Virus record (IMG/VR): IMGVR_UViG_3300028888_000001
Length of the DNA: 64,000 bases
Reading direction: 5' to 3' (one strand)
Origin: a virus
Taxonomy: Duplodnaviria > Caudoviricetes
In this document: positions 1 to 64,000 of the stretch, one piece after another
Numbering within the stretch: position 1 is the first letter of the stretch
Layout of the letters: each line of letters opens with the position of its first letter
Notes under the pieces: generated by a model
Databases searched by the model: none
Seen by the model: the letters and a program-made list of their open reading frames with translations, nothing else
Told to the model about the DNA's origin: nothing
Program-made: the position numbers and the translations under genes

Positions 1-1752
1 ATTAGTAATACTAATTCAATTACACAAAATCAAGATGGAACTATAACTATTGCTCCTGGAGGTTTTTATTTTCCAGGAATCGCCGTGCATGGCTATTTTA
101 ATGGCGATTGCCATATTAGAATAAGGCTAGAAAGTACTAATGCTATAACTTCTTTATATGCTGCTAAATCTATAGTAACAAGTGGAGGCGGCTATGATAA
201 ATTGCCGTTTACTTTATTATCAGAAAATGAATCTGTAAATGAAACAGTGTGGTATTTGCATATAACAGATACAGATTATGATAAAGCAAATAGTTATACA
301 AGTTATATTTTACGTATAGACAATAGACAAAATGCGAATGATATAATAATAAAGTCAATAGAAATTGTAGATTCTGGAATACCTGCGAGGGTAAATTCGG
401 TCTCTACTTCAACCTCAATCGCATATGTATCTACAAATGGAAGCGATGATAACGTCGGATCAAAAGCAATGCCATTTGCCAGTGTAACCCAAGCACTTCA
501 AAGCGGAGCTAATTATATCTTAGTAGAACCAGGTATTTATCATGAAAATATAAATTTTACTGATGCTCAAGGAAAAATTACATTATTAAATAATGGCACT
601 TACAATTTATGTAAATTTTTACCAGATGATGAATCTAAATATATATTATCAAAAACAGAAACTAAAGTAGATGGTTATAATAACGTTTATAAAGCATCAA
701 GTACAGTTACGTTAACTCAATATTATTTATTCCAAAATGGAGTAAATGATTTAAGCACAGAAATTTTAGACAGCGAAAGATTACCTCAGCAAAGAGGTAT
801 GAAATACCGTTGCGAGAATACTAAATTACAAAAGTGCAGCATGACTCAATTAAGCACAGCTTTACATGAAATAGAAACATGCACCGATAATGTTTATAAA
901 TTCTTCCAAGACCCAGAAACTTTAGATGTATATTTTTGTAGGCCTCAAGAAGTTTCAGAAACAAATTATTTAGCTTTTCCAGGAACTACAACTTTATTTA
1001 ATGGATTATCAAAAAATGTAAGCCTCGAAGTTATTGGCATAGAATGTATGTATATGTCTTTTAATGTTAGTTTTGCTGATAGATGCAAAATTGTAGATTG
1101 CAAGGCTGGATATAATCAAGCTAGTGGAGCATTTATTTATAATAGGCAAGTTGGAACTGAATTTATTCGATGCGAAGCCATAAGATGTATTAATAATTCT
1201 AATGGAGATGGCTTTAACGGGCATTCTATTAATGCCGGTGATATTTATTCTAAACAAACTACAGTAAGTTTGATAGATTGTTGGTCTCATGATAATTACG
1301 ATGATGGTTATTCAGATCATGAAAGAAGCGAAATCACTATTCAAGGCGGATTATATGAATGGAATGGTAAAGGTGGTATAGTACCTTCATATGGTTCTCA
1401 TTGCACTTGCTATAATGTATATTCTCGCAATAATTTTGCTGGATTTTATTATGTTGGAGATGTTGATGAAGCCGAGGGCGGTATATATGGTCAAATGTCA
1501 TGTTTCTATTGTCATGCTGAAAATAATAATAGGGGTGGCGCAAAAACTGGTTTTGGCATAACCGGTAATGGTAATAGAATGGAACTTATAGGGTGTACTT
1601 CTATAGGTAATAATACAGGGTATAGTTGTGGTACAAATAATGTAGTTAGAATGATAGATTGTAAAGCGTTAAACAATTCAGTTTCAGTAACAAATTTTCC
1701 TGAAACTGCAAACGTAGAGATTATAACTACTGATATTGTGTCTGCTCAGTAA
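1..1752 (+). CDS. Right-handed beta-helix (pectin-lyase-like) protein, probable tail-associated depolymerase; 5'-truncated
   Basis: Frame is open from base 1. Motif YVSTNGSDDNVGSKAMPFAS, then parallel beta-helix repeats (NGDGFNGH, HDNYDDGYSDH, NGKGGI). Confidence 0.7.
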   Translation: MSNTNSITQNQDGTITIAPGGFYFPGIAVHGYFNGDCHIRIRLESTNAITSLYAAKSIVTSGGGYDKLPFTLLSENESVNETVWYLHITDTDYDKANSYTSYILRIDNRQNANDIIIKSIEIVDSGIPARVNSVSTSTSIAYVSTNGSDDNVGSKAMPFASVTQALQSGANYILVEPGIYHENINFTDAQGKITLLNNGTYNLCKFLPDDESKYILSKTETKVDGYNNVYKASSTVTLTQYYLFQNGVNDLSTEILDSERLPQQRGMKYRCENTKLQKCSMTQLSTALHEIETCTDNVYKFFQDPETLDVYFCRPQEVSETNYLAFPGTTTLFNGLSKNVSLEVIGIECMYMSFNVSFADRCKIVDCKAGYNQASGAFIYNRQVGTEFIRCEAIRCINNSNGDGFNGHSINAGDIYSKQTTVSLIDCWSHDNYDDGYSDHERSEITIQGGLYEWNGKGGIVPSYGSHCTCYNVYSRNNFAGFYYVGDVDEAEGGIYGQMSCFYCHAENNNRGGAKTGFGITGNGNRMELIGCTSIGNNTGYSCGTNNVVRMIDCKALNNSVSVTNFPETANVEIITTDIVSAQ

Positions 1753-1770
1753 TACTTAAAATATCATAAT

Positions 1771-1794
1771 CCTAGAGGGAGCAATCCCTCTGGG
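1771..1794 (+). terminator. Intrinsic terminator, GGGA-GCAA-TCCC hairpin family
   Basis: cctagaggga-gcaa-tccctctggg followed by a T-rich tract, just after the stop codon. Confidence 0.8.
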
Positions 1795-1822
1795 TTTAAT
1801 TTCTTTTAATATATAATTTAAT

Positions 1823-1832
1823 TATATATTAT
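1823..1832 (+). promoter_or_regulatory. Putative early phage promoter TATATATTAT
   Basis: Motif recurs upstream of non-structural genes (see findings). Confidence 0.6.
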
Positions 1833-1915
1833 ATTTTTAGAGAAGCTAGAATATTTTAATAAAAAGCTTTCTCTAAAACCAATTAATATCAAAATTATTC
1901 TAAAGGAGGAACAAA

Positions 1916-2383
1916 ATGAAACCGATCTTATTATCAAACTTAATTGATGAAAATGTAGTTAAAACTTTAGGAGGAGTAAGAGATTTATCAAAATGCGGAT
2001 ATGATTTCGACAGCCTCTTAATGGATGATGACAGAATGACTATAAGAATAGTCTTTACGTGCAACGAGAATTGGGGTAGCAATTATGAAGGCCACAATAT
2101 CAGAATAGTGTTTAATAATGACGGAGAAAAGTCTGTGACTAATTTTAACTCATATGACATCTCTGCATCTAAATATGAAAATGGAGTATGGGAAGCTTCA
2201 TGGATTCCATATACAGCATTAAGGCCGCTGGCTACATTTATCAAATGCTTCTGCGGTTATATAGCTGATAGGATGGGTGAGAAAGTAGCTTCTTTCGACA
2301 GAAAAACACTATTAGCATACTTAAATCGTCAGGAGCCTATAAATGTTAAAGATCTTATGAAGGAGATGAATCAGAATGTATAA
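1916..2383 (+). CDS. Hypothetical protein
   Basis: ORF with AAGGAGG RBS. Confidence 0.8.
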   Translation: MKPILLSNLIDENVVKTLGGVRDLSKCGYDFDSLLMDDDRMTIRIVFTCNENWGSNYEGHNIRIVFNNDGEKSVTNFNSYDISASKYENGVWEASWIPYTALRPLATFIKCFCGYIADRMGEKVASFDRKTLLAYLNRQEPINVKDLMKEMNQNV

Positions 2384-3035
2384 GTCTTATTCAGATTATA
2401 ATGTAAAGCTTTTAAACCACTCTCAATTAAACTGCACTGAGAATGGTGATTACATTGGATTCTTTTGTCCAAAGTGTTTTGAGCCGTTTGTTAAAAGATA
2501 TAGCACTAAAAAAGAATATTTTTGTGATGATGAATTTACAATAAATGAAACTTATACTTTAGTATGTCCTAAGTGTAAACATGCTTGGACACAGAATTGG
2601 TTTCTTGATCCTAATATAACAAAAACAATAGCCCTTTTAAACAAGAAAGGCTACATCACAGAGTTTTGTTGTGAAGGTCATTATGCCAAAGATGATGATG
2701 GAGACGAATATTTAGCATCCGTTCCATATATTCTATTTGCTGTAAACTATACTTGGATGGCGCCTATGGCACCATATCCATGGTATTGGTCATTAATGCT
2801 TAATAGTGCATGCAATAGCTTTAGCTTTTATAATAAAATACAAAGATCAGAACTCAAAGCTAATTTAGAAGCATTTGATGCTACAAAACAGTATGCGCTG
2901 GATGTTATACATGAATGGACTACAAATTTACCAGACTTGAGCTGTAATAAGCGTAGTATGAAAGCGATTAAAGAATCAATACAGTATAGAAAAGACATGG
3001 AAACAGCATTATATAATAATATTATAGTTTTATAA
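2376..3035 (+). CDS. Zn-ribbon-containing hypothetical protein
   Basis: CPKC...CPKC pair and a GYITEFCCEGH motif; overlaps the previous stop codon. Confidence 0.65.
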   Translation: MYKSYSDYNVKLLNHSQLNCTENGDYIGFFCPKCFEPFVKRYSTKKEYFCDDEFTINETYTLVCPKCKHAWTQNWFLDPNITKTIALLNKKGYITEFCCEGHYAKDDDGDEYLASVPYILFAVNYTWMAPMAPYPWYWSLMLNSACNSFSFYNKIQRSELKANLEAFDATKQYALDVIHEWTTNLPDLSCNKRSMKAIKESIQYRKDMETALYNNIIVL

Positions 3036-3121
3036 ACCCGTTAACCAAATAATAATAGAGGGCTCCATCAAGAGCCCTCGATAAATACATTTATTATTTT
3101 TTATGAGAGGAGAAATATAGA

Positions 3122-4075
3122 ATGCAAGAAGTAGTAGATCATTATAATGGAATGGAGCGTACACTTCAATTTGAAAATTTTGATATCGAAACTAAACTTG
3201 GTAAAACCATTTTCCATGCTGACGATACTATCGGTGACCATTATCATAAAGAAATGCTTAGAAGAATTTTTAAATATGGGCATTTGGATCATAACCCAAG
3301 ACCTCATTATTCAGATGGAACCCCTGCGCACACTATCTCTATTAATGGAAGTATGCATCAGTACGATTTATCAAAAAATCAATTGCCTATAATTACTTTA
3401 CGACCTATAGCAATTAAATCTGCTATAGGGGAAATGCTTTGGATTTATCAAGATCAATCTAATGATCTTGATTTGCTCAAAGAGAAATATAATGTTACTT
3501 GGTGGGATTCTTGGGACATTGGAAATAGAACCATTGGCCAGGTTTATGGAGCAACTGTAAAGAGATACAATCTTGTTAATAATCTTATTAAAGATATTAA
3601 AGAAAATCCAGATGGTAGAAGACATATTATGTCTTTATGGCAAGTAAAAGATTTTGAAGAACCGCATGGTTTAAAGCCTTGTGCGTTTTTAACTGTTTGG
3701 AATGTACATCATGCTGAAGATGGTAATGATTATTTAGACATGTCTCTAAATATCAGATCAAGTGATTACAGCGTTGCTGGAGTTTTGAACCAGATGCAGT
3801 ATGTTGTTCTTCAACATCTTATTGCTAGAGAGTGTGGTTATAAACCAGGATTATTTACTTGCTTTTTTAGCAATATACAAATCTATGATAGGCATATTGA
3901 CAATGCTATAGAGCTCTGTTCTCGTAATGGTATTCAGTGTATGCCTAAATTATGGATTAACCCAGAAAAAACTAATTTTTATGATTTCACCATAGACGAT
4001 ATTAAATTAGTTGATTACCCAAGAGAAGAGATTAGTAGGAAGAACCCACAATTAAAATTCGATTTGGGTATCTAA
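3122..4075 (+). CDS. thyA: Thymidylate synthase
   Basis: EMLW, YG, RRHIMSLW, catalytic PCAF, RSSD, N(QMQY), QIYDRH motifs. The Asn at the specificity position indicates a dUMP substrate. Confidence 0.95.
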   Translation: MQEVVDHYNGMERTLQFENFDIETKLGKTIFHADDTIGDHYHKEMLRRIFKYGHLDHNPRPHYSDGTPAHTISINGSMHQYDLSKNQLPIITLRPIAIKSAIGEMLWIYQDQSNDLDLLKEKYNVTWWDSWDIGNRTIGQVYGATVKRYNLVNNLIKDIKENPDGRRHIMSLWQVKDFEEPHGLKPCAFLTVWNVHHAEDGNDYLDMSLNIRSSDYSVAGVLNQMQYVVLQHLIARECGYKPGLFTCFFSNIQIYDRHIDNAIELCSRNGIQCMPKLWINPEKTNFYDFTIDDIKLVDYPREEISRKNPQLKFDLGI

Positions 4076-4097
4076 AATAATATATAGGAGTGAAAAT

Positions 4098-5087
4098 ATG
4101 TTTAAATTTTATGAATTTTTTAATCATATATTCAACAAAGAAAACATAGACGATGGGAAGCTTAGATCTAAAGTTATTTATAATACAAGACATAATCTTA
4201 TTATTTTAATTTCTTATGCATCTAAAAATTTCTATTCTGCTATAGAATTTATTGCTGCTATTAAGAATACCAAATTAAAACTTATTATATCTAACTCTTC
4301 TAAAGAAAGACAGTTAACTGAAGAAGAGCTTGAAGAATTCGATAAAAAGACTGTAAGTCTTATTGATAATAGATATTATATTCTATTATCTGGCACGCCT
4401 GAAGAATACGCTAACATGGTAAACTACATGGATTTAAATAATGAAATATTTGAATTGCTTGTAGACGATTTTTATCATCATTGCTCATCTACTATCTTTA
4501 ATGAGTATATAAACTATGGGATTTTTGATAGGTCTAAATTTATATACAAAGATGTAGTCCCATCTAATTATAATAAGCTTGTAAATTTTAGCTCAAATGA
4601 ATTACCTAAAGGCAGAACATATTTTAGAGACGATCTTAAATATATCCTAGACAGATTGCCAGATTCGTTCTTAACTATAGATATAGCACAGTGCATAAAC
4701 TATTATCAATCATTTGACTTAGGTAAGCATTATGAGTATTTGTTTAATGTAAATGAATTAGTTAAAACTGTGATTGATAATAAATCTCCAAATGTAGATT
4801 TCTGCAATGATATAGTTAAAGCAAGCAATATAGTATTTAAGCTTATAGTTCCAGACCCATGTGTTGAAACTCTTGAGATTTTAAATGCTCCTATATTTTT
4901 GAGAGAGAATCTAGAAGATGTATATTCAGCAGCAGTTCCAATAGAAGAATTAGATGAAATATTCCAGCAAGACTATGATAGATTCACGCAAATTACAGCT
5001 GGAGAATCTGAATATGAAGATATAGATGAACAAATTGGCGATGATGAAGAAACAGAAAATATGCGTAAGGAAGATATAATAAATTGA
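4098..5087 (+). CDS. Hypothetical protein
   Basis: 329-aa ORF with GGAG RBS and an acidic tail. Confidence 0.75.
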   Translation: MFKFYEFFNHIFNKENIDDGKLRSKVIYNTRHNLIILISYASKNFYSAIEFIAAIKNTKLKLIISNSSKERQLTEEELEEFDKKTVSLIDNRYYILLSGTPEEYANMVNYMDLNNEIFELLVDDFYHHCSSTIFNEYINYGIFDRSKFIYKDVVPSNYNKLVNFSSNELPKGRTYFRDDLKYILDRLPDSFLTIDIAQCINYYQSFDLGKHYEYLFNVNELVKTVIDNKSPNVDFCNDIVKASNIVFKLIVPDPCVETLEILNAPIFLRENLEDVYSAAVPIEELDEIFQQDYDRFTQITAGESEYEDIDEQIGDDEETENMRKEDIIN

Positions 5088-5812
5088 CGCTAGTTAATAT
5101 ATGTAATCTTGCTGATGCTTATTATATCGCCAAACATAAGTATGAGATTAATCAAGATCACATCGCTTCATCTACATTAATATATTCGGATGGTACTTGT
5201 AAACATCATGTGAATAATGATGGCTATATTCATATAACTTCAGTTGAAGGCGCAACATATTTAATCTATCTAGATCAAGAGGGTAATGTATTCTTATGGA
5301 TTTATGAGCTTACTCCTGAATTAAAATATAAAGAGATTATAGACAGCATGAATAAGCTTAGACAGATCACAGGAATGCAAAAACATTCAATAGAAGTTAA
5401 ATCAAAAATAAATAATAAAAAAGACAGTAAAACGGAAGAATTTAAAGATAAAAAAGAAGAAATAAAAACAGATAATGTAGATAAAGAAAAACCGGAGCAA
5501 TTTATAATAGAGCCAGTAAGACCAAGATTATTCAAAAGAGAAGATGATAAATATATTTCGGCTGCTCCAGCTGAGATAGTTGATGTAAATAATTTAGTAT
5601 GTACAGAATGTAAATCTACAGAATTCTCATCGTATATAGAAAATAATGATTATTCTATAGAATGCACATGTGATAAATGCGGAACATCATTTATTTTTGT
5701 TCCATCTAAGTACTATATCTTAAAACAAAAAATAGTACCAACTGACATGAGTAGTAATGAAATATTACCATACTTAATTCATAGGAGGTCAAAAGAACAA
5801 AACGATGATTGA
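5084..5812 (+). CDS. Hypothetical protein with C-terminal Zn ribbon
   Basis: CTEC...CDKC; coupled to both neighbouring genes. Confidence 0.7.
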   Translation: MTLVNICNLADAYYIAKHKYEINQDHIASSTLIYSDGTCKHHVNNDGYIHITSVEGATYLIYLDQEGNVFLWIYELTPELKYKEIIDSMNKLRQITGMQKHSIEVKSKINNKKDSKTEEFKDKKEEIKTDNVDKEKPEQFIIEPVRPRLFKREDDKYISAAPAEIVDVNNLVCTECKSTEFSSYIENNDYSIECTCDKCGTSFIFVPSKYYILKQKIVPTDMSSNEILPYLIHRRSKEQNDD

Positions 5813-6245
5813 TTTAAAAATTAAATATATGCACGATGATACTAAAAGACTTACCATCAATCCAAATGGTAATTGGATTGATGTATATGCTGATGAAGAT
5901 ATAACTTTACGTAATCTAGAGCATAAATATATTAAGCTTGGATTTGCTATGGAATTACCACAGGGCTATGAGGCATATCTGGCTCCAAGAAGCTCAACGT
6001 ATAAAAACTGGGGCCTTATTATGGCTAACTCTATTGGTATTATAGATACATCATACTGTGGTGATAACGATGAATGGCACGCTTCTGTACTGTGTATTAC
6101 AGATAATGATTTTATAAATATACATAGAGGTGATAAGATTGCTCAGTTTAGAATTATCGAATCTATGCCGCCGGTAAATATTATTGAAGTAGAGTCTCTT
6201 AATAATAAAAACCGTGGCGGTTTAGGTTCTACCGGTAAGGTTTGA
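5805..6245 (+). CDS. dut: Trimeric dUTPase
   Basis: Motifs WIDV, PRSS, GIIDTSYCG, IAQF, RGGLGSTG. Confidence 0.95.
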   Translation: MIDLKIKYMHDDTKRLTINPNGNWIDVYADEDITLRNLEHKYIKLGFAMELPQGYEAYLAPRSSTYKNWGLIMANSIGIIDTSYCGDNDEWHASVLCITDNDFINIHRGDKIAQFRIIESMPPVNIIEVESLNNKNRGGLGSTGKV

Positions 6246-6252
6246 TCCTCAT

Positions 6253-6264
6253 AACAAATAAGTA
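6253..6264 (+). promoter_or_regulatory. Putative late promoter AACA-N6-TA
   Basis: aaca-aataag-taa, with no RBS-bearing ORF before the next terminator. Confidence 0.45.
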
Positions 6265-6357
6265 ATCTAGAGTGGAAAATATTCTAGATTGCCTTCGCTA
6301 CCTATATTATATAAAGATGCATTGTCGGGACAGTACACAAATCATTCTTCGTGCGGA

Positions 6358-6385
6358 GACCATATGGGAGCAATCCCATATGGTC
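6358..6385 (+). terminator. Intrinsic terminator, GGGA-GCAA-TCCC family
   Basis: 12-bp perfect stem followed by a T-rich tail. Confidence 0.85.
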
Positions 6386-6406
6386 ATTCTTTTGCTTTTT
6401 AGCTGA

Positions 6407-6418
6407 AACATTTTATTA
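6407..6418 (+). promoter_or_regulatory. Putative late promoter
   Basis: aaca-ttttat-taa. Confidence 0.7.
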
Positions 6419-6453
6419 AAATAGAAAATAAAAGAAAGGAGTGTAATATAAAG

Positions 6454-7272
6454 ATGATTAATGCCGAATACATTAATAAGGTTGAAAATGTCTATATTGA
6501 TGGGGCTTCATCTGTATTTAATATAGAATCTTTAGATAGATTCGACGGAGATCAATATGATATTTACGATCAAAAAGATTACGCTCGAATGCTTAAAGAT
6601 ATAGAAACTGTATGTAGAACTTCATTTGAATATCGTCAGCTTATTGCTTACTTAAGAAACACTGAAGGGATGAACACTTGTAGCTTCTTAGGTAATGTAA
6701 CTAACGTAGATAATACTAAAGTTAAAATAGAAATACATCATTCCCCATTTACACTATTCTCTATAGTAGAAGCTGTAACTAAGAAAAGACTGCATAATAA
6801 TGAATCTGTAGATATTTTCGATATAAGTAAAGAAGTAATGCTTTTGCATTACATGGGCTACGTTGGATTAATACCATTAAGTGCTACAGTGCATGAGATG
6901 GTTCATAATGGATATATTTTTATACCACTAAATTTGCCTAGAGGAAATTGGGAAAAATTTGTTGAGCTTTACTATGACTATATTTCTCCAGCTGATCTGG
7001 ATGCTTTAGATTCAGCCAGAGAAATGACAACTGAATGGTTAGAGGATATTTCTAAAGAAAATAATATAGTTGATACTCAACAGCAGTTGTTTAATTTACA
7101 CACTACGTACATAAAATATAATAATATAGATATTAATACTAAAGCTCATGATGCTAAAAATGATATTAAAGACTCTATTGAAGAGATTAAAACAAAGAAG
7201 AAAAGCATGATGAAAGTAGACTATAATCATCGTGGAGGCCCAATAACAGACTTTTTAAATGGTTTAAACTGA
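6454..7272 (+). CDS. HNH-like/His-rich protein, paralog of 17624..18259
   Basis: RTSFEY...IEIHH...LSATVHEMVH pattern. Confidence 0.55.
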   Translation: MINAEYINKVENVYIDGASSVFNIESLDRFDGDQYDIYDQKDYARMLKDIETVCRTSFEYRQLIAYLRNTEGMNTCSFLGNVTNVDNTKVKIEIHHSPFTLFSIVEAVTKKRLHNNESVDIFDISKEVMLLHYMGYVGLIPLSATVHEMVHNGYIFIPLNLPRGNWEKFVELYYDYISPADLDALDSAREMTTEWLEDISKENNIVDTQQQLFNLHTTYIKYNNIDINTKAHDAKNDIKDSIEEIKTKKKSMMKVDYNHRGGPITDFLNGLN

Positions 7273-7284
7273 AACATTGTAATA
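7273..7284 (+). promoter_or_regulatory. Putative late promoter
   Basis: aaca-ttgtaa-taa. Confidence 0.7.
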
Positions 7285-7342
7285 AGTATTCAAATGCTTA
7301 TGAGTTTTATTAAAATTTCAAAAATTTTGGAGGAGATAAGAT

Positions 7343-8638
7343 ATGAATATTAAATCAAATCTTCAGCTTATTAGCGAAGCTGCTACTTATGATCTTCAGA
7401 TTAATACTGAAGCTGCAGTGGAATTAGATTCTGTTAAAGAATCTTATGATTGTATCCCTACAGCTATGGGCTTTTGTGTAACTGAAGCTGCTGATGTTGT
7501 TGTTAATAATGTCAATGGCGAATATTTTGTAGAGATGGTTAACCTTAGTCCATTTATGTTAGATAGTGGAATCACTTCTATTTCTAAAGCTCTTAATCTT
7601 GTTGCTGAAGCCAATGGGCTTCCGCCTAGAAGTGTAGGTCTTGTAATTGACTCTCAGGAATCTGTTAATGCTATGCTTGCATCTGCAGATGCAAGATCAA
7701 AAGCCACTGGCAACTATAAGATTCGTGAGAACGCTATTGCAAAAGTGCAGAAGAATATTGCTATTGCTAATAAGCTTATGGCTGAAGGGTTCAATGTAGC
7801 CAAGAAAAGCAAAAATAAAGGAGTTTGTCCTAAATGCGGTAAAGCAGATTGCAAATGTGAATGCGGCGGATCTTGTGGTAAAGGTTGCAATAAGGAATGC
7901 GATGCAAGCAACGTAGTCGGCAAGGCTGCTATTTCTGAAAAGAAAGAATGCGGAGCAAATTGTAAGAAAGAATCATATTCTGTTATTGATTCTGCATACA
8001 TTTTTATAGAGAATGCTTTAGATGGTAGAGACTTTGAATCTCTTACTGAGGCTGAGCAAATTGAACTTATTAAAGAAGCTGCTATCAAGACAAAAGAAGA
8101 TATCAATGAGAAGCTAAGAGTATTAGATTCAAAGAATGCTTCTGCTGAAGATTATGCTTATGCATTCAAGAAAGATGCAGCATCTCAAGCTACTATACTT
8201 GGCACTTCTGCAGGAGCTGCTGTAGCCGCTAGTAAGGCTGCTGATGTTGTCGGTGCAGTTTCAGGTAGCTTTGGTTTAGGCCTTGGAACCCTATATATTG
8301 GCGGTTTGTCACTTGCTCTGCTAACTACTTATGCACTATCTACCATGACTAGAATCTTTAATTGCCCAGGAAGTATTTCTGATAATATTAAATATGCTAA
8401 GGGCGTCCAGAAGCAATTTGAAAAAGCTATCGCTAAGTTCGAAAAGAAGGGTGACGAGAAGATGGCTACCAAATGTAGGGAAGCTAAAGAAAAAGTCGAT
8501 GCTCGTCTTGAAGAGCTTATGAAGAAAGCTGAGGGTAAGTCTATTTCTTATCAGAACACTCATAATGAAAAGGGTGAAAGATACAATAACCAGACCAATA
8601 GTTATAAGAAGACAGGTTCATCTTCATCCAAGAAATAA
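7343..8638 (+). CDS. Probable internal head/ejection protein
   Basis: Late promoter; many hydrophobic-x-E-(A/S) sites; Cys cluster; Gly/Ala-rich hydrophobic segment. Confidence 0.55.
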   Translation: MNIKSNLQLISEAATYDLQINTEAAVELDSVKESYDCIPTAMGFCVTEAADVVVNNVNGEYFVEMVNLSPFMLDSGITSISKALNLVAEANGLPPRSVGLVIDSQESVNAMLASADARSKATGNYKIRENAIAKVQKNIAIANKLMAEGFNVAKKSKNKGVCPKCGKADCKCECGGSCGKGCNKECDASNVVGKAAISEKKECGANCKKESYSVIDSAYIFIENALDGRDFESLTEAEQIELIKEAAIKTKEDINEKLRVLDSKNASAEDYAYAFKKDAASQATILGTSAGAAVAASKAADVVGAVSGSFGLGLGTLYIGGLSLALLTTYALSTMTRIFNCPGSISDNIKYAKGVQKQFEKAIAKFEKKGDEKMATKCREAKEKVDARLEELMKKAEGKSISYQNTHNEKGERYNNQTNSYKKTGSSSSKK

Positions 8639-8662
8639 TTATAACTATACTATTATCTATAA

Positions 8663-8688
8663 CCCCATAGGGAGAAATCCCTATGGGG
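8663..8688 (+). terminator. Intrinsic terminator, GGGA-GAAA-TCCC family
   Basis: 11-bp stem followed by a T-rich tail. Confidence 0.85.
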
Positions 8689-8716
8689 ATTTATTTTGTT
8701 TAAATTTCATTTTAAT

Positions 8717-8726
8717 TATATACTAT
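8717..8726 (+). promoter_or_regulatory. Putative early promoter (TATATACTAT variant)
   Basis: One mismatch to the motif; upstream of 8799. Confidence 0.5.
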
Positions 8727-8798
8727 AATTATGTAGCCAAAAACAAATTAATTTCTAAAAACTCGATAACTTAAAATTAAACGGGAGGATAAAAAATT

Positions 8799-9290
8799 AT
8801 GGTAGCTAAGAAAGAAATCGATCAGAATATTATAGCCGATCTTGTAAATAAAACTCAGACAGAGTTATCAGCAAGATTAGCAGATAATGAAGAGACTAGA
8901 AAATTATTAAAGCAGATTGATGCTAATAATCTATCAAATCAGGAGATTATAAATTTAGCAATAACCGCTGGTTGTGGTACCGGTATTGGAGCGTTGACTA
9001 AGAAAATAGATGAATATATTAACTCAGATGAGATCCAGGAATACGGATCATATAGAGTTGTAACTCTTAGAGACGTAGTGGATTACGCTAATTATTGCGA
9101 TAATCACAGAGAAGAAATATTAAGAAAGAAATTAAAACTTTATGATGAGCTTGATGAAGAATCCAAGCAGATGGCTTTACAGATTTTTTCGTTAGGACAA
9201 GACGTATTTGCTTCTGAGCTGTACTATAATTTGGCCAGGAACGCATACGCTGTGTCAAAAGAATATATAACAATAAATACTAAAGTATAA
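8799..9290 (+). CDS. Hypothetical protein
   Basis: GGGAGG RBS. Confidence 0.8.
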   Translation: MVAKKEIDQNIIADLVNKTQTELSARLADNEETRKLLKQIDANNLSNQEIINLAITAGCGTGIGALTKKIDEYINSDEIQEYGSYRVVTLRDVVDYANYCDNHREEILRKKLKLYDELDEESKQMALQIFSLGQDVFASELYYNLARNAYAVSKEYITINTKV

Positions 9291-9296
9291 TAAAGT

Positions 9297-9306
9297 TATA
9301 TATTAT
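9297..9306 (+). promoter_or_regulatory. Putative early promoter TATATATTAT
   Basis: Exact motif upstream of the RNase H operon. Confidence 0.6.
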
Positions 9307-9334
9307 AAAATAAGAAAGAAAGGAGAAAAATAAA

Positions 9335-10000
9335 GTGGAAGTCTTAGAAATCTGCACCGATGCTAGTTTGAAAACTTTCGAAAGCAGTGGAAGAGTATTC
9401 ACTTGCAGTGGTGCAGTATGTATCAACACAGGCGAAGAAACATATATAGTTTCACAGGATAGCACTAATAACAGAGGTGAACTATTAGGAGTATATATTG
9501 GTATTAAGTTAGCTGAGAAAATATATACAACTAATATAGGCAAATACTCAGCTATTTATCTATACTCAGATTCTCAATTTGCTATATTTGGAATCAGAGA
9601 TTGGATAAATAATTGGTATAGCACAATTGATGCTGAAGGTATAATGTATGGCTCTTCAGGTAAACCCGTTAAGAATCAAGAGCTGTTTAAAATGATAATA
9701 ACGTATTTAGCAACAAAACAACTCACTATACATTTCTTCAATCAGAAAGGCCATGTAAATTTAAATAATCAGAAGCATTTAGCAGCAGCAAATCATCAAT
9801 TTAAAGAAGCTAATGGCTTTTGGTTAAAGCCACAAGATATTTATAAGATTAGTTTTTATAATGATCTTGTAGATAAGAATTCTAGAACAATCTTAAATAA
9901 TATTAACCAAGATGAATATCCAATATTCACTTACTCACCTGGAGTGGAGGAGATGATGATCTATAAAATACCTCCAAATTACAGAAATTACATAAAATAA
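9335..10000 (+). CDS. rnhA: Ribonuclease HI
   Basis: TDAS, TNNRGEL, YSDSQF, PVKNQEL, KGH, NDLVD motifs. Confidence 0.9.
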   Translation: MEVLEICTDASLKTFESSGRVFTCSGAVCINTGEETYIVSQDSTNNRGELLGVYIGIKLAEKIYTTNIGKYSAIYLYSDSQFAIFGIRDWINNWYSTIDAEGIMYGSSGKPVKNQELFKMIITYLATKQLTIHFFNQKGHVNLNNQKHLAAANHQFKEANGFWLKPQDIYKISFYNDLVDKNSRTILNNINQDEYPIFTYSPGVEEMMIYKIPPNYRNYIK

Positions 10001-10023
10001 AAGCAGCGGTATAGGGGAGAAAA

Positions 10024-11007
10024 ATGAATGAAATACCATATATGATTAATAATGGCGCATTCGGGACTTTCAATCCGTATGTACAACAACAAATGCCGAT
10101 GGGTAATATGATACCTGTTGGTGCTTATGGATATAATCAACCACAACAACAGAACGATTATGTGTTTAAGCCAGTTGGAGGTGGTTATACTCCAAATCCA
10201 TATCAACAACAAAATTATTATAACCCATTTCCGTATTTTCAACAGGTCCAACAGCAACAATATCCTAATCCATATTCTCAATTTGGATATAACAACTATT
10301 CTCCATTTATGTCTATGCAAAGGCAGCAAGAGCTAATTCAAATGGAGATAGATAAAGAAAAAATGAAAGCTAGATATCGAGCTCATGCTATGGGTATTGA
10401 AGTATCTGAAGAAGAACTCGATATTAGATTCAACCCTAATAACAAAGTAAACGTACAAAAACGAGAGGAGATAGAAAAACAAAGAGACCCTATATGGGAA
10501 GAATTATGCTACATTAATAGTGTATTTTGGACATCTCCATTATTAAGTCCAAAACGCATGAATCAAATGAATTATATCAATAGCTATTATGCTAATTGTC
10601 GTAAAGAGTTTGGTTCTCATAGCATGTTTGAGTTCTTAGAGATAGATCTTCCTAAGCTGTTAAGGGAAGAGTGGATCTCTGAACATATTAAACCAAAACA
10701 GAATAGAAATCTCGGTGCTACTTATAATTCTGAAGCTTATAATGAATTATTAAATATGCATCGTAGCAGTAATCCATACATAAATGAGATTCTAGACCAA
10801 TCTAGATATGATAATAATATAGACGATGCTGAGGTTGGTTTAGCAGAATTATTTGATAGAGAAAGAAGGAAAATAAATCTTCTTACAGGTAAACTACCGA
10901 CGTTTGTAAGCAGCCCAGAAGTTCAAGCGGCAAGAGCTAAGTATACACAAGAGCTAATGGATGCTTTATACAAAAAAGAAAATAAGGTGGTGAATAACAG
11001 TGTCTAG
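10024..11007 (+). CDS. Hypothetical protein with Q/N/P/Y-rich low-complexity N-terminus
   Basis: First ~100 aa dominated by Q, N, Y, P, G. Confidence 0.75.
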   Translation: MNEIPYMINNGAFGTFNPYVQQQMPMGNMIPVGAYGYNQPQQQNDYVFKPVGGGYTPNPYQQQNYYNPFPYFQQVQQQQYPNPYSQFGYNNYSPFMSMQRQQELIQMEIDKEKMKARYRAHAMGIEVSEEELDIRFNPNNKVNVQKREEIEKQRDPIWEELCYINSVFWTSPLLSPKRMNQMNYINSYYANCRKEFGSHSMFEFLEIDLPKLLREEWISEHIKPKQNRNLGATYNSEAYNELLNMHRSSNPYINEILDQSRYDNNIDDAEVGLAELFDRERRKINLLTGKLPTFVSSPEVQAARAKYTQELMDALYKKENKVVNNSV

Positions 11008-12916
11008 AACATCTACTATAGAACAGATGACTGTAGGTAAAAGAAAAAATGCTCTAGAGTTTCACTGGGATTCTTTATGGGCACCACCAATAATGTCACT
11101 ATTTACTCCAGAAGATATAAATGAGCTAATATCTATAGCTAAGTCTATTAGATATGCTGGTAATGTATCTAAGAAATACGATTTAATCGATAGTGTAATG
11201 AAAAGACGGGGCTTCAGAAGAGCCCATTGTGGAACTAATAGAATTTGTTATCATTTCTTGGAATCATCTGTATTTGTGGCCAAAGTAGCAGTTGATTCTG
11301 TGGGTATGACAGATAGTCCTGCTGAGTATATCAACCAGGATTTCTTTAAACCATTCTGTTGTAAAATATTTGAAGTTCATCCATCTGGAGTTATAGCATT
11401 CATAGAACGAGTAAATCCGATTTCGTCTATAGAAGAATTTATTTCAGTTAAAGATGATATTTTTAATTTAATGATAACAAAGATAATAGGAAAATATGTT
11501 GTAGATGATCTTGGAGCTAAAAGCTATATGAATTTTGGAGTTAGACAGATGTCTAATGGTGTAAGCTTTGGCCCGGTAATCATAGATTTTCCTTATGTAT
11601 ATGAAACAGATGGAGCAAAATTAACCTGCATGCATGCTATACAAAATATAAATGGATTCTATGAACCATGTGGTGGAGATATAGACTATGATGCAGGATT
11701 TAATAAGCTCTATTGTACCAAATGTGGCCGAGAATATAGAGCTATAGATTTAGCTAAAGCAAAAGACAATAATGAGATCAAATTTGAGTATTCTGATAAA
11801 GATAGGCAATTTGCAGAGAAAATAAGACCTATGATAAGAGCTCAAATAATTGAGTATGACGGTACAGTTGTGTATGATTCAGGGCGTAAATCAAAAAGAT
11901 ATATCTCTAAGGAGGATTTTATAATGAGCACAAATATGCCTGAAGGCAGCATCAAAGTCTCAAAAGTTCATAGACAGAAGAGAGAATCTATCCAAGATGT
12001 GAGGAAAAGATTCTTTTCAGATTTACAGATTCAGTATTATACCAATATGAAAGATAACCAGCCGTTTAATCCTGTAGTTGAACAGCAGGTGGAGAAAGCT
12101 CAAACGGTAAAACCTAATAAGACAGATAATTTCAATGGTGATCCATACGCCATTCAGCATATAGATAATTATCAGGAGATGGAGATTGTTCCAGAATATA
12201 TTCCAAATCCTGCATTTAAAGTAAAGGTTAGGAAAACTCATTTTCCTGATGGAACAACTGTAAGATCTGATGAACAGATTGCAACAGATCTTGATGGTAT
12301 GGAGTCTACTGTATTCCCGGAGATTAATAACGTCGTTTCTGTAGAAGAAGCAGTTGAAGAGCATAAGGAGAGTACAGAGGCTGCTGATTCTGATGGTAAG
12401 CAGGATGCTGAAATGGAGCATCAAGTATTTGCTCAGGAGAGAAAATCTGGTCAGATCATTTCGGATGAAGAATTCGGTATTATGCTTGATGGATATAAGA
12501 AAGGCAACGCAAGTGAAACTGTAGAGGAAGAATCTTCTATAATTGATCCCACGTTGGATACCAATCCATTAAATAATCCGATAATTAGACCATATGGGGA
12601 CGCAACACATTCTGTGTATTATACGCCTCCGAAAGAAAATATTGTTAATCCTATAGATATAGCTGAAGCTATCAGTACTACCGATTCTGATGATGAATCA
12701 GATGATGATAGTGTAAAACCAACTTCAGATATCAAAGAATTATTAAAGGTTACGACAGACAATGAGTATAATCAGCATGCGGAAGAAGAAGAGTCTGAAA
12801 GTGATTATGAGTCTGAGTATGCTCAAGTCGAAGATACGTATGATAGGCAGGAGTTACAGGACTTAGAGAAAACAAATAAGAGGAAAAAGTATGTAACTAA
12901 CAAAAGGAGGCATTAA
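11000..12916 (+). CDS. Protein-kinase-like domain, Zn ribbon and acidic disordered tail
   Basis: GTNR loop, VAKVA (beta3 Lys), helix-C Glu (PAEY), IERV hinge, DDLGAKSYMN catalytic loop, IIDF; then C..CGG/CTKC. Confidence 0.6.
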   Translation: MSRTSTIEQMTVGKRKNALEFHWDSLWAPPIMSLFTPEDINELISIAKSIRYAGNVSKKYDLIDSVMKRRGFRRAHCGTNRICYHFLESSVFVAKVAVDSVGMTDSPAEYINQDFFKPFCCKIFEVHPSGVIAFIERVNPISSIEEFISVKDDIFNLMITKIIGKYVVDDLGAKSYMNFGVRQMSNGVSFGPVIIDFPYVYETDGAKLTCMHAIQNINGFYEPCGGDIDYDAGFNKLYCTKCGREYRAIDLAKAKDNNEIKFEYSDKDRQFAEKIRPMIRAQIIEYDGTVVYDSGRKSKRYISKEDFIMSTNMPEGSIKVSKVHRQKRESIQDVRKRFFSDLQIQYYTNMKDNQPFNPVVEQQVEKAQTVKPNKTDNFNGDPYAIQHIDNYQEMEIVPEYIPNPAFKVKVRKTHFPDGTTVRSDEQIATDLDGMESTVFPEINNVVSVEEAVEEHKESTEAADSDGKQDAEMEHQVFAQERKSGQIISDEEFGIMLDGYKKGNASETVEEESSIIDPTLDTNPLNNPIIRPYGDATHSVYYTPPKENIVNPIDIAEAISTTDSDDESDDDSVKPTSDIKELLKVTTDNEYNQHAEEEESESDYESEYAQVEDTYDRQELQDLEKTNKRKKYVTNKRRH

Positions 12917-12918
12917 TT

Positions 12919-13569
12919 ATGTTTAATAATCATTCAATGTCTCTAGTGCTAGACCTCGGTGTATTAGGCCAATCATTATATAATAGAGATTTTTTACGGG
13001 TAGCAGCGATAACATCCGGAAGTTATCCAGATTTAGATAATATCTATTATGCTGGTGTATTGATGCCACCAACAGAAATGTTAATGGATTGGGCTGATGG
13101 TAATCAGCAGACGTTAAACGTGCAATACCCGCAGTATCTAATGACAAAAGATTGCGATGATTTTATTATCGCGCTTATAGCAGCAATGACAAAAATGAAT
13201 ATTGTTCTTTATATTCCAGATGAAGAGTTCAGCATATTTGGTCAGCTGTTATTGAATCACATATATTATACATATGGTATTGTCGTTAATACACCAAGTA
13301 CACAGTTTGCTGTTTTGGAGCAGAAAATACCACTAATAATCTCTAAGTTCTTTATGATTGACGTTATGGACCCAGACGTTTATTTATCGCTATATCCGGC
13401 AAATTATATGCTACCAGATTTTGTAATAAATAAACTGGCGGAAGAATTAAATCCATTTAATGGTCAGCCAGCAACGTTTGAGCAGTATAGAGAATATTTC
13501 AATAAATTAAACGCATCTAAAATCGCTCAACAGCCTAAAGTACAACTGATGGAGGTTAAGAAAGAATGA
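12919..13569 (+). CDS. Hypothetical protein
   Basis: AGGAGG RBS; operonic. Confidence 0.8.
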   Translation: MFNNHSMSLVLDLGVLGQSLYNRDFLRVAAITSGSYPDLDNIYYAGVLMPPTEMLMDWADGNQQTLNVQYPQYLMTKDCDDFIIALIAAMTKMNIVLYIPDEEFSIFGQLLLNHIYYTYGIVVNTPSTQFAVLEQKIPLIISKFFMIDVMDPDVYLSLYPANYMLPDFVINKLAEELNPFNGQPATFEQYREYFNKLNASKIAQQPKVQLMEVKKE

Positions 13570-14084
13570 TAGTATTCTTAGACAAGATAGAGCTCTGTCA
13601 GTATATAAAGCAACCATTTATTATATATAATCTATCTTCAATGTATTCTGGGTTTAAAGATGCAACATGCTTGCTAACTAATATGAAGATAGTGAATTAT
13701 ACACAAACTCCAATGTATGAGTACGTGCAGACACCAGAGTTCGATATGCAGTACTATACAGCGATATTTAACAATCCGAAAATGTTTGCTACATTTATGG
13801 ATTTTATATATTGCGATTTCATTGGAATGAACGCTATTCTATTAGTGTATAGAGAATTTTATAGAGACGCAGTTATGGAATCTATACTAAAAATTATGCA
13901 GCAGCGTTATGGGCTTAATGGTTGGGTGGTCGAGACGCCTGAAGATATAGAGTGTTTGAAAAATACCCATTACAATCCAGACGGAATTATGCTGTTACAG
14001 CAAGATATAGAAAAATATACTGAACTCTGTAAAATCAATACTATAGAAAATCCATGCATTGATATAAATACGTGTATAGAGTAG
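13566..14084 (+). CDS. Hypothetical protein
   Basis: ATGA overlap; GGAGG RBS. Confidence 0.8.
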   Translation: MIVFLDKIELCQYIKQPFIIYNLSSMYSGFKDATCLLTNMKIVNYTQTPMYEYVQTPEFDMQYYTAIFNNPKMFATFMDFIYCDFIGMNAILLVYREFYRDAVMESILKIMQQRYGLNGWVVETPEDIECLKNTHYNPDGIMLLQQDIEKYTELCKINTIENPCIDINTCIE

Positions 14085-14093
14085 CGTTAATCA

Positions 14094-14124
14094 AAAATGG
14101 GGGTAATTAAATTACCCCCATTTT
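14094..14124 (+). terminator. Intrinsic terminator
   Basis: aaaatgggggtaat-taa-attacccccatttt followed by a T tract. Confidence 0.8.
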
Positions 14125-14150
14125 ATTTTTTCTAAAGGGAGCATACTAAA

Positions 14151-14495
14151 ATGGGTTATAATAGAGACTGGTTATATGATCTTAAGATTGGCGATGCTAA
14201 AATTAAAGATATGATGACCGATAAAGAAAAATACGGAGACTTTATAAACAGTGTAACTACAGATTATATAAATTCTATTAAAGTAGATAAAGACCCAGAT
14301 AAATTCATTGCAAATGTAATTAAAGAATCTATAAGTTGGATATTACAATTAAAATTTATATCTGATATTATCACTTATAGATTTGAAGAAACAGGAGTTG
14401 ATACTAATTACATTAATAATTTTTTATCAGAATCGCTAGATGCATTTAACAATGATTTAATTTCCAAAGGCTTATTAAAAGAGACATCAGAGTAA
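14151..14495 (+). CDS. Hypothetical protein
   Basis: GGGAG RBS. Confidence 0.75.
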   Translation: MGYNRDWLYDLKIGDAKIKDMMTDKEKYGDFINSVTTDYINSIKVDKDPDKFIANVIKESISWILQLKFISDIITYRFEETGVDTNYINNFLSESLDAFNNDLISKGLLKETSE

Positions 14496-14518
14496 TTTAT
14501 AAACCGGAGGTAAAAATT

Positions 14519-15217
14519 ATGCTTACTCAGTATGATATAGATTATCTAGCAATACAAATATCTAAAGGTTATAAGCCAAGTATTTATTACGTGGCTAACA
14601 TGATTGAAACTCGTGAAGGGTATTTAGATGAATTGATCTATAAATCTGTACCGAAGTATAAAGCTATAAAAATAAATGTTTCAAAAATAGAAAACGCTTA
14701 TTTCGAACTTTTAAGGTATAGAAATAATCCAGAGAATTATCATGAAGAATCAGAAGAATGCTATTACAGCCCAACTGATAAATATGTACACTATTATATA
14801 GTACCTAACGACGCTGGGACTTTCGATAAACCTTTCAATTCTAGGATGCCAAGTATAATATATGGCACTAAGAAAAAATTATATAGAGCCGGAGAACCAG
14901 ATATAGAACAAGAATTCGTTACAGCCTCACCAGTAAAAGAAATATACACTAATTCTCTTTCACTATATAATTATTCTGAATATGGAGCGGAGAATGCTTA
15001 TCATCGTGGAGATTTAGATTGGAAATATTACACCATTCCAGACGGTGGTTATAGTATGGACGGATCTCTGTACAAGTATATAACTACAGACTATTATATT
15101 TTTGACATTGAAAATTTCCCAAGAACAGAAAAGCCGCTTATAAAAGCTGGTCATAAAACCGCTTACTTTATGACAAATGAAGATGCTCAAAATGCTATAT
15201 TACAGTATGAAGCTTAA
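14519..15217 (+). CDS. Hypothetical protein
   Basis: GGAGGT RBS. Confidence 0.75.
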   Translation: MLTQYDIDYLAIQISKGYKPSIYYVANMIETREGYLDELIYKSVPKYKAIKINVSKIENAYFELLRYRNNPENYHEESEECYYSPTDKYVHYYIVPNDAGTFDKPFNSRMPSIIYGTKKKLYRAGEPDIEQEFVTASPVKEIYTNSLSLYNYSEYGAENAYHRGDLDWKYYTIPDGGYSMDGSLYKYITTDYYIFDIENFPRTEKPLIKAGHKTAYFMTNEDAQNAILQYEA

Positions 15218-15232
15218 AAGGAGACCTTAGCT

Positions 15233-15766
15233 ATGAATATATCTGCAATTGCAGCTGTAGATAAAAATTTTGGATTGGGGTATCAAAATAAGTTATTGTT
15301 TAGAATCAAACAAGACATGCAATTTTTTAAAGAGACCACAATCGGTAATACAGTAATAATGGGTAGAAAAACATTTGAGTCCATGGGCTCAAAACCTTTA
15401 AAAGATAGAGATAATATAGTTATCACTTCAGATATATCTAAGCATACATTAAAAGATAATTTACGTATAACGTCTATGGACATCGTAGAAAATATGCTAA
15501 AGAACGATAAGAGTAACAAAAGATATTTCATTATAGGTGGAGGTTCCATCTATGAACAGCTATTAAAATATTGTGACAGTTTATATTTAACAGTATTTAA
15601 TAAAGAGTATGATGACGTAGATACTTGGTTTCCAAATCCGCTAAAACATGATTTTCATCAGGCTATGATAATTGAAGCAGACTTTGTAGATTTTGTACCA
15701 TACGTTATTTCATTATGGTTAAGAGGTGATCAATATAGAAACTTTAATAAACAGAGTTTCAATTGA
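15233..15766 (+). CDS. folA: Dihydrofolate reductase
   Basis: AAVD..GLG, DMQFFK, IMGRKTFES, PLKDRDNIV, IIGGGSIY, DTWFP motifs. Confidence 0.95.
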   Translation: MNISAIAAVDKNFGLGYQNKLLFRIKQDMQFFKETTIGNTVIMGRKTFESMGSKPLKDRDNIVITSDISKHTLKDNLRITSMDIVENMLKNDKSNKRYFIIGGGSIYEQLLKYCDSLYLTVFNKEYDDVDTWFPNPLKHDFHQAMIIEADFVDFVPYVISLWLRGDQYRNFNKQSFN

Positions 15767-16088
15767 ATATTATAATACTGAAACTTGTCAGTTCATATCT
15801 TACTATTCTTATGGTAATGGATTTATTGATCCAATAAATAATCAGCACGTTAATGCTAAGACAATAAGTTCATTATTAAAATCAATGAAACATGCTATAG
15901 ATGATAGCGAAAATGATGAATTCTATGAGATAACACAATTGAAGGAGATTTATCGCTGTGAGCTTAATATTAAAACTAACACTGGAGATCGCTTTAGTTT
16001 TTCTACTTATTCGGACAATGAATGTACGGTGATTGTAGATAATAAATCTACGTTTCATGAGCTATGTAATAAATATTTATTAAGCTAG
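15726..16088 (+). CDS. Hypothetical protein
   Basis: 120-aa ORF within the operon; start uncertain. Confidence 0.6.
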   Translation: MINIETLINRVSIEYYNTETCQFISYYSYGNGFIDPINNQHVNAKTISSLLKSMKHAIDDSENDEFYEITQLKEIYRCELNIKTNTGDRFSFSTYSDNECTVIVDNKSTFHELCNKYLLS

Positions 16089-16099
16089 CCCTATAGGAG

Positions 16100-16912
16100 G
16101 TGAATACATTGTCAGAGCTATATAACAAAGTTAATTATTCTTCAGATATATCGTATTTGAATAATGTATTCATCTACGAGCTAGATATATCTAAAGCCAA
16201 TATCAATATACTATATTCTAAAGGTTGTATAGATAAAGAGATATATGATTATTTATACAATGCAGAAAGAATGGTTAGGCAAGTCTTTATAGGTAAACTA
16301 TTGAAAAATAACCCAGAGATAATCAAGCAACTTAAAGATGGTATAATAGAAGCTAAGAAAGCACTATTCGAAGCTAATAATATACAAGATTACGAGGTGC
16401 TAAGTATTAAAAACGATGCTGTGTTTCTAATTAATAGAATACCTAAAGTGAGAGATTTTGGGCTAATTCATTTTGCTGCAAAGAATAAATACACTGGATA
16501 TTATAAGGTCAGGAATCTAGAATTTTACTATTATTATAACTCTATAACCAAAGAAGAATACCTACATATTAAAGGCTTAGGTGATAAAAATTATCCGGCG
16601 CATGAAAAATATTTAATCCAATTCTTTAAAGATCTATTCTATACTATACAATGCAATGGTGTAGAAATAGCTTTAAGATTATTGAAAGATTTTTATATGC
16701 AATATATTTCTTTATCTTTGCCAACTGGATATTATAGAAGATTTGGATTAACTAACGATTATCATTTTAAAATAAACACTGTCGTCGGTTCTGGTTATTA
16801 TATAAACTATATAACTGATGAGATGAAGCCAATGATAGATATAAGCTATAACTTAAATATATTATTAGAAATGCAAAAAATATTAACAGATATGTATTTT
16901 GTAAAGCATTAA
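16100..16912 (+). CDS. Small divergent PolB-palm-like protein
   Basis: YELDISKAN (motif A-like) and LSIKNDAVF (motif C-like). True start may be TTG at 16109, after GGAGGTG. Confidence 0.45.
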   Translation: MNTLSELYNKVNYSSDISYLNNVFIYELDISKANINILYSKGCIDKEIYDYLYNAERMVRQVFIGKLLKNNPEIIKQLKDGIIEAKKALFEANNIQDYEVLSIKNDAVFLINRIPKVRDFGLIHFAAKNKYTGYYKVRNLEFYYYYNSITKEEYLHIKGLGDKNYPAHEKYLIQFFKDLFYTIQCNGVEIALRLLKDFYMQYISLSLPTGYYRRFGLTNDYHFKINTVVGSGYYINYITDEMKPMIDISYNLNILLEMQKILTDMYFVKH

Positions 16913-16914
16913 TC

Positions 16915-16944
16915 AATCCTAGAGGGAGTAATCCCTCTAGGATT
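16915..16944. terminator. Bidirectional terminator, GGGA-GTAA-TCCC family
   Basis: 13-bp perfect stem between convergent genes. Confidence 0.85.
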
Positions 16945-16953
16945 TTTATTTCA

Positions 16954-17436
16954 TTATTTATTTTTCTGTACTGCATTCAAAGCAGTGCGTTGATTAGTAT
17001 CTGGACTATTGGTTAGATTAAATTCTAATACATAGTTTAATACTATCATATAAATTCTTCTACCGATGAGTTCTCCTATGAAGCTTTCAGAATATACTAT
17101 AGATAGATTATATAATAAAGTCTCTGATAATCTATCTGGTATTTTTTCTGTTAAATTCTCTACGATCCTGGATTCCATTTCTGAATTTATATAGTAGATA
17201 TTTTTAGGCTGAATATTAAATATGATATATTCATCTAGAGCTTCTTTGATAATATAATCAAGATGACCAACAATTTCAGCTTCATCATATTTAGCTCTAT
17301 ATGATTCGTTTATTTTATAATCTACATAATTATTTAAAATTCTAATTAGCCTAACAACCATTACCGCAAATATGATAGCTAATGGTACCCACACCCATCT
17401 AAATGTAATTAAAGAAAAAATAATATTACTTTTCAT
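16954..17436 (-). CDS. Membrane-anchored hypothetical protein
   Basis: N-terminal hydrophobic helix; AGGAGG RBS; late motif at 17465-17476. Confidence 0.75.
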   Translation of the reverse strand: MKSNIIFSLITFRWVWVPLAIIFAVMVVRLIRILNNYVDYKINESYRAKYDEAEIVGHLDYIIKEALDEYIIFNIQPKNIYYINSEMESRIVENLTEKIPDRLSETLLYNLSIVYSESFIGELIGRRIYMIVLNYVLEFNLTNSPDTNQRTALNAVQKNK

Positions 17437-17578
17437 TGCTGCTTATTCCTCCTAAAAGTATTTTTATATAAATGTGATTGAAAAAGTAATAAAATATAGT
17501 AATATATTATATTTATGAAAATAAATATAATATGTAATGTGTGTAGTGTGATTAGAGTTGAATAAATTTTTATTTGAA

Positions 17579-17602
17579 ATGGAGAGCTGCAAAGCTCTCC
17601 AT
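17579..17602. terminator. Hairpin/terminator with GCAA loop
   Basis: atggagagct-gcaa-agctctccat. Confidence 0.7.
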
Positions 17603-17623
17603 ATTATATATTATATTTATTTT

Positions 17624-18259
17624 TTAATAATTTATAGGACCAGCGTGTTCTTGCCAGTCTAATAGTATCTCTCTTTGTCTTGGGCAATTTAGCCATGTAG
17701 TTTTAAATCCAAATTGTTCTTCCATCTTTAATTGTAATAACCATTTAAATGCTATATCTAACGTAAGTCCATCTCTATACTTCTCTAAAAATAAATATGA
17801 GTTACCATATGCTTGAGAAAGAGAAACAAAAGCTGATGGATCAGCATGTAACGCTTGATGATTGGTTTCTGTTAACATAACTACACTAAGCATATTTAAT
17901 CTATGAGCTTCCTCTAGATCTTCTATAATATCCATAGTGGTTACTTGACCAACAGTATTAAGTCTATGCTCGCATATCATTATAGCTGCCATATTTAATG
18001 TAGGCATAAGATGGTGTAGTTGAATTTCTGTCATCTCGCTATTAACTCCACGCATGAGTTGATCGAAATTCAATCCCTTATTCATTACGTTTGATTTATA
18101 ATCTTTGTAGAAACGTGAACGTCTAAATTGATTTTCAGCAGAATATATAAAATGACTATAGAGTTCTGTATCCATTAAGGTATCTCTAGTTTGCTGAAAC
18201 TGTATAGTCATATAATTATTGGGATCTCCAATAATGGGATTTATATTTAAATTTAGCAT
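17624..18259 (-). CDS. HNH-like/His-rich protein, paralog of 6454..7272
   Basis: RRSRFY...IQLHH...LTETNHQALH pattern; late motif at 18297-18308. Confidence 0.55.
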   Translation of the reverse strand: MLNLNINPIIGDPNNYMTIQFQQTRDTLMDTELYSHFIYSAENQFRRSRFYKDYKSNVMNKGLNFDQLMRGVNSEMTEIQLHHLMPTLNMAAIMICEHRLNTVGQVTTMDIIEDLEEAHRLNMLSVVMLTETNHQALHADPSAFVSLSQAYGNSYLFLEKYRDGLTLDIAFKWLLQLKMEEQFGFKTTWLNCPRQREILLDWQEHAGPINY

Positions 18260-18296
18260 TAGTATATCACCCCGTTCATTATGACCTTATATTTAT

Positions 18297-18333
18297 TAAT
18301 TTCATGTTTTACATTATTAAGCACATTTAATTA
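18297..18333. promoter_or_regulatory. Divergent pair of late promoters
   Basis: Minus strand aaca-tgaaat-taa (18297-18308); plus strand caca-tttaat-taa (18322-18333). Confidence 0.6.
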
Positions 18334-18379
18334 ATAAAGGAAACAAATAATTCATTAAGAGGAGGAAATATGATTAAAA

Positions 18380-18763
18380 ATGATTACTGAACTATTATTT
18401 GGAAAGTGGCTAGATGATTTAAACAAGCGCATTAATCGTAGAGTATCGGTTTCAATTAGAGAGCTTGAAATTGCAAAAGATAAAGCAACTGAATCAATCA
18501 CCACGTCAAATACTATTATGCTTCAATCACTCAATTCAGTAAATGAAGCTAAAGCAGATTTAGATACATTATATAATAAATATAATGAATTATTAGATCA
18601 ACGTAAACAAGAAATAGATTTACAAAAACTTTATGTTTATCTTATACCTAAACTATTGGATTCTTCAGGTATTACACTCCCAGAAAATTTTGATATCACA
18701 AATTATGATGATGCACAAAAACTTTATAAACGATTCTACAATGGCGATTTGTCAGATTATTAA
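18380..18763 (+). CDS. Coiled-coil hypothetical protein
   Basis: GGAGG RBS. Confidence 0.75.
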   Translation: MITELLFGKWLDDLNKRINRRVSVSIRELEIAKDKATESITTSNTIMLQSLNSVNEAKADLDTLYNKYNELLDQRKQEIDLQKLYVYLIPKLLDSSGITLPENFDITNYDDAQKLYKRFYNGDLSDY

Positions 18764-18770
18764 TACATAA

Positions 18771-18795
18771 ACCGGGCTAGTGTATCTAGCCCGGT
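18771..18795 (+). terminator. Intrinsic terminator
   Basis: accgggctag-tgtat-ctagcccggt followed by aattttt. Confidence 0.75.
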
Positions 18796-18811
18796 AATTT
18801 TACTGCTTCCG

Positions 18812-18823
18812 CACATTCCTATA
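18812..18823 (+). promoter_or_regulatory. Putative late promoter
   Basis: caca-ttccta-taa. Confidence 0.65.
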
Positions 18824-18874
18824 ATAGCTTTCTATGAAGATATATAATACGGAAGGAGGTTTAATCAAAGTAAT

Positions 18875-21800
18875 ATGATTACTCCAGAAAAAACATATAG
18901 CACAAACCCATTTGTTGATAATATTATTTATTTTGCTAAACTGATGGGTTTAAATTGTACTGTAAAAGATGAAGACGAAGCGTTATCTTTTGAAACTAAA
19001 GAAACGCTACGAGCAGCGGATGTTCTGTTTGCTTGCGTAGATAAAAATAGTCGTTACGAAATGTTTACTTATATACCTAAAGAGATATTAAGTAAATATA
19101 TCGATACTATAAGTAATCTTGACTTATATACTAAAAATAAAATGGCTCTTAGAGCTCATTTTAATACATTTACCAGGATGGAGAGAAGTAAAAAATTAAA
19201 TAAATTAAACTCTCTAGCCCGTACTGTTTATATAGATCATTATGAGATAATGGATAACTATCTATCCAATCTTCCTACTACATGGCTAGAAGATAATCTA
19301 GAGCTATATAATAAGTGTGTTTCTGAAGAAGCCACATACGTTGACCTTTTCAGTGAATTACCTGCTAAGACTGTATTAAGAATACTTAAAAGATATTTAA
19401 ACTCAAGTGACTTTGATAAATTCACTAATATATGGGACGCTAAATCTTTAATATCAGTAGAGGATCTATTAGCGTTAATACCTAAACCGGGTGAATCTAT
19501 ACCAACAGTAAAGCAACTTTTAAAACTCACTGATGATATAAATACAAGAAGAATTCTTCTTAATAAAAATTATATTATAGAAAATCCAGATCAGCTGATA
19601 GATGATACTATTCAATCTTATAGTATTGAACTTGGAAGCTTTATTAGTTTCAGTTCAAATAGTGAATCTGTATATAATGAACTGGATAAGATTTCAAAAG
19701 CAATGCGTGAAGTATTTAAAGATCATTATGAAATGATGAAAGAAAGAAAATACTTCAGTGAGAATGTTAATGATGATCCAGACGTGGAAGATGATGAACC
19801 ATTCTGGATGCAATTTTACCCAGAACAAGAAACTTATGAAAAATGTAAAGCCGGTACAGCAACGTATTATGAATTATATGATTTCTTCCCCAAAGGCAAA
19901 TTAAAAGAATGCTTAACCGAAGTTCTCGGAGATGATGTAGAAACATATAATCTCATGAACAGTGCTGAAACTCTTAAAGGCTATTTAACAGGTGGATATC
20001 GTACAGATGCTACTAGTAAGATTATAGAGCTAAATCAGTTATTATCTGAAATTTATTTAAACAACTATCAGCTCTATATGAATACAGATATCTATTATAA
20101 ATGCCAAGACGGAAGAATAGACTTTTATGGGTTGATGGAATATTTACCGCCTGAAACGATAAAATCTATTATATTAACTGAATTTGATGAGGTTACAAAT
20201 CTAGATATCTACTCTACCAATAAAGCTATGCTAGATGATTATCTAGATTCGTTAACAGATACAGTAGATTTAGTTTATGATGATGGTACTAGAGCTACTG
20301 TAACCAGAGGTGAATATATAAAATATCACATCAATAAAGATATGCAAACTTGGTATCCAAATAATCATGTAGAGAAGAATAATTACTATAGAGCATTGAT
20401 TGGATTGCCACCTTTGGACAGCAGTGGAAATCCGTGTATTGATACTTTGGTTCATACATATGATGAAACTACTGACTCATATATTGAGTTTGGTGATAGG
20501 TTCACCTCTCAGTGTCCTACAGATATTTATCCTGATTATCATTGGAGACAAGAATTTTATAAATATGATTCTTACGACGTTGCTGTATTGGAAGAGTCTG
20601 GAATATTGGCTGACTATATGGCAGCATGTGGACAAACCACAAATAAATTACGCTACAGGTATTTAAATTATCTGGGTGACTATGCTCTTAATATATATGA
20701 ATGCCGAAAAGCAATGAATTTTCAGCTTATTGGTATGCCTACAGTAACAGATTCTATAATTAAAAGAAAGTTTGTAGACACATTCGAACTTAATAGAGAT
20801 TATATTGTTCGTGCTGTATATTCAGATGCGTATAAATTCCAGTCTGATTACTTTAATAAATTTATAATTATATTCATTATCATTAATACTATAATGGATA
20901 TGCTTACTGGAATACCAGATTTAATTATAAATAAAGACGTATTCGATGCTAGATGTATTAGATATTTATTCGAATCATATGGCATACCATATTATGCTGA
21001 AATTCCTGTGAAATATCAGCAAGCTATGCTTAAAAATCTTAATACTCTCATCAAGTATAAATCTAGTACCAAAAACATGGTAGACATCTGTAGTCTATTT
21101 GGTTTTAGAGACGTTAGAGTATTCGGATATTACTTAATGAAAGATCAAAATACTGATAAATATACTGGAGATTTTATTTTATCAGAAAATAACGATATTA
21201 ATTATAGTCCAGATAATCTTTATGTGCTTGATAAGACTACTGGAACTATAACAGATGTTTCCGGTAGAAGATTTTCTAAGCTTTCAGAATACAGACATTT
21301 TATAGAAGATTATTATTTTAAGACTATAACTGTGAAAAATAAAGATGGTTCTATAGAGAAGAAAAAGATTATCAACAACGAGAGAGAATTATTTGTATAC
21401 GACAGTGCTTATAACGAAATGATTCCTCTTAAAGATAGTTCATATTTCACACGCATTAAAGCAAACCAAGAACCATCAGCAAGTCTTAAATTCATCAAAG
21501 TCCCTGTAGATGAAACTCTAACAAACTATAAGCAAGATAGCGATTATATTATAGACTATGATGAAATCACTACAGGCGATGATGTATGGGATGGTGGATT
21601 AGACCACGAATACTTAAAAAAGAAAATTATTGATTATGAATTCAATGCTGTTAAATCTAAATATATATCCATAGAGACCACTACAGATATGACAGAATTA
21701 GCTTTTCAAATATCATATTTTTATAATATGCTATTTGATGGATATTATTCCGAAGAGGGGCTAAAACTAGATATTCCATATCTTCGTTCAGGACATAAAT

Positions 21801-24800
21801 TTAGATTAGTAGACGTTATATGCTATCTGTTTGCATTGAATTACTATTACTATGGTCTTGAAGATAGGATCATGTATTCACCCACACAGATTTTATATGT
21901 TAAGGGTTATAACTTTAATGAGGATCTGAATAAAATTTTGGCAGACCCACAGATATTTACTCAAGAGTCGCCAATAAAAAATATATTCGACGTTAACCAG
22001 CAGATAGCTGACAATGGATATGATTATCAAAAGGAATTTGATCAACCACATCTTAAAGTTAAATCATTTAATCTCCAAGCTGATATAGATGCATTGAATT
22101 TATGGCTAAATGAAACATATCAAATGGATTTATCTGATTTTATTGTAGAAGAGGGTGAATCTGAAGAGGACAATATTACATTAAAATCTTTCTTCTCATT
22201 AAATAATTCGGCATATCAAAAGTCTATTTTTAATGGAGACATGATGCCAATTAATTATAATAACAATATAAAGTATGCATATGATTTTGATGTAATAGAG
22301 AAAATATATTCTAATGATATAAATGCTCAAAAGCATACGTATATACAAGAGAAAATTCCAACAATAAGAGAATCTGAAAACATCGGTGTTTATGTTGAAA
22401 ATCTCATTAGGGGATTACCTAAAACTATAGAATTTCCGTCTATAACAGAAATTATATATAGAATGAATTCTATTGGCAGTGAACTTACAGATTATTCTAT
22501 GCTCACTACAGTATTAGGTTATCCTGAAGAGGAAGCTCAAGAGATTTTAAATAATGAGATAGGATTATATTATTTCATAGAGCTTCTAGAAAATACCAAT
22601 GATGTAATTTATATTTTTGATAATGATAGATACGCTGTAATAAATAATGTCTCTACAGCAGTTTACAATCAATATTATAAAAATTATGATTCGTCTATAT
22701 ATGAAAAAGTATCAAATGACTATTATTATAAATCAGGTGATGAATTTAAGCCTATAGTATCTGGATCTATTAGGGTTAAAAACTCTGATGGCATCTATGT
22801 ATTTGGTACTAACGCTATTTATGTTAAAGATTCTGAAACTGGAGAATATAATAAAGTTACAGATGAGAAATATTTCTATGAAGACGAAGATGAATTAATA
22901 CAAATACTTAACTTTAATAGTGAGTATTATATTTTTACAGACAATGGCTATCAGCTTAACACAGATTTATGCTATGTAAGAATTATAAACAATCTAGGGA
23001 TGGAACAGTATATCCCATTTAATGATATAGATAAATATGAAAATATAATAGTACAAGATTCAGGTTGTTATCTAAGACATTCTGATGGTCATTTTATCAG
23101 ATTCGATACAACGGATTATTATAAGAGAGTCTTCGGTAAGAATATACTAGACCTAAATGATTCTCTTCAAAGCTATGAAAATTCCGGGCTTACGTTTGAC
23201 TATAATCCAACGACTGGAATCATAAAGATATATGGTAACTCTGATAATAATGGCTATTCTAGTAATCTCTACATAGAGAATGAGAATTTTAAAGAATACT
23301 ATAATGCTAGATTCATATTCCCAGAAGATACTATAGTGACATTCTGTGCTAATGCTTCAGAATATCCAGCAGAATTAAGCTTTGAAATTACAGATGGGAC
23401 TACAGTTTATACAGATACTGGTAATGGTATCACATTCACAGCTGAAGCTGATAAATTATACCTATTTAGGATATCATTCATTGCAGGGCTATCTGTAGAT
23501 AAAGATTCTCCTATAATAGTTAAACCTCAAGTAGAGATAAGAGAAGAGAAAACAGAATTTGAGCCTTATAGAGTAAAAGATACTGAGTATGCTAATTTAG
23601 CGATATATAAAGAAGAACCATTATTTGTTAAGACTATCAATAAGACAATCTATTTTGATCCTGATGAGCCAGATGTTTATTATAAAAAGCTTAGTGATTT
23701 TTATGCTGAAAATACATATGATATCTATAGAGATGAGCTTTATGTAATAGACCATAATGGGAATTATATTTTAGTAGATAATCTACTATCTCCATTAAAC
23801 TGCTACTATTATAATTATGATACTGATCAATATGAATTAATTATAAATCATTTCATTACTTTTAATGAATATGAGAATCCAAAAGATGTAAGATACATTC
23901 TCATAAAGCAGAACAATAATGATTATTATAAATATGAAGAAGATCCAAACACTGGAAATTATCTATTAGTATCATCTGATATAAAACGTTATATTTATGA
24001 TAGCAATACTGAAGATATTTTGGTTCTATACAAAAACGTTTCTTATGCTGATACTAATATGCTATTTGTGTCATTGAATAAATCCCTCTATACAGAAAAT
24101 CTCGATGCTGAATTGTATCAAACCGATGATTATAATCCTTCATTAACAGACGATAGATGGGATGAAAATGATTGGTATTACGATAATCCATCGTCAGATG
24201 AAAATGTCTCTATTGGAATGAATGGAGAGAATATATGGTACTATCGTAAGCCAGGCGACAATAGCTCAGAAGAAACTGTAGAAGAGCAAGATAATGATAC
24301 TATTGGATCTGGATATTATTTAGAAGCATCGTCATATCTAGGTGCTATTGAACTTGAAGATGGTCAAGAATATTATATAGCATTTGACGTTGAGACTAAC
24401 TTTTATGGCTCTATGAGTATTTATTGTTCAGCTGACGCTAATATGAATACTCCAAATGATAGAGTTTATAGTTTCAGAAACAACGAAAAGAAACATATTT
24501 CTCAAGTATTTACAGCCAACTCTACAACTAGACCTTCATTAATATTTGCTAAGTATAACTTTACAGATAACCCAATTAATATTGGTAACTATGTTGTAGT
24601 TTCAAATATTAAAGTAATTAAGTCTTATTCTAAAGACTTCATAACTACAGATATACCATCATATGATCAATTAGATAAACTATATAGAACTAACGAAAAA
24701 ATTTATAAATGGCTAATCGATGCCATGATTAATACAGATGATAAAATACTATATGATATCTATAAGAAGCTCTATGATGCTCTTATGATTTCTAATTATA

Positions 24801-25639
24801 ATAAAGAAGCATTTAAGCTAGGGCCAAATGAGTATGCATTAACCTTCACAGAATTCTTGAAATCTAGAGATGAGGTATTGCATGATAAGCTAGAATATTT
24901 CAAGAATATGGAATTTGAAGTAATGCAGAAAAATATTGCCGATGAAATAATTGAAATAACTTATGCTCTAAATGATGTTATCGGAAACTATGATTATAAT
25001 TATTTGTATTCATATTTTCCAGGAACATCTATAAACTTTATACAAGATTATATTTATAAAATAATAAATTGGTTTAAGTCTTGGAAGGTTCAGCTTCTGG
25101 GTATAAATACAGTATATCACTTAGGTGGAACTGCTGGATCTATATTTGATAATTCTGATTATTTAGTTAAAATATTACAGAAGAACGAACGCAAGATTAA
25201 AATAAATACCAAGTTACCAGACTCGTTTGTGTATGGTAATTGTAAAGTAAATCCAATTTATGATTATTCACCAGATGGAACTCCATATGCTCAGAAATAT
25301 GATTTTGATCCTGTACTGGATATGCATAAAAATGTTGGTATTAAGCATAGAATTAGAGTTATAACACGTACAGCAAACTCGCTATCTTATACTGATAATG
25401 AAACAAATATGAGGCTGAGTTTATATGATGATTCAACTCATGTTTGGGTTAACGATAAAAATATCCTGATGATCAGAACTATTAATGGAGATTCATTTGA
25501 ACCTATAGATACTAATAAATTATTAATGCATGTAAATGATGAAGATGATGCTGACATGTATATATCTCAAGTCTTAGGAGAGGTAAATATCTTAAGTGGC
25601 GATTATATAGAATACGACGAAATGGATATGGAGGATTGA
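18875..25639 (+). CDS. Very large virion structural protein, probable baseplate wedge component
   Basis: 2254 aa under a late promoter. LFESYGIPYY...MLKNLNTLIKYKSSTK resembles the wedge (P2 gpI/T4 gp7-type) signature. Embedded beta-sandwich modules (GKNILDLN...PQVEIREEKTEFEPY). Confidence 0.55.
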   Translation: MITPEKTYSTNPFVDNIIYFAKLMGLNCTVKDEDEALSFETKETLRAADVLFACVDKNSRYEMFTYIPKEILSKYIDTISNLDLYTKNKMALRAHFNTFTRMERSKKLNKLNSLARTVYIDHYEIMDNYLSNLPTTWLEDNLELYNKCVSEEATYVDLFSELPAKTVLRILKRYLNSSDFDKFTNIWDAKSLISVEDLLALIPKPGESIPTVKQLLKLTDDINTRRILLNKNYIIENPDQLIDDTIQSYSIELGSFISFSSNSESVYNELDKISKAMREVFKDHYEMMKERKYFSENVNDDPDVEDDEPFWMQFYPEQETYEKCKAGTATYYELYDFFPKGKLKECLTEVLGDDVETYNLMNSAETLKGYLTGGYRTDATSKIIELNQLLSEIYLNNYQLYMNTDIYYKCQDGRIDFYGLMEYLPPETIKSIILTEFDEVTNLDIYSTNKAMLDDYLDSLTDTVDLVYDDGTRATVTRGEYIKYHINKDMQTWYPNNHVEKNNYYRALIGLPPLDSSGNPCIDTLVHTYDETTDSYIEFGDRFTSQCPTDIYPDYHWRQEFYKYDSYDVAVLEESGILADYMAACGQTTNKLRYRYLNYLGDYALNIYECRKAMNFQLIGMPTVTDSIIKRKFVDTFELNRDYIVRAVYSDAYKFQSDYFNKFIIIFIIINTIMDMLTGIPDLIINKDVFDARCIRYLFESYGIPYYAEIPVKYQQAMLKNLNTLIKYKSSTKNMVDICSLFGFRDVRVFGYYLMKDQNTDKYTGDFILSENNDINYSPDNLYVLDKTTGTITDVSGRRFSKLSEYRHFIEDYYFKTITVKNKDGSIEKKKIINNERELFVYDSAYNEMIPLKDSSYFTRIKANQEPSASLKFIKVPVDETLTNYKQDSDYIIDYDEITTGDDVWDGGLDHEYLKKKIIDYEFNAVKSKYISIETTTDMTELAFQISYFYNMLFDGYYSEEGLKLDIPYLRSGHKFRLVDVICYLFALNYYYYGLEDRIMYSPTQILYVKGYNFNEDLNKILADPQIFTQESPIKNIFDVNQQIADNGYDYQKEFDQPHLKVKSFNLQADIDALNLWLNETYQMDLSDFIVEEGESEEDNITLKSFFSLNNSAYQKSIFNGDMMPINYNNNIKYAYDFDVIEKIYSNDINAQKHTYIQEKIPTIRESENIGVYVENLIRGLPKTIEFPSITEIIYRMNSIGSELTDYSMLTTVLGYPEEEAQEILNNEIGLYYFIELLENTNDVIYIFDNDRYAVINNVSTAVYNQYYKNYDSSIYEKVSNDYYYKSGDEFKPIVSGSIRVKNSDGIYVFGTNAIYVKDSETGEYNKVTDEKYFYEDEDELIQILNFNSEYYIFTDNGYQLNTDLCYVRIINNLGMEQYIPFNDIDKYENIIVQDSGCYLRHSDGHFIRFDTTDYYKRVFGKNILDLNDSLQSYENSGLTFDYNPTTGIIKIYGNSDNNGYSSNLYIENENFKEYYNARFIFPEDTIVTFCANASEYPAELSFEITDGTTVYTDTGNGITFTAEADKLYLFRISFIAGLSVDKDSPIIVKPQVEIREEKTEFEPYRVKDTEYANLAIYKEEPLFVKTINKTIYFDPDEPDVYYKKLSDFYAENTYDIYRDELYVIDHNGNYILVDNLLSPLNCYYYNYDTDQYELIINHFITFNEYENPKDVRYILIKQNNNDYYKYEEDPNTGNYLLVSSDIKRYIYDSNTEDILVLYKNVSYADTNMLFVSLNKSLYTENLDAELYQTDDYNPSLTDDRWDENDWYYDNPSSDENVSIGMNGENIWYYRKPGDNSSEETVEEQDNDTIGSGYYLEASSYLGAIELEDGQEYYIAFDVETNFYGSMSIYCSADANMNTPNDRVYSFRNNEKKHISQVFTANSTTRPSLIFAKYNFTDNPINIGNYVVVSNIKVIKSYSKDFITTDIPSYDQLDKLYRTNEKIYKWLIDAMINTDDKILYDIYKKLYDALMISNYNKEAFKLGPNEYALTFTEFLKSRDEVLHDKLEYFKNMEFEVMQKNIADEIIEITYALNDVIGNYDYNYLYSYFPGTSINFIQDYIYKIINWFKSWKVQLLGINTVYHLGGTAGSIFDNSDYLVKILQKNERKIKINTKLPDSFVYGNCKVNPIYDYSPDGTPYAQKYDFDPVLDMHKNVGIKHRIRVITRTANSLSYTDNETNMRLSLYDDSTHVWVNDKNILMIRTINGDSFEPIDTNKLLMHVNDEDDADMYISQVLGEVNILSGDYIEYDEMDMED

Positions 25640-25645
25640 TACGTT

Positions 25646-26587
25646 ATGAGCAATAGTAGATTATTGTATTTAAATGAAAAAATCCGTCAAAAAGATGATT
25701 TAAACTTTGGTAAACGTTTTAATTCAAAGCTTGAGTTTTTTAATGAGGTTACTGGAGAACGTATATGGACTCCTCTACATAATAAAACTGTAATAGCTGG
25801 AGGGGCTTTAACTTTAGCTAAATTATTTAATTTCGATAGATCTGCATTTGATAATACGCCTACATACGATGAAATCTTAGAGCTTGATGAGGGCAACCTT
25901 TCAGGCGATTATCCAACGATAACTATCAAAGATAGCAATAACAATGCAGTTGGTGTAATAGAAGACGAAGCTCAAAGAGTAATATGCGGTTTCTGTCTTG
26001 GTCAAGGTGGATCTGGTTCTGATATTAGTGACGTATTTGACGTTCCTTATGCATCATGGATAACTCCTGACAATATTGTGCCATTCAGATACCCATTATC
26101 CTCTACAGATAATGTAGATGAAACTATGTATAAGGGTAAGAAAACTATCAATCTTGAAACTGGCCAAACTGTAGTCGCATATTATTTTAAAGAGTTTTCT
26201 AATACTCCTGAGTTAGTGCAGAACTACGTATCTACGATTGGGACTTTTACAGATTCTGTAACTAAAGAGAATGTTTATAATGATACAGCCTCTGCAGATA
26301 AAGCACAATCATATGTAGAACTTCATCTTAAGATAACTAGAGAAGACGTAAGAGAATTCTTCTACAGACACGAAGGTATTGAATCTGCTAGAATTAATCA
26401 GATTGGACTTATTTCTGCATGGAAGAAGCCGGTTACTGTAACAAAGCTTAATGCGTCTAATAATATGACAACTGCTACATATGAGTATCTGCAAGATATT
26501 AGACCATTTAGTGTATGTAATATCCCATCTGAGGTATTATCTGATCAATCAAAATCTATATCTTGCATCTACACATTATATTGCTAA
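25646..26587 (+). CDS. Virion structural protein, probable baseplate
   Basis: Cotranscribed with the 2254-aa gene; HNKTVIAG, FCLGQGG, AYYFKEF, INQIGL pattern. Confidence 0.5.
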   Translation: MSNSRLLYLNEKIRQKDDLNFGKRFNSKLEFFNEVTGERIWTPLHNKTVIAGGALTLAKLFNFDRSAFDNTPTYDEILELDEGNLSGDYPTITIKDSNNNAVGVIEDEAQRVICGFCLGQGGSGSDISDVFDVPYASWITPDNIVPFRYPLSSTDNVDETMYKGKKTINLETGQTVVAYYFKEFSNTPELVQNYVSTIGTFTDSVTKENVYNDTASADKAQSYVELHLKITREDVREFFYRHEGIESARINQIGLISAWKKPVTVTKLNASNNMTTATYEYLQDIRPFSVCNIPSEVLSDQSKSISCIYTLYC

Positions 26588-26604
26588 AAATTAATTAAAT
26601 TATA

Positions 26605-26634
26605 AACCCTCTAGGGATTGCTCCCTAGAGGGTT
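26605..26634. terminator. Bidirectional terminator, GGGA-GCAA-TCCC family (loop reads on the minus strand)
   Basis: 13-bp perfect stem between convergent genes. Confidence 0.85.
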
Positions 26635-26639
26635 ATTTT

Positions 26640-27065
26640 TTAATGGGCATATACTTTTATAACTTCATCATGAATATATGGTACTTTAGAATTGAAAACA
26701 CAATTCATAGTACCAGCTGTACTTGTAGTCTTAATAGCATCTTTAATATCCATCTGTGTTTGCTGAGAATATGCTAATACTATCTCGTTTGCAGTCAAAT
26801 TATTAAAGCTGCAAGCGCCAGATTTATCTCCAGCAGCAATATGAATATCAGCAATTTTGATATCATAATAATTATCATTTACATCTGGAGGAGCTAAGCT
26901 GACTAATTTCTTTATGACATCAACTAGCATATCATTGGGCTCATGATAAATAGTTCCAGATGAATTGACCATCTGCTTACCTAGCTTAAGACGTTCAATT
27001 ATATCATAAACTAGCTCTCGTTCTGTAACTTTATCTACAAGTTGATCAAACGGTATTGAGCTCAC
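26640..27065 (-). CDS. Hypothetical (late, probably structural) protein
   Basis: GAGGTG RBS; downstream of 27085..28509. Confidence 0.7.
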   Translation of the reverse strand: MSSIPFDQLVDKVTERELVYDIIERLKLGKQMVNSSGTIYHEPNDMLVDVIKKLVSLAPPDVNDNYYDIKIADIHIAAGDKSGACSFNNLTANEIVLAYSQQTQMDIKDAIKTTSTAGTMNCVFNSKVPYIHDEVIKVYAH

Positions 27066-27084
27066 TATAACTCACCTCTCTTCA

Positions 27085-28509
27085 TTATATATTTGTAGCT
27101 TCAAAGACTATGTGCTCATCTAATTCAGTACGAACAAATAGCGTTATAGTTTGAGTTGTCTTACTGATAGAATAATCTAAATCTTTAAATAGTCTAACTC
27201 CATTTCTATATACTCTAATTATAGACGATGTATTATAATCCAACTCAGCAAATGAGATTACAGTCTCATCATCTTTACATGTATAGATATATCTAGTTTC
27301 TGTAAGCATACTCTCTACAAGCGAAACTACTTTAGCTGATGTATAGTTAACAATTACTTTAACTATACGACCAGCAGCTACACCATCAGGAATACTTATA
27401 TTAAATAATGATGTGTTGAAAGTTTCTGAAGTCGCTCCATGCGTCACAGAAAGTCTAATATTTTCTATCTTATTGCTAGCTGGAATAATATTTAGTAGAA
27501 TATATTTCGATGAAAGCTCAACCCCAAATGTAGAAATATCAACAATAATTTCTGTAGTGGATTGAGATAAATCATTAACAAAGAATGCAGAGTTAGATGC
27601 ATGGTTAGCTACATCACTAAGTTCACTATAAAGCTTATAAACAGATGCTGCAGAAGCTACTGCAGATGCATCATTTATAGTATAGTCATTAGATACTTTA
27701 GCTAGCTTAGTTGTTGGTATAGAATAAGATGCTATCTGTCCACCATTTATAGCTGTTTTGGAGCCATCTGCACCATCAGTTGCGTTATATATAAATAAAA
27801 TATCTATACGACGACCTAACTCAATTTTGTCATGTAGAAATGTAATTGTACATCCGTATATATCACCATTCTCATCTCTATTATCTACAATTTGGTATCT
27901 ATCTTTATCAATATAAGTAGTACCAATACGTAATTCCATATAATTACCATTCTCAGTATAGTTTAAGAATGGGTATATAATCTCAAACGTACGTTGATCT
28001 TCTTGAGTTGCTTTGATATAATCATTAGCAAACCCAAGACGAACCATATTATCAAGACGTTCTTGTAGATTGGTACCATTGCTATCAAATACAGCATCTG
28101 CCTTGGTTATAGGCATAAATACCGTACCATCAGCATTTCTCAATAAAGTAAGTATAGTATCTTTACTATAAATCTTATCAAAGTCCCTAGTATAATCATA
28201 ACCATCCAAATTCTCAGGATAAAGAAATAGCTTATATATAAAGTTAAGCAAATCATGTAATGTCATTTGCTCAGTCATTCCATCTATTGATATAGCAATG
28301 TCATTACCAAATGCTTCTTTAACAAGATAATTGGTGATATCTATTATTCTAGTTTCATCTGCTGGATCGACTATATAGATATGATAACTTGGGTTTTCGC
28401 CTTTATAATCGATCAAAAGTTCTGATGGCTGTGCTAAGTCTTTATCTTTATATGCTAGCGGCTTTAATGGTATACGCGCCATGTTACTAAATTGATCATT
28501 TAATGCCAT
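27085..28509 (-). CDS. Probable tail/baseplate structural protein
   Basis: Late motif at 28550-28561; VYRNGVRL..DLDY beta-sandwich repeat typical of tail proteins. Confidence 0.6.
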   Translation of the reverse strand: MALNDQFSNMARIPLKPLAYKDKDLAQPSELLIDYKGENPSYHIYIVDPADETRIIDITNYLVKEAFGNDIAISIDGMTEQMTLHDLLNFIYKLFLYPENLDGYDYTRDFDKIYSKDTILTLLRNADGTVFMPITKADAVFDSNGTNLQERLDNMVRLGFANDYIKATQEDQRTFEIIYPFLNYTENGNYMELRIGTTYIDKDRYQIVDNRDENGDIYGCTITFLHDKIELGRRIDILFIYNATDGADGSKTAINGGQIASYSIPTTKLAKVSNDYTINDASAVASAASVYKLYSELSDVANHASNSAFFVNDLSQSTTEIIVDISTFGVELSSKYILLNIIPASNKIENIRLSVTHGATSETFNTSLFNISIPDGVAAGRIVKVIVNYTSAKVVSLVESMLTETRYIYTCKDDETVISFAELDYNTSSIIRVYRNGVRLFKDLDYSISKTTQTITLFVRTELDEHIVFEATNI

Positions 28510-28549
28510 AACTAAACCTCCTAAGGTTAAATTAGTTTCGAACTGAATT

Positions 28550-28593
28550 TATCCAAATGTTCCGGGTTAAGGCTTTTTATTGACATTTTGATA
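28550..28593. promoter_or_regulatory. Divergent pair of late promoters
   Basis: Minus strand aaca-tttgga-taa; plus strand gaca-ttttga-taa. Confidence 0.7.
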
Positions 28594-28622
28594 AAGGTCC
28601 ATATATAAGGTGGTGATTTTAT

Positions 28623-29234
28623 ATGTTTAGTATTAAAAGTGCGTTTATTAATATTAATAAAAAATATAAACAATACAAATCTAATAGAGAAAAAATAGAA
28701 ATTAAAAGAGAGCAAGAAGAGTATATCAGAAGACAAGAACGCTATAATGATATGCTTAGGGACGAAGCACAAAAGCAAAAGTTTTTACGTAATATGAATA
28801 AGATTAAAATCAATACATATACTAAAAAACTAGTTGCTGTTATAATTACATTTTGTATTGCATGTATCTCTGCAAGCTATATATTGGCATTCTTTAATAA
28901 AGATAATACTCTTGAAAGTTTATCTACTCAATTATGTATCACTATCTTAGGTACAGCATTTGTATATATGGTTAGAGCATATTTTGATTCTAAAGAAGAA
29001 CATAAAAACTTAGATAATAAAATTAAGAATGAATTAGAAGAGGGTTTACGATTTAAAATGCAAGATATGCTAAATCAAGCTGGGTTGAATGTTAATATTG
29101 AAGATTCTGAGGATGAAGAAGAGGAGGAAAGTGATGAGGAGGAAGAAATTAACAGTATAGATAAATTTGAACCTGGCGTTGTGCATTACAATAAAAAGAA
29201 AAAGATTGATGATGGCGCTGATTCTGTTGGTTAA
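28623..29234 (+). CDS. Two-TM membrane protein, holin-like
   Basis: Two hydrophobic helices, basic N-terminus, acidic C-terminus; late promoter. Confidence 0.55.
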   Translation: MFSIKSAFININKKYKQYKSNREKIEIKREQEEYIRRQERYNDMLRDEAQKQKFLRNMNKIKINTYTKKLVAVIITFCIACISASYILAFFNKDNTLESLSTQLCITILGTAFVYMVRAYFDSKEEHKNLDNKIKNELEEGLRFKMQDMLNQAGLNVNIEDSEDEEEEESDEEEEINSIDKFEPGVVHYNKKKKIDDGADSVG

Positions 29235-29292
29235 TATTTATTATCAAATGAATATTATAGTAAAATAAAAAATAGGGAGGGATTAAAATATT

Positions 29293-29841
29293 ATGAACGA
29301 TTCTGGTATTTTGTATTTAATTGTAGAAATAATTATTCTTGTTGGGTCTTATGTGGTTGGTAGATATATTATACCAACTGTAAGTTATTCAGAAACTATA
29401 TCAGATGTGACAAAAAAATTTAATCTTATAGTAGAATATGCTGATAAATTTGTATCATGGGCTAAATATTTCATGAAGAGCTATACAGGCTCAGAGAAAA
29501 TGGATGCTGTTGTTAACGAGTTGGTTAAGATAACTGAAAAATATGATATCAATATATCTAGGACTGAAATTATTGCTATAGCTCAAAAAGCTTATGACAA
29601 TATGATGATAGGTATTGATAAAGCAGAGAATGCTAAGAAGATAGCTGACGCTGCTGAAAATAAAAATGAAGCTAAAATTGTTATTCCTAATAATATAGTT
29701 CAAACAACACCTTTAGCAGACTATAAAAGTAATGAGTTAACTAGCACTACAGCAATACCAAATATCAATAATCAAACTAAAATCACCTCTGATGATCCAA
29801 TGACAGCAGTTTATTTAGCTGAGCATGGCGAAAGTTTATAA
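29293..29841 (+). CDS. Holin, LL-H-like
   Basis: N-terminal TM helix plus FVSWA...GSEKMDAV...IAIAQKAY pattern. Confidence 0.6.
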   Translation: MNDSGILYLIVEIIILVGSYVVGRYIIPTVSYSETISDVTKKFNLIVEYADKFVSWAKYFMKSYTGSEKMDAVVNELVKITEKYDINISRTEIIAIAQKAYDNMMIGIDKAENAKKIADAAENKNEAKIVIPNNIVQTTPLADYKSNELTSTTAIPNINNQTKITSDDPMTAVYLAEHGESL

Positions 29842-29851
29842 AAAAATAAAA

Positions 29852-29877
29852 CCAGGAGGCCTTTTATGGCCTCCTGG
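29852..29877. terminator. Bidirectional terminator
   Basis: ccaggaggcc-ttttat-ggcctcctgg between convergent genes. Confidence 0.8.
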
Positions 29878-29898
29878 CATTTCTTCTGAAAACAACAC

Positions 29899-30267
29899 TC
29901 ATCTGATAGGCGCAACGAGCCCCTCAAGCTCGCACAGTTGCCTCACAATGCAGGTCTGCGCTCCACAGCGGTTCACATAGTCGCGACTATAGCTACCGCA
30001 ACTCTCAAGCGGGCAATCATGACAGTTACCACAGTTCACAGGGTTGAAGAACCACTGCGACGGCAAGTTGCCGTGAATGGTTGTCGGCTCAAATCGCTGT
30101 GACGGTACCAGATCGTTCTGTACAGCCCGATTTTCGTCGAGTGCAATCTGCACTGCTCTGGCTGCCTGCTGTAACAAATCATTTGCTTTCTTGAGGTTAT
30201 AAATGGCACGCTCGCCATTATTTTTCCTCATGAGGCCTTTGTCTTCAGAATACGTCCAATCTCTCAT
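29899..30267 (-). CDS. Small Cys-rich hypothetical protein, GC-rich gene
   Basis: AGGAG RBS; early motif at 30337-30346; visibly higher GC than the flanks. Confidence 0.7.
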   Translation of the reverse strand: MRDWTYSEDKGLMRKNNGERAIYNLKKANDLLQQAARAVQIALDENRAVQNDLVPSQRFEPTTIHGNLPSQWFFNPVNCGNCHDCPLESCGSYSRDYVNRCGAQTCIVRQLCELEGLVAPIR

Positions 30268-30336
30268 TTTATTTCTCCTTTCTTAATGAGGTAATGGTTT
30301 AGAGATAGAATTCCATTTCTTCTATCTCTTATGATT

Positions 30337-30346
30337 ATAATATATA
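30337..30346 (-). promoter_or_regulatory. Putative early promoter TATATATTAT
   Basis: Exact motif on the minus strand. Confidence 0.6.
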
Positions 30347-30402
30347 ATCATAAACTTAGTTATTTACATTTATTTATAATATCGTAAGACTTATTACCCG
30401 GA

Positions 30403-30414
30403 AACATTCTTATA
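30403..30414 (+). promoter_or_regulatory. Putative late promoter of the tail-fibre operon
   Basis: aaca-ttctta-taa. Confidence 0.7.
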
Positions 30415-30446
30415 ATTACAAAAAATACAGAAGGAGGATAAATTAT

Positions 30447-31025
30447 ATGAGCCTTCTATATAAGGATACCCCAGCTGGTTTTCATAGGGTACTCGATGGG
30501 CCATTAGATGATCATGAAATTTTTACTTCTAATGCCGCACTATTGGATTATTGTAAAAATGGCACTGCCTACCATGGGCAGCGTGTTTTATTAACTTATG
30601 AAGGATTATATGATCAACCATGTATCATTAAGAAGGGCCGTCAGTCAGATTATTTAGTACCAGTATTAGATCTACAATCTGGTATTGAACTAGTAACAAT
30701 GACTGAAGGAACAGATATCTATGGTCTTGTATGCTATTTCAATGATGGAAATATTTATACTGATGATAAAGACATTATGCTTAAGCTAGATGATATATAT
30801 TATTTCGCTATGCTGCCTCAAGCAGGATTATTAGCAAACTCAGATACCGAAATTACATATAAATTCCAAATTAAAAATAAACCAGATGAGCTATTAGTAA
30901 GCGGAAATGTATTTACTGGAAATGGTGTAGCAATAATGAATAAGATAAAAGAAAATCTTATTGCTAAAAACATACTTAAAGTATGGGTACGTTGTAACAA
31001 TTATTTTAATGCTACGGGGGTATAA
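30447..31025 (+). CDS. Probable tail-associated protein
   Basis: First gene of the late operon; GPLDD...AYHGQ pattern seen in fibre-associated proteins. Confidence 0.5.
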   Translation: MSLLYKDTPAGFHRVLDGPLDDHEIFTSNAALLDYCKNGTAYHGQRVLLTYEGLYDQPCIIKKGRQSDYLVPVLDLQSGIELVTMTEGTDIYGLVCYFNDGNIYTDDKDIMLKLDDIYYFAMLPQAGLLANSDTEITYKFQIKNKPDELLVSGNVFTGNGVAIMNKIKENLIAKNILKVWVRCNNYFNATGV

Positions 31026-31027
31026 AG

Positions 31028-31567
31028 ATGGCCGATTATAATTTGGGGCCTTATCGCCCCAGACCTATGGGTGAATTTGATGGCACCGTTAATTATAGAT
31101 ACTTAGACATAGTTAGATTTAACGGTGCCACATATATAAATATATTCCTAGATGATATAGATGGAACAGCATGTATTGGGATTCTTCCTACAGGACAAGA
31201 GAATTCTGAAGTGTATTGGATGTGTATAGCCGAGAAAGGCGATAAAGGTGACACTGGTGATGTGTACACCCCATACGTAGAAGTTAAAAACGGAGTATGG
31301 GACTTCTCTAAAGGTGATAAATGTTTTATTCCAGATAATTCTCCTGGGGGAGATGGAATTGTAATAGATAATGTATATGATGGTTGTTGTGGTATGATTA
31401 TAACTAAATATGATTTAGTTATACCAAACAATAGCCTTAAATCATTAGATTACAAATTCTGTGGTTTACGTAAACCAACAGATTATTATTTTTATACATT
31501 CACATATGCTAAGATGGGAGAAAACAATTTCTATATATGGCATAGGACGGTGATTACAAATGATTAA
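31028..31567 (+). CDS. Probable tail-associated protein
   Basis: GEFD..NYRYLDIVRFNGATY...W pattern and short collagen-like KGDKGDTG. Confidence 0.55.
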   Translation: MADYNLGPYRPRPMGEFDGTVNYRYLDIVRFNGATYINIFLDDIDGTACIGILPTGQENSEVYWMCIAEKGDKGDTGDVYTPYVEVKNGVWDFSKGDKCFIPDNSPGGDGIVIDNVYDGCCGMIITKYDLVIPNNSLKSLDYKFCGLRKPTDYYFYTFTYAKMGENNFYIWHRTVITND

Positions 31568-33254
31568 TGAACTATTTCAAGGGGTTCAAATGAATCATAA
31601 AAATAATCATACGCACACTACTCGTGAAGGCCATATGCTAGAAGAAGACTTTAAAATTCTTCCTATAGTAGAATATACCGGAAAGCCGACTTTCTTGAGA
31701 ATGCTTTCTCAGGGAATGTATAAGATCTATATAGATGAAGAATGGTATATATTTATGGTGCACGACATATTAGGCCCAGCAGATTTTATTAGAATAGATG
31801 ATCAATATAATGCTGTAGTTGTAAATAATATGGTTTCAAATCCGCTATATTTAAGAAAATTTAACAGTGGTTGTGATTTAAGAACCGATGGATTTTATTT
31901 ACAAAATACAGTTAACGATAGATTAGATATGCTAGTAATAGATGGGCTGACTAAATATGGGGACGATAAGTATATACGATTTGATACTCCTAGAAAAATA
32001 GAATTCACGTCTATGTATAATATCCAAGTTAAAGATAGCAAATCAAATAAAACAGAATTTGTGCTATCAACTAAGGCATATCTCAAAAGTATGGATGTTG
32101 GCTATGGCGGTATATACGATAGATTATATATCGAATCTGAAATTGGAAGGGCTTTATTCTTATTCCGTTTAGGTAGATTCATTTTCTCTGGTTATGAACC
32201 ATGGGCAAAAATAGACAAATACTGTGATCTATCGTATAATGTATTCTATTACCCCACAGGAGCAGTGAAATTAAATAGCAATATTCGCTGTACTCATTTA
32301 AAAGATTATACATTTAAAGAATTAATTTTGGATAAACTTCAAGCTGAAGGAATTTGTGCTGGTGGATTAGAAGATGAGCAAGGTTTATTTATTAAACTAA
32401 GAGCATCAGATTATCCAGATTATGAATCGTTAAAGCAAGAACTTCATAAATGGTTTACATTATCTCCAGAAGAAGCGGAGCAATTAAACCTAGATATGTT
32501 TGACGTTAGAAATAAATCTGGAATGTTTGAATCTATCGAGCAATATAGAAAAGTTTATCCAGTTGTATCCGATCCATTTACTGTAGTTTATGAATTAACA
32601 AATACTGAATATAGAGAATTAGCATTAGAAAATTATACAATCCCGACATTTTTTAACTCTATGCATCTACTAATAAATCCGTTTGAACCTGTGCCGTTTA
32701 TAAGATCTACTTTAGGAAATCTTATAGCTATAATCCCAAAAGATAATATTATCAAAACTATGAAAGAGCAGCTTCAGGAAAACAATGAAGAAATTATAGC
32801 TAATAATATTATATGGGAATTATTACTAAGCACCGGTGAGTATAGTGGGCATAAAAGAGTTGATTTTACTCCTGACGAATTAGTTGGTGTAGCGCCACTA
32901 AATTGGGATACAGCACATGCTATAAAAAGCAGCATATTACAAGAGCTAGAGTCTGGTAATGCTGATAAATATGATGATATTCTTAGGGAGAATAAAATTA
33001 TTAGAAATATATTCGCATGGGCTCTTGAGGGTGATGATCCAATGTATGATATTAATCACCCTACATTTGTAGCTGTAGTTCCAAAAGATAGGAGTAAAAA
33101 TTTACAGTCGGTTGAAACTCAATATCAGCAAACTAAGATAAATAACATGTACACGTATATACGAGCGTCTCATGATATTATAAGCAACTTAACCGTATCG
33201 GCTGCTTATAAGATTAAAGCATCGTATTTTTATAAACACCTTAGAATAAACTAG
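31560..33254 (+). CDS. Probable tail structural protein
   Basis: In the late operon; VVYELT..EY motif common in tail proteins. Confidence 0.5.
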   Translation: MINELFQGVQMNHKNNHTHTTREGHMLEEDFKILPIVEYTGKPTFLRMLSQGMYKIYIDEEWYIFMVHDILGPADFIRIDDQYNAVVVNNMVSNPLYLRKFNSGCDLRTDGFYLQNTVNDRLDMLVIDGLTKYGDDKYIRFDTPRKIEFTSMYNIQVKDSKSNKTEFVLSTKAYLKSMDVGYGGIYDRLYIESEIGRALFLFRLGRFIFSGYEPWAKIDKYCDLSYNVFYYPTGAVKLNSNIRCTHLKDYTFKELILDKLQAEGICAGGLEDEQGLFIKLRASDYPDYESLKQELHKWFTLSPEEAEQLNLDMFDVRNKSGMFESIEQYRKVYPVVSDPFTVVYELTNTEYRELALENYTIPTFFNSMHLLINPFEPVPFIRSTLGNLIAIIPKDNIIKTMKEQLQENNEEIIANNIIWELLLSTGEYSGHKRVDFTPDELVGVAPLNWDTAHAIKSSILQELESGNADKYDDILRENKIIRNIFAWALEGDDPMYDINHPTFVAVVPKDRSKNLQSVETQYQQTKINNMYTYIRASHDIISNLTVSAAYKIKASYFYKHLRIN

Positions 33255-33276
33255 AGTATTGGAGGTGGGTTATTGA

Positions 33277-36200
33277 ATGGCTCAGTTAAAAGATACATAC
33301 GTTCATGGAGATATGAACGTAGATGGCAGCTTAACCATAACCGAGAACAAGAGAAATCTAGCTCTAATAGAAGGTGATAATTTTATCATTGGAGATGAAG
33401 AGCTAAATACTATAATTAGAGGCGTTAATACTACAATAGACTCATCTGGTGATTATGATATAAATGCCGATGGTCAAGTAAATATAAATTCTAATAACGA
33501 TGGCATTAATTTAAATGCCGATAAAGATATAAATTTAAACGCTGGTGAGAATATATCTCAAAAAGCAGAGACTGGATCTTATTCTATAGAAGCAGATAAA
33601 CAGATTTCTGCTAAATCTAATTCAGAAGGCCTTGATATTGAAGTTGAAAAAGATATAGATATTAAATCCAATAATGGTCATCTAAAAACAGAAGTTAAAG
33701 ATGATATAACGTTTGATTCTTCTGATGGTGGATATGAATTAAATGTAAAAAATGATATAAAAGAAAAATCCAGCGCAGGCAGTAAAACGACAAATGTTTA
33801 TGGTAATATTACAGAGACTACAGAATCTGGAGCAAAAACTTCAAATATCCAAGGTGATATTACAGAGATCTCTAAAAATGGTGGAAAAACTACCACAGTA
33901 AAAAATAATATTACTGAAACATCTGAGTCTGGTGGTAAATCTACTACAGTTAAAGGGAATATTTCCGAAACATCTGAGTCTGGTGGTAAATCCACTACAG
34001 TAGAAGATGACATTTCTGAAGTATCAAAAGCTGGAGGAAAAATCACTCATGTAGATGATAATATAGATATTACATCTGATCATGGTGGTTACTCAGTAGG
34101 CGTTCAGAATGATATAAATTTTACTTCATCAAGTGGTGGATGGAATCAGCATGTTGATGATAATATCTCTGAAACGTCTGATAGTGGATCTAAAACCACT
34201 ACAGTAAATGGGGCTATTACAGAAGTCTCCTCTACAGGAGGTAGATCATTTACTGGAGCTGGAGATATTACAGAGTATACTAGCAATGGTGGACGCTCAT
34301 TTAGTGGTACTGGTGATATAGTTGAGGTAACTACAAATGGCGGGCGCTCATTTGAAGGCAAAGGTGATATCACAGAAATTACAAGTGATGGACATAAGCT
34401 TACAAAAACAGGCAAATCTATCACTGAAATTGCTGATGGTAGAGCAATAACTAATGAAAAACTGCAAGAATATATCAATAATGGCGGTAGAACTTTCTAT
34501 GGTAAAGGTCAGATAACAGAAGACGTTACCGATGGTGGTAGATCTTTTAGAGGTAAAGAAGACATAACAGAATATACCTCTAATGGTGGTCGCTCATTTG
34601 AAGGTGATAAAGACATATCTGAGATCAGCCATAATGGTGGAAAATCTACTAGTGTAAAAAATAATATTACACAGTCTTCAAGCTCCGGATATAAATATGA
34701 TAATATTAATAAAGGGATCGTTGAAGTAGCTGACGGTGTATCTGTAACTGAAGAAGATCTTGAAAAATATCAAGCGTCTGGTAGAACTTTCGTTGGTACT
34801 GGAGATATCACAGAAATTTCTAGAGGAGCTAAAACCACTAAAATTAAAAATGATATCACAGAAGAAACCACTGAAGGCGGAAGATTCTTTAGCGGAGCAG
34901 GCGATATAGAAGAGACTACTTCTGGTGGTCATAAGCATACCAATGTAAAACAAGAGATTGAAGAAATATCTTCAGATGGATATAAATATACTCAAGTAGA
35001 TGGATCTATTACAGAGATATCTGGTAAACGTATAGTTGATTTATCCGAAGAAGATATTAAAAATATAATCGAAAATAACGGTAGAACTTTCTATGGTGAT
35101 GGTGACATCGTAGAAGATCTTAAAACTGGTGGAAGACATTTCACTGGCACAGAAGATATCACAGAAAAAACTACAAATGGTGGACGCTCATTTGAAGGTA
35201 AAGGTGATATAGTAGAATCAGTCACAGAAGGTGGAAGATTCTTTACTGGCGCTGGTGATATAGAAGAGCGTACATCTGGTGGACATAAACTGGGTATCTA
35301 TAATAAGTCTGTTACAGAGATTGCGGATGGTGTTAACTTATCAGACGAAGAATTAGAATCTTATATCGATAATGGTGGTAGAACTTTCGTAGGTAAGGGT
35401 GATCTTACAGAGATATCTTCTAATGGTCATAAGCTTGTAAAGACTGGTAAGTCTATCACAGAGATCGCAGATGGTGTAACCATTGAAGATCAAGAGCTAC
35501 AAAATTATATCAATAACGGCGGTAGAACTTTTGTAGGTAAGGGCGATCTTACAGAGATATCTTCTAACGGAAGTAAACTAACACGCGTTAAGGGCGATAT
35601 TTCTGAATATTCTTCCGATGGTAGTAGATACTATGAAGGTAAAGGTGATATTACCGAGATAGGTCACACTGGAAGTAAGTATACAGAACTCGGTGGCTCA
35701 ATAACAGAAATTGCAGACGGTAGGATAGATGGCTTAACTCAAGAAGAGGTAGAGGCTTTAAAAGCTAAAGGTGGTAGAATCTTCTTAGGTAAGGGTGATA
35801 TAGAAGAGCATTCCACTCAAGGCCATAAGCTAACAATTTTAGGTAAATCTATCACAGAGATTGCAGATGGCGTTTCTATCTCAGATGAGCAATTAGAAGA
35901 ATACATCAATAATGGCGGTAGAACTTTCATTGGCAATGGCAATTTAACAGAGGTTTCTATAGATGGTGGTAAAACCACTGAAGTTAAAAATGATATTAAA
36001 GAGACTTCAAGCACTGGATATAAACTTACAAAAACAGGTAAGTCTATTACAGAAGTTGCTGATGGATATAATATTACAGATCAAGAGCTTCAAGAATATA
36101 TTAATGATGGCGGTAGAACTTTCTTAGGTAATGGAGATATTACTGAAGTAAGTGCAAACGGAAATAAGCTTACTGAAATAAATAAAGATATTACTGAAAT

Positions 36201-38340
36201 TTCAAATACTGGAAATAAATCTACCATAATTCATGGTAATATTGAAGAAGAAGCTGAGACTGGATATAAGCATATTAAAACTAATAAAGAAATCACAGAG
36301 GTAATTAAGAACGGCAATAGAGAAACTCATATTACTAAAGGTGATATTCTAGAAACAACAGATGATGGCGGTAGATCTTTTAGAGGTACTGGAAATATCA
36401 TCGAAGTTGGCACTGGTGGATATAAATACACAGAGTTAGGTAAGTCTATTGTTGAAATTGCTAGTAATAGAAGACGTGAAATTCTAGAAGATAGCGATAT
36501 TCAAAGCATGATAGACAATAATGCTAGAACATTTTACGGTACAGGTGATATCATAGAGAATGTCACTAATGGTGGTCGTGCATTCGTTGGTTCTGGCAAT
36601 ATCATTGAAGAAACATCTGGCGGCTATAGAGGATATAACATTGGTAAAAACTATTGTATATTCGCATCTGGTAGGAAACGTGAATTTACAGATGCAGAAG
36701 TGGATGCAATGATTGCCAGGAATGCTTATACTTTCTATGGTACTGGTGATATTATAGAAAATGTAAAGAGTGGTGGTAGAACTTTTAGTGGTACTGGTGA
36801 TATCTTATGGGAGACCACTGGTGGCGGTATTGGATATTCTGTTGCTAATAATATAGTAGAAGAATCGACCGCTGGGTATAAAATTACTAAAACAGCTAAG
36901 TCTATCACTGAAATTGCTAATGGACGCAATCCATCTGAGGCTGATCTTAATAATTATATTGCTGGTGGTGGTAGAACTTTCTTAGGCACTGGTAATATTA
37001 TTGAAGATACAACTAATGGTTATAAAGCTACTTCAGTTAGAGGTGATATAACAGAAACATCTTTAGGTGGTGGTAGAAGATTTACCGGTGTAACTGGCAT
37101 ATATGAAGAAGTTACTAATGGCGGTAGAGAATTCTATGGTACCGGTGATATTATAGAAAATACTACTAATGGTAATAAATCTGTATATGTCGGTAAAAAC
37201 TTCACTGAAGACGTTGTAGGTAATAAGACTCTTAATATCACTGGAAATGTTGCTGAAACTATTGGTGGATATAAAAATGTCCGCGTTGAAGGAGATATTT
37301 ATACATATAATAGATCTGGTAAATATGATCTAGATGTATATGGTAACATATATGAGCGCTCTAGAGTTGGCGCTAGAACAGTAGATGTTGCTGGAGCTAT
37401 AACTGAGACTTCTAGCGGTGGTGGTAGAAGTTTCAGTGGCGCTGGACCAATAAGTGAGATAACAACAAATGGTGGCCGCTACTTTGAAGGTACTGGTAAT
37501 ATTGTAGAAATTACCACTGGTGGTGGAAGATCGTTTAACGGCGCTGGTAATATTGTTGAAGTAACTAGCAACGGTGGTAGATCATTTAGTGGCACTGGTA
37601 ATATTACTGAAACTACAAGTGGCGGTGGAAAAACTACAGACGTTACCGGAAATATTATAGAAATCACTTCAGGTGGTGGCAGAACGTTTAACGGTGCTGG
37701 TAATATCGTTGAAATAACAACCAACGGTGGCAGACGTTTTGAAGGTACTGGTAATATCGTAGAAATCACTGGTGGTGGAAGATCATTTACTGGTGGTGGA
37801 GCTATCACTGAAACTACTACAAGTGGAGGTAGATCATTTACTGGTACTGGAGATATAAAAGAAATCACTTCTGGTGGTAGTAAATCTGTATATGTAAGAG
37901 ACGATATATCATTTACATCTACTAATGGAAAATATACTCTTGGCGTTAGAGGAGACATTGCTGTAGAAAGCACCACTGGACGATTTGGATTGGATGTATA
38001 CGGAGATATAGAAGAATCTAGCTCAAGGGGTGGTAAAACACTTACTATAGTAAATGATCTTAATGTATCCTCTAGTAATGGTGCACTAAATCTTGCCGTA
38101 ACTAATGGAATTAGTGCAACAACTAACACTGGAGCTGTATTAATTAGAGGCGTTTCTTCAGCAACTCTCCAGGCTAATAATGGTCCAGTACATCTTAGAG
38201 GTGCAGAAGAAATCGGATTATTTGGTCAAAGACTCGTATTACAAAACTCAAGATATATCTATGGAACAGCAGACCCTGATGAATTATCCACTTGGACTTC
38301 AATTCAAGAGGGCACTGTATACTTTAAGCTTTTAGATTGA
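33277..38340 (+). CDS. Giant beta-solenoid fibre/spike with 17-aa repeats (T4 gp5C/VgrG-like)
   Basis: Dozens of GG(R/K)x(F/T)xGxG(D/N)IxExTx units; C-terminal YGTADP...EGTVYFKL fibre motif. Confidence 0.7.
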   Translation: MAQLKDTYVHGDMNVDGSLTITENKRNLALIEGDNFIIGDEELNTIIRGVNTTIDSSGDYDINADGQVNINSNNDGINLNADKDINLNAGENISQKAETGSYSIEADKQISAKSNSEGLDIEVEKDIDIKSNNGHLKTEVKDDITFDSSDGGYELNVKNDIKEKSSAGSKTTNVYGNITETTESGAKTSNIQGDITEISKNGGKTTTVKNNITETSESGGKSTTVKGNISETSESGGKSTTVEDDISEVSKAGGKITHVDDNIDITSDHGGYSVGVQNDINFTSSSGGWNQHVDDNISETSDSGSKTTTVNGAITEVSSTGGRSFTGAGDITEYTSNGGRSFSGTGDIVEVTTNGGRSFEGKGDITEITSDGHKLTKTGKSITEIADGRAITNEKLQEYINNGGRTFYGKGQITEDVTDGGRSFRGKEDITEYTSNGGRSFEGDKDISEISHNGGKSTSVKNNITQSSSSGYKYDNINKGIVEVADGVSVTEEDLEKYQASGRTFVGTGDITEISRGAKTTKIKNDITEETTEGGRFFSGAGDIEETTSGGHKHTNVKQEIEEISSDGYKYTQVDGSITEISGKRIVDLSEEDIKNIIENNGRTFYGDGDIVEDLKTGGRHFTGTEDITEKTTNGGRSFEGKGDIVESVTEGGRFFTGAGDIEERTSGGHKLGIYNKSVTEIADGVNLSDEELESYIDNGGRTFVGKGDLTEISSNGHKLVKTGKSITEIADGVTIEDQELQNYINNGGRTFVGKGDLTEISSNGSKLTRVKGDISEYSSDGSRYYEGKGDITEIGHTGSKYTELGGSITEIADGRIDGLTQEEVEALKAKGGRIFLGKGDIEEHSTQGHKLTILGKSITEIADGVSISDEQLEEYINNGGRTFIGNGNLTEVSIDGGKTTEVKNDIKETSSTGYKLTKTGKSITEVADGYNITDQELQEYINDGGRTFLGNGDITEVSANGNKLTEINKDITEISNTGNKSTIIHGNIEEEAETGYKHIKTNKEITEVIKNGNRETHITKGDILETTDDGGRSFRGTGNIIEVGTGGYKYTELGKSIVEIASNRRREILEDSDIQSMIDNNARTFYGTGDIIENVTNGGRAFVGSGNIIEETSGGYRGYNIGKNYCIFASGRKREFTDAEVDAMIARNAYTFYGTGDIIENVKSGGRTFSGTGDILWETTGGGIGYSVANNIVEESTAGYKITKTAKSITEIANGRNPSEADLNNYIAGGGRTFLGTGNIIEDTTNGYKATSVRGDITETSLGGGRRFTGVTGIYEEVTNGGREFYGTGDIIENTTNGNKSVYVGKNFTEDVVGNKTLNITGNVAETIGGYKNVRVEGDIYTYNRSGKYDLDVYGNIYERSRVGARTVDVAGAITETSSGGGRSFSGAGPISEITTNGGRYFEGTGNIVEITTGGGRSFNGAGNIVEVTSNGGRSFSGTGNITETTSGGGKTTDVTGNIIEITSGGGRTFNGAGNIVEITTNGGRRFEGTGNIVEITGGGRSFTGGGAITETTTSGGRSFTGTGDIKEITSGGSKSVYVRDDISFTSTNGKYTLGVRGDIAVESTTGRFGLDVYGDIEESSSRGGKTLTIVNDLNVSSSNGALNLAVTNGISATTNTGAVLIRGVSSATLQANNGPVHLRGAEEIGLFGQRLVLQNSRYIYGTADPDELSTWTSIQEGTVYFKLLD
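33760..37900 (+). repeat. Degenerate 51-nt coding tandem repeat
   Basis: Recurrent ggtggtaga(ac/tc)(t/a)tt...ggt(g/a)atat..ac(a/t)ga; boundaries approximate. Confidence 0.8.
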
Positions 38341-38361
38341 TATGTACATTATCTATAAATA

Positions 38362-38391
38362 TTTCAGGCAAGATTAATTTCTTGCCTGAAA
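38362..38391 (+). terminator. Hairpin (terminator or processing site) inside the late operon
   Basis: tttcaggcaag-N8-cttgcctgaaa. Confidence 0.5.
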
Positions 38392-38419
38392 AATTTTGCT
38401 TTAAGGAGGTAATGTATTA

Positions 38420-41400
38420 ATGGCAAATAAATGGCAGCGAGAGCTAAAAAATGCTCTTATTATACATATCGTGCCAAATTTTAATGTATATGGAACCATA
38501 AACTTTGATACAAGAAAAATGAATATCTATATCAAAGTCACTTCTAATACAGATACTGAATATTCGCATGGCGTTTGGTATGACTACAACATGTTTATTC
38601 TATGGACTAAAAACGACTATGCCTGGCATGGTATGAGTCCTAGTGCTAAAGAAGAATTATTGCATATAATGCCTGCTGGCTACATGGGAGGAGAAGAAAT
38701 ATCTGTTTCTGGTGATGGTTTCACTTCAGGAAGCGGTTATAATCTTCAACATACTTGGCCTTCATCATTTGGTTCATATTCAGCAAGTGATAAATATTAT
38801 TTATGTATGCTATGTCAAGTTCACCCAGATGCTTATGCAAGAGGTGACACTACAGATAAATACTGTGATATAACAACAAGTGAAAATATTAAAGTTGGTT
38901 CTTATACTTATATAAATAATACTGGCTACTTAACAGGATCAAAAAATCCTGGTGGTTCAGCAGTCACAAAGAATGGAAAATGGGACGCTGATAGAATGTG
39001 GGTAAAACCAGGCTCATTTTCATGGATAAATAGTGGCAATGACGATGAATATTATTCAACAGCAAAATTTACAGCCGTTTCATTCCCAATCGCTCCAGAC
39101 ACTGATACTCGTAATGGCGGTAGACTGCTATTGGAAGCTCATGAGAGAAACGCTGCTTATACAAAACTAACAGCAACAGCAACTTACATTCCAGCTGCAA
39201 CCAAACCAGCTATAACATTCTTTGGAGTAGACGATCCAAATGATGCTGGTGTTAATACACGTTGTATAAAAATAGTATTATTCAAATATACAAACGATGC
39301 TCATACAACATGGGAAGTTATAGAAACTAGATACCCAATGGCAACAAAAGATGGAGATAATTTTGTTGCAGCATATAACTTTACTGTAGAAGACACTAGT
39401 GATTATTTTGTAGAGGCATTCATAATAGAAGATTTGGGTTCAGAACTTAATGACTTAGATGCTACAGATTTTTCTGACGGTAAGGAAGAAATTCAATACG
39501 TAGCTGGTAAAATTACAGTAAGTGCTACACGTACAGCTACTACAGTTACAGCTCGTGGTAAATATACTGTAGGAACTGCTACAGGAAAGCAAGGTGCAAC
39601 TAGATATTGGGGAACAAAAACTACAGGTGGTACAACTACTTCTAATAGAAGTAAAGTATTACTAGCATTACTTCGAGGTACAACAGAATTAGAAACTGCA
39701 GTTGTAGCTAATAATACAGACTTTACATTTAATACTGCTGTGGTTAGTGATGTAGAATATACTGTAAAAGCATATGCTGTAGAGCTACTAGATGTCAAAA
39801 AGACAGTAGGACCAGCATCTAAAACAGTTGCAGCTCTAGGATCTATAGGTTCAGTAACAGCTACTATTGTGAATAGAACGGATACTACAATTACTTTAAA
39901 AGCTACATATAGCGGTAGCACCCCATATTATGCAACCCTTAATATGACAGATAAGGGAAAATTATATTATTTCTTACGTTTATATAATGAATCAACTACA
40001 GCTGATTCTGATATAAATGAGCACGATAGACAATATGTAGACAAATACGGTACATACGTTCAACGTAAGAAAATAACAATGGGCGAAGAATGGGTAGTCA
40101 CTGGTATAGATAAATATACAGCTTATGCATTTACTGCGTATGCTTTTTATTTTCCAGATGGCCAATTGTCGTCAATGCAACGAGCGCATGATACTGTAGC
40201 CGATATGGGATCTGAATCTTCTGTTGATCCAACAGATATGAATGCTAAAATAACTGGCACTACTATTACATTAACGCCAGTATTTACATCTGCTGGAGAT
40301 AGAACAGTTGATAGCATAGAATGGACGGCTAAATTAGGTAGAGTTACTCAATCTGGCACGTCAACAAAAAATGCTAGTGGAGAATGGGAAAGCGATCCAG
40401 CTAAATTTGCATTATTAGCAAATGCTACAACGTATACTATTGTTTTTCATGGTCTATTTAGCGGAGCAGCTTCACCAACTCCAGATGCTGGTGATGGAGA
40501 AAGTGATGGTACATTAGATACATCTGCTGGATACATTGATCTTTTAAACTCTGATGTGTACTATGACGCTATGACATATGGTGTTACGGTTCTAGAAGCA
40601 TCAAAAACTAGAACTACGTTCACTGGCATAGCATATCAAACTATAGGAGCTCATGGTGAAACTAATCATGCTATGACAGAGTGCGGTAAGAAAAAATATG
40701 CTGGATTCTGCAGACGAAGAGATGGCTCTAGTGTAGCCTCTACAAATGTTGGCTATGTATCATTTAATAATGGTACAACTACAGTATCTACTGATGTTAT
40801 CGGTCAATCAGCAGGTTCAGCAAATTTCACGGGCTCTGAAGTTACAATAACTGGCTTATTACCTAGCACTGGTTATAGATTATATGTATATCTTAAAGGC
40901 TGTAAAGACTTTGAGGGTCAATACGATGCTGTTGGTTATATAGACTTCACGACAGAAGCAGTCGCTATCCCAGGATTGTTTCAAGCTAGAGTAACTGGAA
41001 CATCAATATCTGTTACGCCTAATATAATTAGATGGAATAACTCATCTGATTTATCTTGCATGATGTATTTTAATACAGTTGCTGGCGTTGATGAAAATGG
41101 TAAAGCAATACCTGGATCAATGGTAGAAATGGGCTATGTGACTATATCTCCAACTAATTTGATGAGGGGTATATGTTATGGTCTAGATACTGGAACTAAA
41201 TATCTTGTTACTTTCTATTGTACTGATGACGAAGATAATGAAATAGAAATAGAGCCAATTGAGGTTGTCACGTATGGACTAACTATAGAAACTGGAGTGC
41301 CTCATACTAGATATTGTTCTGATTGTAAGATAACGTATGTTGAGGGTGAAAGAATGTCTAATACTCCTCAAGATACCACCAGAGGCGCAGCGGTTAGATG

Positions 41401-42823
41401 GTTCATTTTGGACTTCGATGAGAATATGCTCATTTCTCCAACATACGCTAACTGTAGAAGATCTAATCCATATTATTTTGAAACGACTCCACATGTTCTT
41501 ACCCCAGGTGAAACATATGTTCTATGGGCATATATCGAAGGTGTATTATATGAAGGTGAACCAGATACATTAGTTTCAGTTATATTTACTTGCACTGAAC
41601 CAGCATATTGGTTATCTGGTACAACTTCTGCTACTGGAACAACTATATCGTTTACTCCTACATGGATAGACTCCACATCTCAAGATAACATAGTTACAGT
41701 TATTGCTGGAATATATCAATATGGCGTATTCTTAGAGCAAAAACAGACTACATACAAAGATGTACCAATTAAATTTACCGGATTAAATAGAGGCCAAGAA
41801 TATACTATTGTATACACTGCTATAGATAATGAAGGCAACAGTACAAATGATTATATAGCCTATCAGCCAGGTATAAATGGTACTATAGACGAATTAACGT
41901 ATAAGCTTCTATTCAATGATTTTACTACAACAACAAGATCTATATTCTTTGTAGTAAGTTCAAATAGACCAGACTTACCAGAAGGAACACAAGTACAATA
42001 TTACATATCACAAGGTAATGAAGAAAGAATTAATTTCGGCGGCGGTTTAGCAGTAGACCCGGGTTCTCCAATACAATATTATCACTTAAGACATAACTCT
42101 GCTGTTACCGTAGGCGCAAGGTTCTCTACATTATTTGATGAAAATAATGATTATGATACAACAGAGTTTACACAAACTTATACAACAGAATTAACTCTTG
42201 AATTTGATGGATATGATTCTAGCCCACACGCTATAGCCTCTAGATGGAGAGCTTATTCTGATAATAGTTTTATTATAGTAGATAAAATTTGTGGTCAGCC
42301 ATTGTATTTTGTTTATAATAAAATATCAATAGTTCCTGTAGTGCGTGGAGAAGTAGGCGATAGCTATGGCAATTATACAATGCAGCATAATTTCATATGG
42401 GTTGCTTGCTTAACAAGATGGTTTGATAAGCTATCACCTGGCAGGGCTTATAGAATATCAATGACTATATCTGATGGTGTCAATGAAGCTACAGCCACAG
42501 GAATAGCATCTACTTTAGTTCCAACACTAAGAATATATTCAGAAAGAGATCATAAATGGCATAAAGCATTACCATATATAGTACATAACAGTTATTGGTA
42601 TGCTGCCCCTGCGTATATTTATTTCAATAAAGAAAAGCGCAATGCTTTACCATCTTCTCAGATCATCGGTAGTAACGATGAATATGATAAAGGTAAATTC
42701 TATGAAACCAACCCAACCAATTCACCTACACCAGATGATGATATATTAAAATATAACCATGATGGTGTAGACGCTAGAACTGTTCCAGACCTTATTGTTG
42801 ATGACATTACTGATCCATCATGA
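38420..42823 (+). CDS. FN3/Ig-like repeat tail protein, probable receptor-binding or adhesion protein
   Basis: Repeated FN3 tyrosine-corner motifs GLLPSTGY, GLDTGTKY, LTPGETY, GLNRGQEY, LSPGRAY; Thr-rich. Confidence 0.7.
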   Translation: MANKWQRELKNALIIHIVPNFNVYGTINFDTRKMNIYIKVTSNTDTEYSHGVWYDYNMFILWTKNDYAWHGMSPSAKEELLHIMPAGYMGGEEISVSGDGFTSGSGYNLQHTWPSSFGSYSASDKYYLCMLCQVHPDAYARGDTTDKYCDITTSENIKVGSYTYINNTGYLTGSKNPGGSAVTKNGKWDADRMWVKPGSFSWINSGNDDEYYSTAKFTAVSFPIAPDTDTRNGGRLLLEAHERNAAYTKLTATATYIPAATKPAITFFGVDDPNDAGVNTRCIKIVLFKYTNDAHTTWEVIETRYPMATKDGDNFVAAYNFTVEDTSDYFVEAFIIEDLGSELNDLDATDFSDGKEEIQYVAGKITVSATRTATTVTARGKYTVGTATGKQGATRYWGTKTTGGTTTSNRSKVLLALLRGTTELETAVVANNTDFTFNTAVVSDVEYTVKAYAVELLDVKKTVGPASKTVAALGSIGSVTATIVNRTDTTITLKATYSGSTPYYATLNMTDKGKLYYFLRLYNESTTADSDINEHDRQYVDKYGTYVQRKKITMGEEWVVTGIDKYTAYAFTAYAFYFPDGQLSSMQRAHDTVADMGSESSVDPTDMNAKITGTTITLTPVFTSAGDRTVDSIEWTAKLGRVTQSGTSTKNASGEWESDPAKFALLANATTYTIVFHGLFSGAASPTPDAGDGESDGTLDTSAGYIDLLNSDVYYDAMTYGVTVLEASKTRTTFTGIAYQTIGAHGETNHAMTECGKKKYAGFCRRRDGSSVASTNVGYVSFNNGTTTVSTDVIGQSAGSANFTGSEVTITGLLPSTGYRLYVYLKGCKDFEGQYDAVGYIDFTTEAVAIPGLFQARVTGTSISVTPNIIRWNNSSDLSCMMYFNTVAGVDENGKAIPGSMVEMGYVTISPTNLMRGICYGLDTGTKYLVTFYCTDDEDNEIEIEPIEVVTYGLTIETGVPHTRYCSDCKITYVEGERMSNTPQDTTRGAAVRWFILDFDENMLISPTYANCRRSNPYYFETTPHVLTPGETYVLWAYIEGVLYEGEPDTLVSVIFTCTEPAYWLSGTTSATGTTISFTPTWIDSTSQDNIVTVIAGIYQYGVFLEQKQTTYKDVPIKFTGLNRGQEYTIVYTAIDNEGNSTNDYIAYQPGINGTIDELTYKLLFNDFTTTTRSIFFVVSSNRPDLPEGTQVQYYISQGNEERINFGGGLAVDPGSPIQYYHLRHNSAVTVGARFSTLFDENNDYDTTEFTQTYTTELTLEFDGYDSSPHAIASRWRAYSDNSFIIVDKICGQPLYFVYNKISIVPVVRGEVGDSYGNYTMQHNFIWVACLTRWFDKLSPGRAYRISMTISDGVNEATATGIASTLVPTLRIYSERDHKWHKALPYIVHNSYWYAAPAYIYFNKEKRNALPSSQIIGSNDEYDKGKFYETNPTNSPTPDDDILKYNHDGVDARTVPDLIVDDITDPS

Positions 42824-42831
42824 TATCCTGA

Positions 42832-42843
42832 AACATTCGATTA
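42832..42843 (+). promoter_or_regulatory. Putative late promoter
   Basis: aaca-ttcgat-taa. Confidence 0.7.
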
Positions 42844-42870
42844 ATAAATATTATAGGAGGGCTCAACCCA

Positions 42871-43656
42871 ATGGATCAGTTATCCGTATCATGCAGTGCG
42901 GTACTACTTATTCTATTGGCTATAGTTTCTATTATAGGATTTTTATATATTAGATATAATAACAAACGTCTAAAAGAAGTTTTAAAAGCTCAAAGTGAAG
43001 ATGAACTAAAAGCCTTTAAAGCTTCAATAGAAGAAATGAATAAAAATCTTATGAATGCCATAGCTGAAACAATAAGTAGAAATAATCGTCAAAATACAAA
43101 TCCAGCTCAAACACATCAGCAAGAGCTATTATCTACATTTGATAAAATAAGACAGATAACAAGAGATGATCTATTTTCTACTCTTAATTCTACTTCAGCA
43201 TGTAGAATAGCATTATACTTATTACACAACGGTACTAAATCTATAAATGGTATAAGCTTTCTTAAAATATCTTGTATCGGTGAACGTACGTTAGCCGGTT
43301 CTGGTATACGGGAGCAAATTATTAATCATACTAATATGCCTATAAATATATTTGATAACATGCTTGAGAAATTAATAGAAAATGGCCGTTATCTTATAAT
43401 TAACGATGAGGAAACAATGCTTACTGCAAGATCACAGTTTATCTCTCATTCTAAAATACAATATTCTCAAGCTGTTGCAATTTATGATAATTCTAATAAT
43501 ATTATAGGATTCATTCTCGGTGAATACGATTCTATATACACTAAAGAAAATTCTGATATAGAGTATAAAGATCTTAAAATGTTAGCTCAAAAGATTTCAC
43601 CAATATTAACGATATCTGATTATAATAAGATAGCATCAAAAGAAAGAAAAATGTAA
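42871..43656 (+). CDS. Single-TM protein with coiled coil and GAF-like domain
   Basis: N-terminal TM helix; RIALYLLHNG...SCIGE...AIYD..NNIIGFI pattern of a GAF fold. Confidence 0.55.
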   Translation: MDQLSVSCSAVLLILLAIVSIIGFLYIRYNNKRLKEVLKAQSEDELKAFKASIEEMNKNLMNAIAETISRNNRQNTNPAQTHQQELLSTFDKIRQITRDDLFSTLNSTSACRIALYLLHNGTKSINGISFLKISCIGERTLAGSGIREQIINHTNMPINIFDNMLEKLIENGRYLIINDEETMLTARSQFISHSKIQYSQAVAIYDNSNNIIGFILGEYDSIYTKENSDIEYKDLKMLAQKISPILTISDYNKIASKERKM

Positions 43657-43662
43657 ACTCAT

Positions 43663-43690
43663 AAACAGCGTGAGGAAACTCACGCTGTTT
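43663..43690 (+). terminator. Intrinsic terminator (GAAA loop)
   Basis: aaacagcgtgag-gaaa-ctcacgctgttt. Confidence 0.8.
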
Positions 43691-43716
43691 TATATATTGA
43701 TAATTATACATTGTTT

Positions 43717-43728
43717 GACATTTGAATA
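43717..43728 (+). promoter_or_regulatory. Putative late promoter
   Basis: gaca-tttgaa-taa. Confidence 0.7.
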
Positions 43729-43758
43729 ATTATAACAATTATTCTGGAGGTTTATAAT

Positions 43759-44997
43759 ATGAGTAATATATACAAAATTACTAATCCAGAAACTGGAGAG
43801 TCTCAACTTGTAGTTTCTAAAGAATACGTAGATATCCGTCTTAATAGATTAGAAAATGCTATCATGCAGCATATTAAAGATTCTGATAAAGCTCATACGT
43901 TAGATGCTAAATTAAATACAGAATCTCCAGCTTTGCTTGATAAAGAGCAATATACGGATATTTATATACCAAAGAGCACTGATCCTATAAAAGCTCAGGA
44001 TATTAAAACAGATGCCGAGCATAAATTTATCTCTCAAACTCAGCTAGAAGTATTTAAAAATAAAGCTTCTATTTCTGAAGCTCAAGCATTGATTAATAAT
44101 TCTATTAATGAGATTAAATCTCAGTTCAACGCTATGTATATAAATCTGCTCAATAAGCCAGATGCAGTGAAAAAATTAAAAGATCTCATTTCTCTTATAG
44201 ATGAATCTGAAACTCTTGATCAGATTATGGCTTCATTTTCTACGAAAGTATCTAAAGAAGAATTAGATGAACACGCAACTAATTCTGTAGTTCATGTAAA
44301 CTCAGTAGATAGAAAAGCTTTAGATATTTTAATTGGACTTATTAAAGATGGCACTTTCGATAAGATTAAAGCCCAATCTTTAGATTTTGTTAAGGCTGCA
44401 GAAAATGCTATTAATCTAGATGGAATGACTTCTGATGAAGTACGCTCTAGAGGAAAATATGTAAAAATATATGGTGTTGATGGTTATGTAGATCCATTTC
44501 GTGTGGATGTACTTTTCCCAGGCCAGCAATATTTAGATAATGAAATAGCAAAACAGAATTTTATAAATACTTCTGGCAAAGTTCTATTTGCTGAATCTTT
44601 TTATAATATAGATACATTTTATCTTAATAGATCTAATAATATGAATGACTTAACTATTGAAGGTTGTGGCTCTGGTACTATAATAAATGTAAAATATCTT
44701 CAAGCAAACAATGTATTATTTAGAGATCTAACTATATCTGGAAATGACACTGAAAATTTAAGGTCTGCTATAATAAGCTCAAATGTTATTTTTGAGAACG
44801 TGACTTTCGATAAAGTAGATATAACTCTTTCCGCAAGTAAATATTGTAGATTTAAAAATTGCATATTTAAGAATTGTAGATTTACAATGACTGGAGTATG
44901 TATTGGAAATATTATAAAAGAATGTATATTTATCAAAACCTCAACTCCAAAATATATTGGTGGTAGCAATATCATATCTGATAACGTTATAGTATAA
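43759..44997 (+). CDS. Probable fibre/spike protein with C-terminal beta-helix
   Basis: TIEGCGSGT, FRDLTI, FENVTF, FKNCIF repeats. Confidence 0.55.
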   Translation: MSNIYKITNPETGESQLVVSKEYVDIRLNRLENAIMQHIKDSDKAHTLDAKLNTESPALLDKEQYTDIYIPKSTDPIKAQDIKTDAEHKFISQTQLEVFKNKASISEAQALINNSINEIKSQFNAMYINLLNKPDAVKKLKDLISLIDESETLDQIMASFSTKVSKEELDEHATNSVVHVNSVDRKALDILIGLIKDGTFDKIKAQSLDFVKAAENAINLDGMTSDEVRSRGKYVKIYGVDGYVDPFRVDVLFPGQQYLDNEIAKQNFINTSGKVLFAESFYNIDTFYLNRSNNMNDLTIEGCGSGTIINVKYLQANNVLFRDLTISGNDTENLRSAIISSNVIFENVTFDKVDITLSASKYCRFKNCIFKNCRFTMTGVCIGNIIKECIFIKTSTPKYIGGSNIISDNVIV

Positions 44998-45003
44998 TAT
45001 ATA

Positions 45004-45027
45004 CCCCGTGGGAGAAATCCCACGGGG
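45004..45027. terminator. Bidirectional terminator, GGGA-GAAA-TCCC family
   Basis: 10-bp stem between convergent genes. Confidence 0.85.
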
Positions 45028-45034
45028 ATTATTT

Positions 45035-46423
45035 TTAATTTAAATGACCAATACGGCTAGACGTTCTAAAGTTGTCAGGATTATTCCATCCATCAGCAAA
45101 ATTATGATGTATACGTACATTATTCACATAGCCCATATCGATGTATACGCCAATAATAAATCCTGGAGTGGTACATTTTTCACTTATAGAAACTGTATAA
45201 GTGTCCCAATCAACGTCATAATCTTTATATGACGGATCATTGAAAATAATGAAGTCTATAAATAATGAAGGATTAAGAGCAACAGATTTTGTATACTCTA
45301 TTATAGCCATAAGCTCAGTATTTTCAAACAAAGGCCTAATATCTATATCTAAAGCTTTTCGCTTACCAAGATCTTTCATTTCTACAATGTAATCTGTTTT
45401 TATTACTCTAGACCATCCACTTTCATTAGCTTCAGGAATATCTGCTTTAGTGGCTTTAAATAGTACAATTGCAGTCTCATCTTGTACAGTATCACCAGCA
45501 ATTATTTCTTGAGGCTCTTGAGAATAATAAGTATAACAATATGGAGCTGTCATCTCTATCTCTACAGCAAAATCACAAATAAAAGCCATGTGTTCATGAT
45601 CTATCCTATCGCCACTCTCATCACCTGTTGGAAATTCTGATCTTATATGAACGGTACAATTTTCTATACGCATGAAATACTCAAAATTTCCAGTAGCGTT
45701 AACACGTTTATATAAAAATGGAACCATAGAATGAGAATTTAAATATCGTAACATTTCATCAGGATCTCTAGGCCCAGAAAAATCATCTGTTGCTATACCA
45801 TTATCAAATGCCATTTGAGCAATAATCTTTTTAGGTACATGAATATCAAGCGGTATATATTGTGTTTCAGTTAAACCAGCTCTATGCCTATATTTGATAT
45901 ATTCCATATCATCTAGCATCTGGCCTTTAGTGTCGTTTCTAATTCTATATGTGAAATTCATCATTATAGATTTAAACTGCACTGCAAGATATAGACATTT
46001 TTCTGGACGTTGGTCTCTAAATATAGTTCCCTCAAAACGAGATCTTCTTAAATATCCGCCAAGCTCAAGATTTGTATCTATAAAATTTCTGTTATAGTTC
46101 ATATCTATAGTTGGCACTATAGCCAACACAGGGTTGGTCCTTTTAAGCTGATCTTGAAGTTTTGAAAACATTCTGAACTGGTCAAAAGATTTAGATCCAT
46201 CTACATATATAGAATTAAATTTATCTCTAGGCCATTTATCTAGAAACCAGTCTCTAGCAAATTCTGTACACACAGCATAAGCGTTATACTGTGAAGGAAG
46301 CATAACACTTGATCTTAATATTCTTGGTTTCTTGGTATTATATATTTCATGAGGATCTAATATTCTCATACCTTGGGCTCTAGGATTTATTATTTTACCA
46401 AAGTCTTTAAGCGTTCCTTCCAT
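45035..46423 (-). CDS. Probable virion structural protein
   Basis: 462 aa; late motif gaca-tttgat-taa at 46460-46471. Confidence 0.55.
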   Translation of the reverse strand: MEGTLKDFGKIINPRAQGMRILDPHEIYNTKKPRILRSSVMLPSQYNAYAVCTEFARDWFLDKWPRDKFNSIYVDGSKSFDQFRMFSKLQDQLKRTNPVLAIVPTIDMNYNRNFIDTNLELGGYLRRSRFEGTIFRDQRPEKCLYLAVQFKSIMMNFTYRIRNDTKGQMLDDMEYIKYRHRAGLTETQYIPLDIHVPKKIIAQMAFDNGIATDDFSGPRDPDEMLRYLNSHSMVPFLYKRVNATGNFEYFMRIENCTVHIRSEFPTGDESGDRIDHEHMAFICDFAVEIEMTAPYCYTYYSQEPQEIIAGDTVQDETAIVLFKATKADIPEANESGWSRVIKTDYIVEMKDLGKRKALDIDIRPLFENTELMAIIEYTKSVALNPSLFIDFIIFNDPSYKDYDVDWDTYTVSISEKCTTPGFIIGVYIDMGYVNNVRIHHNFADGWNNPDNFRTSSRIGHLN

Positions 46424-46496
46424 AAAAAATAAACCTCCATGTATCTAATTTCTATAAATTAATCAAATGTCCAGCATATATCAAATAAAAAAATAA

Positions 46497-46523
46497 ATGG
46501 AGGGGCATGAACGGCCCCTCCAT
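46497..46523 (-). terminator. Intrinsic terminator
   Basis: atggaggggc stem with a T-rich tail on the minus strand. Confidence 0.8.
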
Positions 46524-46545
46524 AATAAAACCCTATAGCTATCAA

Positions 46546-46803
46546 TCAATCGAGAACCGGATTTGAAATAAATTCTATTCTCGGGTTACAATGCTCCAAA
46601 TAATCAAAGAAATTACCAATAGCTGGATCGTATTTCGTGTTGAGACTATCATCATTCGCTACAAGAAAATAGAAAAACAATGTTTTGTCTTTATCATCTT
46701 GCTCAATTGCTCTTATAGTACATATAGTCTTATACAGCGGATCTATACGATCAATCACGTTAACAATGCTTCCTTTGGAATATACTGGATATTGTGTGTA
46801 CAT
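46546..46803 (-). CDS. Small hypothetical protein
   Basis: GGGGA RBS. Confidence 0.65.
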   Translation of the reverse strand: MYTQYPVYSKGSIVNVIDRIDPLYKTICTIRAIEQDDKDKTLFFYFLVANDDSLNTKYDPAIGNFFDYLEHCNPRIEFISNPVLD

Positions 46804-46853
46804 TATACTTCCCCCTGAAATTTTTAAAATGTAAATTTAATTGAGTTGGATTT

Positions 46854-47252
46854 TTATTTAATGCCAGTGATGATAGTGCGTATATCGCTGGCTAATTCTA
46901 ACACTTTAATCATCAACTCTACAGAAATATGTGACGGTGCGGCAGTTTTAACATCTATATTACCGTCGCTGTCTTCTTTAAAGTGTTCGCACGTTATAAT
47001 ATATTTACTTAATTCTGACAACTCTGCAGAGTAGATACGTATCCAGATAATATGTCTATATTTCTCATATATTCCACAATCAATAATTTGATTTTTTCTA
47101 AGTATAATATCTATTCCGCTTCTAGTGATATTTAAAGCGTCTGGGTCAATTTCATAATCAAATTTCTTTTTGATGTCTTCAAGTAAAGCACCGCAATTTT
47201 GTTTTAGGCTATCAACAGTAATAACTTTTTCTAGCCATTCTTTAGTTGTCAT
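46854..47252 (-). CDS. Hypothetical protein
   Basis: GAGGAG RBS; early motif at 47320-47329. Confidence 0.75.
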   Translation of the reverse strand: MTTKEWLEKVITVDSLKQNCGALLEDIKKKFDYEIDPDALNITRSGIDIILRKNQIIDCGIYEKYRHIIWIRIYSAELSELSKYIITCEHFKEDSDGNIDVKTAAPSHISVELMIKVLELASDIRTIITGIK

Positions 47253-47281
47253 TTATTTTCTCCTCCTATAGGGTTTATTTA

Positions 47282-47311
47282 AAGCCTAGAGGGATCACTC
47301 CCTCTAGGCTT
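47282..47311 (-). other. GGGA-GTGA-TCCC family hairpin (5' leader hairpin or weak terminator)
   Basis: 13-bp perfect stem 8 nt downstream of the early motif; short U tract. Confidence 0.7.
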
Positions 47312-47346
47312 CTATGTTTATAATATATAGTTATTTTGTAATTTAT

Positions 47347-47886
47347 TTAAATACGCTGCTCAATAGAATTAATCTTCTTAGAGAGCTCATCATACATATC
47401 AGCCATAGTTTGGAGAATGACAGTACTAACCTGAGTGTTATATTCAACCATTGTAGCCATCTCTGTTCTTCTAACCTTATCAAGCTCGTCCATCAATAAA
47501 GCATTAGAGGAACGCATTATAGTAGCCATGTCTCTAACATATGGCGTATATGTACTTTCAATCTCCCTCATAGATATTATACGATCAGTAATGAAATCAT
47601 CATAATAATCGTCATATCCAACAGCATAAGGTTTACAATTGCCGTCTTCTTTTATTTCTGCAAGGCATCTATTATTATCAATAAACTCTTCAGGGTTACC
47701 AATCTTTGCTTTGATTGGCATAGATACCACAGTGGTCTGAGGCTGAGAGACACACTGGTAATCACCACAGCAGCCATCGTGTTGACAATTACAACAGATA
47801 CCATCGTAATTGTGGCATTCAGTTGCAGCAGTATTATTAGCGTTAAACATTTTCGCAATCTGTAAAGCGTTATTCTTATTAAACAT
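47347..47886 (-). CDS. Hypothetical protein with Cys-rich segment
   Basis: AGGAGG RBS. Confidence 0.75.
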   Translation of the reverse strand: MFNKNNALQIAKMFNANNTAATECHNYDGICCNCQHDGCCGDYQCVSQPQTTVVSMPIKAKIGNPEEFIDNNRCLAEIKEDGNCKPYAVGYDDYYDDFITDRIISMREIESTYTPYVRDMATIMRSSNALLMDELDKVRRTEMATMVEYNTQVSTVILQTMADMYDELSKKINSIEQRI

Positions 47887-47993
47887 TTTAAATTCCTCCT
47901 AAAAATAAAACTTGGTGATGATATTTATATTAAATATATGATAGATACAGTGTGTGTCTCACTGTATCTATCATATACAGAATATCGAATTAT

Positions 47994-48223
47994 TTATTGC
48001 ACTGCCATACAAGCATTTATTTCATCTGCTTCTGCTTGCGTGTATTTGCACATGGATTTCATGCCGTTTGCATTAATAAGCATATCTCTGGATGGTAACA
48101 TGTCAGAATTACATTGTCCGTCATTCCTAGAGATATACAGCTGTACAGGATTAAATATCTCATTAGTCAAATTAATGAAATCTTTATTATACAAATACAT
48201 GATATTGAGGGTGTCTCCGTCAA
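47994..48223 (-). CDS. rpoC: RNAP beta'-N subunit, exon 2 (FDGDTLNIMYLYNK...)
   Basis: Begins TT GAC GGA GAC ACC right after the intron's terminal G, completing D-F-D-G-D. Confidence 0.92.
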
Positions 48224-48625
48224 CGTACCCCTATACACTACGAAAGTAATGTAGATTGATTAGATCCTAGGTGGCTTAGACTATATCTAAATCCACTGCT
48301 TAATAAAAGCGTTGGGATAATTAGCGCTTCGATTTAAACGGACTTATTTGCTGCAATGCCGTACTATAGTAATCACTCTATAGCTCTACTCCCATTTAGG
48401 GATAGTCGTTGAACCTTCTATACTGTTACAGTATAGCTTGGCTGCTGATTGCATATTGTTAGCAGGCTTTAGCACCATTATTATACAATGGCTTTTATTT
48501 CAGCATGGCCCAATCTTTAACTTGTTTCTGTCTTTCGACTCCTTATAGGCATAAAGATATTAATACATCCCAGCAATTCACTAATTTTTAACGCTCCTAT
48601 TCCTAGAAACGTGATCCTGATTTTG
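48224..48625 (-). mobile_element. Group I self-splicing intron, 402 nt, no ORF
   Basis: P AAUUGCUGGGA (48568-78), Q AAUCAGCAGCC (48440-50), R GUUCAACGACUA (48403-14), S AGAUAUAGUC (48279-88). P1 UGAUU|C:GGAUCA has U.G at the 5' splice site; P3, P7 and P10 pair; terminal G present. Confidence 0.95.
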
Positions 48626-49952
48626 AATCAGCAGCAAGCGGCTTTAATATCAATAGAGATATACTCATAGTGTAGTTCATGTTAATCCCTATACATCTAC
48701 ACCGGAGAATACCACCATACGATATGGTCGGATTGCGGTTAATTAGAACGGGGAGTCCCCCGCTATCTTTGATTAAGCCGTCTATAATATCATATATTGT
48801 TTTGTCGTATCCATTAATCTGACACTTATACCATCTCTTATATGCTATAGAGTAAGAGATATTTTGTGTCTTAACGAGTATATTTATAATAACTTGCTGT
48901 AATAATTCCATTAAACACTGAAATGGAAGTTTTATCTCATCACAAAATAAATATGGATCTTGTCGTATCACGCTCCTACTAGTAAATGAATATCTACCAC
49001 CTATACTTGCACGAATATCACCTTTCTTTTTGGCCATGATAGATTTCAATTCTTCATATATTGCATTATACTGGAATTGAATATCGTATAAGTATTGGAC
49101 TTTTCCTTTAAGCTTTTGATCCATTCTAAGTTTATCTTGATTAACCTTATAAACTAGAGTGGATAACATCTGATAGTTCTCATTACAAGACTGATATTTC
49201 AAAGATCCATTATCCAGTACAGACGGTCTCAACAATGCAGAGAATACCGGTATACTATGAGTAAATGTGATTTTCTCATTTTCTATAAGATCATCATAGT
49301 AGATTTTCTTAGCTGGATATTTAGCATAATAATAGTCTAGTATCTCTCGATACCGCTCTTTAAATGCTAGTATACCGATACCCTTGAAAGGTTCGTCTTT
49401 CTTATTAGATACTACCTCTATATATTTACCATTGGAGTCTACTGTTATCTCTGGCTCTATAATGCGGTTTAATCTCGCTGCACCGATAAAGCCTTCAAGA
49501 GTTCTATATATATTTGGATGGATAATCCAGTATTTATCTTTTAGTACTAGCCATCCAAATATAGAAACGTCATCGTCATAATACTTGACTACAGTACCAC
49601 ATGCTGGACATATCTCTCCATGCATTATAGATCCTCTAGTCATTCCACATTTACAGCGATATTTACCAGAGAAAGAATCTATATCCGATATAGTAGATCC
49701 AAATCTCTGACTGAATATGCCATTTTGATATTTGATATCATTCTTAATTCCCTTTGGGGCAGAGATGATAAAATTAGGGCCAGATTTAAGATCATCAATT
49801 CTTGTCTGGTCCATATCTAGCCTGACTAACCGTGTGCTATATGTATACTTATCTGAATGGGGATATGTATACGTTGTTTTGACATTAAGCGTTCCTGGAA
49901 CTGCTGTAGTTCCAGCTCTTACATTTGGTGTCGTTTTTATTTTTGTTGCCAT
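48626..49952 (-). CDS. rpoC: Multisubunit RNA polymerase beta' N-terminal subunit (probably the non-virion RNAP), exon 1
   Basis: GIFSQRFG, CKCG...CPAC Zn finger, KKGDIR..GGRYSFTSRSVI, NRNPTI, PLAAD|. The spliced product is 518 aa. Confidence 0.92.
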
Positions 49953-50035
49953 CTTTTCCTCCTTAAAGATTTTTAAAAACTACAGATAATACCAAATTTC
50001 TATCTTGAATCTAATACTACCTGTAGCCTAAATAT

Positions 50036-50045
50036 ATAATATATT
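50036..50045 (-). promoter_or_regulatory. Putative early promoter of the RNAP gene
   Basis: aatatattat on the minus strand, followed by a leader stem-loop. Confidence 0.55.
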
Positions 50046-50087
50046 ATCATTTTTATCTTTAGGATAAAAAAATAATCTATAATAATA

Positions 50088-50693
50088 TTATGACTCTTCT
50101 TTAAGAATCTCAAGATGCCTGAATTTCGATAGCTTCTTAAGAGAACTTATATCTGTTCTTCTAATGACATATTCTGGAGCTTGCACATCTATCAAAAACT
50201 CTTTAACAGAATCATATGCTGTTATCTCACCAGTGGTGTTATTTCTAACTTTAATAGATTTTGTAGAATTTTTGGCATAAACACCATTATCTCTCTGGAA
50301 CTTAATATTATCGTCTTTTGTGAGCTGTAATAGATTATCTATAGAATTGTTCCTGGAGTCTAAATCTAAATGAGCAATGCAACAATTAGTATCTAATGGT
50401 TGATTACCCCATGCTGAATAGACTAGCCTAGAAACTGGATAATGTCTCTTTTGAGCATCAGAAATTCTTACTGCTCCATATTTGTCAATCTCAGGTTTGA
50501 TAATAGAGAATCTATTTGGGCTTCTAGTATTCTCATCAAAAATAATTTTAGCAATCTCTCCATTCTTAGATGAATAATAATCGTCTACAATTGTTTCTCT
50601 AAATTCTCTTCCTGTACCATCTGTGTATGATTTTGTAAAATCATAAATTTCTGTTGGCGTTGGCTCCCCTAAAATGTCGTTAATACAAGACAT
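50088..50693 (-). CDS. Free-standing HNH homing endonuclease (I-HmuI-like: HNH plus NUMOD1-like domain)
   Basis: SKNGEI...DKYG...VSRLVYSAW...HLDLDSRNNSIDNLLQLTKDDN, then TTGEITAYDSVKE. Confidence 0.8.
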   Translation of the reverse strand: MSCINDILGEPTPTEIYDFTKSYTDGTGREFRETIVDDYYSSKNGEIAKIIFDENTRSPNRFSIIKPEIDKYGAVRISDAQKRHYPVSRLVYSAWGNQPLDTNCCIAHLDLDSRNNSIDNLLQLTKDDNIKFQRDNGVYAKNSTKSIKVRNNTTGEITAYDSVKEFLIDVQAPEYVIRRTDISSLKKLSKFRHLEILKEES

Positions 50694-50774
50694 TTTCTGC
50701 TCCTCCTTAAATACATAAGTAATTTATATTTATGTATATGGGTGTGTATTATTTTACCATGAGAGTTATACAAA

Positions 50775-50816
50775 AAATTTAAAGCCATTAAGCGTTAACC
50801 TAATGGCTTTAAATTT
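50775..50816 (-). terminator. Hairpin/terminator
   Basis: aaatttaaagccatta-N10-taatggctttaaattt with a T tail on the minus strand. Confidence 0.65.
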
Positions 50817-51151
50817 CACATGTCGATTACGGTAGGCGATTGAACTTTGGCTTTGTTAGCGTATTGCTCTAGCTCGCACATACACGAGCTGTTAGCTCCA
50901 GTCCACTCGAAATATATTCGTGCCGCATCGCTCTGATTTTTGGCAACCACCGCAAGCGGGTTTTTATAGATCATCTTCCCATATCTCGGTTCTTCTTCGC
51001 ACATCAAATATATGGCTCTCTTCTTAAGCATATACTTGTCCTGCTCATCCATAATACCATACAGAAAGTCGTTGCCGTAATCAACAATCTCGGAGTTAAT
51101 CATTTGCATCATTTGCTCATTAGGCTTATAAATAAACCTAATAGTTTTCAT
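50816..51151 (-). CDS. Hypothetical protein
   Basis: GAGGAGG RBS. Confidence 0.75.
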   Translation of the reverse strand: MKTIRFIYKPNEQMMQMINSEIVDYGNDFLYGIMDEQDKYMLKKRAIYLMCEEEPRYGKMIYKNPLAVVAKNQSDAARIYFEWTGANSSCMCELEQYANKAKVQSPTVIDM

Positions 51152-51166
51152 AAACTTTTCCTCCTC

Positions 51167-52246
51167 TTAAAGATTGATAAGATCCAGAGGGTTATCAATA
51201 AAGTACTGATTATTTATATTCTTAACCGTCTCTGGATCTCTCAAATCTATTTTCCATGTGAAATCTTTATGTTCAACTTGATTCTGATATATCAGGCTTT
51301 GATATACTAGATCAAGTGTATAGAATCTATACCTAAACGAATGTCTATCTATAATCGTATGAAGATTAAGCAGACTATCGTATATCATATTATTATACGT
51401 CATGTACCTATTCAAAATCTGATTCTGATTTATAGCATCTGATATCATCTTGGCTGCTCTATTGAGATTCACTAGCTGATGCATATGTTTCTCCGGCAGT
51501 CCATTAAGAGCCCATAATAAAGAAATAAGCTGCGGGCTTATCCCAGTCAAATCAGTTTTGTTTTTCATGTAGCACATGCATAACGCATTCTGTCTAGTTA
51601 CAAGATATGACGTATCCATTACGGTGTTGGTATTCATATCAAACGACTTTTTAGGTCGTATTAAAACTGCATTTTCAGTAAATGGTGGTATTTGAAAAGC
51701 ATATTTGCTTTTTGTGATTATTATAGACAGCCTGTTTTTATTTGCACAAATACTGTCATAAGTAAACGAGCTAAAATCACATCGCTTATGAACGAAATAA
51801 AGTTCATTTATATAAGCGCATAATATCTTTACCAGCTCAAGCTGGCTTGAGATAAACTTATCAGTCTCTGTGTGTTTTACATTATTTATATCTGGTTGTT
51901 CATCGCCAAAATTGTTATAAAACTGTCGATGGTTAAGGCTAGAATCTTCTCCATATACTAGAAATATTCTAGCCCATGTTTTATGTCTGCTTCTATAATA
52001 TCCCCTAATATGCGCTGCAAGATTGATAATTGCAGCGCAAATAGAGAATCTCTTGTTACTGAAAACATCTGCTTCATATAGCTTCTTCAGCATATTTTTC
52101 AAATCTATGTAAACATCCACCTCAGTATTGTTAACTAGGTTAGATGGTAATAAGGAATTGATTTCTAAGAGTTTATCGTATCTGACATAATATGCTCCTA
52201 GAACTTGAGACACATCAAGTTGTTGTTGTTTTCCTTGAAGGCTCAT
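51167..52246 (-). CDS. 5'-3' exonuclease/FEN (PIN)-like protein, degenerate
   Basis: VYIDLKNML, IFLVYG and H3TH-like LWALNGL...; several expected acidic residues are missing. Confidence 0.45.
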   Translation of the reverse strand: MSLQGKQQQLDVSQVLGAYYVRYDKLLEINSLLPSNLVNNTEVDVYIDLKNMLKKLYEADVFSNKRFSICAAIINLAAHIRGYYRSRHKTWARIFLVYGEDSSLNHRQFYNNFGDEQPDINNVKHTETDKFISSQLELVKILCAYINELYFVHKRCDFSSFTYDSICANKNRLSIIITKSKYAFQIPPFTENAVLIRPKKSFDMNTNTVMDTSYLVTRQNALCMCYMKNKTDLTGISPQLISLLWALNGLPEKHMHQLVNLNRAAKMISDAINQNQILNRYMTYNNMIYDSLLNLHTIIDRHSFRYRFYTLDLVYQSLIYQNQVEHKDFTWKIDLRDPETVKNINNQYFIDNPLDLINL

Positions 52247-52400
52247 GGTAATATTCTCCTTTATCTTTGGTATTGTTATATCGCTGCGCTATTTCGGTCA
52301 TATATCTAGATTCTCCAACCGGATCTAGATGTAAGCCTAGTTTAGTATCTAAATAACTATATTGCTCCATAATCTTTTTCTTAATCATATCGTTGCGCAT
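52215..52400 (-). CDS. Small hypothetical protein
   Basis: GGGAGG RBS; operonic. Confidence 0.6.
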   Translation of the reverse strand: MRNDMIKKKIMEQYSYLDTKLGLHLDPVGESRYMTEIAQRYNNTKDKGEYYHEPSRKTTTT

Positions 52401-52435
52401 GGCGTGCCTCCCATATTTCCCCCTAAGACGTATAA

Positions 52436-52831
52436 TTATTCGTCTAAACTTAATAGCTGTTTAGGATCGTAATAGTCTTCACTACCATCGTCCTCTTCAT
52501 AATCATCCTCTAGCATCTCTTGCTTGAAATTGTCTCTATGTCGCAAAGCGTTGACAATTCTTTTGGTATCTCCGTAGCCCTGTTCTACAAGAACTCCGGT
52601 TAATTCATCTGCGCCTTTATCAGAGATGGTACAGCCTTTCATCATATGCTCTTCTCCGTCGCTATAACTATACTTGCGAAGATCTAACTTATAAGGCTTA
52701 CCATCTCCCTCAACTGAATTCCAAGCTATTTTCCTCAGATTCAAGGAATTGCTACCAGATTCTTCGATGACAAAATCGAAATCAGGCATTGTCCTATAGT
52801 TAAAGGTTTTTCTTTCTTTTTGCTGTTGCAT
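52436..52831 (-). CDS. PC4-like (YdbC-type) ssDNA-binding protein
   Basis: LNLRKIAWN...KLDLRKY...EHMMKGCTIS plus an acidic C-terminal tail. Confidence 0.75.
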   Translation of the reverse strand: MQQQKERKTFNYRTMPDFDFVIEESGSNSLNLRKIAWNSVEGDGKPYKLDLRKYSYSDGEEHMMKGCTISDKGADELTGVLVEQGYGDTKRIVNALRHRDNFKQEMLEDDYEEDDGSEDYYDPKQLLSLDE

Positions 52832-52889
52832 TACATAAGTCCTCCTTAAACATATTTACTATATCGTACATAAATATGTAATAGTTTAC

Positions 52890-53537
52890 TTATGCTACCC
52901 GGGCAAATCTCCCGGGCTCAAATCTTTCAGGGATAGTGAAATTCTCATAGTATATCAGAAGCTGACCGTCCTCTACATTAAATGCTCTGACCTGCCTAAT
53001 TTTGTTTAAGCGTGTATCATAGACATCAATTCTGCCTTTATAATATCTCTTGGCTGCATAATCAACAAGATCTTGCGGGTTTTTAAAGTACTGTCTTCTG
53101 TCTTTCATAGAGATCACCTTATCTGAATATTTTGGATCTAATATTGAATAGTTTCTTTTATTTCTTTCTGCAGCTAGACTTTTTTCTGCTTCTGCAAGAA
53201 TATTGTCTATCTCTTCATCAGTCATATCATCGAAATCATCTTCTGCATCTTTTATAGATAATAATCCGTCTTCATCTTCATCAAAGTCATAAATGTCTTC
53301 TCCGATAAATAGATTACTAGCTAACTTTTTAAGAATTCCTTCTTTGTTTTTCTTTTTAGCTACTTTGGATTTCTCAATGTTTTTTCTTGGTTTCTTTTTA
53401 TTCTTTGTAGTAGCATCTTCGTGTTCCTGGATTTTCTTGTTCACCATATAACTACAATATGAAATTGTTGCTATGGTGAAAGAAACGTTGAATATCACCG
53501 CAATAAAAGCTACAATTATGAGATCTGCTGCTACCAT
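52890..53537 (-). CDS. Membrane-anchored hypothetical protein
   Basis: N-terminal TM helix, then a basic tract and an acidic tract. Confidence 0.7.
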   Translation of the reverse strand: MVAADLIIVAFIAVIFNVSFTIATISYCSYMVNKKIQEHEDATTKNKKKPRKNIEKSKVAKKKNKEGILKKLASNLFIGEDIYDFDEDEDGLLSIKDAEDDFDDMTDEEIDNILAEAEKSLAAERNKRNYSILDPKYSDKVISMKDRRQYFKNPQDLVDYAAKRYYKGRIDVYDTRLNKIRQVRAFNVEDGQLLIYYENFTIPERFEPGRFARVA

Positions 53538-53568
53538 AATTAAACCTCCAATTAAAAATTAAAAACAA

Positions 53569-53594
53569 AGACGGAGGCTTGATAGCCTCCGTCT
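53569..53594 (-). terminator. Intrinsic terminator
   Basis: agacggaggct stem with a T tail on the minus strand. Confidence 0.8.
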
Positions 53595-53617
53595 CTTTTA
53601 ACAGCGTCTTATAATCT

Positions 53618-54466
53618 TTAATAATAGATAAACCCGTTCGCAAGCTGCATCTGCGGATTATCAGCAATCGCAAATTCAGCAACAGCTTTGGAATCAAACT
53701 GCTCGATATTCATCACAAATACATTGGAGTTAACCCACTTGACAAAGCGGGCCTCATACATGCATGCTGCTGTAAAATTCTCAGCATCATATCCGTCTGA
53801 AGTCTTGATTGTCTTGGTATACGTGATCATGTTCTCATCGAAGATCTTCTTCAAGATCAGACGAATATCGAAACAGCCATATACTCTGATCCAGAGTTCC
53901 CCAGCGCCAGGACGATACTGAGAATCACGTGCCGGAATCCATCTGCTCATGCAGCACTGCTTCCACTTGTTACTGTGCGGGTTATTGGACTTCTCGCCCT
54001 TCCCACCATACATGATTTCACTAAGCAGAACTTTAGTGTCATCATTAATTGTATAGATATTTCCAGACATCTTGTTCTGGAGCGCTTTGTTTTTCTGATA
54101 AATATTGGCTTCTTTGCCTACCTTGGTAAGATCATCGATATTTGTGATCTTTCCTTCTGGGCATTCAGCCATATTCTTTGTGAAATAGAAGTCCACGTTG
54201 AATGGGCTCTTCATTCCGGGCTGATACGCAATATACACGCCCCTAAGGTCGTGGAAAATCTTTTGGTAATACTCTCTGATGATAATGCTGAGCTGCTGGT
54301 TTGTCAGCCTCATGATATTACCAAACGATCTAAACGTATACGGGCTAAACTTTGCTGTTGCCTTGTTACTCAAGCGATCATAGATCACAAGGTCCTTGAG
54401 TGGGTTTCCATTACTGTCAACCCTAACGTCTACTACATTGTTAACTTTTGCTGCTACATCTGCCAT
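53618..54466 (-). CDS. Monocistronic early protein of unknown function
   Basis: AGGAGG RBS; early motif at 54536-54545; own terminator; C-rich third codon positions. Confidence 0.8.
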   Translation of the reverse strand: MADVAAKVNNVVDVRVDSNGNPLKDLVIYDRLSNKATAKFSPYTFRSFGNIMRLTNQQLSIIIREYYQKIFHDLRGVYIAYQPGMKSPFNVDFYFTKNMAECPEGKITNIDDLTKVGKEANIYQKNKALQNKMSGNIYTINDDTKVLLSEIMYGGKGEKSNNPHSNKWKQCCMSRWIPARDSQYRPGAGELWIRVYGCFDIRLILKKIFDENMITYTKTIKTSDGYDAENFTAACMYEARFVKWVNSNVFVMNIEQFDSKAVAEFAIADNPQMQLANGFIYY

Positions 54467-54591
54467 ATCGCAGTCCTCCTAAAAGTATATATTATATAAA
54501 GAGAAGCCATAAATGACTTCTCCTCATACACGTTTATAATATATAACCAAATTAGATTTTGGTTTATTATTTTGTACAGTTATTTTTATTT

Positions 54592-55089
54592 TTATACATT
54601 TTTATATTTAGACCAGAACTCAAGCGTATCATAGCTGTTATCTGTACCACTAGTTCTATTTTTGATTTTTTGTTCATCCCACTTTGCATCGTATTTTCTA
54701 GCAACTGCAGGATATAAGTGTGGTGATGGGAATGCTTCAGGAAACGCTTCAGCAAAATCAGTCGGTTTAATAATATATCCGACTGGAATCTTGCCATCGT
54801 TGTTGTTTAAAACAACATCCAGAATGTCAACCATAAACATCTGAATCTGTGCCGGTGTTTCTGCACACGATGCAAGCAAAACCAGCATATAATCTGGCAA
54901 TACTACATTTACGCCGCCCCATTCGAGTTTCTTTGTTAATACCTTAATAAGAAAATCATCATTAATTTCTTTGAAGTTATCATCTTTTGGATTGTATCCG
55001 GCTTTAGAAGATGCAATACTCCATCTGACAAATAATTTGGTTAAACTCTGCTCAAATTCAAGATCGTCTTCGCTCATCATTGTTTTCAT
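54592..55089 (-). CDS. Hypothetical protein
   Basis: AGGAG RBS. Confidence 0.75.
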   Translation of the reverse strand: MKTMMSEDDLEFEQSLTKLFVRWSIASSKAGYNPKDDNFKEINDDFLIKVLTKKLEWGGVNVVLPDYMLVLLASCAETPAQIQMFMVDILDVVLNNNDGKIPVGYIIKPTDFAEAFPEAFPSPHLYPAVARKYDAKWDEQKIKNRTSGTDNSYDTLEFWSKYKNV

Positions 55090-55110
55090 TCTCCTTTAAT
55101 TATAGATATA

Positions 55111-56061
55111 TTAATTAGATACTTTCATTGCCCTAGCGATATCATCATCTACTGGGTAGTCTGCAGTTACGTTATATGTAATGAGATAGATCTTCTCATT
55201 CATATCTGAAACCATAATGTGTGAGTACGATACTATACTCCTAATATCGAGATCGTAATCATACTCAATAATCTTGATATTGTCGATATGCTTTCTTAAG
55301 ATATCTTCTAATCTAGCTTTCTGTTTGCTATTAAGAATGATATCATCATTAGCATCAAAAGATTCTTTACCTAGCACTATAGGAAAGTCTATTGGTACAA
55401 TACCAAATATGCTTCTATATGCATCCATAAAGCTATTCTCTTTAAGGAATTGCTCAAGAGACTCGCAATAGCCGTGTACGACATTAGAATTTTTCGACGA
55501 TAAGCCTTTAAAAACATCATCGAAAATTTTTGTCATATTGCCAACTAGCTTCATGATGTCATTTAATGTGTCATCACAATATAGATAAATGAGCATATCC
55601 GCTTCAACGTGATCAAACTCATATAGATCAGTCAAGCTCATATCAGGATCTATTAATGTATCTTTGGTTAAGCACTCACCCACAAAGACAACATTAAAAA
55701 ATCTATCTCCTACAAACATATTTTTAGCCTGAGATAGAGTATCTTGTCTCATAATTATAGCAAGTGAATCATCTAACTTCTCTGGATTTAAGCTATCTGT
55801 CCTGAATACTCTCACATACATATCATCATCGCCATTTTCATATTTAGTCCACATGATATGCAGTAAAGCATCGGGCTGAATCTCTACCATTGACTCGTTA
55901 ATTTCTTGCATTGTTTTTGTAAATATTTCTGTAGTGCCACATTTACAAAACGAAGCTGAATTTTCATTCTTAGCTCTCATCAATCTATATAGCGTTTTAT
56001 CATTATCGCTAAACTGCTCATAGATTTGATACTTACAACCGATTTTAAATTTACTTTTCAT
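55111..56061 (-). CDS. Hypothetical protein
   Basis: GGAGG RBS. Confidence 0.8.
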   Translation of the reverse strand: MKSKFKIGCKYQIYEQFSDNDKTLYRLMRAKNENSASFCKCGTTEIFTKTMQEINESMVEIQPDALLHIMWTKYENGDDDMYVRVFRTDSLNPEKLDDSLAIIMRQDTLSQAKNMFVGDRFFNVVFVGECLTKDTLIDPDMSLTDLYEFDHVEADMLIYLYCDDTLNDIMKLVGNMTKIFDDVFKGLSSKNSNVVHGYCESLEQFLKENSFMDAYRSIFGIVPIDFPIVLGKESFDANDDIILNSKQKARLEDILRKHIDNIKIIEYDYDLDIRSIVSYSHIMVSDMNEKIYLITYNVTADYPVDDDIARAMKVSN

Positions 56062-56140
56062 GATTATCCTCCATAAATTTTATTTATTATAATATTAAAT
56101 TAGATTTAATATTTAATAAACTTTTAAGATGACTAAAAAT

Positions 56141-56166
56141 CCACACTGGGGCTGATCCCAGTGTGG
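56141..56166 (-). terminator. Intrinsic terminator (variant of the GGGA..TCCC family)
   Basis: ccacactggg-N6-cccagtgtgg with attttt on the minus strand. Confidence 0.75.
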
Positions 56167-56172
56167 TGATTT

Positions 56173-57243
56173 TCACTCTATTAATATAGCTGCTTTAAAA
56201 TAAATATCATTAGTATCTATATCAGCTTCAGACAGATACGGATTATTAGCCATGTGTCTACAATAGTTATTTATGATACTACTATCTAGCTGCTGTTCTT
56301 GAGATTTAATCTTATAAATTATAGCTCTATTATGCAACTGATAGGTTTCATATATTGCAGAAACAACCTGAAACACTTTATAGTTAGCTGGGAATGTGAA
56401 AATGCCATCTTCATAAAGTGAAGTGAAATAGCCGTTCTCATTCTCTAGCATTAGAATATGGTTTCTAAGATTTCCAGTAACAAATATAGCGTAAATATTT
56501 GAATTGGCGTCCTCATCTAGTATTTTTGAATTGAGCTTAGTACCGTTTTCACTAACGCAAATATATAACGGAAAATATTCTGAATCTATATGAGCTTCAT
56601 TTAACGCATGTGGCGTATTTTTATATTGCTCAAATGTCTTAAAGTCATCATATTTATTTATTATGTCGCAGAAAGAATTCATCTCTTGTGTATAAATTCT
56701 TTCTATTCTATTTTTCGCTTTTTCTATATTGGACTCAGTCATTTCAACCTCTGGATTCCAACCTAAAGAAATAAGCTGAGTCTTAATATCATTTATCTCA
56801 TCTGGGTCTTCAGTGTCTCTTAATTTCAATTCAAGTTCTTTAATTTCTGTTCCATAATTAAAAGAATCTGCTTTGCATGAATCTGAGTGGTCGATACCAG
56901 TAGTATAATGCTCATTATAAATTAGAGCTGCTGGCATTTCTGTTATGGTAAAGTACGGGCAGTAGATATATTCCCATTTAAACGTGTTTTCTAATTTACG
57001 TCTTTCAGATAATTCTCTATTGATTTCATTTATAGCATATTTAGTATCTCTATATTCAGCAGCCGATTCTATCTCTGAAGAATAGTACCGCTCTAATACA
57101 GTTCTATTAAATACTAAATTAGATTCTGATAGTTGTGTAATTCGTTCCTTTGCTTGATAAATCTTGCCTGGGAATCTATTGAACCCTTCAAGCATAGTTG
57201 ATTCAGCAAATTGTTGTATTTTTTCTTCTAATTTTTTATCCAT
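56173..57243 (-). CDS. Probable head-packaged protein (start revised to MDKKLEE)
   Basis: GGAGG RBS precedes the ATG at 57243, whereas the track start (57291) lies inside a hairpin. Many x-x-E-(S/A) sites; LGWNP motif. Confidence 0.6.
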   Translation of the reverse strand: MDKKLEEKIQQFAESTMLEGFNRFPGKIYQAKERITQLSESNLVFNRTVLERYYSSEIESAAEYRDTKYAINEINRELSERRKLENTFKWEYIYCPYFTITEMPAALIYNEHYTTGIDHSDSCKADSFNYGTEIKELELKLRDTEDPDEINDIKTQLISLGWNPEVEMTESNIEKAKNRIERIYTQEMNSFCDIINKYDDFKTFEQYKNTPHALNEAHIDSEYFPLYICVSENGTKLNSKILDEDANSNIYAIFVTGNLRNHILMLENENGYFTSLYEDGIFTFPANYKVFQVVSAIYETYQLHNRAIIYKIKSQEQQLDSSIINNYCRHMANNPYLSEADIDTNDIYFKAAILIE

Positions 57244-57263
57244 CAATTGCCTCCAATCTTTAA

Positions 57264-57295
57264 AATTATGAGAGGTATTGCTACCTCTCATAATT
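57264..57295 (-). terminator. 14-bp hairpin with GCAA loop between two late genes
   Basis: aattatgagaggta-gcaa-tacctctcataatt. Confidence 0.65.
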
Positions 57296-57310
57296 ATTAT
57301 ATATAATCAA

Positions 57311-60300
57311 TTAAATTATTGCTCTTATCATGTCTTCAGTTAGCATACTAGAAGAAGAAACAGATATAGATCTCTTACCGGTTAGATTATTATAGAAATA
57401 ATTACCGTCAAAGTCTTCTTTAATAGAAATAATTTCTTCTCCATTTAGTCTATATTTATTAACAAACTTAGGCTTTTTAGTTATAGCACTTTCAATAAAA
57501 GCAGCTCTAAAAGTTTTATATCCAAGACAATCTATAATGCTGTCTCTTAACGTTACCATCTCAGACATCACTTTCTGCTCAATCAAATTAAATTCAATCT
57601 TCCTGAAGTTTGGATCAAACTCAATCTGGTCTTCTGTAAGCATAAGCTTATCTGTTAATGCTGTGTATATATTAAATACTTTTGAGCCTTCTTTATAGTA
57701 TCTGTTGAGTCTATCTATATAAGCATAGTTACCTATAAACTCATAAGCCTCTATGATATTAAGATCTTTGGTTGGCTCTGTTTTAAGAGCACCATCGTCA
57801 TCTACAACCAAGCATCTATCTAAATTCATATCATTAGTATATACATAATGATCGCTAAGTAATTTTTCAGGATGTCTTGGATCACCAACTTTAATTAAAA
57901 ATGGTTTATGAATTCCTATAACTGGATTTATTGAAGCAAGAGAATTTTCTTTTAATTTTATAGAAGAATATAAAATATTATTCTCAAGCTTTAATGGATA
58001 TTGAACTGCCCATTCATATGCTCCAGATTCAGTAACATTAATTACACCAACCGGAACAAGCTTAGGCGGTGTCTTAGGTTCTGTAAATGCTCTAGCGTTA
58101 GTAAACACATACTCTGTGATTTCTAACGTATCATCATTAAACATAGTTCTTTCAATCATGCATCTAATACAATCATCTATGGATTTATAATATAGCTCTT
58201 CGTCCACTTCATTCGGATATTTCTTTTCAGAGATATACCACCATGTGATAGCACTTATAGGAACAGATTTAAATCCCTCATCATTTACAGCAATGAGAAT
58301 ATTATCATCAGCATTTTCAGGTATGCTTATTTGATTACCAAATATAATATTTGGAGTCTCTTCTTTATCGAACCTATAAGCATTTAAACCTACAGAAATT
58401 GCAGCTTCTACATTTTCTTGTTTATCATCAAAGAATATTGCTCTTGATGGATCAATCTCATATTTATTTAAAAATATAGTATACATTTCTCTATTTGGTT
58501 TTTGAATTTCTCCAAGCTCAAATGAGAAAACTCCTCCATCAAATTTATCAAGTAAAGGTCTAAAGAATGGCTCCTCAACCTCAAATGAGAACTTAGTCCA
58601 ATTTGATAGATAATATAGCTTATAACCTTTAGATCTAAGCATGTCAAGCATATCATATACGTAAGGATATACATACATAGCTTCTCTAAATGTGGCTAAG
58701 ATACTGTCTACATATGGTTTAATATGGTCAGGAGCAACATCATTTAATTTTACTCTAATTTGTTGTAAATTAAGCTGTTGCGTTTCTGAGCTATTGGCGC
58801 TATAGAAGCATTCTTTATCTATAAGGTCTTTAATCTCTTCACATAATTCATTTGGTATATCTGGATTATCGATTAAGGCTTTTAAACTATGCGCATCCAC
58901 AAGCACATTGCCCATATCGAATATTATAGTATCAACAGAATCTGGAATGATACTAATAATAGCGCCCTCAGATAAATACTTATAACACTGAGTTGTTTCT
59001 GGTATTTTAATATCATATTTCTTGGCTGCCGCTTTGATTCTCTTAGCTAAGCGTTTCTTCTTATCTTCTTGAGCATGACCAAAAAGATGTATAGCTGATT
59101 TAACATGCTTAGCTGAATCTAATGGAAATTTTCTATCTTCCGGAATTCCAAAAGCTGAATCTGGCAACTCTGAACGCTTAGTTTCTAATATGGCAGATTC
59201 TTCTTTAAGCATTAAATCAACAAAGTATTTTCTAAATTTCTTTAATTTAGATTCTCCCTTAAACCACATTCCTGGATCAAGAAATTCTGGTTGCTTATCT
59301 CTCTTGCAAGCTCTATAAAGAGAAACGACCATAGAAGTTCCCTTAATATATACAGCATAATTTTTAAGATCTTCAGGTTTAAGGAATAAATAAATCCAAA
59401 TTCCTTCAAGAACAAATTTAGTGTTTTTATGCTTCTTAGCATACTCTATAGTATAATTAACAAAATCATTTATTAACGATTCTTCATAATTAATAGTCTT
59501 AAATTCTTTTGAATCATTTAATTCGTCTGCAGTGAGATAGTATTTCTTATATTTTGGTTCTGTAAAGAAATTAGACACAAGTGGGCCAAATTCATTTTTA
59601 AAATCTTCTATAGTATGATATTCTTTATTCCAGATGATATCATCAAGTTCAACCACTACAGCTTTATTATTATATTTTCTACCCATAGTAGATTTACCAG
59701 AACCAGATTGTCCTGTAATAAAGCATATATTAGTCAAACCTTTATCGAATTTTTCTTTATTATAATAAATATCATCTTTATTAAAGATATAACCTTCAGA
59801 TACATTATTAGAAGCTTCCAAATATAACGCTGCTTCATCAGATTGTGTTTTTTCTTGAATTATATCATTTACTTGCTCAAGCTTAATAGTTTTATTATCC
59901 TCGACATTTTTAAGAATATAATTCGATGAGCCCATACCGAGCCATTTCATATACTCGATCTGATGTGTGCCACCAAGCTTAGAAATTTGCTCCATTAAAT
60001 CTTTATTTCCAGGAGCATTTCTAATAAAATCTAATGACGCTTGTTCTATGGCAAGAATATCCGTAGATACTAAAACGCCTATATTGGGAATAGTACTTTT
60101 AGGAGCATCTTTATCACAGTCGCACATTGTAGATAGATTTTGTAATACGTTTACATAAACTATTCTATTGTCAAACATCGATTCTATAGCAGAAGCAGAT
60201 TCTACTAAACGCTCTAAGAATAATGGGCCTCGAATCCAATCTTCACCATGAATTTGAATTTTTCCTTTAGCGCCTGTAGGAATACCCATTCCGATATTCT

Positions 60301-62623
60301 TTACAGCGCCACCATATCCAGCAACGCCGTGACCTTTAAAATGAGTATAGACGATCATACTATCATAATTCTTTATATGAGCACCCACATTAATTTCTGA
60401 TAAATGTCTTCCTGGGGTGACGCATGATTCGTAACCAGGTTTTCCATTAGCTAGAGCTCTAAGTTCTTGATCTATTAGATATTTTTTAGGAACGCTAATA
60501 TCTATACCACCATCAGCATCCAGTATATCGATATATCCAAAATCAAAGCCATGTTCTCTAGCAGTATTTATATGATCTTGAGTTGTTCCTCTAGTAGAGC
60601 CCTCATAAGCAGTATTAGAATCAACTAAAGCACCGTTAGTGTATTTAACTAAGTCTTTAAGAAGATTAGGATTTAAGAAATTCTTATTGCCAGATTCGCC
60701 AAAATGTAATTTTATGGCAATTCTGTCTCCAAGATAATCTTGGAATAATGAAACCATATATGCTATAGTTTTAGAATCAATACTTGAAGAATAATACACT
60801 ATAGGCTTTTCTTTAGGATTATATGCTTCTTTAAGAAGTTTAATCCTATCTAGTATAGCAGATTCTCCATAACCAGTGTTAAAATTCCACTCGTTATCTT
60901 TAACAAGCTCCTCTTTATGATCTATCAGATATTTTAACGTTACTGGCTTATTGTTATAAAACATCGGATATACGTTTATATTTCTTTTTCCATCTGTGGT
61001 GTTATATTTTCTGATATTATGTATATGCCCATGAATATTCCACCAATCTTCTGGATACGTATCCATATTTACCGGTCTATGAGTAAACAGATAATTCCTC
61101 CAAGTAAAGTCTTCTAATACATAATCAAATCCACACTTTGTAAAGTAATCTTGTCCTAGCATCTTATCATGATTACCAAGAACAAAAATCTTATGACCAG
61201 CAATAGAAGCCATAAACTCTTGAGACTTTTTCTGATCTTCTTGGTTAGCATATCTAAAACTCAAATCACCAAGATATATAAACACATCTTCAGGCTTTAT
61301 ATTTTGCTTGCACCACTTAAGAATTTCTTGCGTGTTTACATAATTAGCCTCGTGCTTATAATGATTTTTGAAGAAATGCCAATCTGACGTTAGGAATATA
61401 CGATCTAACGGAGTGTTATCTAATAATGAAGTGATATCCGGTTTATATGATTCCATATCCGGCAATTCAAATTCTATTTCAGAAGATGACTTTTTAGTAT
61501 TCTTCAATGGATCATAAATATTGCCAGCATAAAGCTCGTCGTCTTCTATATCTAAACCAACATCAAAGGCTTCTAAATTAATAGATGCCTTATTTTTTTC
61601 TCCGTGCAACTTTAAGTCATCTCCTTTACTGTAAAATGCTCGCTCTAATGATTCATAATCTTTATTCATTAAATCATATACGATATTTTGAGTAAATAGT
61701 ACACTCCTCATCCCAATAAGGTTAGCCATTTCTATGCTAGGCTCTTGGTCATCTATAAGAATAGTATTATTTATACTGAGATTGTATCTATTCAATAGTC
61801 TATTTAAAAATTTATAATTTGGTTTGCTCATATTTTCTTTGAAAGAGAATAATCCTCCATCAAAATATTTATCTAAGAATTTAAATAAACCATTCATTCT
61901 ACAAATTTCATATGAGCTTCGAGTCCAGTTTGATAAATAATATAGTTTATAACCTTTAGACTTAAGGTTTTCCAGTAATGGTATAGTATAATCGAATAAT
62001 GTTTTGCTTCCAGAAGCAAAATCAAATAAGCTCTTTATAAACTCATAACTAAAACCATAAGAGTCCATAGCTTTAATATAGTTTCTAAGTGCTATATCAT
62101 ATGGTATACTATCATTATTATATACTATCTTATAATATATACTAAGATATTCTCTAAGCTGTTCTTCTGTAATTTTTAATTTTCTTAATAGAGACTCTGG
62201 ATTAGCTCTATTCTTGATTAAAACTCCACCTAGATCGAATATGATATTATAAATTCTATTATCATACTCATCCATAAAAGATTCATCGATTACATTTCTA
62301 TATTCCCATTCAAAGCCAGTTGTTCCATTATCAACAAATTTTATTTTCCCAAATTTCTTGACTCTTATAGTATCTATAAATTTAACTTTACCTTCGGTCA
62401 TACTATTTGGAAAGATTTTATTTTTGTCTATATCATAAAGAATATAAACAAATAATTCATCACCAACATAAATATTTCTGTATTCTTTTATAGCAAGCTC
62501 GACTGAAGTAAATAAATAATTATTACAATCTGTTGGCGATAATGTTAGATTTACACTATCTTTTGAAGATAGATAATAATATCTAAAAGTATCTACCCTA
62601 GATTCATGTGTGTTGGATAACAT
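57311..62623 (-). CDS. Multi-enzyme polyprotein: HAD / metallophosphoesterase / DUF362 / P-loop kinase / DUF6582-like / HAD
   Basis: IFDLGGVL; SDWH, GDLS, GNHD, HGHIH; KLHFGE, HFKGH..GGAVKN, CDC; GQSGSGKST; RSELPDSAFGIPEDRKFPL; IFDMGNVL. Confidence 0.85.
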   Translation of the reverse strand: MLSNTHESRVDTFRYYYLSSKDSVNLTLSPTDCNNYLFTSVELAIKEYRNIYVGDELFVYILYDIDKNKIFPNSMTEGKVKFIDTIRVKKFGKIKFVDNGTTGFEWEYRNVIDESFMDEYDNRIYNIIFDLGGVLIKNRANPESLLRKLKITEEQLREYLSIYYKIVYNNDSIPYDIALRNYIKAMDSYGFSYEFIKSLFDFASGSKTLFDYTIPLLENLKSKGYKLYYLSNWTRSSYEICRMNGLFKFLDKYFDGGLFSFKENMSKPNYKFLNRLLNRYNLSINNTILIDDQEPSIEMANLIGMRSVLFTQNIVYDLMNKDYESLERAFYSKGDDLKLHGEKNKASINLEAFDVGLDIEDDELYAGNIYDPLKNTKKSSSEIEFELPDMESYKPDITSLLDNTPLDRIFLTSDWHFFKNHYKHEANYVNTQEILKWCKQNIKPEDVFIYLGDLSFRYANQEDQKKSQEFMASIAGHKIFVLGNHDKMLGQDYFTKCGFDYVLEDFTWRNYLFTHRPVNMDTYPEDWWNIHGHIHNIRKYNTTDGKRNINVYPMFYNNKPVTLKYLIDHKEELVKDNEWNFNTGYGESAILDRIKLLKEAYNPKEKPIVYYSSSIDSKTIAYMVSLFQDYLGDRIAIKLHFGESGNKNFLNPNLLKDLVKYTNGALVDSNTAYEGSTRGTTQDHINTAREHGFDFGYIDILDADGGIDISVPKKYLIDQELRALANGKPGYESCVTPGRHLSEINVGAHIKNYDSMIVYTHFKGHGVAGYGGAVKNIGMGIPTGAKGKIQIHGEDWIRGPLFLERLVESASAIESMFDNRIVYVNVLQNLSTMCDCDKDAPKSTIPNIGVLVSTDILAIEQASLDFIRNAPGNKDLMEQISKLGGTHQIEYMKWLGMGSSNYILKNVEDNKTIKLEQVNDIIQEKTQSDEAALYLEASNNVSEGYIFNKDDIYYNKEKFDKGLTNICFITGQSGSGKSTMGRKYNNKAVVVELDDIIWNKEYHTIEDFKNEFGPLVSNFFTEPKYKKYYLTADELNDSKEFKTINYEESLINDFVNYTIEYAKKHKNTKFVLEGIWIYLFLKPEDLKNYAVYIKGTSMVVSLYRACKRDKQPEFLDPGMWFKGESKLKKFRKYFVDLMLKEESAILETKRSELPDSAFGIPEDRKFPLDSAKHVKSAIHLFGHAQEDKKKRLAKRIKAAAKKYDIKIPETTQCYKYLSEGAIISIIPDSVDTIIFDMGNVLVDAHSLKALIDNPDIPNELCEEIKDLIDKECFYSANSSETQQLNLQQIRVKLNDVAPDHIKPYVDSILATFREAMYVYPYVYDMLDMLRSKGYKLYYLSNWTKFSFEVEEPFFRPLLDKFDGGVFSFELGEIQKPNREMYTIFLNKYEIDPSRAIFFDDKQENVEAAISVGLNAYRFDKEETPNIIFGNQISIPENADDNILIAVNDEGFKSVPISAITWWYISEKKYPNEVDEELYYKSIDDCIRCMIERTMFNDDTLEITEYVFTNARAFTEPKTPPKLVPVGVINVTESGAYEWAVQYPLKLENNILYSSIKLKENSLASINPVIGIHKPFLIKVGDPRHPEKLLSDHYVYTNDMNLDRCLVVDDDGALKTEPTKDLNIIEAYEFIGNYAYIDRLNRYYKEGSKVFNIYTALTDKLMLTEDQIEFDPNFRKIEFNLIEQKVMSEMVTLRDSIIDCLGYKTFRAAFIESAITKKPKFVNKYRLNGEEIISIKEDFDGNYFYNNLTGKRSISVSSSSMLTEDMIRAII

Positions 62624-62658
62624 AATAGTCTCCTTATCTACAGTTATAGTTTAAAATT

Positions 62659-62670
62659 TATTTTAATGTC
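62659..62670 (-). promoter_or_regulatory. Putative late promoter of the polyprotein gene
   Basis: gaca-ttaaaa-taa on the minus strand. Confidence 0.65.
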
Positions 62671-62719
62671 GAGCAGACAATAATTTAGAGGAGGCTATTA
62701 AAGCCTCCCCATTTTATTT

Positions 62720-63379
62720 TTAACTCATACCGTCATCGCCATCTACAACACCATCATCTTGAATGGCTTCATCCGTCTCTGCATTTTCTATATTATAATC
62801 TGGCATTGCGTCAGCAATAAGCTCTTTGTCTTCTTCGCTCATCTCAGCTTCAGGAAGATCTTTCTTCTCAGTTGCTGATGCGTCTGGATTCACACCTTCA
62901 TAACCTTCATTTTCAAGTTTAGCTCTAGCTTCTTCATCGCTATAAGCGTCTACATCAAAATCAGGGTCTGGTTCATAATCCCATGGTTCTGTTTTCATTC
63001 TTACTTCTTCAACAGCATCACTGAGTTTGGTATAATAAACATCTACAAATCTCATGATCTGCTCATGAGTAATATCTGTATAGTTTAATCTACCATAGAA
63101 TAAATCTAATAGAAATTGTTTAATATCAAGATAATCTCTGTTGTCCCTAAAATCAGCCATTATATTTGTGATGAAATTTTCATATGACTGAACGAAATAA
63201 GTCTGATCACTTGTGCGCATTTCATTACTAAATATAGTTCTAGTAATAGAAATACAATGTCTAAGTAATCTTGCTCCTTTAGCTCTTAGCACTGTAGCGT
63301 TCTCTAGACAAATTCTTAGAAAATCGGACCCCCATGGAATTTCATCTTCAGGAATATTTCTATTAATAATATGAGCCAT
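62720..63379 (-). CDS. Hypothetical protein with acidic tail
   Basis: GGAGGT RBS. Confidence 0.8.
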   Translation of the reverse strand: MAHIINRNIPEDEIPWGSDFLRICLENATVLRAKGARLLRHCISITRTIFSNEMRTSDQTYFVQSYENFITNIMADFRDNRDYLDIKQFLLDLFYGRLNYTDITHEQIMRFVDVYYTKLSDAVEEVRMKTEPWDYEPDPDFDVDAYSDEEARAKLENEGYEGVNPDASATEKKDLPEAEMSEEDKELIADAMPDYNIENAETDEAIQDDGVVDGDDGMS

Positions 63380-63482
63380 AATACAGTACCTCCAAAAAAT
63401 ATTCTTTTAATATTTTGTAGAAAAAATAATAAATTAATATTAAACAGAGAGGAGTAGTAAAACACCCCTCTCTTTATGCTTA

Positions 63483-63800
63483 TCATTGTAAATCTTTTAA
63501 CCATATTGGCGAGCAATCATTCTTCATGCTATATTTAGCGATCTTCCCCATGATTTCTTCATCCACTATAGGAGCAGCTTCGTTTTCTGCTATATAAAAC
63601 TCATACCATCTATTCCTACATAAGTAGTATGGTAAATCATCAGGCTGAACTTTGTCTTCTCCAAGCTCATCTTCTTTTAATTCAGTTATCACCTCAGTGA
63701 CGATAAGAAGCAAGCCTTTGAGATTTTCTTTTGGATCAGTGCCTGAAGGATTTTTAGATAAGATAATTATATCGCCTACATCGAATAATGGAGTACTCAT
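63483..63800 (-). CDS. Small hypothetical protein (SH3-like FDVGD start)
   Basis: AGGAG RBS. Confidence 0.7.
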   Translation of the reverse strand: MSTPLFDVGDIIILSKNPSGTDPKENLKGLLLIVTEVITELKEDELGEDKVQPDDLPYYLCRNRWYEFYIAENEAAPIVDEEIMGKIAKYSMKNDCSPIWLKDLQ

Positions 63801-63815
63801 TTATTTACTTTCTCC

Positions 63816-64000
63816 TTAATTACTAATTGCGTAATAGTCTTTATTTTTATAAACTCTAGATTTTCTGCCTAAGTATGGCGTTCTAGTATAAGAGCTCTTA
63901 GTGAACTCATACCAAACCAAATTAGTTTGATATTTCTTAGCTAGATCTAAGCTATGCTGAGTACCAGTGCCATGACTTGCAGAATCTTTGAAACAAATAA
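63816..64000 (-). CDS. 3' end of a probable SLOG (DUF2493/YspA-like) protein; truncated by the window edge
   Basis: Manual translation ICFKDSASHGTGTQHSLDLAKKY resembles the SLOG C-terminal GT..M..A motif. Confidence 0.5.
   Translation of the reverse strand, partial: ICFKDSASHGTGTQHSLDLAKKYQTNLVWYEFTKSSYTRTPYLGRKSRVYKNKDYYAISN

Follow-up and report, generated by a model that had tools for sequence, protein, structure and literature searches.

A probable AR9-type late promoter motif in an uncultured jumbo phage that encodes thymidylate-synthesis genes

Genes and promoter-like sites in the window

The phage analysed here is uncultured and has a genome of 313 kb, of which one stretch of 64,000 nt (the window) was analysed in detail. 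Late promoter-like sites in the window conform to ACA-N6-TAA, usually as ACATT-N4-TAA, and are found together with genes for thymidylate metabolism, virion proteins and a subunit of the non-virion RNA polymerase (nvRNAP). The features are as follows.

1825-1833, + strand: early promoter-like site TAATTATATATTATA of the virion-RNAP type, ahead of the block in which ThyA and dUTPase lie
3122-4075, + strand: thymidylate synthase ThyA (PF00303, 217 bits; NF002495, 321 bits, cut-off 327)
5805-6245, + strand: trimeric dUTPase, near B. subtilis YncF and SPbeta YosS (E 5e-45)
6408-6419, + strand: late promoter-like site ACATTTTATTAA, 35 nt upstream of ORF 6454-7272
7274-7285, + strand: late promoter-like site ACATTGTAATAA, 58 nt upstream of ORF 7343-8638
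15233-15766, + strand: dihydrofolate reductase DHFR (PF00186, 143 bits)
17464-17475, - strand: late promoter-like site ACATTTATATAA, 28 nt upstream of ORF 16954-17436(-)
18296-18307, - strand: late promoter-like site, one-T variant ACATGAAATTAA, upstream of ORF 17624-18259(-)
18323-18334, + strand: late promoter-like site ACATTTAATTAA, 46 nt upstream of ORF 18380-18763; forms a divergent pair with the site at 18296-18307
18813-18824, + strand: late promoter-like site ACATTCCTATAA, just 3' of a terminator-like hairpin and 51 nt upstream of gene 18875-25639
18875-25639, + strand: virion protein gene (2254 aa), homologue of AR9 g260, PHROG virion structural protein
28549-28560, - strand: late promoter-like site ACATTTGGATAA, 40 nt upstream of ORF 27085-28509(-)
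28583-28594, + strand: late promoter-like site ACATTTTGATAA, 29 nt upstream of ORF 28623-29234, which the holin gene follows
29293-29841, + strand: holin gene (PF09682)
30404-30415, + strand: late promoter-like site ACATTCTTATAA, at the head of the block 30447-42823, whose products include proteins of 1687 and 1467 aa
42833-42844, + strand: late promoter-like site ACATTCGATTAA, 27 nt upstream of ORF 42871-43656
43718-43729, + strand: late promoter-like site ACATTTGAATAA, 30 nt upstream of ORF 43759-44997
46459-46470, - strand: late promoter-like site ACATTTGATTAA, 36 nt upstream of ORF 45035-46423(-)
48603-49952, - strand: nvRNAP beta' N-terminal subunit gene, homologue of AR9 g270
50035-50043, - strand: early promoter-like site upstream of the nvRNAP beta'-N gene
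50724-50735, - strand: relaxed late site ACATAAATATAA, 31 nt upstream of 50088-50693(-), a gene for an HNH endonuclease
54564-54575, - strand: core-only, weaker site, 98 nt from its gene; newly found here
62658-62669, - strand: late promoter-like site ACATTAAAATAA, 35 nt upstream of the gene for a 1770-aa protein, 57311-62623(-)
63407-63418, - strand: relaxed late site ACAAAATATTAA with no T at -7/-6, 28 nt upstream of ORF 62720-63379(-); newly found here

A preliminary description of this DNA had already listed most of these sites. All nine of its plus-strand sites lie exactly where it had placed them, and its minus-strand sites are present as well, at most one base off or recorded by the opposite end of the site. 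Its first site, at 6253, matches the core but is weak and core-only, with the next gene 189 nt away, and of its two minus-strand variants the one at 50735 fits the relaxed core while the one at 52869 does not. Its assignments of ThyA, dUTPase and DHFR were all confirmed. The closest solved structure to ThyA is that of B. subtilis ThyA (1B02, E 1e-45), the dUTPase retains all catalytic motifs, including motif III and the C-terminal motif V (RGGLGSTG), and genes for thymidylate kinase (Tmk) and dCMP deaminase are also encoded. A terminator-like hairpin lies between the early promoter-like site and ThyA, so early expression of ThyA is assumed from its position in the operon.

Placement and composition of the late motif

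Within the window ACATT-N4-TAA occurs 13 times, 12 of them intergenic. This count is itself unremarkable (8.4 +/- 2.8 in shuffled sequence, with at least 13 in 8 of 100 shuffles), and the signal resides in the placement of the motif. Across the 313-kb genome 36 of 39 copies are intergenic, against 13.4% intergenic DNA (binomial p about 2e-28), and nearly all have a co-oriented start codon 22-62 nt downstream, with a strong AGGAGG-type ribosome site. Altering the spacer to ACATT with N3 or N5 returned the intergenic fraction to background (4/38 and 4/33). The 202 oriented upstream regions contain 33 copies of ACATT-N4-TAA, while 300 dinucleotide shuffles gave 1.7 +/- 1.3 with a maximum of 7.

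The shorter form behaves in the same way. ACA-N6-TAA was found 78 times in oriented upstream regions (13.2 +/- 3.6 when shuffled), and genome-wide 100 of its 222 occurrences are intergenic where 13.4% would be expected, 75 of them no more than 100 nt from a co-oriented gene; the intergenic excess of the two forms has p about 1e-28 to 1e-30. Related patterns remained at background level, with intergenic fractions of 48/331 for N5, 37/298 for N7, 67/551 for TA[CGT] and 30/445 for TG; at the predicted start only TA is enriched. As a control of the method the same intergenic and spacer test was applied to AR9, whose own AACA-N6-T[AG] gave 106/412 intergenic occurrences versus 26/469 and 37/455 for altered spacers.

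The working core of the late motif is ACA-N6-TAA. The preliminary description had regarded a TT as added to the motif; T is indeed preferred at -7/-6, but this is a preference and not a rule. It had also described position -11 as relaxed to A, G or C. The relaxation holds and extends to T, the 74 sites having A28 C13 G18 T15, which is close to background. Late sites often come after terminator-like hairpins and at the head of divergent gene pairs, such as 18296/18323 and 28549/28583.

With respect to gene class, of 20 genes homologous to AR9 virion or packaging genes 17 have the late motif ahead of them, versus 6 of 26 replication, nvRNAP or nucleotide-metabolism genes (Fisher p 7e-5). Two of the three virion-gene exceptions, the first terminase exon and one gene of the virion RNA polymerase (vRNAP), carry relaxed-core sites. 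The late motif is absent from most early operons, and replication and nvRNAP genes have the early motif ahead of them, which corresponds to the annotated AR9 consensus including its spacing to TG. The earlier statement that the sites precede mostly structural or lysis genes is borne out for AR9 homologues genome-wide and for one holin, but no family match was found for most late gene products. Counting against a strict late assignment, the late motif also stands ahead of six non-structural genes, and both motifs occur in 12 upstream regions.

RNA polymerases and the gp226 homologue

The phage shares 49 proteins with AR9, among them all subunits of both split RNA polymerases: homologues of AR9 g105, g089, g270 and g154 form the nvRNAP core, and four vRNAP subunit homologues are present. 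According to PMC5312081 and PMC5449584, as summarised in PMC7598289, and to PMC9209446, the AR9/PBS1 late promoter is given as 5'-A(-11)ACA-N6-T-A/G(+1) and is read on the template strand by the nvRNAP holoenzyme, which consists of gp105, gp089, gp270, gp154 and gp226. A gp226-like subunit had been proposed as something to look for, and a full-length, syntenic homologue was found between the primase and g227 homologues, as in AR9. Its gene is split by a 367-nt insertion, which must be removed to obtain the full-length protein and which an Rfam search did not recognise as an intron. Exon 1 matches AR9 gp226 with phmmer E 9e-9, and the family profile matches residues 11-459 of the 464 of AR9 gp226 with E 2e-34. 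A search of PDB sequences with the family returned a single match, 7S01_A (E 3e-29). The fold was assessed on an intact relative of 67% identity, modelled as a stand-in for the spliced protein of this phage; its AlphaFold model (pLDDT 82.7) has 7S01_A as top structural match (E 4e-16), also matches 7UM0_A (5e-13), and has phiKZ gp68 next (8QUE_B, Foldseek E 2e-5), so the family subunit is predicted to have the gp226 fold.

The correspondence with AR9 covers several features. ACA at -10 to -8, the strict 6-nt spacer, TA at -1/+1 and the position ahead of virion genes are shared, as are the homologous four-subunit core with a gp226-type fifth subunit, a near-identical early (vRNAP) promoter, TATATATTAT-N5-TG, and the conserved residues beta-N R363, gp226 W208 and finger Y263. 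The proposal of an AR9-like promoter system thus agrees with the split nvRNAP core, the gp226 homologue, the early promoter and the geometry of the late motif. The differences are that -11 is unconstrained here while AR9 requires A (template U), that the predicted +1 is always A with the TG variant at background while AR9 allows A or G, that A is required at +2 where AR9 has T or A, and that T is preferred at -7/-6, a preference which AR9 lacks. The 2.1bis helix signature SDxVIWxYL of gp226 is lost, and ThyA, DHFR and dUTPase are encoded, all three being missing from AR9.

Among GenBank phages the protein closest to the subunit of this clade is g245 of phiR1-37, a uracil-DNA jumbo phage of Yersinia (25.8% identity, tblastn E 8e-18; profile E 8e-43), and the gene order GroEL - g244 - subunit - primase is shared. 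However, phiR1-37 keeps the AR9 helix motif (SDQVIWRYL), and no ThyA, ThyX or dUTPase was found in either AR9 or phiR1-37, the two lineages with gp226-type subunits whose uracil DNA is established by experiment. Phage phiKZ resembles this phage in being a jumbo phage, there with thymine DNA, and in having a five-subunit nvRNAP whose fifth subunit, gp68, is a structural relative. Its late promoter, T(-3)ATG(+1), has no -10-like ACA (PMC7598289, PMC7618050), gp68 is far more distant, and phiKZ-type phages form a phage nucleus, whereas the gene content and both promoter types of this phage are AR9-like. The late motif is very probably read by this phage's own second RNA polymerase and a variant of the promoter known from AR9.

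In AR9 the 2.1bis helix carries V206, the valine that selects uracil, along with I207 and Y210. This recognition helix reads DQLLWEKN in this phage versus SDVVIWTYL in AR9 and SDQVIWRYL in phiR1-37. Of the signature common to the latter two, the clade has kept only the W. The following comparison of the -10 pocket is a sequence alignment at about 22-24% identity: the column aligned with V206 holds G5 V5 I4 gap4 T3 K3 L2 M1 across the clade, with L in this phage; the Y210 position is mainly M or K, here K; and Thr stands opposite beta-N K375, the residue that in AR9 bonds the -10 base. Y263 of the finger, P235-K236 and R363 of beta-N are kept, and downstream of the remodelled helix positions there are a new invariant I and a near-invariant R. 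V206G is an engineered gp226 variant of AR9 (PMC9209446), and a model in which a smaller side chain admits the methyl group was considered. It does not account for thymine tolerance in this phage, because the aligned Leu is larger than Val, not smaller.

The template base and competing explanations

Uracil DNA requires the absence of thymidylate synthase and dUTPase (Iyer et al., PMC7824862), and this phage departs from that gene pattern (no ThyA or ThyX, no dUTPase) by encoding ThyA and a dUTPase. Since ThyA, DHFR, dUTPase and Tmk are all encoded, the template probably contains T rather than U, and gene content argues for T, not dU, at template positions -11/-10. The system thus probably works on thymine DNA, and we infer, from gene content and comparison with other phages, a promoter system independent of uracil, as the preliminary description had proposed; its reading as a whole, an AR9-type promoter variant, is largely supported.

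The explanation that we prefer, with a probability of roughly 0.7, is that ACA-N6-TAA, usually ACAtt-N4-TAA, is the nvRNAP late promoter, a variant of that of AR9 acting most likely on thymine DNA. The injected virion RNAP would read early promoters (TTATATATTATA-N4-TG) driving the replication genes, the four split beta/beta' nvRNAP genes, the gp226-like subunit and the thymidylate pathway. Once assembled, the five-subunit nvRNAP would recognise ACA at -10 to -8 and TAA at -1 to +2, with transcripts predicted to begin at the first A of TAA and to carry 20-60-nt leaders before virion, holin and other late genes. By homology with AR9, ACA would probably be read as template-strand TGT in a pocket of gp226 and the beta-N subunit. 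Early gene products would make dTTP and destroy dUTP, so that the DNA is most likely thymine DNA, in which case the -10 pocket must accept a 5-methyl pyrimidine.

It is unlikely, though the best placed of the alternatives, that the motif is the nvRNAP late promoter but virion DNA wholly or partly holds uracil or a modified pyrimidine, with ThyA, DHFR and dUTPase serving another purpose or being switched off or inhibited at replication. PBS2-type phages neutralise the host dUTPase through an inhibitor. Val is kept at the V206 position in five clade members, and the residue here is the bulky Leu. All cultured phages with a detectable gp226-type subunit (AR9/PBS1 and relatives, phiR1-37) have uracil DNA (PMC7598289), and enzymes of the thymidylate synthase family can yield other C5-modified pyrimidines (PMC7824862). 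However, this ThyA is canonical, being closest to the B. subtilis enzyme and scoring as given above on an NCBIfam equivalog model, and it is accompanied by DHFR, which points to true dTMP synthesis because DHFR is needed only when dihydrofolate is produced. The dUTPase is motif-complete and Tmk is encoded. Homologues of AR9 Ugi (best phmmer E 0.29) and of the AR9 g151 nucleotidase (best E 0.026) were not found by phmmer, though for such small and quickly evolving proteins absence says little. Among 26 large relatives ThyA occurs in 8 and ThyX in 16, never together, and the remaining 2 have dUTPase; thymidylate synthase, present in 24 of 26, has thus been retained by non-orthologous replacement, which argues for selection on dTMP supply. 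The Val-bearing members on large contigs have dUTPase, and most also have ThyX.

A different oriented leader or intergenic signal, such as an RNA-processing site, an element acting on translation or stability, or a sequence bound by a phage regulator, is a distinctly less probable reading. If transcription began further upstream the motif would also lie in the 5' leader, and the 12 upstream regions with both motifs would fit such a role. The geometry is, however, that of the experimentally mapped promoter of a homologous enzyme (ACA at -10 to -8, 6-nt spacer, TA start) whose cognate specificity subunit is encoded, the motif has no associated secondary structure, and its position after terminator-like hairpins and at divergent pairs, together with its absence from most early operons, speaks for a promoter. 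That the host RNA polymerase reads the motif, redirected by an unrecognised phage factor as with T4 gp55/gp33 or SPO1 gp33/34, is very improbable: the strategy is common among large phages, TAA and the preceding A/T-rich stretch sometimes make TATAAT, and a weak helix-turn-helix of Sigma70_r4 type (21.8 bits, below cut-off) is encoded by a small ORF adjoining the gp226 homologue, but no Sigma70_r2 domain was found in the genome, there is no -35 element and ACA is just 6 nt from TAA, the motif and the gp226 homologue persist together across relatives, and two complete RNA polymerases are encoded, as in AR9 and phiKZ, where transcription is independent of the host enzyme (PMC7598289).

Over 60 IMG/VR contigs have the gp226 homologue. 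In relatives, whatever their distance, ACA-N6-TAA is over-represented between genes, for example with 48/111 copies intergenic where 6% of the genome is intergenic, and 90/281 in a second genome, and it is kept upstream of the orthologous virion gene (homologue of AR9 g165) while the spacer bases vary. Relatives show a bias to A at -11 (52/81, 23/46 and 38/70), and the relaxation at this position is specific to this phage, its thymidylate-making relatives retaining the A bias. We also favour, with less assurance than the main reading, the wider proposition that gp226-dependent promoters of the AR9/phiR1-37 type operate on thymine DNA, with a remodelled recognition helix, throughout an uncultured clade of jumbo phages (200-310 kb) from the gut, the rumen and the environment; in this clade the valine that selects uracil is not conserved, and there is a new I-R-G motif. 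If so, the uracil dependence of AR9 would be a lineage-specific specialisation and not a property of the system, and the clade would be a source of naturally occurring -10 pocket variants, among them one with Gly where V206G was engineered. To these this phage would add a shift in specificity, having lost the constraint at -11 and acquired T at -7/-6 and A at +2.

Probable late promoter motif: sequence and placement

The window corresponds to bases 201541-265540, minus strand, of one virus record that is 313,331 bp long, has ends overlapping by 127 bp and has a G+C content of 32.5%. A crude gene call gave 275 genes and an intergenic share of 13.4%. A 20-kb piece of the window had no megablast match among GenBank phages; the phage has no close cultured relative.

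The preliminary description of this DNA proposed an AR9-like late promoter at 16 sites. Thirteen of these match the strict form ACATT-N4-TAA or a form with one T, and 50735(-) fits a relaxed core. Site 6253 is a weak, core-only match distant from any gene, and the variant at 52869(-) matches no form of the motif. The strict motif occurs 13 times in the window against 8.4 +/- 2.8 in whole-window shuffles; this raw count is not significant and was dropped as a signal, so tests of placement were needed. Twelve of the 13 copies in the window and 36 of 39 genome-wide are intergenic, and nearly all genomic copies are followed, after 22-62 nt, by a start codon in the same orientation that has a strong ribosome site. 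With a spacer of 3 or 5 bases, only 4/38 and 4/33 copies are intergenic. Single changes at A, C, A, T(-1), A(+1) and A(+2) brought the intergenic share to background (in one case near background), while about half of the copies were still intergenic when either T at -7/-6 was changed (19/40 and 19/37). Because changes at -7/-6 are tolerated and those at the other positions and in the spacer are not, the working core is ACA-N6-TAA; the TT seen as an addition to the AR9 promoter is favoured at these positions, yet is not part of the core.

Genome-wide, 100 of 222 copies of the core are intergenic (binomial p ~1e-30), and 75 are located no more than 100 nt upstream of a co-oriented gene. Intergenic counts for the controls were 48/331 (N5), 37/298 (N7), 67/551 (TA followed by C, G or T) and 30/445 (TG), with p of 0.3-0.7 for the spacer controls. 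Upstream frequency relative to shuffled DNA, the comparison by which the preliminary description had proposed to judge the motif, favoured it: 202 oriented upstream regions contain 33 strict motifs against 1.7 +/- 1.3 in 300 dinucleotide shuffles, and 78 cores against 13.2 +/- 3.6. The base at -11, before ACA, is unconstrained in this phage (A28 C13 G18 T15, n=74), such that the relaxation to A, G or C described earlier extends to T as well. A weak preference for A is seen at -3/-2.

The AR9 late consensus is A(-11)ACA-N6-T-A/G(+1). Recognition takes place on the template strand, where -11 and -10 must both be uracil (PMC7598289, PMC9209446). In the same test, 106/412 copies of AACA-N6-T[AG] in AR9 were intergenic, versus 26/469 and 37/455 for altered spacers. 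Both phages share ACA, the spacing and TA. In this phage, however, -11 is freed, +1 is fixed as A, A is required at +2 and T is preferred at -7/-6, whereas AR9 has no -7/-6 preference and either T or A at +2. By analogy with AR9, the motif would be read on the template strand with its start site at the TA.

Within the related genomes ACA-N6-TAA is intergenic in 70/151 (close), 24/72 (middle-distance) and 19/72 (far) copies, with spacer controls at background. Two complete, more distant genomes gave 48/111 (6% intergenic DNA) and 90/281 (10%). The gene orthologous to g165, a virion gene of AR9, still has the motif upstream, with varying spacer bases; a single capsid-protein query for late loci in distant relatives matched close relatives only. 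Relatives are biased to A at -11 (38/70, 23/46 and 52/81), so AACA-N6-TAA is the commoner form among them, and an unconstrained -11 is particular to this phage.

A k-mer search also found the enriched intergenic word CCTAATTC/GAATTAGG, which was ruled out as a promoter, being an 88-bp shufflon junction. The strongest non-promoter intergenic repeat consists of palindromic units that correspond to shufflon parking junctions:

Genome 27700, 34553, 126775, 266899, 272885 and 296395 (outside the window): GAATTAGGC-N5-GCCTAATTC units

Gene classes behind the late and early motifs

Comparison of the predicted proteins with AR9 (KU878088) by tblastn identified 49 proteins common to the two phages, partly conserved in order and including four vRNAP subunit homologues and four nvRNAP core subunits. 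With gene classes labelled from the annotations of AR9 homologues, the presumably late motif heads 17/20 homologues of virion, head, portal, sheath, protease, terminase and vRNAP genes but 6/26 replication, nvRNAP or nucleotide genes (Fisher p 7e-5). Of the three virion-class genes that lack it, two have relaxed-core sites 28-35 nt upstream. In the window, site 28583 heads a holin-containing operon and site 18813 the gene of a 2254-aa virion protein. The earlier assignment to mostly structural or lysis genes is thus borne out for AR9 homologues and one holin, the sole route for testing it; PHROGs and Pfam left the majority of late gene products without a name.

Upstream regions without the late motif carry taaTTaTATATTATA-N4-TG, and TATATATTATA is intergenic in 30 of 34 copies. 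The 33 annotated early promoters of the AR9 record have the consensus AAATATATATTAT-N5-TGA, to which this motif is identical in word and spacing. This second, putatively early promoter confirms kinship with AR9. It immediately precedes three nvRNAP genes and those for the gp226 homologue, the DNA polymerase catalytic subunit, gyrase A, SbcC and RNase H, and it heads operons with helicases, primase, GroEL, ThyA, dUTPase and DHFR.

The early motif is nearly palindromic. Early and late motifs are found together in many divergent intergenic regions (12 upstream regions; window 54488-54543), which resemble the ‘continuously expressed’ genes of AR9 in carrying both promoter types. The stretch 3036-3121, which separates ThyA from an ORF at window 2376-3035, holds a G+C-rich hairpin and then a run of T, with no recognisable promoter after the hairpin; read-through from the early promoter at 1825 may be needed for ThyA to be expressed.

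The nvRNAP, probable reader of the late motif, and its gp226-type subunit

The preliminary description had suggested looking for a gp226-like subunit, the sigma-like promoter subunit of AR9. With AR9 gp226 as query, a single homologue was found (E 9e-9), syntenic with AR9 between the primase and g227 homologues. The features of this section are as follows:

Window 48603-49952, minus strand: nvRNAP beta'-N gene, located by tblastn against AR9
Genome G000:C1:79968-80336, minus strand, outside the window: 367-nt insertion in the gp226-type gene (locus L009)
Genome G000:C1:79053-79346, minus strand: 97-aa ORF with an r4-like helix-turn-helix

Homologues of gp226 occur in more than 60 IMG/VR contigs of 17-290 kb at 28-68% identity; Fraser et al. 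knew twelve, the close ones described as from deoxyuridine-DNA phages. A profile built from 27 homologues aligns with residues 11-459 of the 464 in AR9 gp226 (E 2e-34) and also matches phiR1-37 g245 (E 8e-43); no cultured phage lineage other than these two is matched by the family. Among all PDB sequences its sole match is 7S01_A/7UM0/7UM1. An AlphaFold model of the protein from a 67%-identical relative with an intact gene (pLDDT 82.7) matches 7S01_A (E 4e-16), 7UM0_A and then phiKZ gp68.

A host-type sigma factor was rejected as an alternative route, as the genome has no Sigma70_r2 domain and its one r4-like helix-turn-helix is sub-threshold. The 97-aa ORF directly downstream of the gp226 homologue contains this match (Sigma70_r4-like, 21.8 bits against a cut-off of 24.1) and might be a small DNA-binding partner or merely a generic helix-turn-helix.

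The gp226-type gene is broken after residue ~325 (...SEYD / RYEARL...) by the 367-nt insertion. In the 67%-identical relative, an uninterrupted gene of 521 codons aligns to both flanks, and the insertion is absent from the intact relatives (L012, L013 and L015); in several other relatives the reading frame ends at the same point. The insertion has a strong fold (-98.6 kcal/mol). It contains GATATAGTC and GAAGTTCATAAGAGAACTGC strings, and GAAGTTCATAAGAGAACTGC recurs between the terminase exons and three times at 172-174 kb. Because of these shared core strings and the intact relatives, it probably belongs to a group I-type intron family. In Rfam searches, the 3.5 kb surrounding the gp226 homologue yielded no family at E values up to 0.1, nor did the window at gathering thresholds. 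A GATATAGTC core string is also located just past the end of the beta'-N frame (window ~48287, genome 217254). In tblastx the match to AR9 g270 is confined to the part upstream of AR9's own intron, and the beta'-N gene may continue in a second exon past an intron.

Probable thymine DNA and the recognition pocket

ThyA, dUTPase and DHFR are all encoded in the window, as had been reported. ThyA is canonical (PF00303, 217 bits; NCBIfam equivalog, 321 bits) and closest to B. subtilis ThyA, and DHFR scores 143 bits. The dUTPase matches B. subtilis YncF (E 5e-45) and SPbeta YosS (E 1e-42), with the catalytic Asp motif and C-terminal RGGLGSTG motif present. Thymidylate kinase and dCMP deaminase are encoded elsewhere in the genome. 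Homologues of AR9 Ugi and the AR9 nucleotidase were looked for and not found. In AR9 and phiR1-37, the two experimentally uracil-DNA lineages with gp226-type subunits, searches for ThyA, ThyX and dUTPase found none. The 26 relatives with contigs >200 kb carry ThyA (8) or ThyX (16), never both, and the other two have dUTPase; this exclusivity is a clean non-orthologous replacement within one phage lineage. According to Iyer et al., uracil DNA is possible only where both dUTPase and thymidylate synthase (or Thy1) are missing (PMC7824862). On account of this criterion, the gene content and the contrast with AR9 and phiR1-37, it is well founded to expect thymine in the DNA of this phage.

In AR9, gp226 I207 and beta-N R363 hold the -10 uracil between them. 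A 5-methyl group there is predicted to collide with the V206 side chain, and a V206G enzyme accepts thymine. The -9 guanine is stacked on by Y210 and bonds through its Watson-Crick edge to the main chain at F261 and Y263 (PMC9209446). AR9 and phiR1-37 have SD-x-V-I-W-x-Y-L in common, of which the clade of uncultured relatives retains only W (25/27). The clade has M or K at the Y210 position, and a new invariant Ile and a near-invariant Arg five residues past W. The V206 column reads G5 V5 I4 gap4 T3 K3 L2 M1. This phage has Leu there, and a rule of a smaller residue at V206 fails for it; across the clade the position is simply free of constraint. Of the members with Val, those with large contigs encode dUTPase, plus ThyX in most. 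Still in place are finger Y263, the P235-K236 pair and, in beta-N, R363; K375 of beta-N aligns with Thr. Because Y263, P235-K236 and R363 are kept while the V206 column varies, the parts that read -9 G and stack on the -10 base are retained, and the methyl-excluding part is not similarly constrained.

The AR9 nvRNAP is the textbook multisubunit RNAP that recognises its -10-like element in the template strand and depends on deoxyuridine there, a need proposed as a means for a nucleus-less phage to avoid transcribing host DNA. In the literature searched, no clade that both makes thymidylate and has gp226-type subunits was found to be described. If phages functionally close to AR9 use the same core on thymine DNA, uracil reading would be an add-on and not the basis of the mechanism. 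Discrimination between self and host must then rest elsewhere, which may be in the longer consensus (~11-12 bits, versus AR9's shorter word), and the clade would offer a ready panel of natural pocket variants for acceptance or rejection of the 5-methyl group. Reviews have held that late promoters of such phages are not predictable bioinformatically, and in the MarsHill study a de novo search for the late promoter failed. Late promoters are predictable in this clade, and temporal gene classes thereby become assignable in uncultured genomes.

Follow-up and report, generated by a model that had tools for sequence, protein, structure and literature searches.

The locus examined here lies within a 64,000-nucleotide stretch (the window) of a tailed-phage genome of 313 kb and consists of a split RNA polymerase (RNAP) gene, the intron that splits it and a free-standing HNH gene directly upstream (Table 1). 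The split gene encodes a jumbo-phage RNAP beta'-N subunit, whose counterpart is the AR9 non-virion RNAP subunit gp270. Its exon 1 product shares 29-32% identity with phiR1-37 g274 and AR9 gp270, and in sequence comparison exon 1 continues uninterrupted into exon 2 in intron-less relatives. The I-HmuI-like HNH gene, present as a single copy in the genome, lies 1.46 kb from the intron insertion site, on its upstream side, and is itself preceded by a gene of 111 aa.

Table 1. Coordinates of genes, intron and signal-like elements at the RNAP locus, in window positions.
Feature	Position	Strand	Remarks
RNAP beta'-N exon 2	47994..48223	-	Phe codon bases 2-3, then DGDTLNIM...; 75 aa, stop
Group I intron, ORF-less	48224..48625	-	402 nt
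RNAP beta'-N exon 1	48626..49952	-	ends ...LKPLAAD plus base 1 of the Phe codon
AR9-type early-promoter-like motif ATAATATATTATA	50034..50047	-	HNH-RNAP spacer
I-HmuI-like HNH gene, free-standing	50088..50693	-	201 aa
Two overlapping late-promoter near-matches	50725..50746	-	AR9-type AACA-N6-TA/G
Terminator-like hairpin and T-run	50772..50816	-	after the 111-aa gene, before HNH

Exon 1 ends with gct gct gat t and exon 2 begins with tt gac gga gac, and excision of the intervening segment restores the reading frame A-A-D-F-D-G-D-T-L-N-I, the insertion point being the codon for Phe in the catalytic DFDGD motif. The intron is preceded by U and its last base is G, both as in group I introns. It matches RF00028 over the full length of the model (1-253) with 43.2 bits (E=5e-9), where the gathering score is 50 and other RF00028 introns of the same genome score 50-52 bits; the genome has seven such hits, several of them ORF-less and without an adjacent endonuclease gene. 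P1 forms between exon GAUU and the internal guide GAUC (48616-48613), with a U.G pair at the splice site, and the GACU/GGUC pairing in the lineages L021 and L033 is a compensatory change relative to the GAUU/GAUC found here. P6 is a closed hairpin (48418-48436) at the very place where AR9 and L033 carry HNH ORFs. Because the longest stop-to-stop frame within the intron is only 37 aa, it holds no endonuclease ORF, as had been stated in the first-pass annotation.

Homologous introns were recognized by alignment in L021, L033, L016/17, and AR9, of which those of L021 and L033 share both the insertion point and the core sequence with the present intron. The AR9 intron, annotated there as a joined CDS, interrupts the orthologous gene 8 nt further downstream. 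This shared site and core, together with the exon/intron covariation in P1, places the intron in the same family, and it is best read as a probably splicing-competent, endonuclease-less member of a known group of group I introns. In AR9, L033, and L035, the P6 loop carries an HNH_3/NUMOD4 endonuclease, of about 300 aa in L033 and L035 and of 184 aa in AR9. In the comparative set, introns occupy four different points no more than 12 nt away from the catalytic DFDGD codons, and the beta'-N gene carries as many as four introns, over at least five sites, the ORF-less ones differing in presence among close relatives. Introns of this family colonize the DFDGD-coding site of beta'-N genes among AR9-like jumbo phages. 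Two introns of the comparison escaped the Rfam search and were recognized through their exon junctions and by alignment: the L016/L017 intron, between DFD and GD, and an HNH-bearing intron in nrdD of G003/G004.

The HNH protein gives a borderline match to Pfam HNH_3 (24.9 bits against a cut-off of 24.8). A search of PDB sequences with the protein alone missed I-HmuI, which was detected with the family profile (PDB: 1U3E; E=2.8e-29, residues 2-163 of 174). In the AlphaFold (AF2) model (pLDDT 86.8), an N-terminal beta domain, a beta-beta-alpha-Me core, and a C-terminal helical DNA-binding domain follow one another in the order seen in I-HmuI, and 1u3e_M is the only Foldseek match with E<0.001. 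Profile, model, and structural match thus bear out the earlier description of a free-standing I-HmuI-like gene directly upstream of the RNAP gene. In I-HmuI, as Shen and colleagues are said to have described in 2004, D74 is the metal-ligand Asp, H75 the general-base His, N83 a structural residue, and N96 the metal-ligand Asn. Our alignment equates S88 with H56, A107 with D74, H108 with H75, N116 with N83, and N129 with N96, so the substitutions flagged previously (VSRLV for VHRLV and AH for DH) are real. The catalytic set is incomplete: judged from the sequence, the general-base His and the two Asn residues are retained and the Asp metal ligand is lost, at a position that is mostly D, N, or E in the wider family. 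There are His-Me nucleases, such as I-PpoI and Serratia nuclease, in which a single Asn serves as metal ligand.

Relatives of the HNH protein were gathered from a protein database and by contig look-ups; scans of IMG/VR with the HNH protein and with the upstream 359-aa gene returned no matches. The resulting clade has nine members at 62-87% identity, with SRLV (and hence S88), H108, N116, and N120 present in all of them. A107 is found in eight members, P0009 having Ile, and N129 likewise in eight, the exception being the P0006 protein of L027-L029, which has Leu in an intact ORF that is identical on six contigs. The reading frame is intact in all lineages seen, synonymous divergence (dS) has reached saturation, and dN/dS does not exceed 0.15-0.29. 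Two of these substitutions sit uneasily with an endonuclease function: the D74 equivalent is Ala in the clade (Ile in one member), and the Leu of P0006 would fit a non-catalytic role better.

The HNH tree is congruent with the RNAP tree, which points to long residence and argues against recent homing. In at least five lineages, the gene is always directly 5' of the RNAP gene. It thus lies between genes and adjoins a conserved one, as mobE-type endonucleases do, and since the two genes stay together whichever of three unrelated contexts lies upstream, a tie between HNH and RNAP is plausible on comparative grounds. The closest outgroup proteins, however, lie inside nrdD: the HNH protein aligns end to end with an nrdD-intron HNH at 39% identity, whereas its resemblance to the HNH encoded in the DFDGD intron of L033 is confined to the motif (E=0.02), and with AR9 gp271 it aligns only in the core of the HNH domain, at 32% identity across 105 aa (E=7e-5). 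On the best reading of these relationships, the gene was probably gained once, from the nrdD-intron HNH lineage, when a subclade of these phages arose. On the RNAP tree, L033 falls inside the HNH-bearing clade (SH-aLRT 92), and it shows no HNH in the 594 nt of available upstream sequence. No syntenic HNH-empty site was found in close relatives, so that mobility of the gene is only putative.

Several promoter- and terminator-like signals surround the HNH gene. A hairpin separates it from the 111-aa gene, and relatives have one at this position too, though differing in sequence; a simple terminator scan missed the hairpin of our phage because its stem is AT-rich. Of the two late-promoter near-matches, CACA-N6-TA at 50746-50735 is the late-type motif named in the first-pass annotation; it is indeed present and departs at one position from AACA-N6-TA/G, the AR9 late consensus (PMC5312081), but the near-match conserved in five lineages is the second one, TACA-N6-TA at 50736-50725. 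Exact AACA-N6-T[AG] occurs upstream of 45 of 225 genes compared with 8 of 189 in the coding background, and ATATATTAT upstream of 25 of 225 compared with 2 of 189. The early-promoter-like motif in the HNH-RNAP spacer, conserved in all six HNH-bearing lineages inspected for it (6/6), would give the RNAP gene an early promoter of its own. A sigma-70 promoter scan yielded 24 sites, with 22.5 expected by chance. The element GGTAAAA...TAC upstream of HNH was considered as a general promoter and rejected: it is conserved in relatives and does not recur in the genome.

Presence of HNH and presence of the DFDGD intron were compared across about 11 lineages and proved unrelated, the intron being found in 2/5 lineages with HNH and in 3/6 without. 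Among genomes with HNH, some have both of the two main ORF-less introns, some only the one or only the other, and some neither. L031 and L032 combine an HNH whose catalytic residues equal ours with an uninterrupted DFDGD site, as does L027, whose HNH has in addition lost N129; the sites of L027 and L031 equal the spliced junction of our phage exactly at GACGGAGACACCCTCAA, and no synonymous differences at the DFDGD site were found that separate genomes with HNH from those without. An HNH homolog about 3 kb upstream of the intron-bearing RNAP gene in G003/G004 was rejected as a case of co-occurrence, as it lies inside the nrdD intron. Among these genomes, then, HNH neither requires the DFDGD intron nor is required by it. 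Since HNH is kept in relatives both with and without the intron, the two are neighbors rather than a proven pair.

We tentatively favor, with a probability of roughly 0.45, a reading in which two selfish elements with separate histories have come to reside at one essential gene, and in which HNH is a free-standing endonuclease resembling mobE of phage T4. The intron would represent an endonuclease-less branch of the DFDGD intron family, with P6 closed instead of bearing an HNH. The HNH gene would have been acquired once from nrdD-intron HNHs and then inherited vertically with RNAP under purifying selection. Its product would be a site-specific nickase, expressed from a predicted late-type promoter, that may nick the RNAP-gene region of co-infecting relatives lacking HNH; repair would then copy the HNH gene together with neighboring markers, and could mobilize ORF-less introns further downstream in trans. 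The more specific proposition that this I-HmuI-type clade is still an active nickase despite the missing Asp ligand, a late weapon or driver long fixed 5' of the beta' gene, we regard as doubtful. If it is true, cutting of the beta' gene in HNH-less co-infecting relatives would lead to repeated repair and thereby to an intron hot spot, with ORF-less introns shuffled in trans.

The T4 gene mobE encodes a free-standing HNH endonuclease upstream of nrdB that nicks the 5' region of T2 nrdB and mobilizes the nrdB intron in trans, the intron's own I-TevIII being defunct (Wilson & Edgell 2009, PMC2790892). The present arrangement is similar in having a free-standing HNH gene upstream of an essential, intron-bearing gene, and an intron without a working endonuclease. 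It differs in that mobE is promoterless and cotranscribed with nrdA, while the HNH gene here is preceded by a hairpin and by a promoter-like motif of its own, and in that our HNH, a putative nickase, lacks the Asp metal ligand. With I-HmuI of SPO1, the HNH protein shares the predicted fold and domain order, with S in place of H56 and A in place of D74. AR9 gp271 resides in a homologous intron at the same DFDGD motif of the orthologous gene, but is the more distant protein noted above, in an intron displaced by 8 nt; both I-HmuI and gp271 are intron-encoded, whereas our HNH lies outside the intron.

The HNH protein could instead be a domesticated, non-cutting DNA-binding protein of I-HmuI type, retained not for homing but for some host-phage function, such as binding near the RNAP early promoter. 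This reading, which we consider rather unlikely, would explain why the D74 equivalent is Ala or Ile and the H56 equivalent Ser throughout the clade, how P0006 can carry N129L in an intact, unvarying ORF, and why the gene has been inherited vertically over a long time, under purifying selection, at a fixed site by a conserved promoter motif. Against it, neither the general-base His nor the structural Asn varies, and only one lineage has lost the helix Asn although dS is saturated, which would be unexpected if catalysis were dispensable; the existence of the single-Asn nucleases mentioned above also counts against it. We know of no regulator of such a non-cutting I-HmuI-like kind.

It had previously been proposed that HNH cuts the intact DFDGD site and that the intron protects against this, a case of collaborative homing in the style of F-CphI and psbA. 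The short distance to the intron site fits, as does the homing of I-HmuI-type HNHs to the DFDGD motif in AR9, L033, and L035. ORF-less introns, moreover, vary among close relatives and must therefore be mobilized or removed. There is also a precedent in PhiPA3, whose HNH homes to the catalytic Asp motif of an RpoB-like vRNAP gene (PMC11620839). The uninterrupted, near-identical sites in L031, L032, and L027, the absence of co-occurrence, and the closer kinship with the nrdD-intron HNH (39%) than with DFDGD-intron HNHs all argue against this proposal; the first of these is an outcome that the first-pass annotation had itself named as refuting. For I-HmuI-type nickases, however, cleavage of their own alleles, with or without the intron, can be tolerable (PMC3017599), so an intact site in an HNH-bearing genome is not an absolute refutation. 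F-CphI, with an Endo VII-type active site, cuts the intron insertion site in psbA (PMC6083498). Our locus likewise has a free-standing endonuclease gene adjoining a gene with an ORF-less group I intron, but the comparative data argue against the insertion site as the target of HNH, and neither of the two marks of F-CphI-type homing, an insertion-site target and co-occurrence, is found in these sequences. We judge this proposal improbable.

About equally improbable is an unlinked weapon or leftover, which would recognize the ancestral nrdD site or another locus in competing phages, its position by RNAP being incidental. The nearest relatives are indeed nrdD-intron endonucleases, and gp210 of PhiPA3 demonstrates a role as interference weapon, nicking a rival's RNAP gene next to the catalytic Asp codons and conferring a competitive advantage (Birkholz et al. 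2024, PMC11620839). There, too, an I-HmuI-like HNH of a jumbo phage is associated with an intron of an RNAP gene; gp210 is intron-encoded, however, and acts on the gene for an RpoB-like virion RNAP of a chimallivirus, while ours is free-standing beside a beta'-like non-virion subunit. An incidental position is at odds with the adjacency to RNAP behind three different contexts, and nrdD of this phage has no interruption at the homologous CCR motif, which leaves the problem of self-cutting unchanged. A decaying, functionless pseudo-endonuclease, suggested earlier on the strength of two changed family-conserved residues, is hardly credible and is contradicted by the intact ORFs, the low dN/dS, and the sharing of the same substitutions across the clade.

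If active, the HNH protein would be a jumbo-phage counterpart of T4 mobE, maintaining and moving endonuclease-less introns under the favored mobE-like reading, and a natural test of an I-HmuI-type active site lacking the Asp ligand. If inactive, it would be an endonuclease fold kept for another job. In both cases the idea of the intron as immunity is not supported, which makes the finding moderate rather than striking. The comparative set, in which all combinations of HNH and intron presence occur, supplies both substrates and controls.

A DNA similarity search against known phages found no relatives; the sole match was about 74 nt of the intron (48386-48459) at 82% identity in the crAss-like phage cr118_1.

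The window corresponds to the reverse strand of bases 201541-265540 in a 313,331-bp IMG/VR virus record that has terminal repeats and was judged complete. Its RNAP fragment shares 29-32% identity with beta'-N subunits from Yersinia phage phiR1-37 (g274) and from the Bacillus phages AR9 and PBS1 (gp270, a non-virion RNAP subunit), which makes the source phage, an uncultured one, a distant relative within the AR9-like jumbo phages. Directly past the stop codon of the RNAP gene lies a near-perfect inverted repeat (47935-47977; a match to mir-4703, E=0.04, is spurious), which is probably a terminator-like hairpin.

Features of the RNAP locus and of HNH-bearing introns in two relatives (contigs L033 and L035; offsets in nt from our insertion point)
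Feature	Position	Strand	Remarks
Hairpin + T-run	50816-50772	minus	directly past upstream gene
TACA-N6-TA, near-match to AR9 late consensus	50736-50725	minus	conserved in five lineages
I-HmuI-like HNH gene, 201 aa	50693..50088	minus	HNH_3 match just at cut-off
Early-type motif ATAATATATTATA	50034-50047	minus	HNH-RNAP spacer; kept in 6/6 HNH-bearing lineages
RNAP beta'-N exon 1	49952..48626	minus	ends ...L-K-P-L-A-A-D + one T
Group I intron	48224-48625 (402 nt)	minus	excision rejoins AADFDGDTLNI
RNAP beta'-N exon 2	48223..47994	minus	starts TT GAC GGA GAC
L033 HNH-bearing intron	L033:2637-3988		+0; 297-aa HNH, scores as HNH_3 + NUMOD4
L035 HNH-bearing intron	L035:2497-3864		+5; 308-aa HNH, HNH_3/NUMOD4-type motifs seen by eye

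The genome has no I-HmuI-like gene other than the free-standing HNH gene. A 34-sequence family profile matches I-HmuI (1U3E) over nearly its full length (E=2.8e-29), and the AlphaFold model (pLDDT 86.8) has 1u3e_M as its sole significant structural match. In the alignment to I-HmuI, S88 corresponds to H56, A107 to D74, H108 to H75, N116 to N83, and N129 to N96, so the VSRLV and AH oddities picked out by the first-pass annotation are real. Its suggestion that they mark a decaying nuclease is contradicted: SRLV occurs in all nine clade members, the D74 equivalent is alanine in eight (isoleucine in P0009; D, N, or E in most of the wider family), H108, N116, and N120 are invariant across the nine, and dN/dS is at most 0.15-0.29 (dN 0.10-0.39; pairwise dS saturated, with values of 1.08-1.79 where computable and saturation beyond computation in the other pairs). 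Judged by this selection, the HNH gene is not decaying. N129, the second metal ligand, is kept throughout the clade except in P0006, the protein of lineage L027-L029, where it is leucine; this protein (L027:4117-4725) is identical on six contigs, and the RNAP gene of its lineage is without any introns.

Eight close homologues (62-87% identity) were found in the protein database. The gene is the immediate 5' neighbor of the RNAP beta'-N gene in every contig reaching far enough, and the genes upstream of it form three unrelated sets. The free-standing proteins make up one well-supported clade, and the branching inside it is congruent with the RNAP tree, which indicates a single acquisition followed by vertical co-divergence with the RNAP gene. 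The HNH gene has resided here for a long time, and does so independently of the intron. One loss is suggested by L033, which is nested within the HNH-bearing clade on the RNAP tree yet shows no HNH gene within the 594 nt upstream present on its contig. Within lineage L027-L029, the RNAP genes of L027 (5039-5054) and L028 (3143-3155), two contigs of one project, have an apparent frameshift around residues 74-82, where L029, with the same HNH protein, is unbroken; either an error of assembly or a genuine split could explain it.

The closest outgroup proteins (32-40% identity) sit between NrdD fragments and are intron-encoded HNHs of anaerobic ribonucleotide reductase genes with canonical VHRLV and IDH. 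Because the free-standing HNH is closer to these than to the HNH of the L033 DFDGD intron (match at the motif only, E=0.02) or to AR9 gp271 (HNH core only, 32% over 105 aa, E=7e-5), we rejected an escape from the DFDGD intron. One nrdD-intron homologue, intact in related genome G004 (L018), has an in-frame TAA in G003 (L019, G003:C1:217387-217914) and looks like an endonuclease caught degenerating.

The DFDGD intron lacks an endonuclease ORF, as had been noted, its longest stop-to-stop frame being 37 aa. It is preceded by U, ends in G, and matches Rfam RF00028 over its full length with a score of 43.2 bits (E=5e-9), below the gathering score of 50; the whole genome has RF00028 matches at seven places. 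Pairing is possible between exon GAUU and intron GAUC (48616-48613), with U.G at the splice site, and relatives with exon GACU have GGUC at the equivalent intron position, a compensatory change. A stretch of about 74 nt (48386-48459) is 82% identical to crAss-like phage cr118_1 (MT774379, 82147-82221), where no feature is annotated and a group I intron has probably been overlooked.

The RNAP beta'-N gene is an intron hot-spot (window 47994-49952; relatives L016/17, L021, L031-L037). AR9 gp270 is split in the same motif (DYDG/D), 8 nt downstream of our site, by an intron encoding gp271, an HNH_3/NUMOD4 endonuclease, and L033 and L035, whose RNAPs share 71-74% identity with ours, each have an intron of 1.35 kb. 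With homologous ORF-less introns at +5 in L016/L017 and +11 in L036, four insertion points (+0, +5, +8, +11) fall inside 12 nt of the DFDGD codons. Our intron shares its insertion point and core sequence with those of L021 and L033; its P6 loop, the ORF position in the L033 and AR9 introns, is a closed hairpin (48418-48436) with a stem almost identical to AR9's. Further introns occur around residues 259, 310-320, and 405 in various relatives, and L036 has four in this gene. The family at DFDGD normally brings its own HNH, and the ORF-less state of ours needs no special explanation, reflecting either an endonuclease-free ancestor or endonuclease loss. L033 and L035 combine near-identical RNAP genes with related HNH-bearing introns at differing points, a pattern resembling the competition between intron endonucleases described for SPO1 and SP82.

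As for function, we tentatively favor (probability roughly 0.45) a nickase comparable to T4 mobE. The mobE enzyme nicks T2 nrdB in its 5' part, taking the nrdB intron with it in trans (PMC2790892). By this analogy, the HNH protein would still nick DNA, and its target would be within the RNAP gene, or close to it, in genomes without the HNH gene. The main rival, a domesticated DNA-binding protein that no longer cuts, is favored by the missing Asp at the D74 equivalent and by the N129L lineage, and we consider it rather unlikely. The original proposal, that the HNH cuts the intact DFDGD site and the intron confers immunity, is improbable, since HNH-bearing L027, L031, and L032 keep this site uninterrupted, an observation that the first-pass annotation itself had named as refuting its proposal. 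In L027 and L031 it equals our spliced junction exactly at GACGGAGACACCCTCAA, with two synonymous differences upstream. Among HNH-bearing genomes, the DFDGD intron is present in ours and L021, the intron near residue 310 in L021 and L031, and that near 405 in L032; L027 has none of the three. Among lineages without the HNH gene, the DFDGD intron is present in L033, L036, and L016/17 and absent from L011, L014, and L015; in related genome G001 (96% complete), no homologue of the HNH occurs at any position. There is no association between the two elements. An intact site in an HNH-bearing genome is strong, not absolute, evidence against the proposal, because I-HmuI nicks its own phage's alleles whether or not they carry the intron (PMC3017599; PMC3428280).

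The CACA-N6-TA late-type motif assigned to the HNH gene is present, but the near-match kept across lineages is the overlapping TACA-N6-TA. The spacer motif resembles the AR9 early promoter consensus, AAATATATATTAT-N6-G (PMC5312081). Across the whole genome, ATATATTAT is found upstream of 25/225 crudely called genes versus 2/189 coding controls, and AACA-N6-T[AG] upstream of 45/225 versus 8/189. The strong enrichment of both AR9-like early (TTATATATTATA) and late (AACA-N6-TA/G) motifs upstream of genes suggests that this distant relative has kept early and late promoter types of the AR9 style. From these motifs, the HNH gene looks like its own transcription unit, probably late, and the RNAP beta'-N gene like an early gene.

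Outside the window, a gyrB-like topoisomerase gene with multiple introns (G000:C1:171000-176900, our genome) holds a 262-aa intron ORF and a second ORF that an in-frame stop at 174736-174738 interrupts (249 + 154 aa), none of which matches Pfam. A ...YSP(E/T)TCMF... motif is common to these and an L036 intron ORF (5056-6066), and they may represent an undescribed homing-endonuclease family. Also outside the window, two introns interrupt nrdD (G000:C1:300984-304799). The second of them encodes an HNH of 352 aa that is of another type, with weak HNH_2/HNH matches and HTH domains.

Follow-up and report, generated by a model that had tools for sequence, protein, structure and literature searches.

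A single gene of a giant sheep-gut phage encodes one chain of 1770 residues that comprises about ten modules, mostly phosphate-handling enzymes. As the joints between these modules bear the cut signal of the head-maturation protease that this phage itself encodes, the chain probably enters the capsid and is cleaved into individual proteins. We thus favour, with modest confidence and from sequence features, the view that it is a capsid-loaded enzyme polyprotein processed by the prohead protease. The gene lies in the 64,000-nucleotide stretch of DNA that we analysed (the window), which is part of the complete 313-kb genome of an AR9/phiR1-37-like phage (IMGVR_UViG_3300028888_000001). Goat-gut DNA runs and a single sheep-gut RNA library contain short contigs that are nearly identical to it; being contigs only, they show neither transcription nor its timing.

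Organisation of the polyprotein and its enzyme modules

The preliminary description of this DNA reported one 1770-aa ORF with six modules (two HAD phosphatases, a metallophosphoesterase, DUF362, a P-loop kinase and a DUF6582-like module). Both the ORF and the six modules proved to be real: searches of each segment against Pfam (E up to 1) and PHROGs (E up to 0.01) profiles recovered the enzymes, with catalytic motifs readable in the sequence and a weak match for the P-loop module. Two regions were absent from that description, namely Nt, a module of 107 aa at the N-terminus, and the C-terminal 340 aa (Ct), which comprise the modules Ct1 and Ct2. The order is short leader, Nt, HAD, metallophosphoesterase, DUF362, P-loop kinase-like module, DUF6582, HAD with Ct1, and Ct2 (Table 1). 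The candidate reading of Nt as an internal repeat of Ct was rejected, the two not being alike, and no paralogue of the polyprotein was found elsewhere in the same phage genome.

Table 1. Features of the polyprotein gene and its surroundings (positions in the window; arrows mark putative cut sites)
Feature	Position	Strand	Residues	Remarks
G+C-rich hairpin, likely terminator or insulator	62688..62710			between upstream 219-aa gene and promoter motif; flagged as terminator-like, on plus strand only
AR9-late-type promoter motif GACATTAAAATAAAT	62656..62670	-		47 nt before ATG
AAGGAG ribosome-binding site	62630..62635	-
Polyprotein ORF (P0001)	57311..62623	-	1-1770	1770 aa
7-residue leader MLSNTHE↓S and Nt module	62282..62623	-	1-114	end VIDE↓S; no known family
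HAD1 phosphatase, YihX-like	61571..62281	-	115-351	FDLGG; tail end INLE↓A
Acidic spacer	61466..61570	-	352-386	clearly conserved cut site absent
Calcineurin-like metallophosphoesterase	60863..61465	-	387-587	end GYGE↓S
Short spacer before DUF362	60827..60862	-	588-599	end LLKE↓A
DUF362 module	59876..60826	-	600-916	end IKLE↓Q
Spacer before P-loop	59795..59875	-	917-943	IIQE↓K and LYLE↓A inside; end NVSE↓G
P-loop kinase-like module	59183..59794	-	944-1147	Walker A GQSGSGKST; end AILE↓T
DUF6582 module	58967..59182	-	1148-1219	end YLSE↓G
HAD2 phosphatase and Ct1	57947..58966	-	1220-1559	end KLKE↓N
Ct2	57314..57946	-	1560-1770	start NSLASINPVIG; family-wide invariant C-terminal module
372-aa gene, no known family	56173..57291	-		starts 19 nt past polyprotein stop; syntenic in seven related contigs
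Terminator-like hairpin and T-run	56141..56166	-		closes two-gene unit

The two HAD modules are paralogous (29% identity) and fall in HAD subfamily IA, with Pfam scores of 88.8 bits for PF00702 and 58.7 bits for PF13419; motifs I to IV (FD(L/M)G, LSNW, KP and DD) are readable. The Pfam match covers residues 1230-1412 in HAD2 (E 8e-25), of which the nearest structures are YihX and HAD subfamily IA variant 3 proteins (E 1e-7 to 1e-9), and about 124-312 in HAD1. The metallophosphoesterase matches phrog_547 at residues 406-582 (E 5e-23) and the aq_1665 structure 1xm7 (E 1.5e-4). Its five metal-binding motifs (DxH, GD, GNHD, H and GHxH) read SDWH, LGD, GNHD, THR and HGHIH; the Pfam family PF00149 is reported for relatives but not for the query. 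DUF362 (PF04015) occupies residues 635-865 (E 1.5e-33, 117 bits vs a cut-off of 24), and a sequence search with this module returned no solved-structure relative. The P-loop module possesses Walker A and B motifs, weak sub-threshold matches to AAA/P-loop Pfam families (residues 954-1005) and a shikimate kinase match at E 0.19. Finally, DUF6582 (PF20223; residues 1152-1209, E 2.5e-9, 37.8 bits vs a cut-off of 27.3) is basic (pI 9.7) and helical and, with about 90% column identity, the most conserved module. Judged by their sequences, the enzymes comprise phosphate-ester hydrolases of a generic type together with a kinase-like ATPase, and the substrates put forward earlier (cyclic oligonucleotides, ppGpp and RNA ends) are conjectural, being suggested by generic family membership only.

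A glutamate motif at the module joints

Among the hydrophobic-x-Glu sites first listed in the linkers, VIDE↓S, GYGE↓S, LKE↓A, VSE↓G, ILE↓T and LSE↓G are conserved in relatives, YLE↓A and LKEE↓S are not, and the alignments add two conserved sites to that list, IKLE↓Q and LKE↓N. The expected enrichment of the motif in linkers is weak in the query taken alone, with an [ILVM]xE density of 4.0 per 100 aa in linkers vs 1.8 in domains (binomial p=0.04), because glutamate itself is also more frequent in linkers (12.4 vs 6.6 per 100 aa). It is strong at the level of the family, as indicated by the following lines of evidence. First, [ILVM]xE stands 29 residues before the P-loop Walker A motif in 35 of 39 non-redundant contexts, where 6% would be expected. 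Second, DUF6582 is likewise preceded by the motif at a constant distance in 23 of 30 contexts (any Glu in 29 of 30), again with 6% expected, and the residue that follows the glutamate (P1') at both the P-loop and DUF6582 joints is G, N, A, S or T. Third, internal copies of DUF6582 carry [ILV]-x-E↓(T/S/A) before their core regardless of the upstream module, and the proteins that have DUF6582 at their N-terminus start with MSNDYNGKKRSEL and are devoid of the joint motif there. Fourth, YL(S/N/T)E↓G closes the DUF6582 module without exception (100%), and in 39 of 44 representative clusters the Ct2 motif NPhxG is preceded by a Glu at a distance of 3-10 residues. Fifth, most relatives have [ILM]-x-E about 10 residues ahead of the first DUF362 strand, and the terminal Glu of the metallophosphoesterase aligns with the ILSE↓T of relatives in which DUF6582 comes next.

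The AF2 model (mean pLDDT 80) places the sites at residues 1147 and 1559 in loops where pLDDT drops under 50. The alignment of relatives yielded no conserved Glu site at the metallophosphoesterase start or at the HAD2-Ct1 junction. It is worth noting that [ILVM]xE is common, at 2.2% of positions, and is conserved inside folded parts too (residues 1162, 1664, 1736 and 1763). As its offset from each module is fixed, the joint motif could also be a structural module edge instead of a cut site.

The prohead protease and its putative site in the capsid protein

The same genome encodes a T4 gp21-type prohead protease (genome positions 94684-95529), which matches PF03420 at 43.8 bits, above the cut-off, as well as phrog_3014 (E 1e-22) and the head maturation protease phrog_207. 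The specificity of such an enzyme can be anchored on phiR1-37, the major head protein of which (g135) is annotated with an experimentally mapped mature N-terminus at Ser87, MLQE↓SMIGGVNPIAALSLPM. This LQE↓S site aligns (BLAST) with VRE↓NAVAGIASWNPMIGLSLPM in the capsid protein of our phage, which was unmatched by PF07068 and was located through PHROGs, and the stretch around VRE↓N is conserved in 10 relatives. The joint Glu sites in exposed segments of the polyprotein fit this known specificity of the clade (h-x-E, with LQE↓S as the anchor). A separate hyper-acidic scaffold-like gene lies beside the capsid gene.

Relatives exchange modules around a constant tail

About 120 relatives of 1000-2800 aa were found on jumbo-phage contigs; they keep DUF6582 and Ct2, and their HAD, metallophosphoesterase, DUF362, P-loop and GNAT modules vary, duplicate or insert. 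Such domain shuffling at the same linkers, envisaged in the preliminary description, does occur, with breakpoints at query residues ~369-396, 588-592, 916-940 and 1141-1148. The spacer at residues 917-943 is the site where the nearest relatives carry extra sequence (~610 aa in P0003 and ~815 aa in P0002). HAD2 alone is missing in L004 and P0046-49, and both HAD2 and Ct1 are missing in L007, a 517-aa relative reduced to metallophosphoesterase-IGE↓S-DUF6582-LSE↓SS-INE↓W-Ct2. Nt stands mostly at the N-terminus of relatives, directly or after an extension ending in h-x-E↓SR(I/V)D.

Some Ct2 representatives of about 210-240 aa carry short unrelated leaders with a terminal Glu (MIDNLLNKEDTKVDE↓W or MNE↓S). 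A standalone 340-aa Ct was represented by one fragment in the word-indexed database, and the short forms emerged from an exhaustive search. Among cultured phages, the DNA search gave zero matches and the protein search gave single-domain matches only, with no member of the polyprotein family in a cultured phage.

The C-terminal module Ct2

When Ct is compared with the capsid protein, the strongest local match involves the start of Ct2, LKE↓NSLASINPVIGIHKPF (hhalign P=0.0067, with a probability of only 5.7%). This likeness spans a short segment around NP-h-I-G. The full E↓...NP-h-I-G pattern occurs in the proteome only in the Ct2 protein and the capsid protein, with about 0.8 occurrences expected by chance. 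The predicted complex of the mature capsid protein with Ct2 scored 0.00, a lack of support that we counted as evidence in neither direction.

The fold of Ct gave nothing at E <= 0.001 in a Foldseek search of the PDB, and its best Z in the VIA wide search, 4.3, is under the noise level of the tool. A BFVD search with the 630-aa model returned HAD matches only, and the ESM Atlas held no usable match for Ct or for the 372-aa neighbour. Weak fold matches of Ct to ADP-ribosyltransferase toxins (1454-1550), NlpC/P60-type peptidases (1570-1676) and dsRBD/HPF (1707-1770) were rejected because neither an ART motif nor a Cys/His pair is conserved in Ct.

Tentatively, and with more doubt than for the polyprotein reading itself, we propose that Ct2 is a C-terminal capsid-loading tag, the cleaved start of which copies the N-terminus of the mature capsid protein (E↓x-S/A-h-A-x-x-NP-h-I-G). 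Whatever enzyme modules stand ahead of it, behind an h-x-E joint, would be carried in, cut and injected, and the near-invariant DUF6582 would be co-injected.

A late-type promoter motif and the gene neighbourhood

The promoter motif claimed for the gene was borne out by GACATTAAAATAAAT upstream of its ATG, a putative late-type promoter. The corresponding class (nACAT-N4-WTAA) has 57 matches in the genome, 39 of which are within 20-100 nt upstream of same-strand starts vs 2.2 expected. Late promoters of AR9 follow the consensus A-11ACA-6N-TA (PMC7598289); the putative polyprotein promoter, GACA-TTAAAA-TA, has G at -11 vs A in AR9, and G is frequent at this position in the motif class of this genome. 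The motif also stands before the protease gene, a spike-like gene and the genes of two virion-protein homologues (2254 aa and 314 aa); a strict match is absent from the capsid operon. Of the k-mers found upstream of genes in this phage genome, those of AGGAGG type show the strongest enrichment. The enriched CCTAAT word was considered as an early promoter and rejected, since it corresponds to a repeated hairpin element. The 372-aa gene that follows is probably co-transcribed with the polyprotein.

The polyprotein gene is 110 kb away from the capsid and protease genes, and the 314-aa virion-protein homologue is encoded 8 kb upstream. The surroundings, which also hold thymidylate kinase and helicase genes, are not clearly structural. 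For the conserved downstream neighbours, the synteny of which was taken from IMG/VR loci, structural annotation was not found; one of them resembles AR9 g220, located beside nucleotide-metabolism genes (dCMP deaminase and RNR). These neighbours are in keeping with a cytoplasmic multi-enzyme that is never packaged and whose fusions would serve to co-express or channel nucleotide or sugar-phosphate reactions during infection, the h-x-E motifs being structural caps or a by-product of acidic linker composition. So are the ordinary metabolic types of the enzymes (YihX-like HAD, small metallophosphoesterase and kinase-like P-loop), the source name of one relative ('FMN phosphatase YigB/cytidylate kinase') and the general Glu enrichment in linkers. 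Were the phage of the deoxyuridine-DNA kind, like AR9 and phiR1-37, the enzymes may provide nucleotidase and kinase activities that reshape dNTP pools. We regard such a cytoplasmic role as unlikely, though worth serious consideration, because it leaves four features unexplained: the joint Glu with a hydrophobic P3 and a small P1' across non-homologous upstream contexts; the fast module turnover around the invariant, non-enzymatic Ct2; the resemblance of the Ct2 start to a processed capsid protein; and the late-type promoter common to protease and virion genes.

Proposed pathway

By analogy with phage head maturation, we propose that the capsid-loaded polyprotein operates as follows. The chain would be expressed late from its AR9-type late promoter and taken up into the assembling prohead, the likely loading determinant being the family-wide DUF6582 and, above all, the C-terminal Ct2. 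The T4 gp21-type prohead protease would then cut after the Glu of hydrophobic-x-Glu at almost every joint, thereby setting free within the capsid several enzymes along with DUF6582 as a basic protein of 8 kDa. The freed proteins could finally follow the DNA into the host.

The protease sites and the capsid-like start of Ct2 would fit equally well with an internal head protein or a scaffold-type assembly protein that is packaged and cut, and whose fragments serve assembly or DNA organisation or are expelled, instead of being injected as working enzymes. The small, basic and most conserved DUF6582 could then be a DNA-bound internal protein, and the core proteins of T4 are indeed cut to fragments that exit the head (PMC5694885). 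We consider this improbable: both HADs, the metallophosphoesterase and the P-loop module have complete catalytic motifs, which argues for active enzymes rather than filler, and the hyper-acidic gene next to the capsid gene already offers a scaffold-like protein.

Comparison with known systems

In RNA viruses, a polyprotein is a single product cut at short linker motifs by an internal protease in the cytoplasm. The resemblance to the phage chain is one of concept only, since a separate capsid-resident protease is proposed here.

The non-structural T4 proteins Alt, an enzyme, and IPI-III are loaded in the prohead, cut after the Glu of hydrophobic-x-Glu and injected with the DNA (PMC5694885). The protease of our phage belongs to the same Pfam family as gp21, and the motif has the same form. 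Whereas each of these T4 genes encodes a single protein, which bears a short targeting peptide at its N-terminus, the chain described here, known from its sequence, has about ten modules, sites at internal joints and a constant, presumed targeting part at the C-terminus. In giant phages, numerous proteins of the head and of the ejection apparatus are cleaved after Glu by phiKZ gp175 and SPN3US gp245 (MEROPS S80), in many cases at multiple sites per protein (PMC10052503). The P3 residue is preferably A, S or G in the phiKZ group, whereas it is I, V, L or M here, as in T4 and phiR1-37, and the known substrates shed propeptides; a string of independent enzymes is not among them.

Polyvalent proteins (Iyer et al. 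2017) are multi-domain, multi-activity proteins of phages and conjugative elements, predicted to be delivered with the DNA, sometimes processed to units, and subject to rapid domain turnover (PMC5512222). Like them, our chain unites unrelated catalytic domains, at least two in number, in a single polypeptide; unlike them, it has no embedded peptidase, and its processing is attributed to the head-maturation protease. HAD, DUF362 and calcineurin are absent as domain names from the paper by Iyer et al. (PMC5512222, term search). That the chain is itself a polyvalent protein, acting as an intact multi-activity chain or cut by another protease (host-encoded or not yet recognised), would agree with its many unrelated catalytic domains, their rapid turnover and the unprocessed packaging of the N4 vRNAP and some polyvalent proteins (PMC5512222), but appears very doubtful, since the signature domains (zincin MPTase, MuF/SPP1 gp7, portal fusion, ART and DdrB-ParB) were not detected in Pfam and PHROGs scans, Ct is devoid of the conserved Cys/His pair of a papain-type peptidase, and the joint motif fits a prohead-protease site of the T4/phiR1-37 type.

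The putative capsid-loaded polyprotein would be a variant on T4 Alt and the internal proteins, and on polyvalent proteins. In the literature that we searched, we found no description of its family (~85 protein clusters), no paper mentioning DUF6582 and no relevant paper on DUF362 in phages.

Significance

If the chain is loaded and cut, the phage would deliver a changeable, ready-made set of enzymes at DNA entry, before phage gene expression, a stage at which the defences of the host and its nucleotide pools are of greatest importance. The arrangement of module, Glu joint, module and constant tail would then be a simple natural rule by which large phage capsids could be loaded with foreign proteins, and a function would be assigned to DUF6582, DUF362 and the whole family. 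Should Ct2 act as the loading tag, rumen and gut jumbo phages would possess a natural, re-programmable cargo-loading system, in which the basic DUF6582 protein would have DNA or a conserved host component as its target.

The polyprotein and its modules

The window corresponds, in reverse complement, to positions 201541-265540 of a virus record that is complete at 313,331 bp and carries direct terminal repeats, and the sole sequencing run containing the entire stretch is a sheep-gut metagenome. The phage encodes split multisubunit RNA polymerase subunits, whose nearest cultured relatives (25-32% identity) are those of Yersinia phage phiR1-37, Bacillus phage AR9/PBS1 and Staphylococcus jumbo phages.

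Using per-module profile searches, we recovered all six modules named in the preliminary description of the polyprotein. Three additional modules, termed Nt, Ct1 and Ct2, are without known family (Table). The catalytic motifs, as read in translation, are unbroken in both HADs, the metallophosphoesterase and the P-loop module. HAD1 and HAD2 share 29% identity, the latter being closest to YihX and HAD subfamily IA variant 3. AlphaFold models of residues 1141-1770 (34-row alignment) reached a mean pLDDT of 80-82; the Ct folds found no convincing counterpart among solved structures (best Z = 4.3), and the family alignment revealed no conserved catalytic Cys/His in the Ct region. DUF6582, of which a literature search found no mention, shows ~90% column identity across a set of 23 diverse relatives, versus ~50% in the surrounding enzymes; its excision would yield an 8-kDa protein with a pI of 9.7.

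Table. Location of the polyprotein, its modules and other features of the phage genome (C1, whole-genome record; L012 and L013, sub-stretches of it; residues, 1770-aa chain)
Feature	Location	Strand	Remark
Polyprotein, single ORF, 1770 aa	window 57311-62623	-	
Nt	residues 8-114		without family
HAD1 phosphatase	residues ~124-320		profile search
Calcineurin-like metallophosphoesterase	residues 406-582		profile search
DUF362	residues 635-865		profile search
P-loop module	residues ~944-1140		Walker-A/B; under all family cut-offs
DUF6582	residues 1152-1209; window 58967-59182	-	profile search
HAD2	residues 1229-1418		profile search; paralogue of HAD1
Ct1	residues ~1440-1555		without family
Ct2	residues 1560-1770		without family
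Gene of no known family, 372 aa	window 56173-57291	-	19 nt after polyprotein stop, then terminator
YAcAr/SLOG-type nucleotide-binding domain protein, 215 aa	window 63816-63998, on to 64463 past window end (L012:15078-15725)	-	PF10686; phrog_289
1836-aa ORF	C1:194979-200489 (L012:8979-14489)	+	just past window end
Major capsid protein, 679 aa	C1:88052-90091 (L013:52-2091)	-	
Hyper-acidic scaffold-like gene, 392 aa	C1:90218-91396 (L013:2218-3396)	-	adjoins capsid gene; outside window
Prohead protease	L013:6684-7529	+	PF03420; PHROG
Hairpin element, core gaattaggcNtaNgcctaattc	upstream of genes at C1:34617, 125210, 126869, 263789, 271062, 273024, 296423		

A variable enzyme array on a constant C-terminal part

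A database search returned 164 large relatives; among the matches listed, all 120 relatives are on metagenomic contigs, which in many cases measure 165-325 kb. When the relatives were mapped onto the query, DUF6582 and the C-terminal region proved constant. The part that varies is an array of metallophosphoesterase, DUF362, one to three P-loop modules, HADs and GNAT acetyltransferases, whose members may be present, absent, duplicated or inserted. The expected shuffling of domains at the same linkers was indeed seen: the breakpoints always lie within the query linkers (residues ~369-396, 588-592, 916-940 and 1141-1148), and in the two closest relatives (81% identity) DUF362 and the P-loop module are separated by 600-800 additional residues. 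A 517-aa relative from an IMG/VR contig comprises the metallophosphoesterase, DUF6582 and Ct2, nothing else, and other relatives miss HAD2 or Ct1, so that each of these modules can be regarded as a unit separable from the rest. Searching exhaustively with Ct2 as the sole query identified 85 representative clusters among 1.84 billion, almost all with Ct2 at the C-terminus of proteins ranging from 73 to 2523 residues. Some Ct2 proteins of ~200-240 aa have short unrelated leaders with a Glu at the end, and a second large subfamily has DUF6582 at its beginning and a Ct2-like tail at its end.

Conserved glutamates at the joints

The proposed enrichment of hydrophobic-x-Glu sites in the linkers is weak when judged on the query alone ([ILVM]-x-E, 4.0 versus 1.8 per 100 residues in domains, p=0.04), and the query linkers are Glu-rich irrespective of the motif. 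The family-level comparison shows a joint signal that the query sequence alone cannot. Internal DUF6582 copies have, immediately ahead of their core, (I/V/L)-x-E and then T, S or A, irrespective of whether the sequence upstream is P-loop, DUF362, metallophosphoesterase, GNAT or unrelated; proteins beginning with DUF6582 start as MSNDYNGKKRSEL, without such a Glu. The motif precedes DUF6582 in 23 of 30 contexts (any Glu, 29/30), and lies 29 residues before Walker A in 35 of 39 non-redundant upstream contexts (6% expected), with the P3 preference I>V>L>M and G, N, A, S or T at P1'. Conserved glutamates (slash, putative cut) also occur at the end of the metallophosphoesterase (GYGE/S, or ILSE/T where DUF6582 comes next), DUF362 (IKLE/Q) and DUF6582 (YLSE/G, 100% conserved), and ahead of DUF362 (LLKE/A), the HADs (VIDE/S) and Nt (h-x-E/SR(I/V)D, or a 7-residue leader instead). 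In 39 of 44 representative clusters, the NPhxG motif of Ct2 has a Glu 3-10 residues ahead of it. The AlphaFold models place sites 1147 and 1559 in loops of low confidence. Among the relatives, no conserved site was found at the metallophosphoesterase start or the HAD2-to-Ct1 junction, and several conserved [ILVM]xE occur inside folded parts.

The prohead protease and its likely specificity

Among the genes of this phage is one for a prohead protease of T4 gp21 type, which scores above the PF03420 cut-off and matches the PHROG head maturation protease; the gene for a major capsid protein is near it. Close to the protease C-terminus, VLE/T and LSE/N are candidates for self-cleavage, comparable to the sites known in SPN3US gp245 and phiKZ gp175. 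Among cultured phages, the capsid protein has a single homologue, phiR1-37 g135, the GenBank record of which states 'mature N-terminus at Ser87', so that the cut is MLQE/SMIGGVNPIAALSLPM. BLAST aligned this site with VRE/NAVAGIASWNPMIGLSLPM of our capsid protein, a stretch kept in ten related contigs. From the g135 site and this alignment, the protease of the clade therefore cuts on the C-terminal side of Glu where P3 is hydrophobic and P1' is small or polar, in agreement with the T4 rule (PMC5694885) and not with the A/S/G-x-E rule followed by the phiKZ group (PMC10052503).

Ct2 starts as LKE/NSLASINPVIGIHKPF (NE/WSMAACNPICGITKPF in relatives), which resembles the processed capsid N-terminus in the top local alignment of the two families (hhalign P=0.0067). 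In the 92,000-residue proteome the full pattern is confined to the Ct2 protein and the capsid protein; since the match is short and ~0.8 patterns are expected by chance, we treat this apparent likeness as a lead.

The capsid protein is longer than those of ten relatives (616-640 aa; 59-73% identity), and its alignable part stops near residue 625, leaving an extra C-terminal stretch of ~55 residues. The scaffold-like protein (31% Asp+Glu, helical C-terminal end, N-terminal TVEE/N site) is separate here, without enzyme fusion.

Expression signals and neighbouring genes

The motif GACATTAAAATAAAT stands 47 nt before the polyprotein ATG, behind a G+C hairpin, and resembles in sequence the AR9 late promoter A-11ACA-(6N)-TA (PMC7598289). 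Its class, nACAT-N4-WTAA, has 57 hits in the genome, 39 of them 20-100 nt upstream of same-strand gene starts (2.2 expected; mode 40-49 nt). The class also precedes the protease gene, the 2254-aa and 314-aa homologues of virion proteins and a spike-like gene. The capsid operon has no strict match to it.

Synteny in seven related jumbo-phage contigs covers the 372-aa gene and four more genes downstream of it, and extends to a fifth further gene (111 aa) in six of them; from this recurrent position, the 372-aa gene may work with the polyprotein. None of the syntenic downstream genes can be called structural, and one resembles AR9 g220, which adjoins dCMP deaminase and RNR genes. The YAcAr/SLOG-type gene lies two genes upstream of the polyprotein. 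The 1836-aa ORF, without match in Pfam or PHROG, directly follows the 314-aa virion-structural-protein homologue (phrog_21032), which bears the late-type motif. The hairpin element with core gaattaggcNtaNgcctaattc recurs within ~50 nt of conserved flanks at seven gene borders, in both orientations, and may be an intron-associated or terminator cassette.

A putative cargo polyprotein

As the chief alternative, the polyprotein could act as a cytoplasmic multi-enzyme protein in which the joint glutamates are structural, which we regard as unlikely. This alternative does not account for the conservation of the motif independent of context, for an invariant tail without enzymatic function or for the likeness of the Ct2 start to the capsid protein. 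The account that we consider most likely, slightly more probable than not, is that the polyprotein is loaded into the prohead via its constant part and cut at the joints by the prohead protease. Precedents are T4 Alt and the internal proteins (PMC5694885), giant-phage head proteins that are cut several times (PMC10052503), and the polyvalent-protein concept (PMC5512222). According to this proposal, the constant part would mediate entry into the prohead, and cleavage by the protease would liberate the enzymes as free proteins, along with DUF6582 as a small, basic protein, within the capsid; we can only infer that these fragments would then be injected, and on which substrates the enzymes would act.
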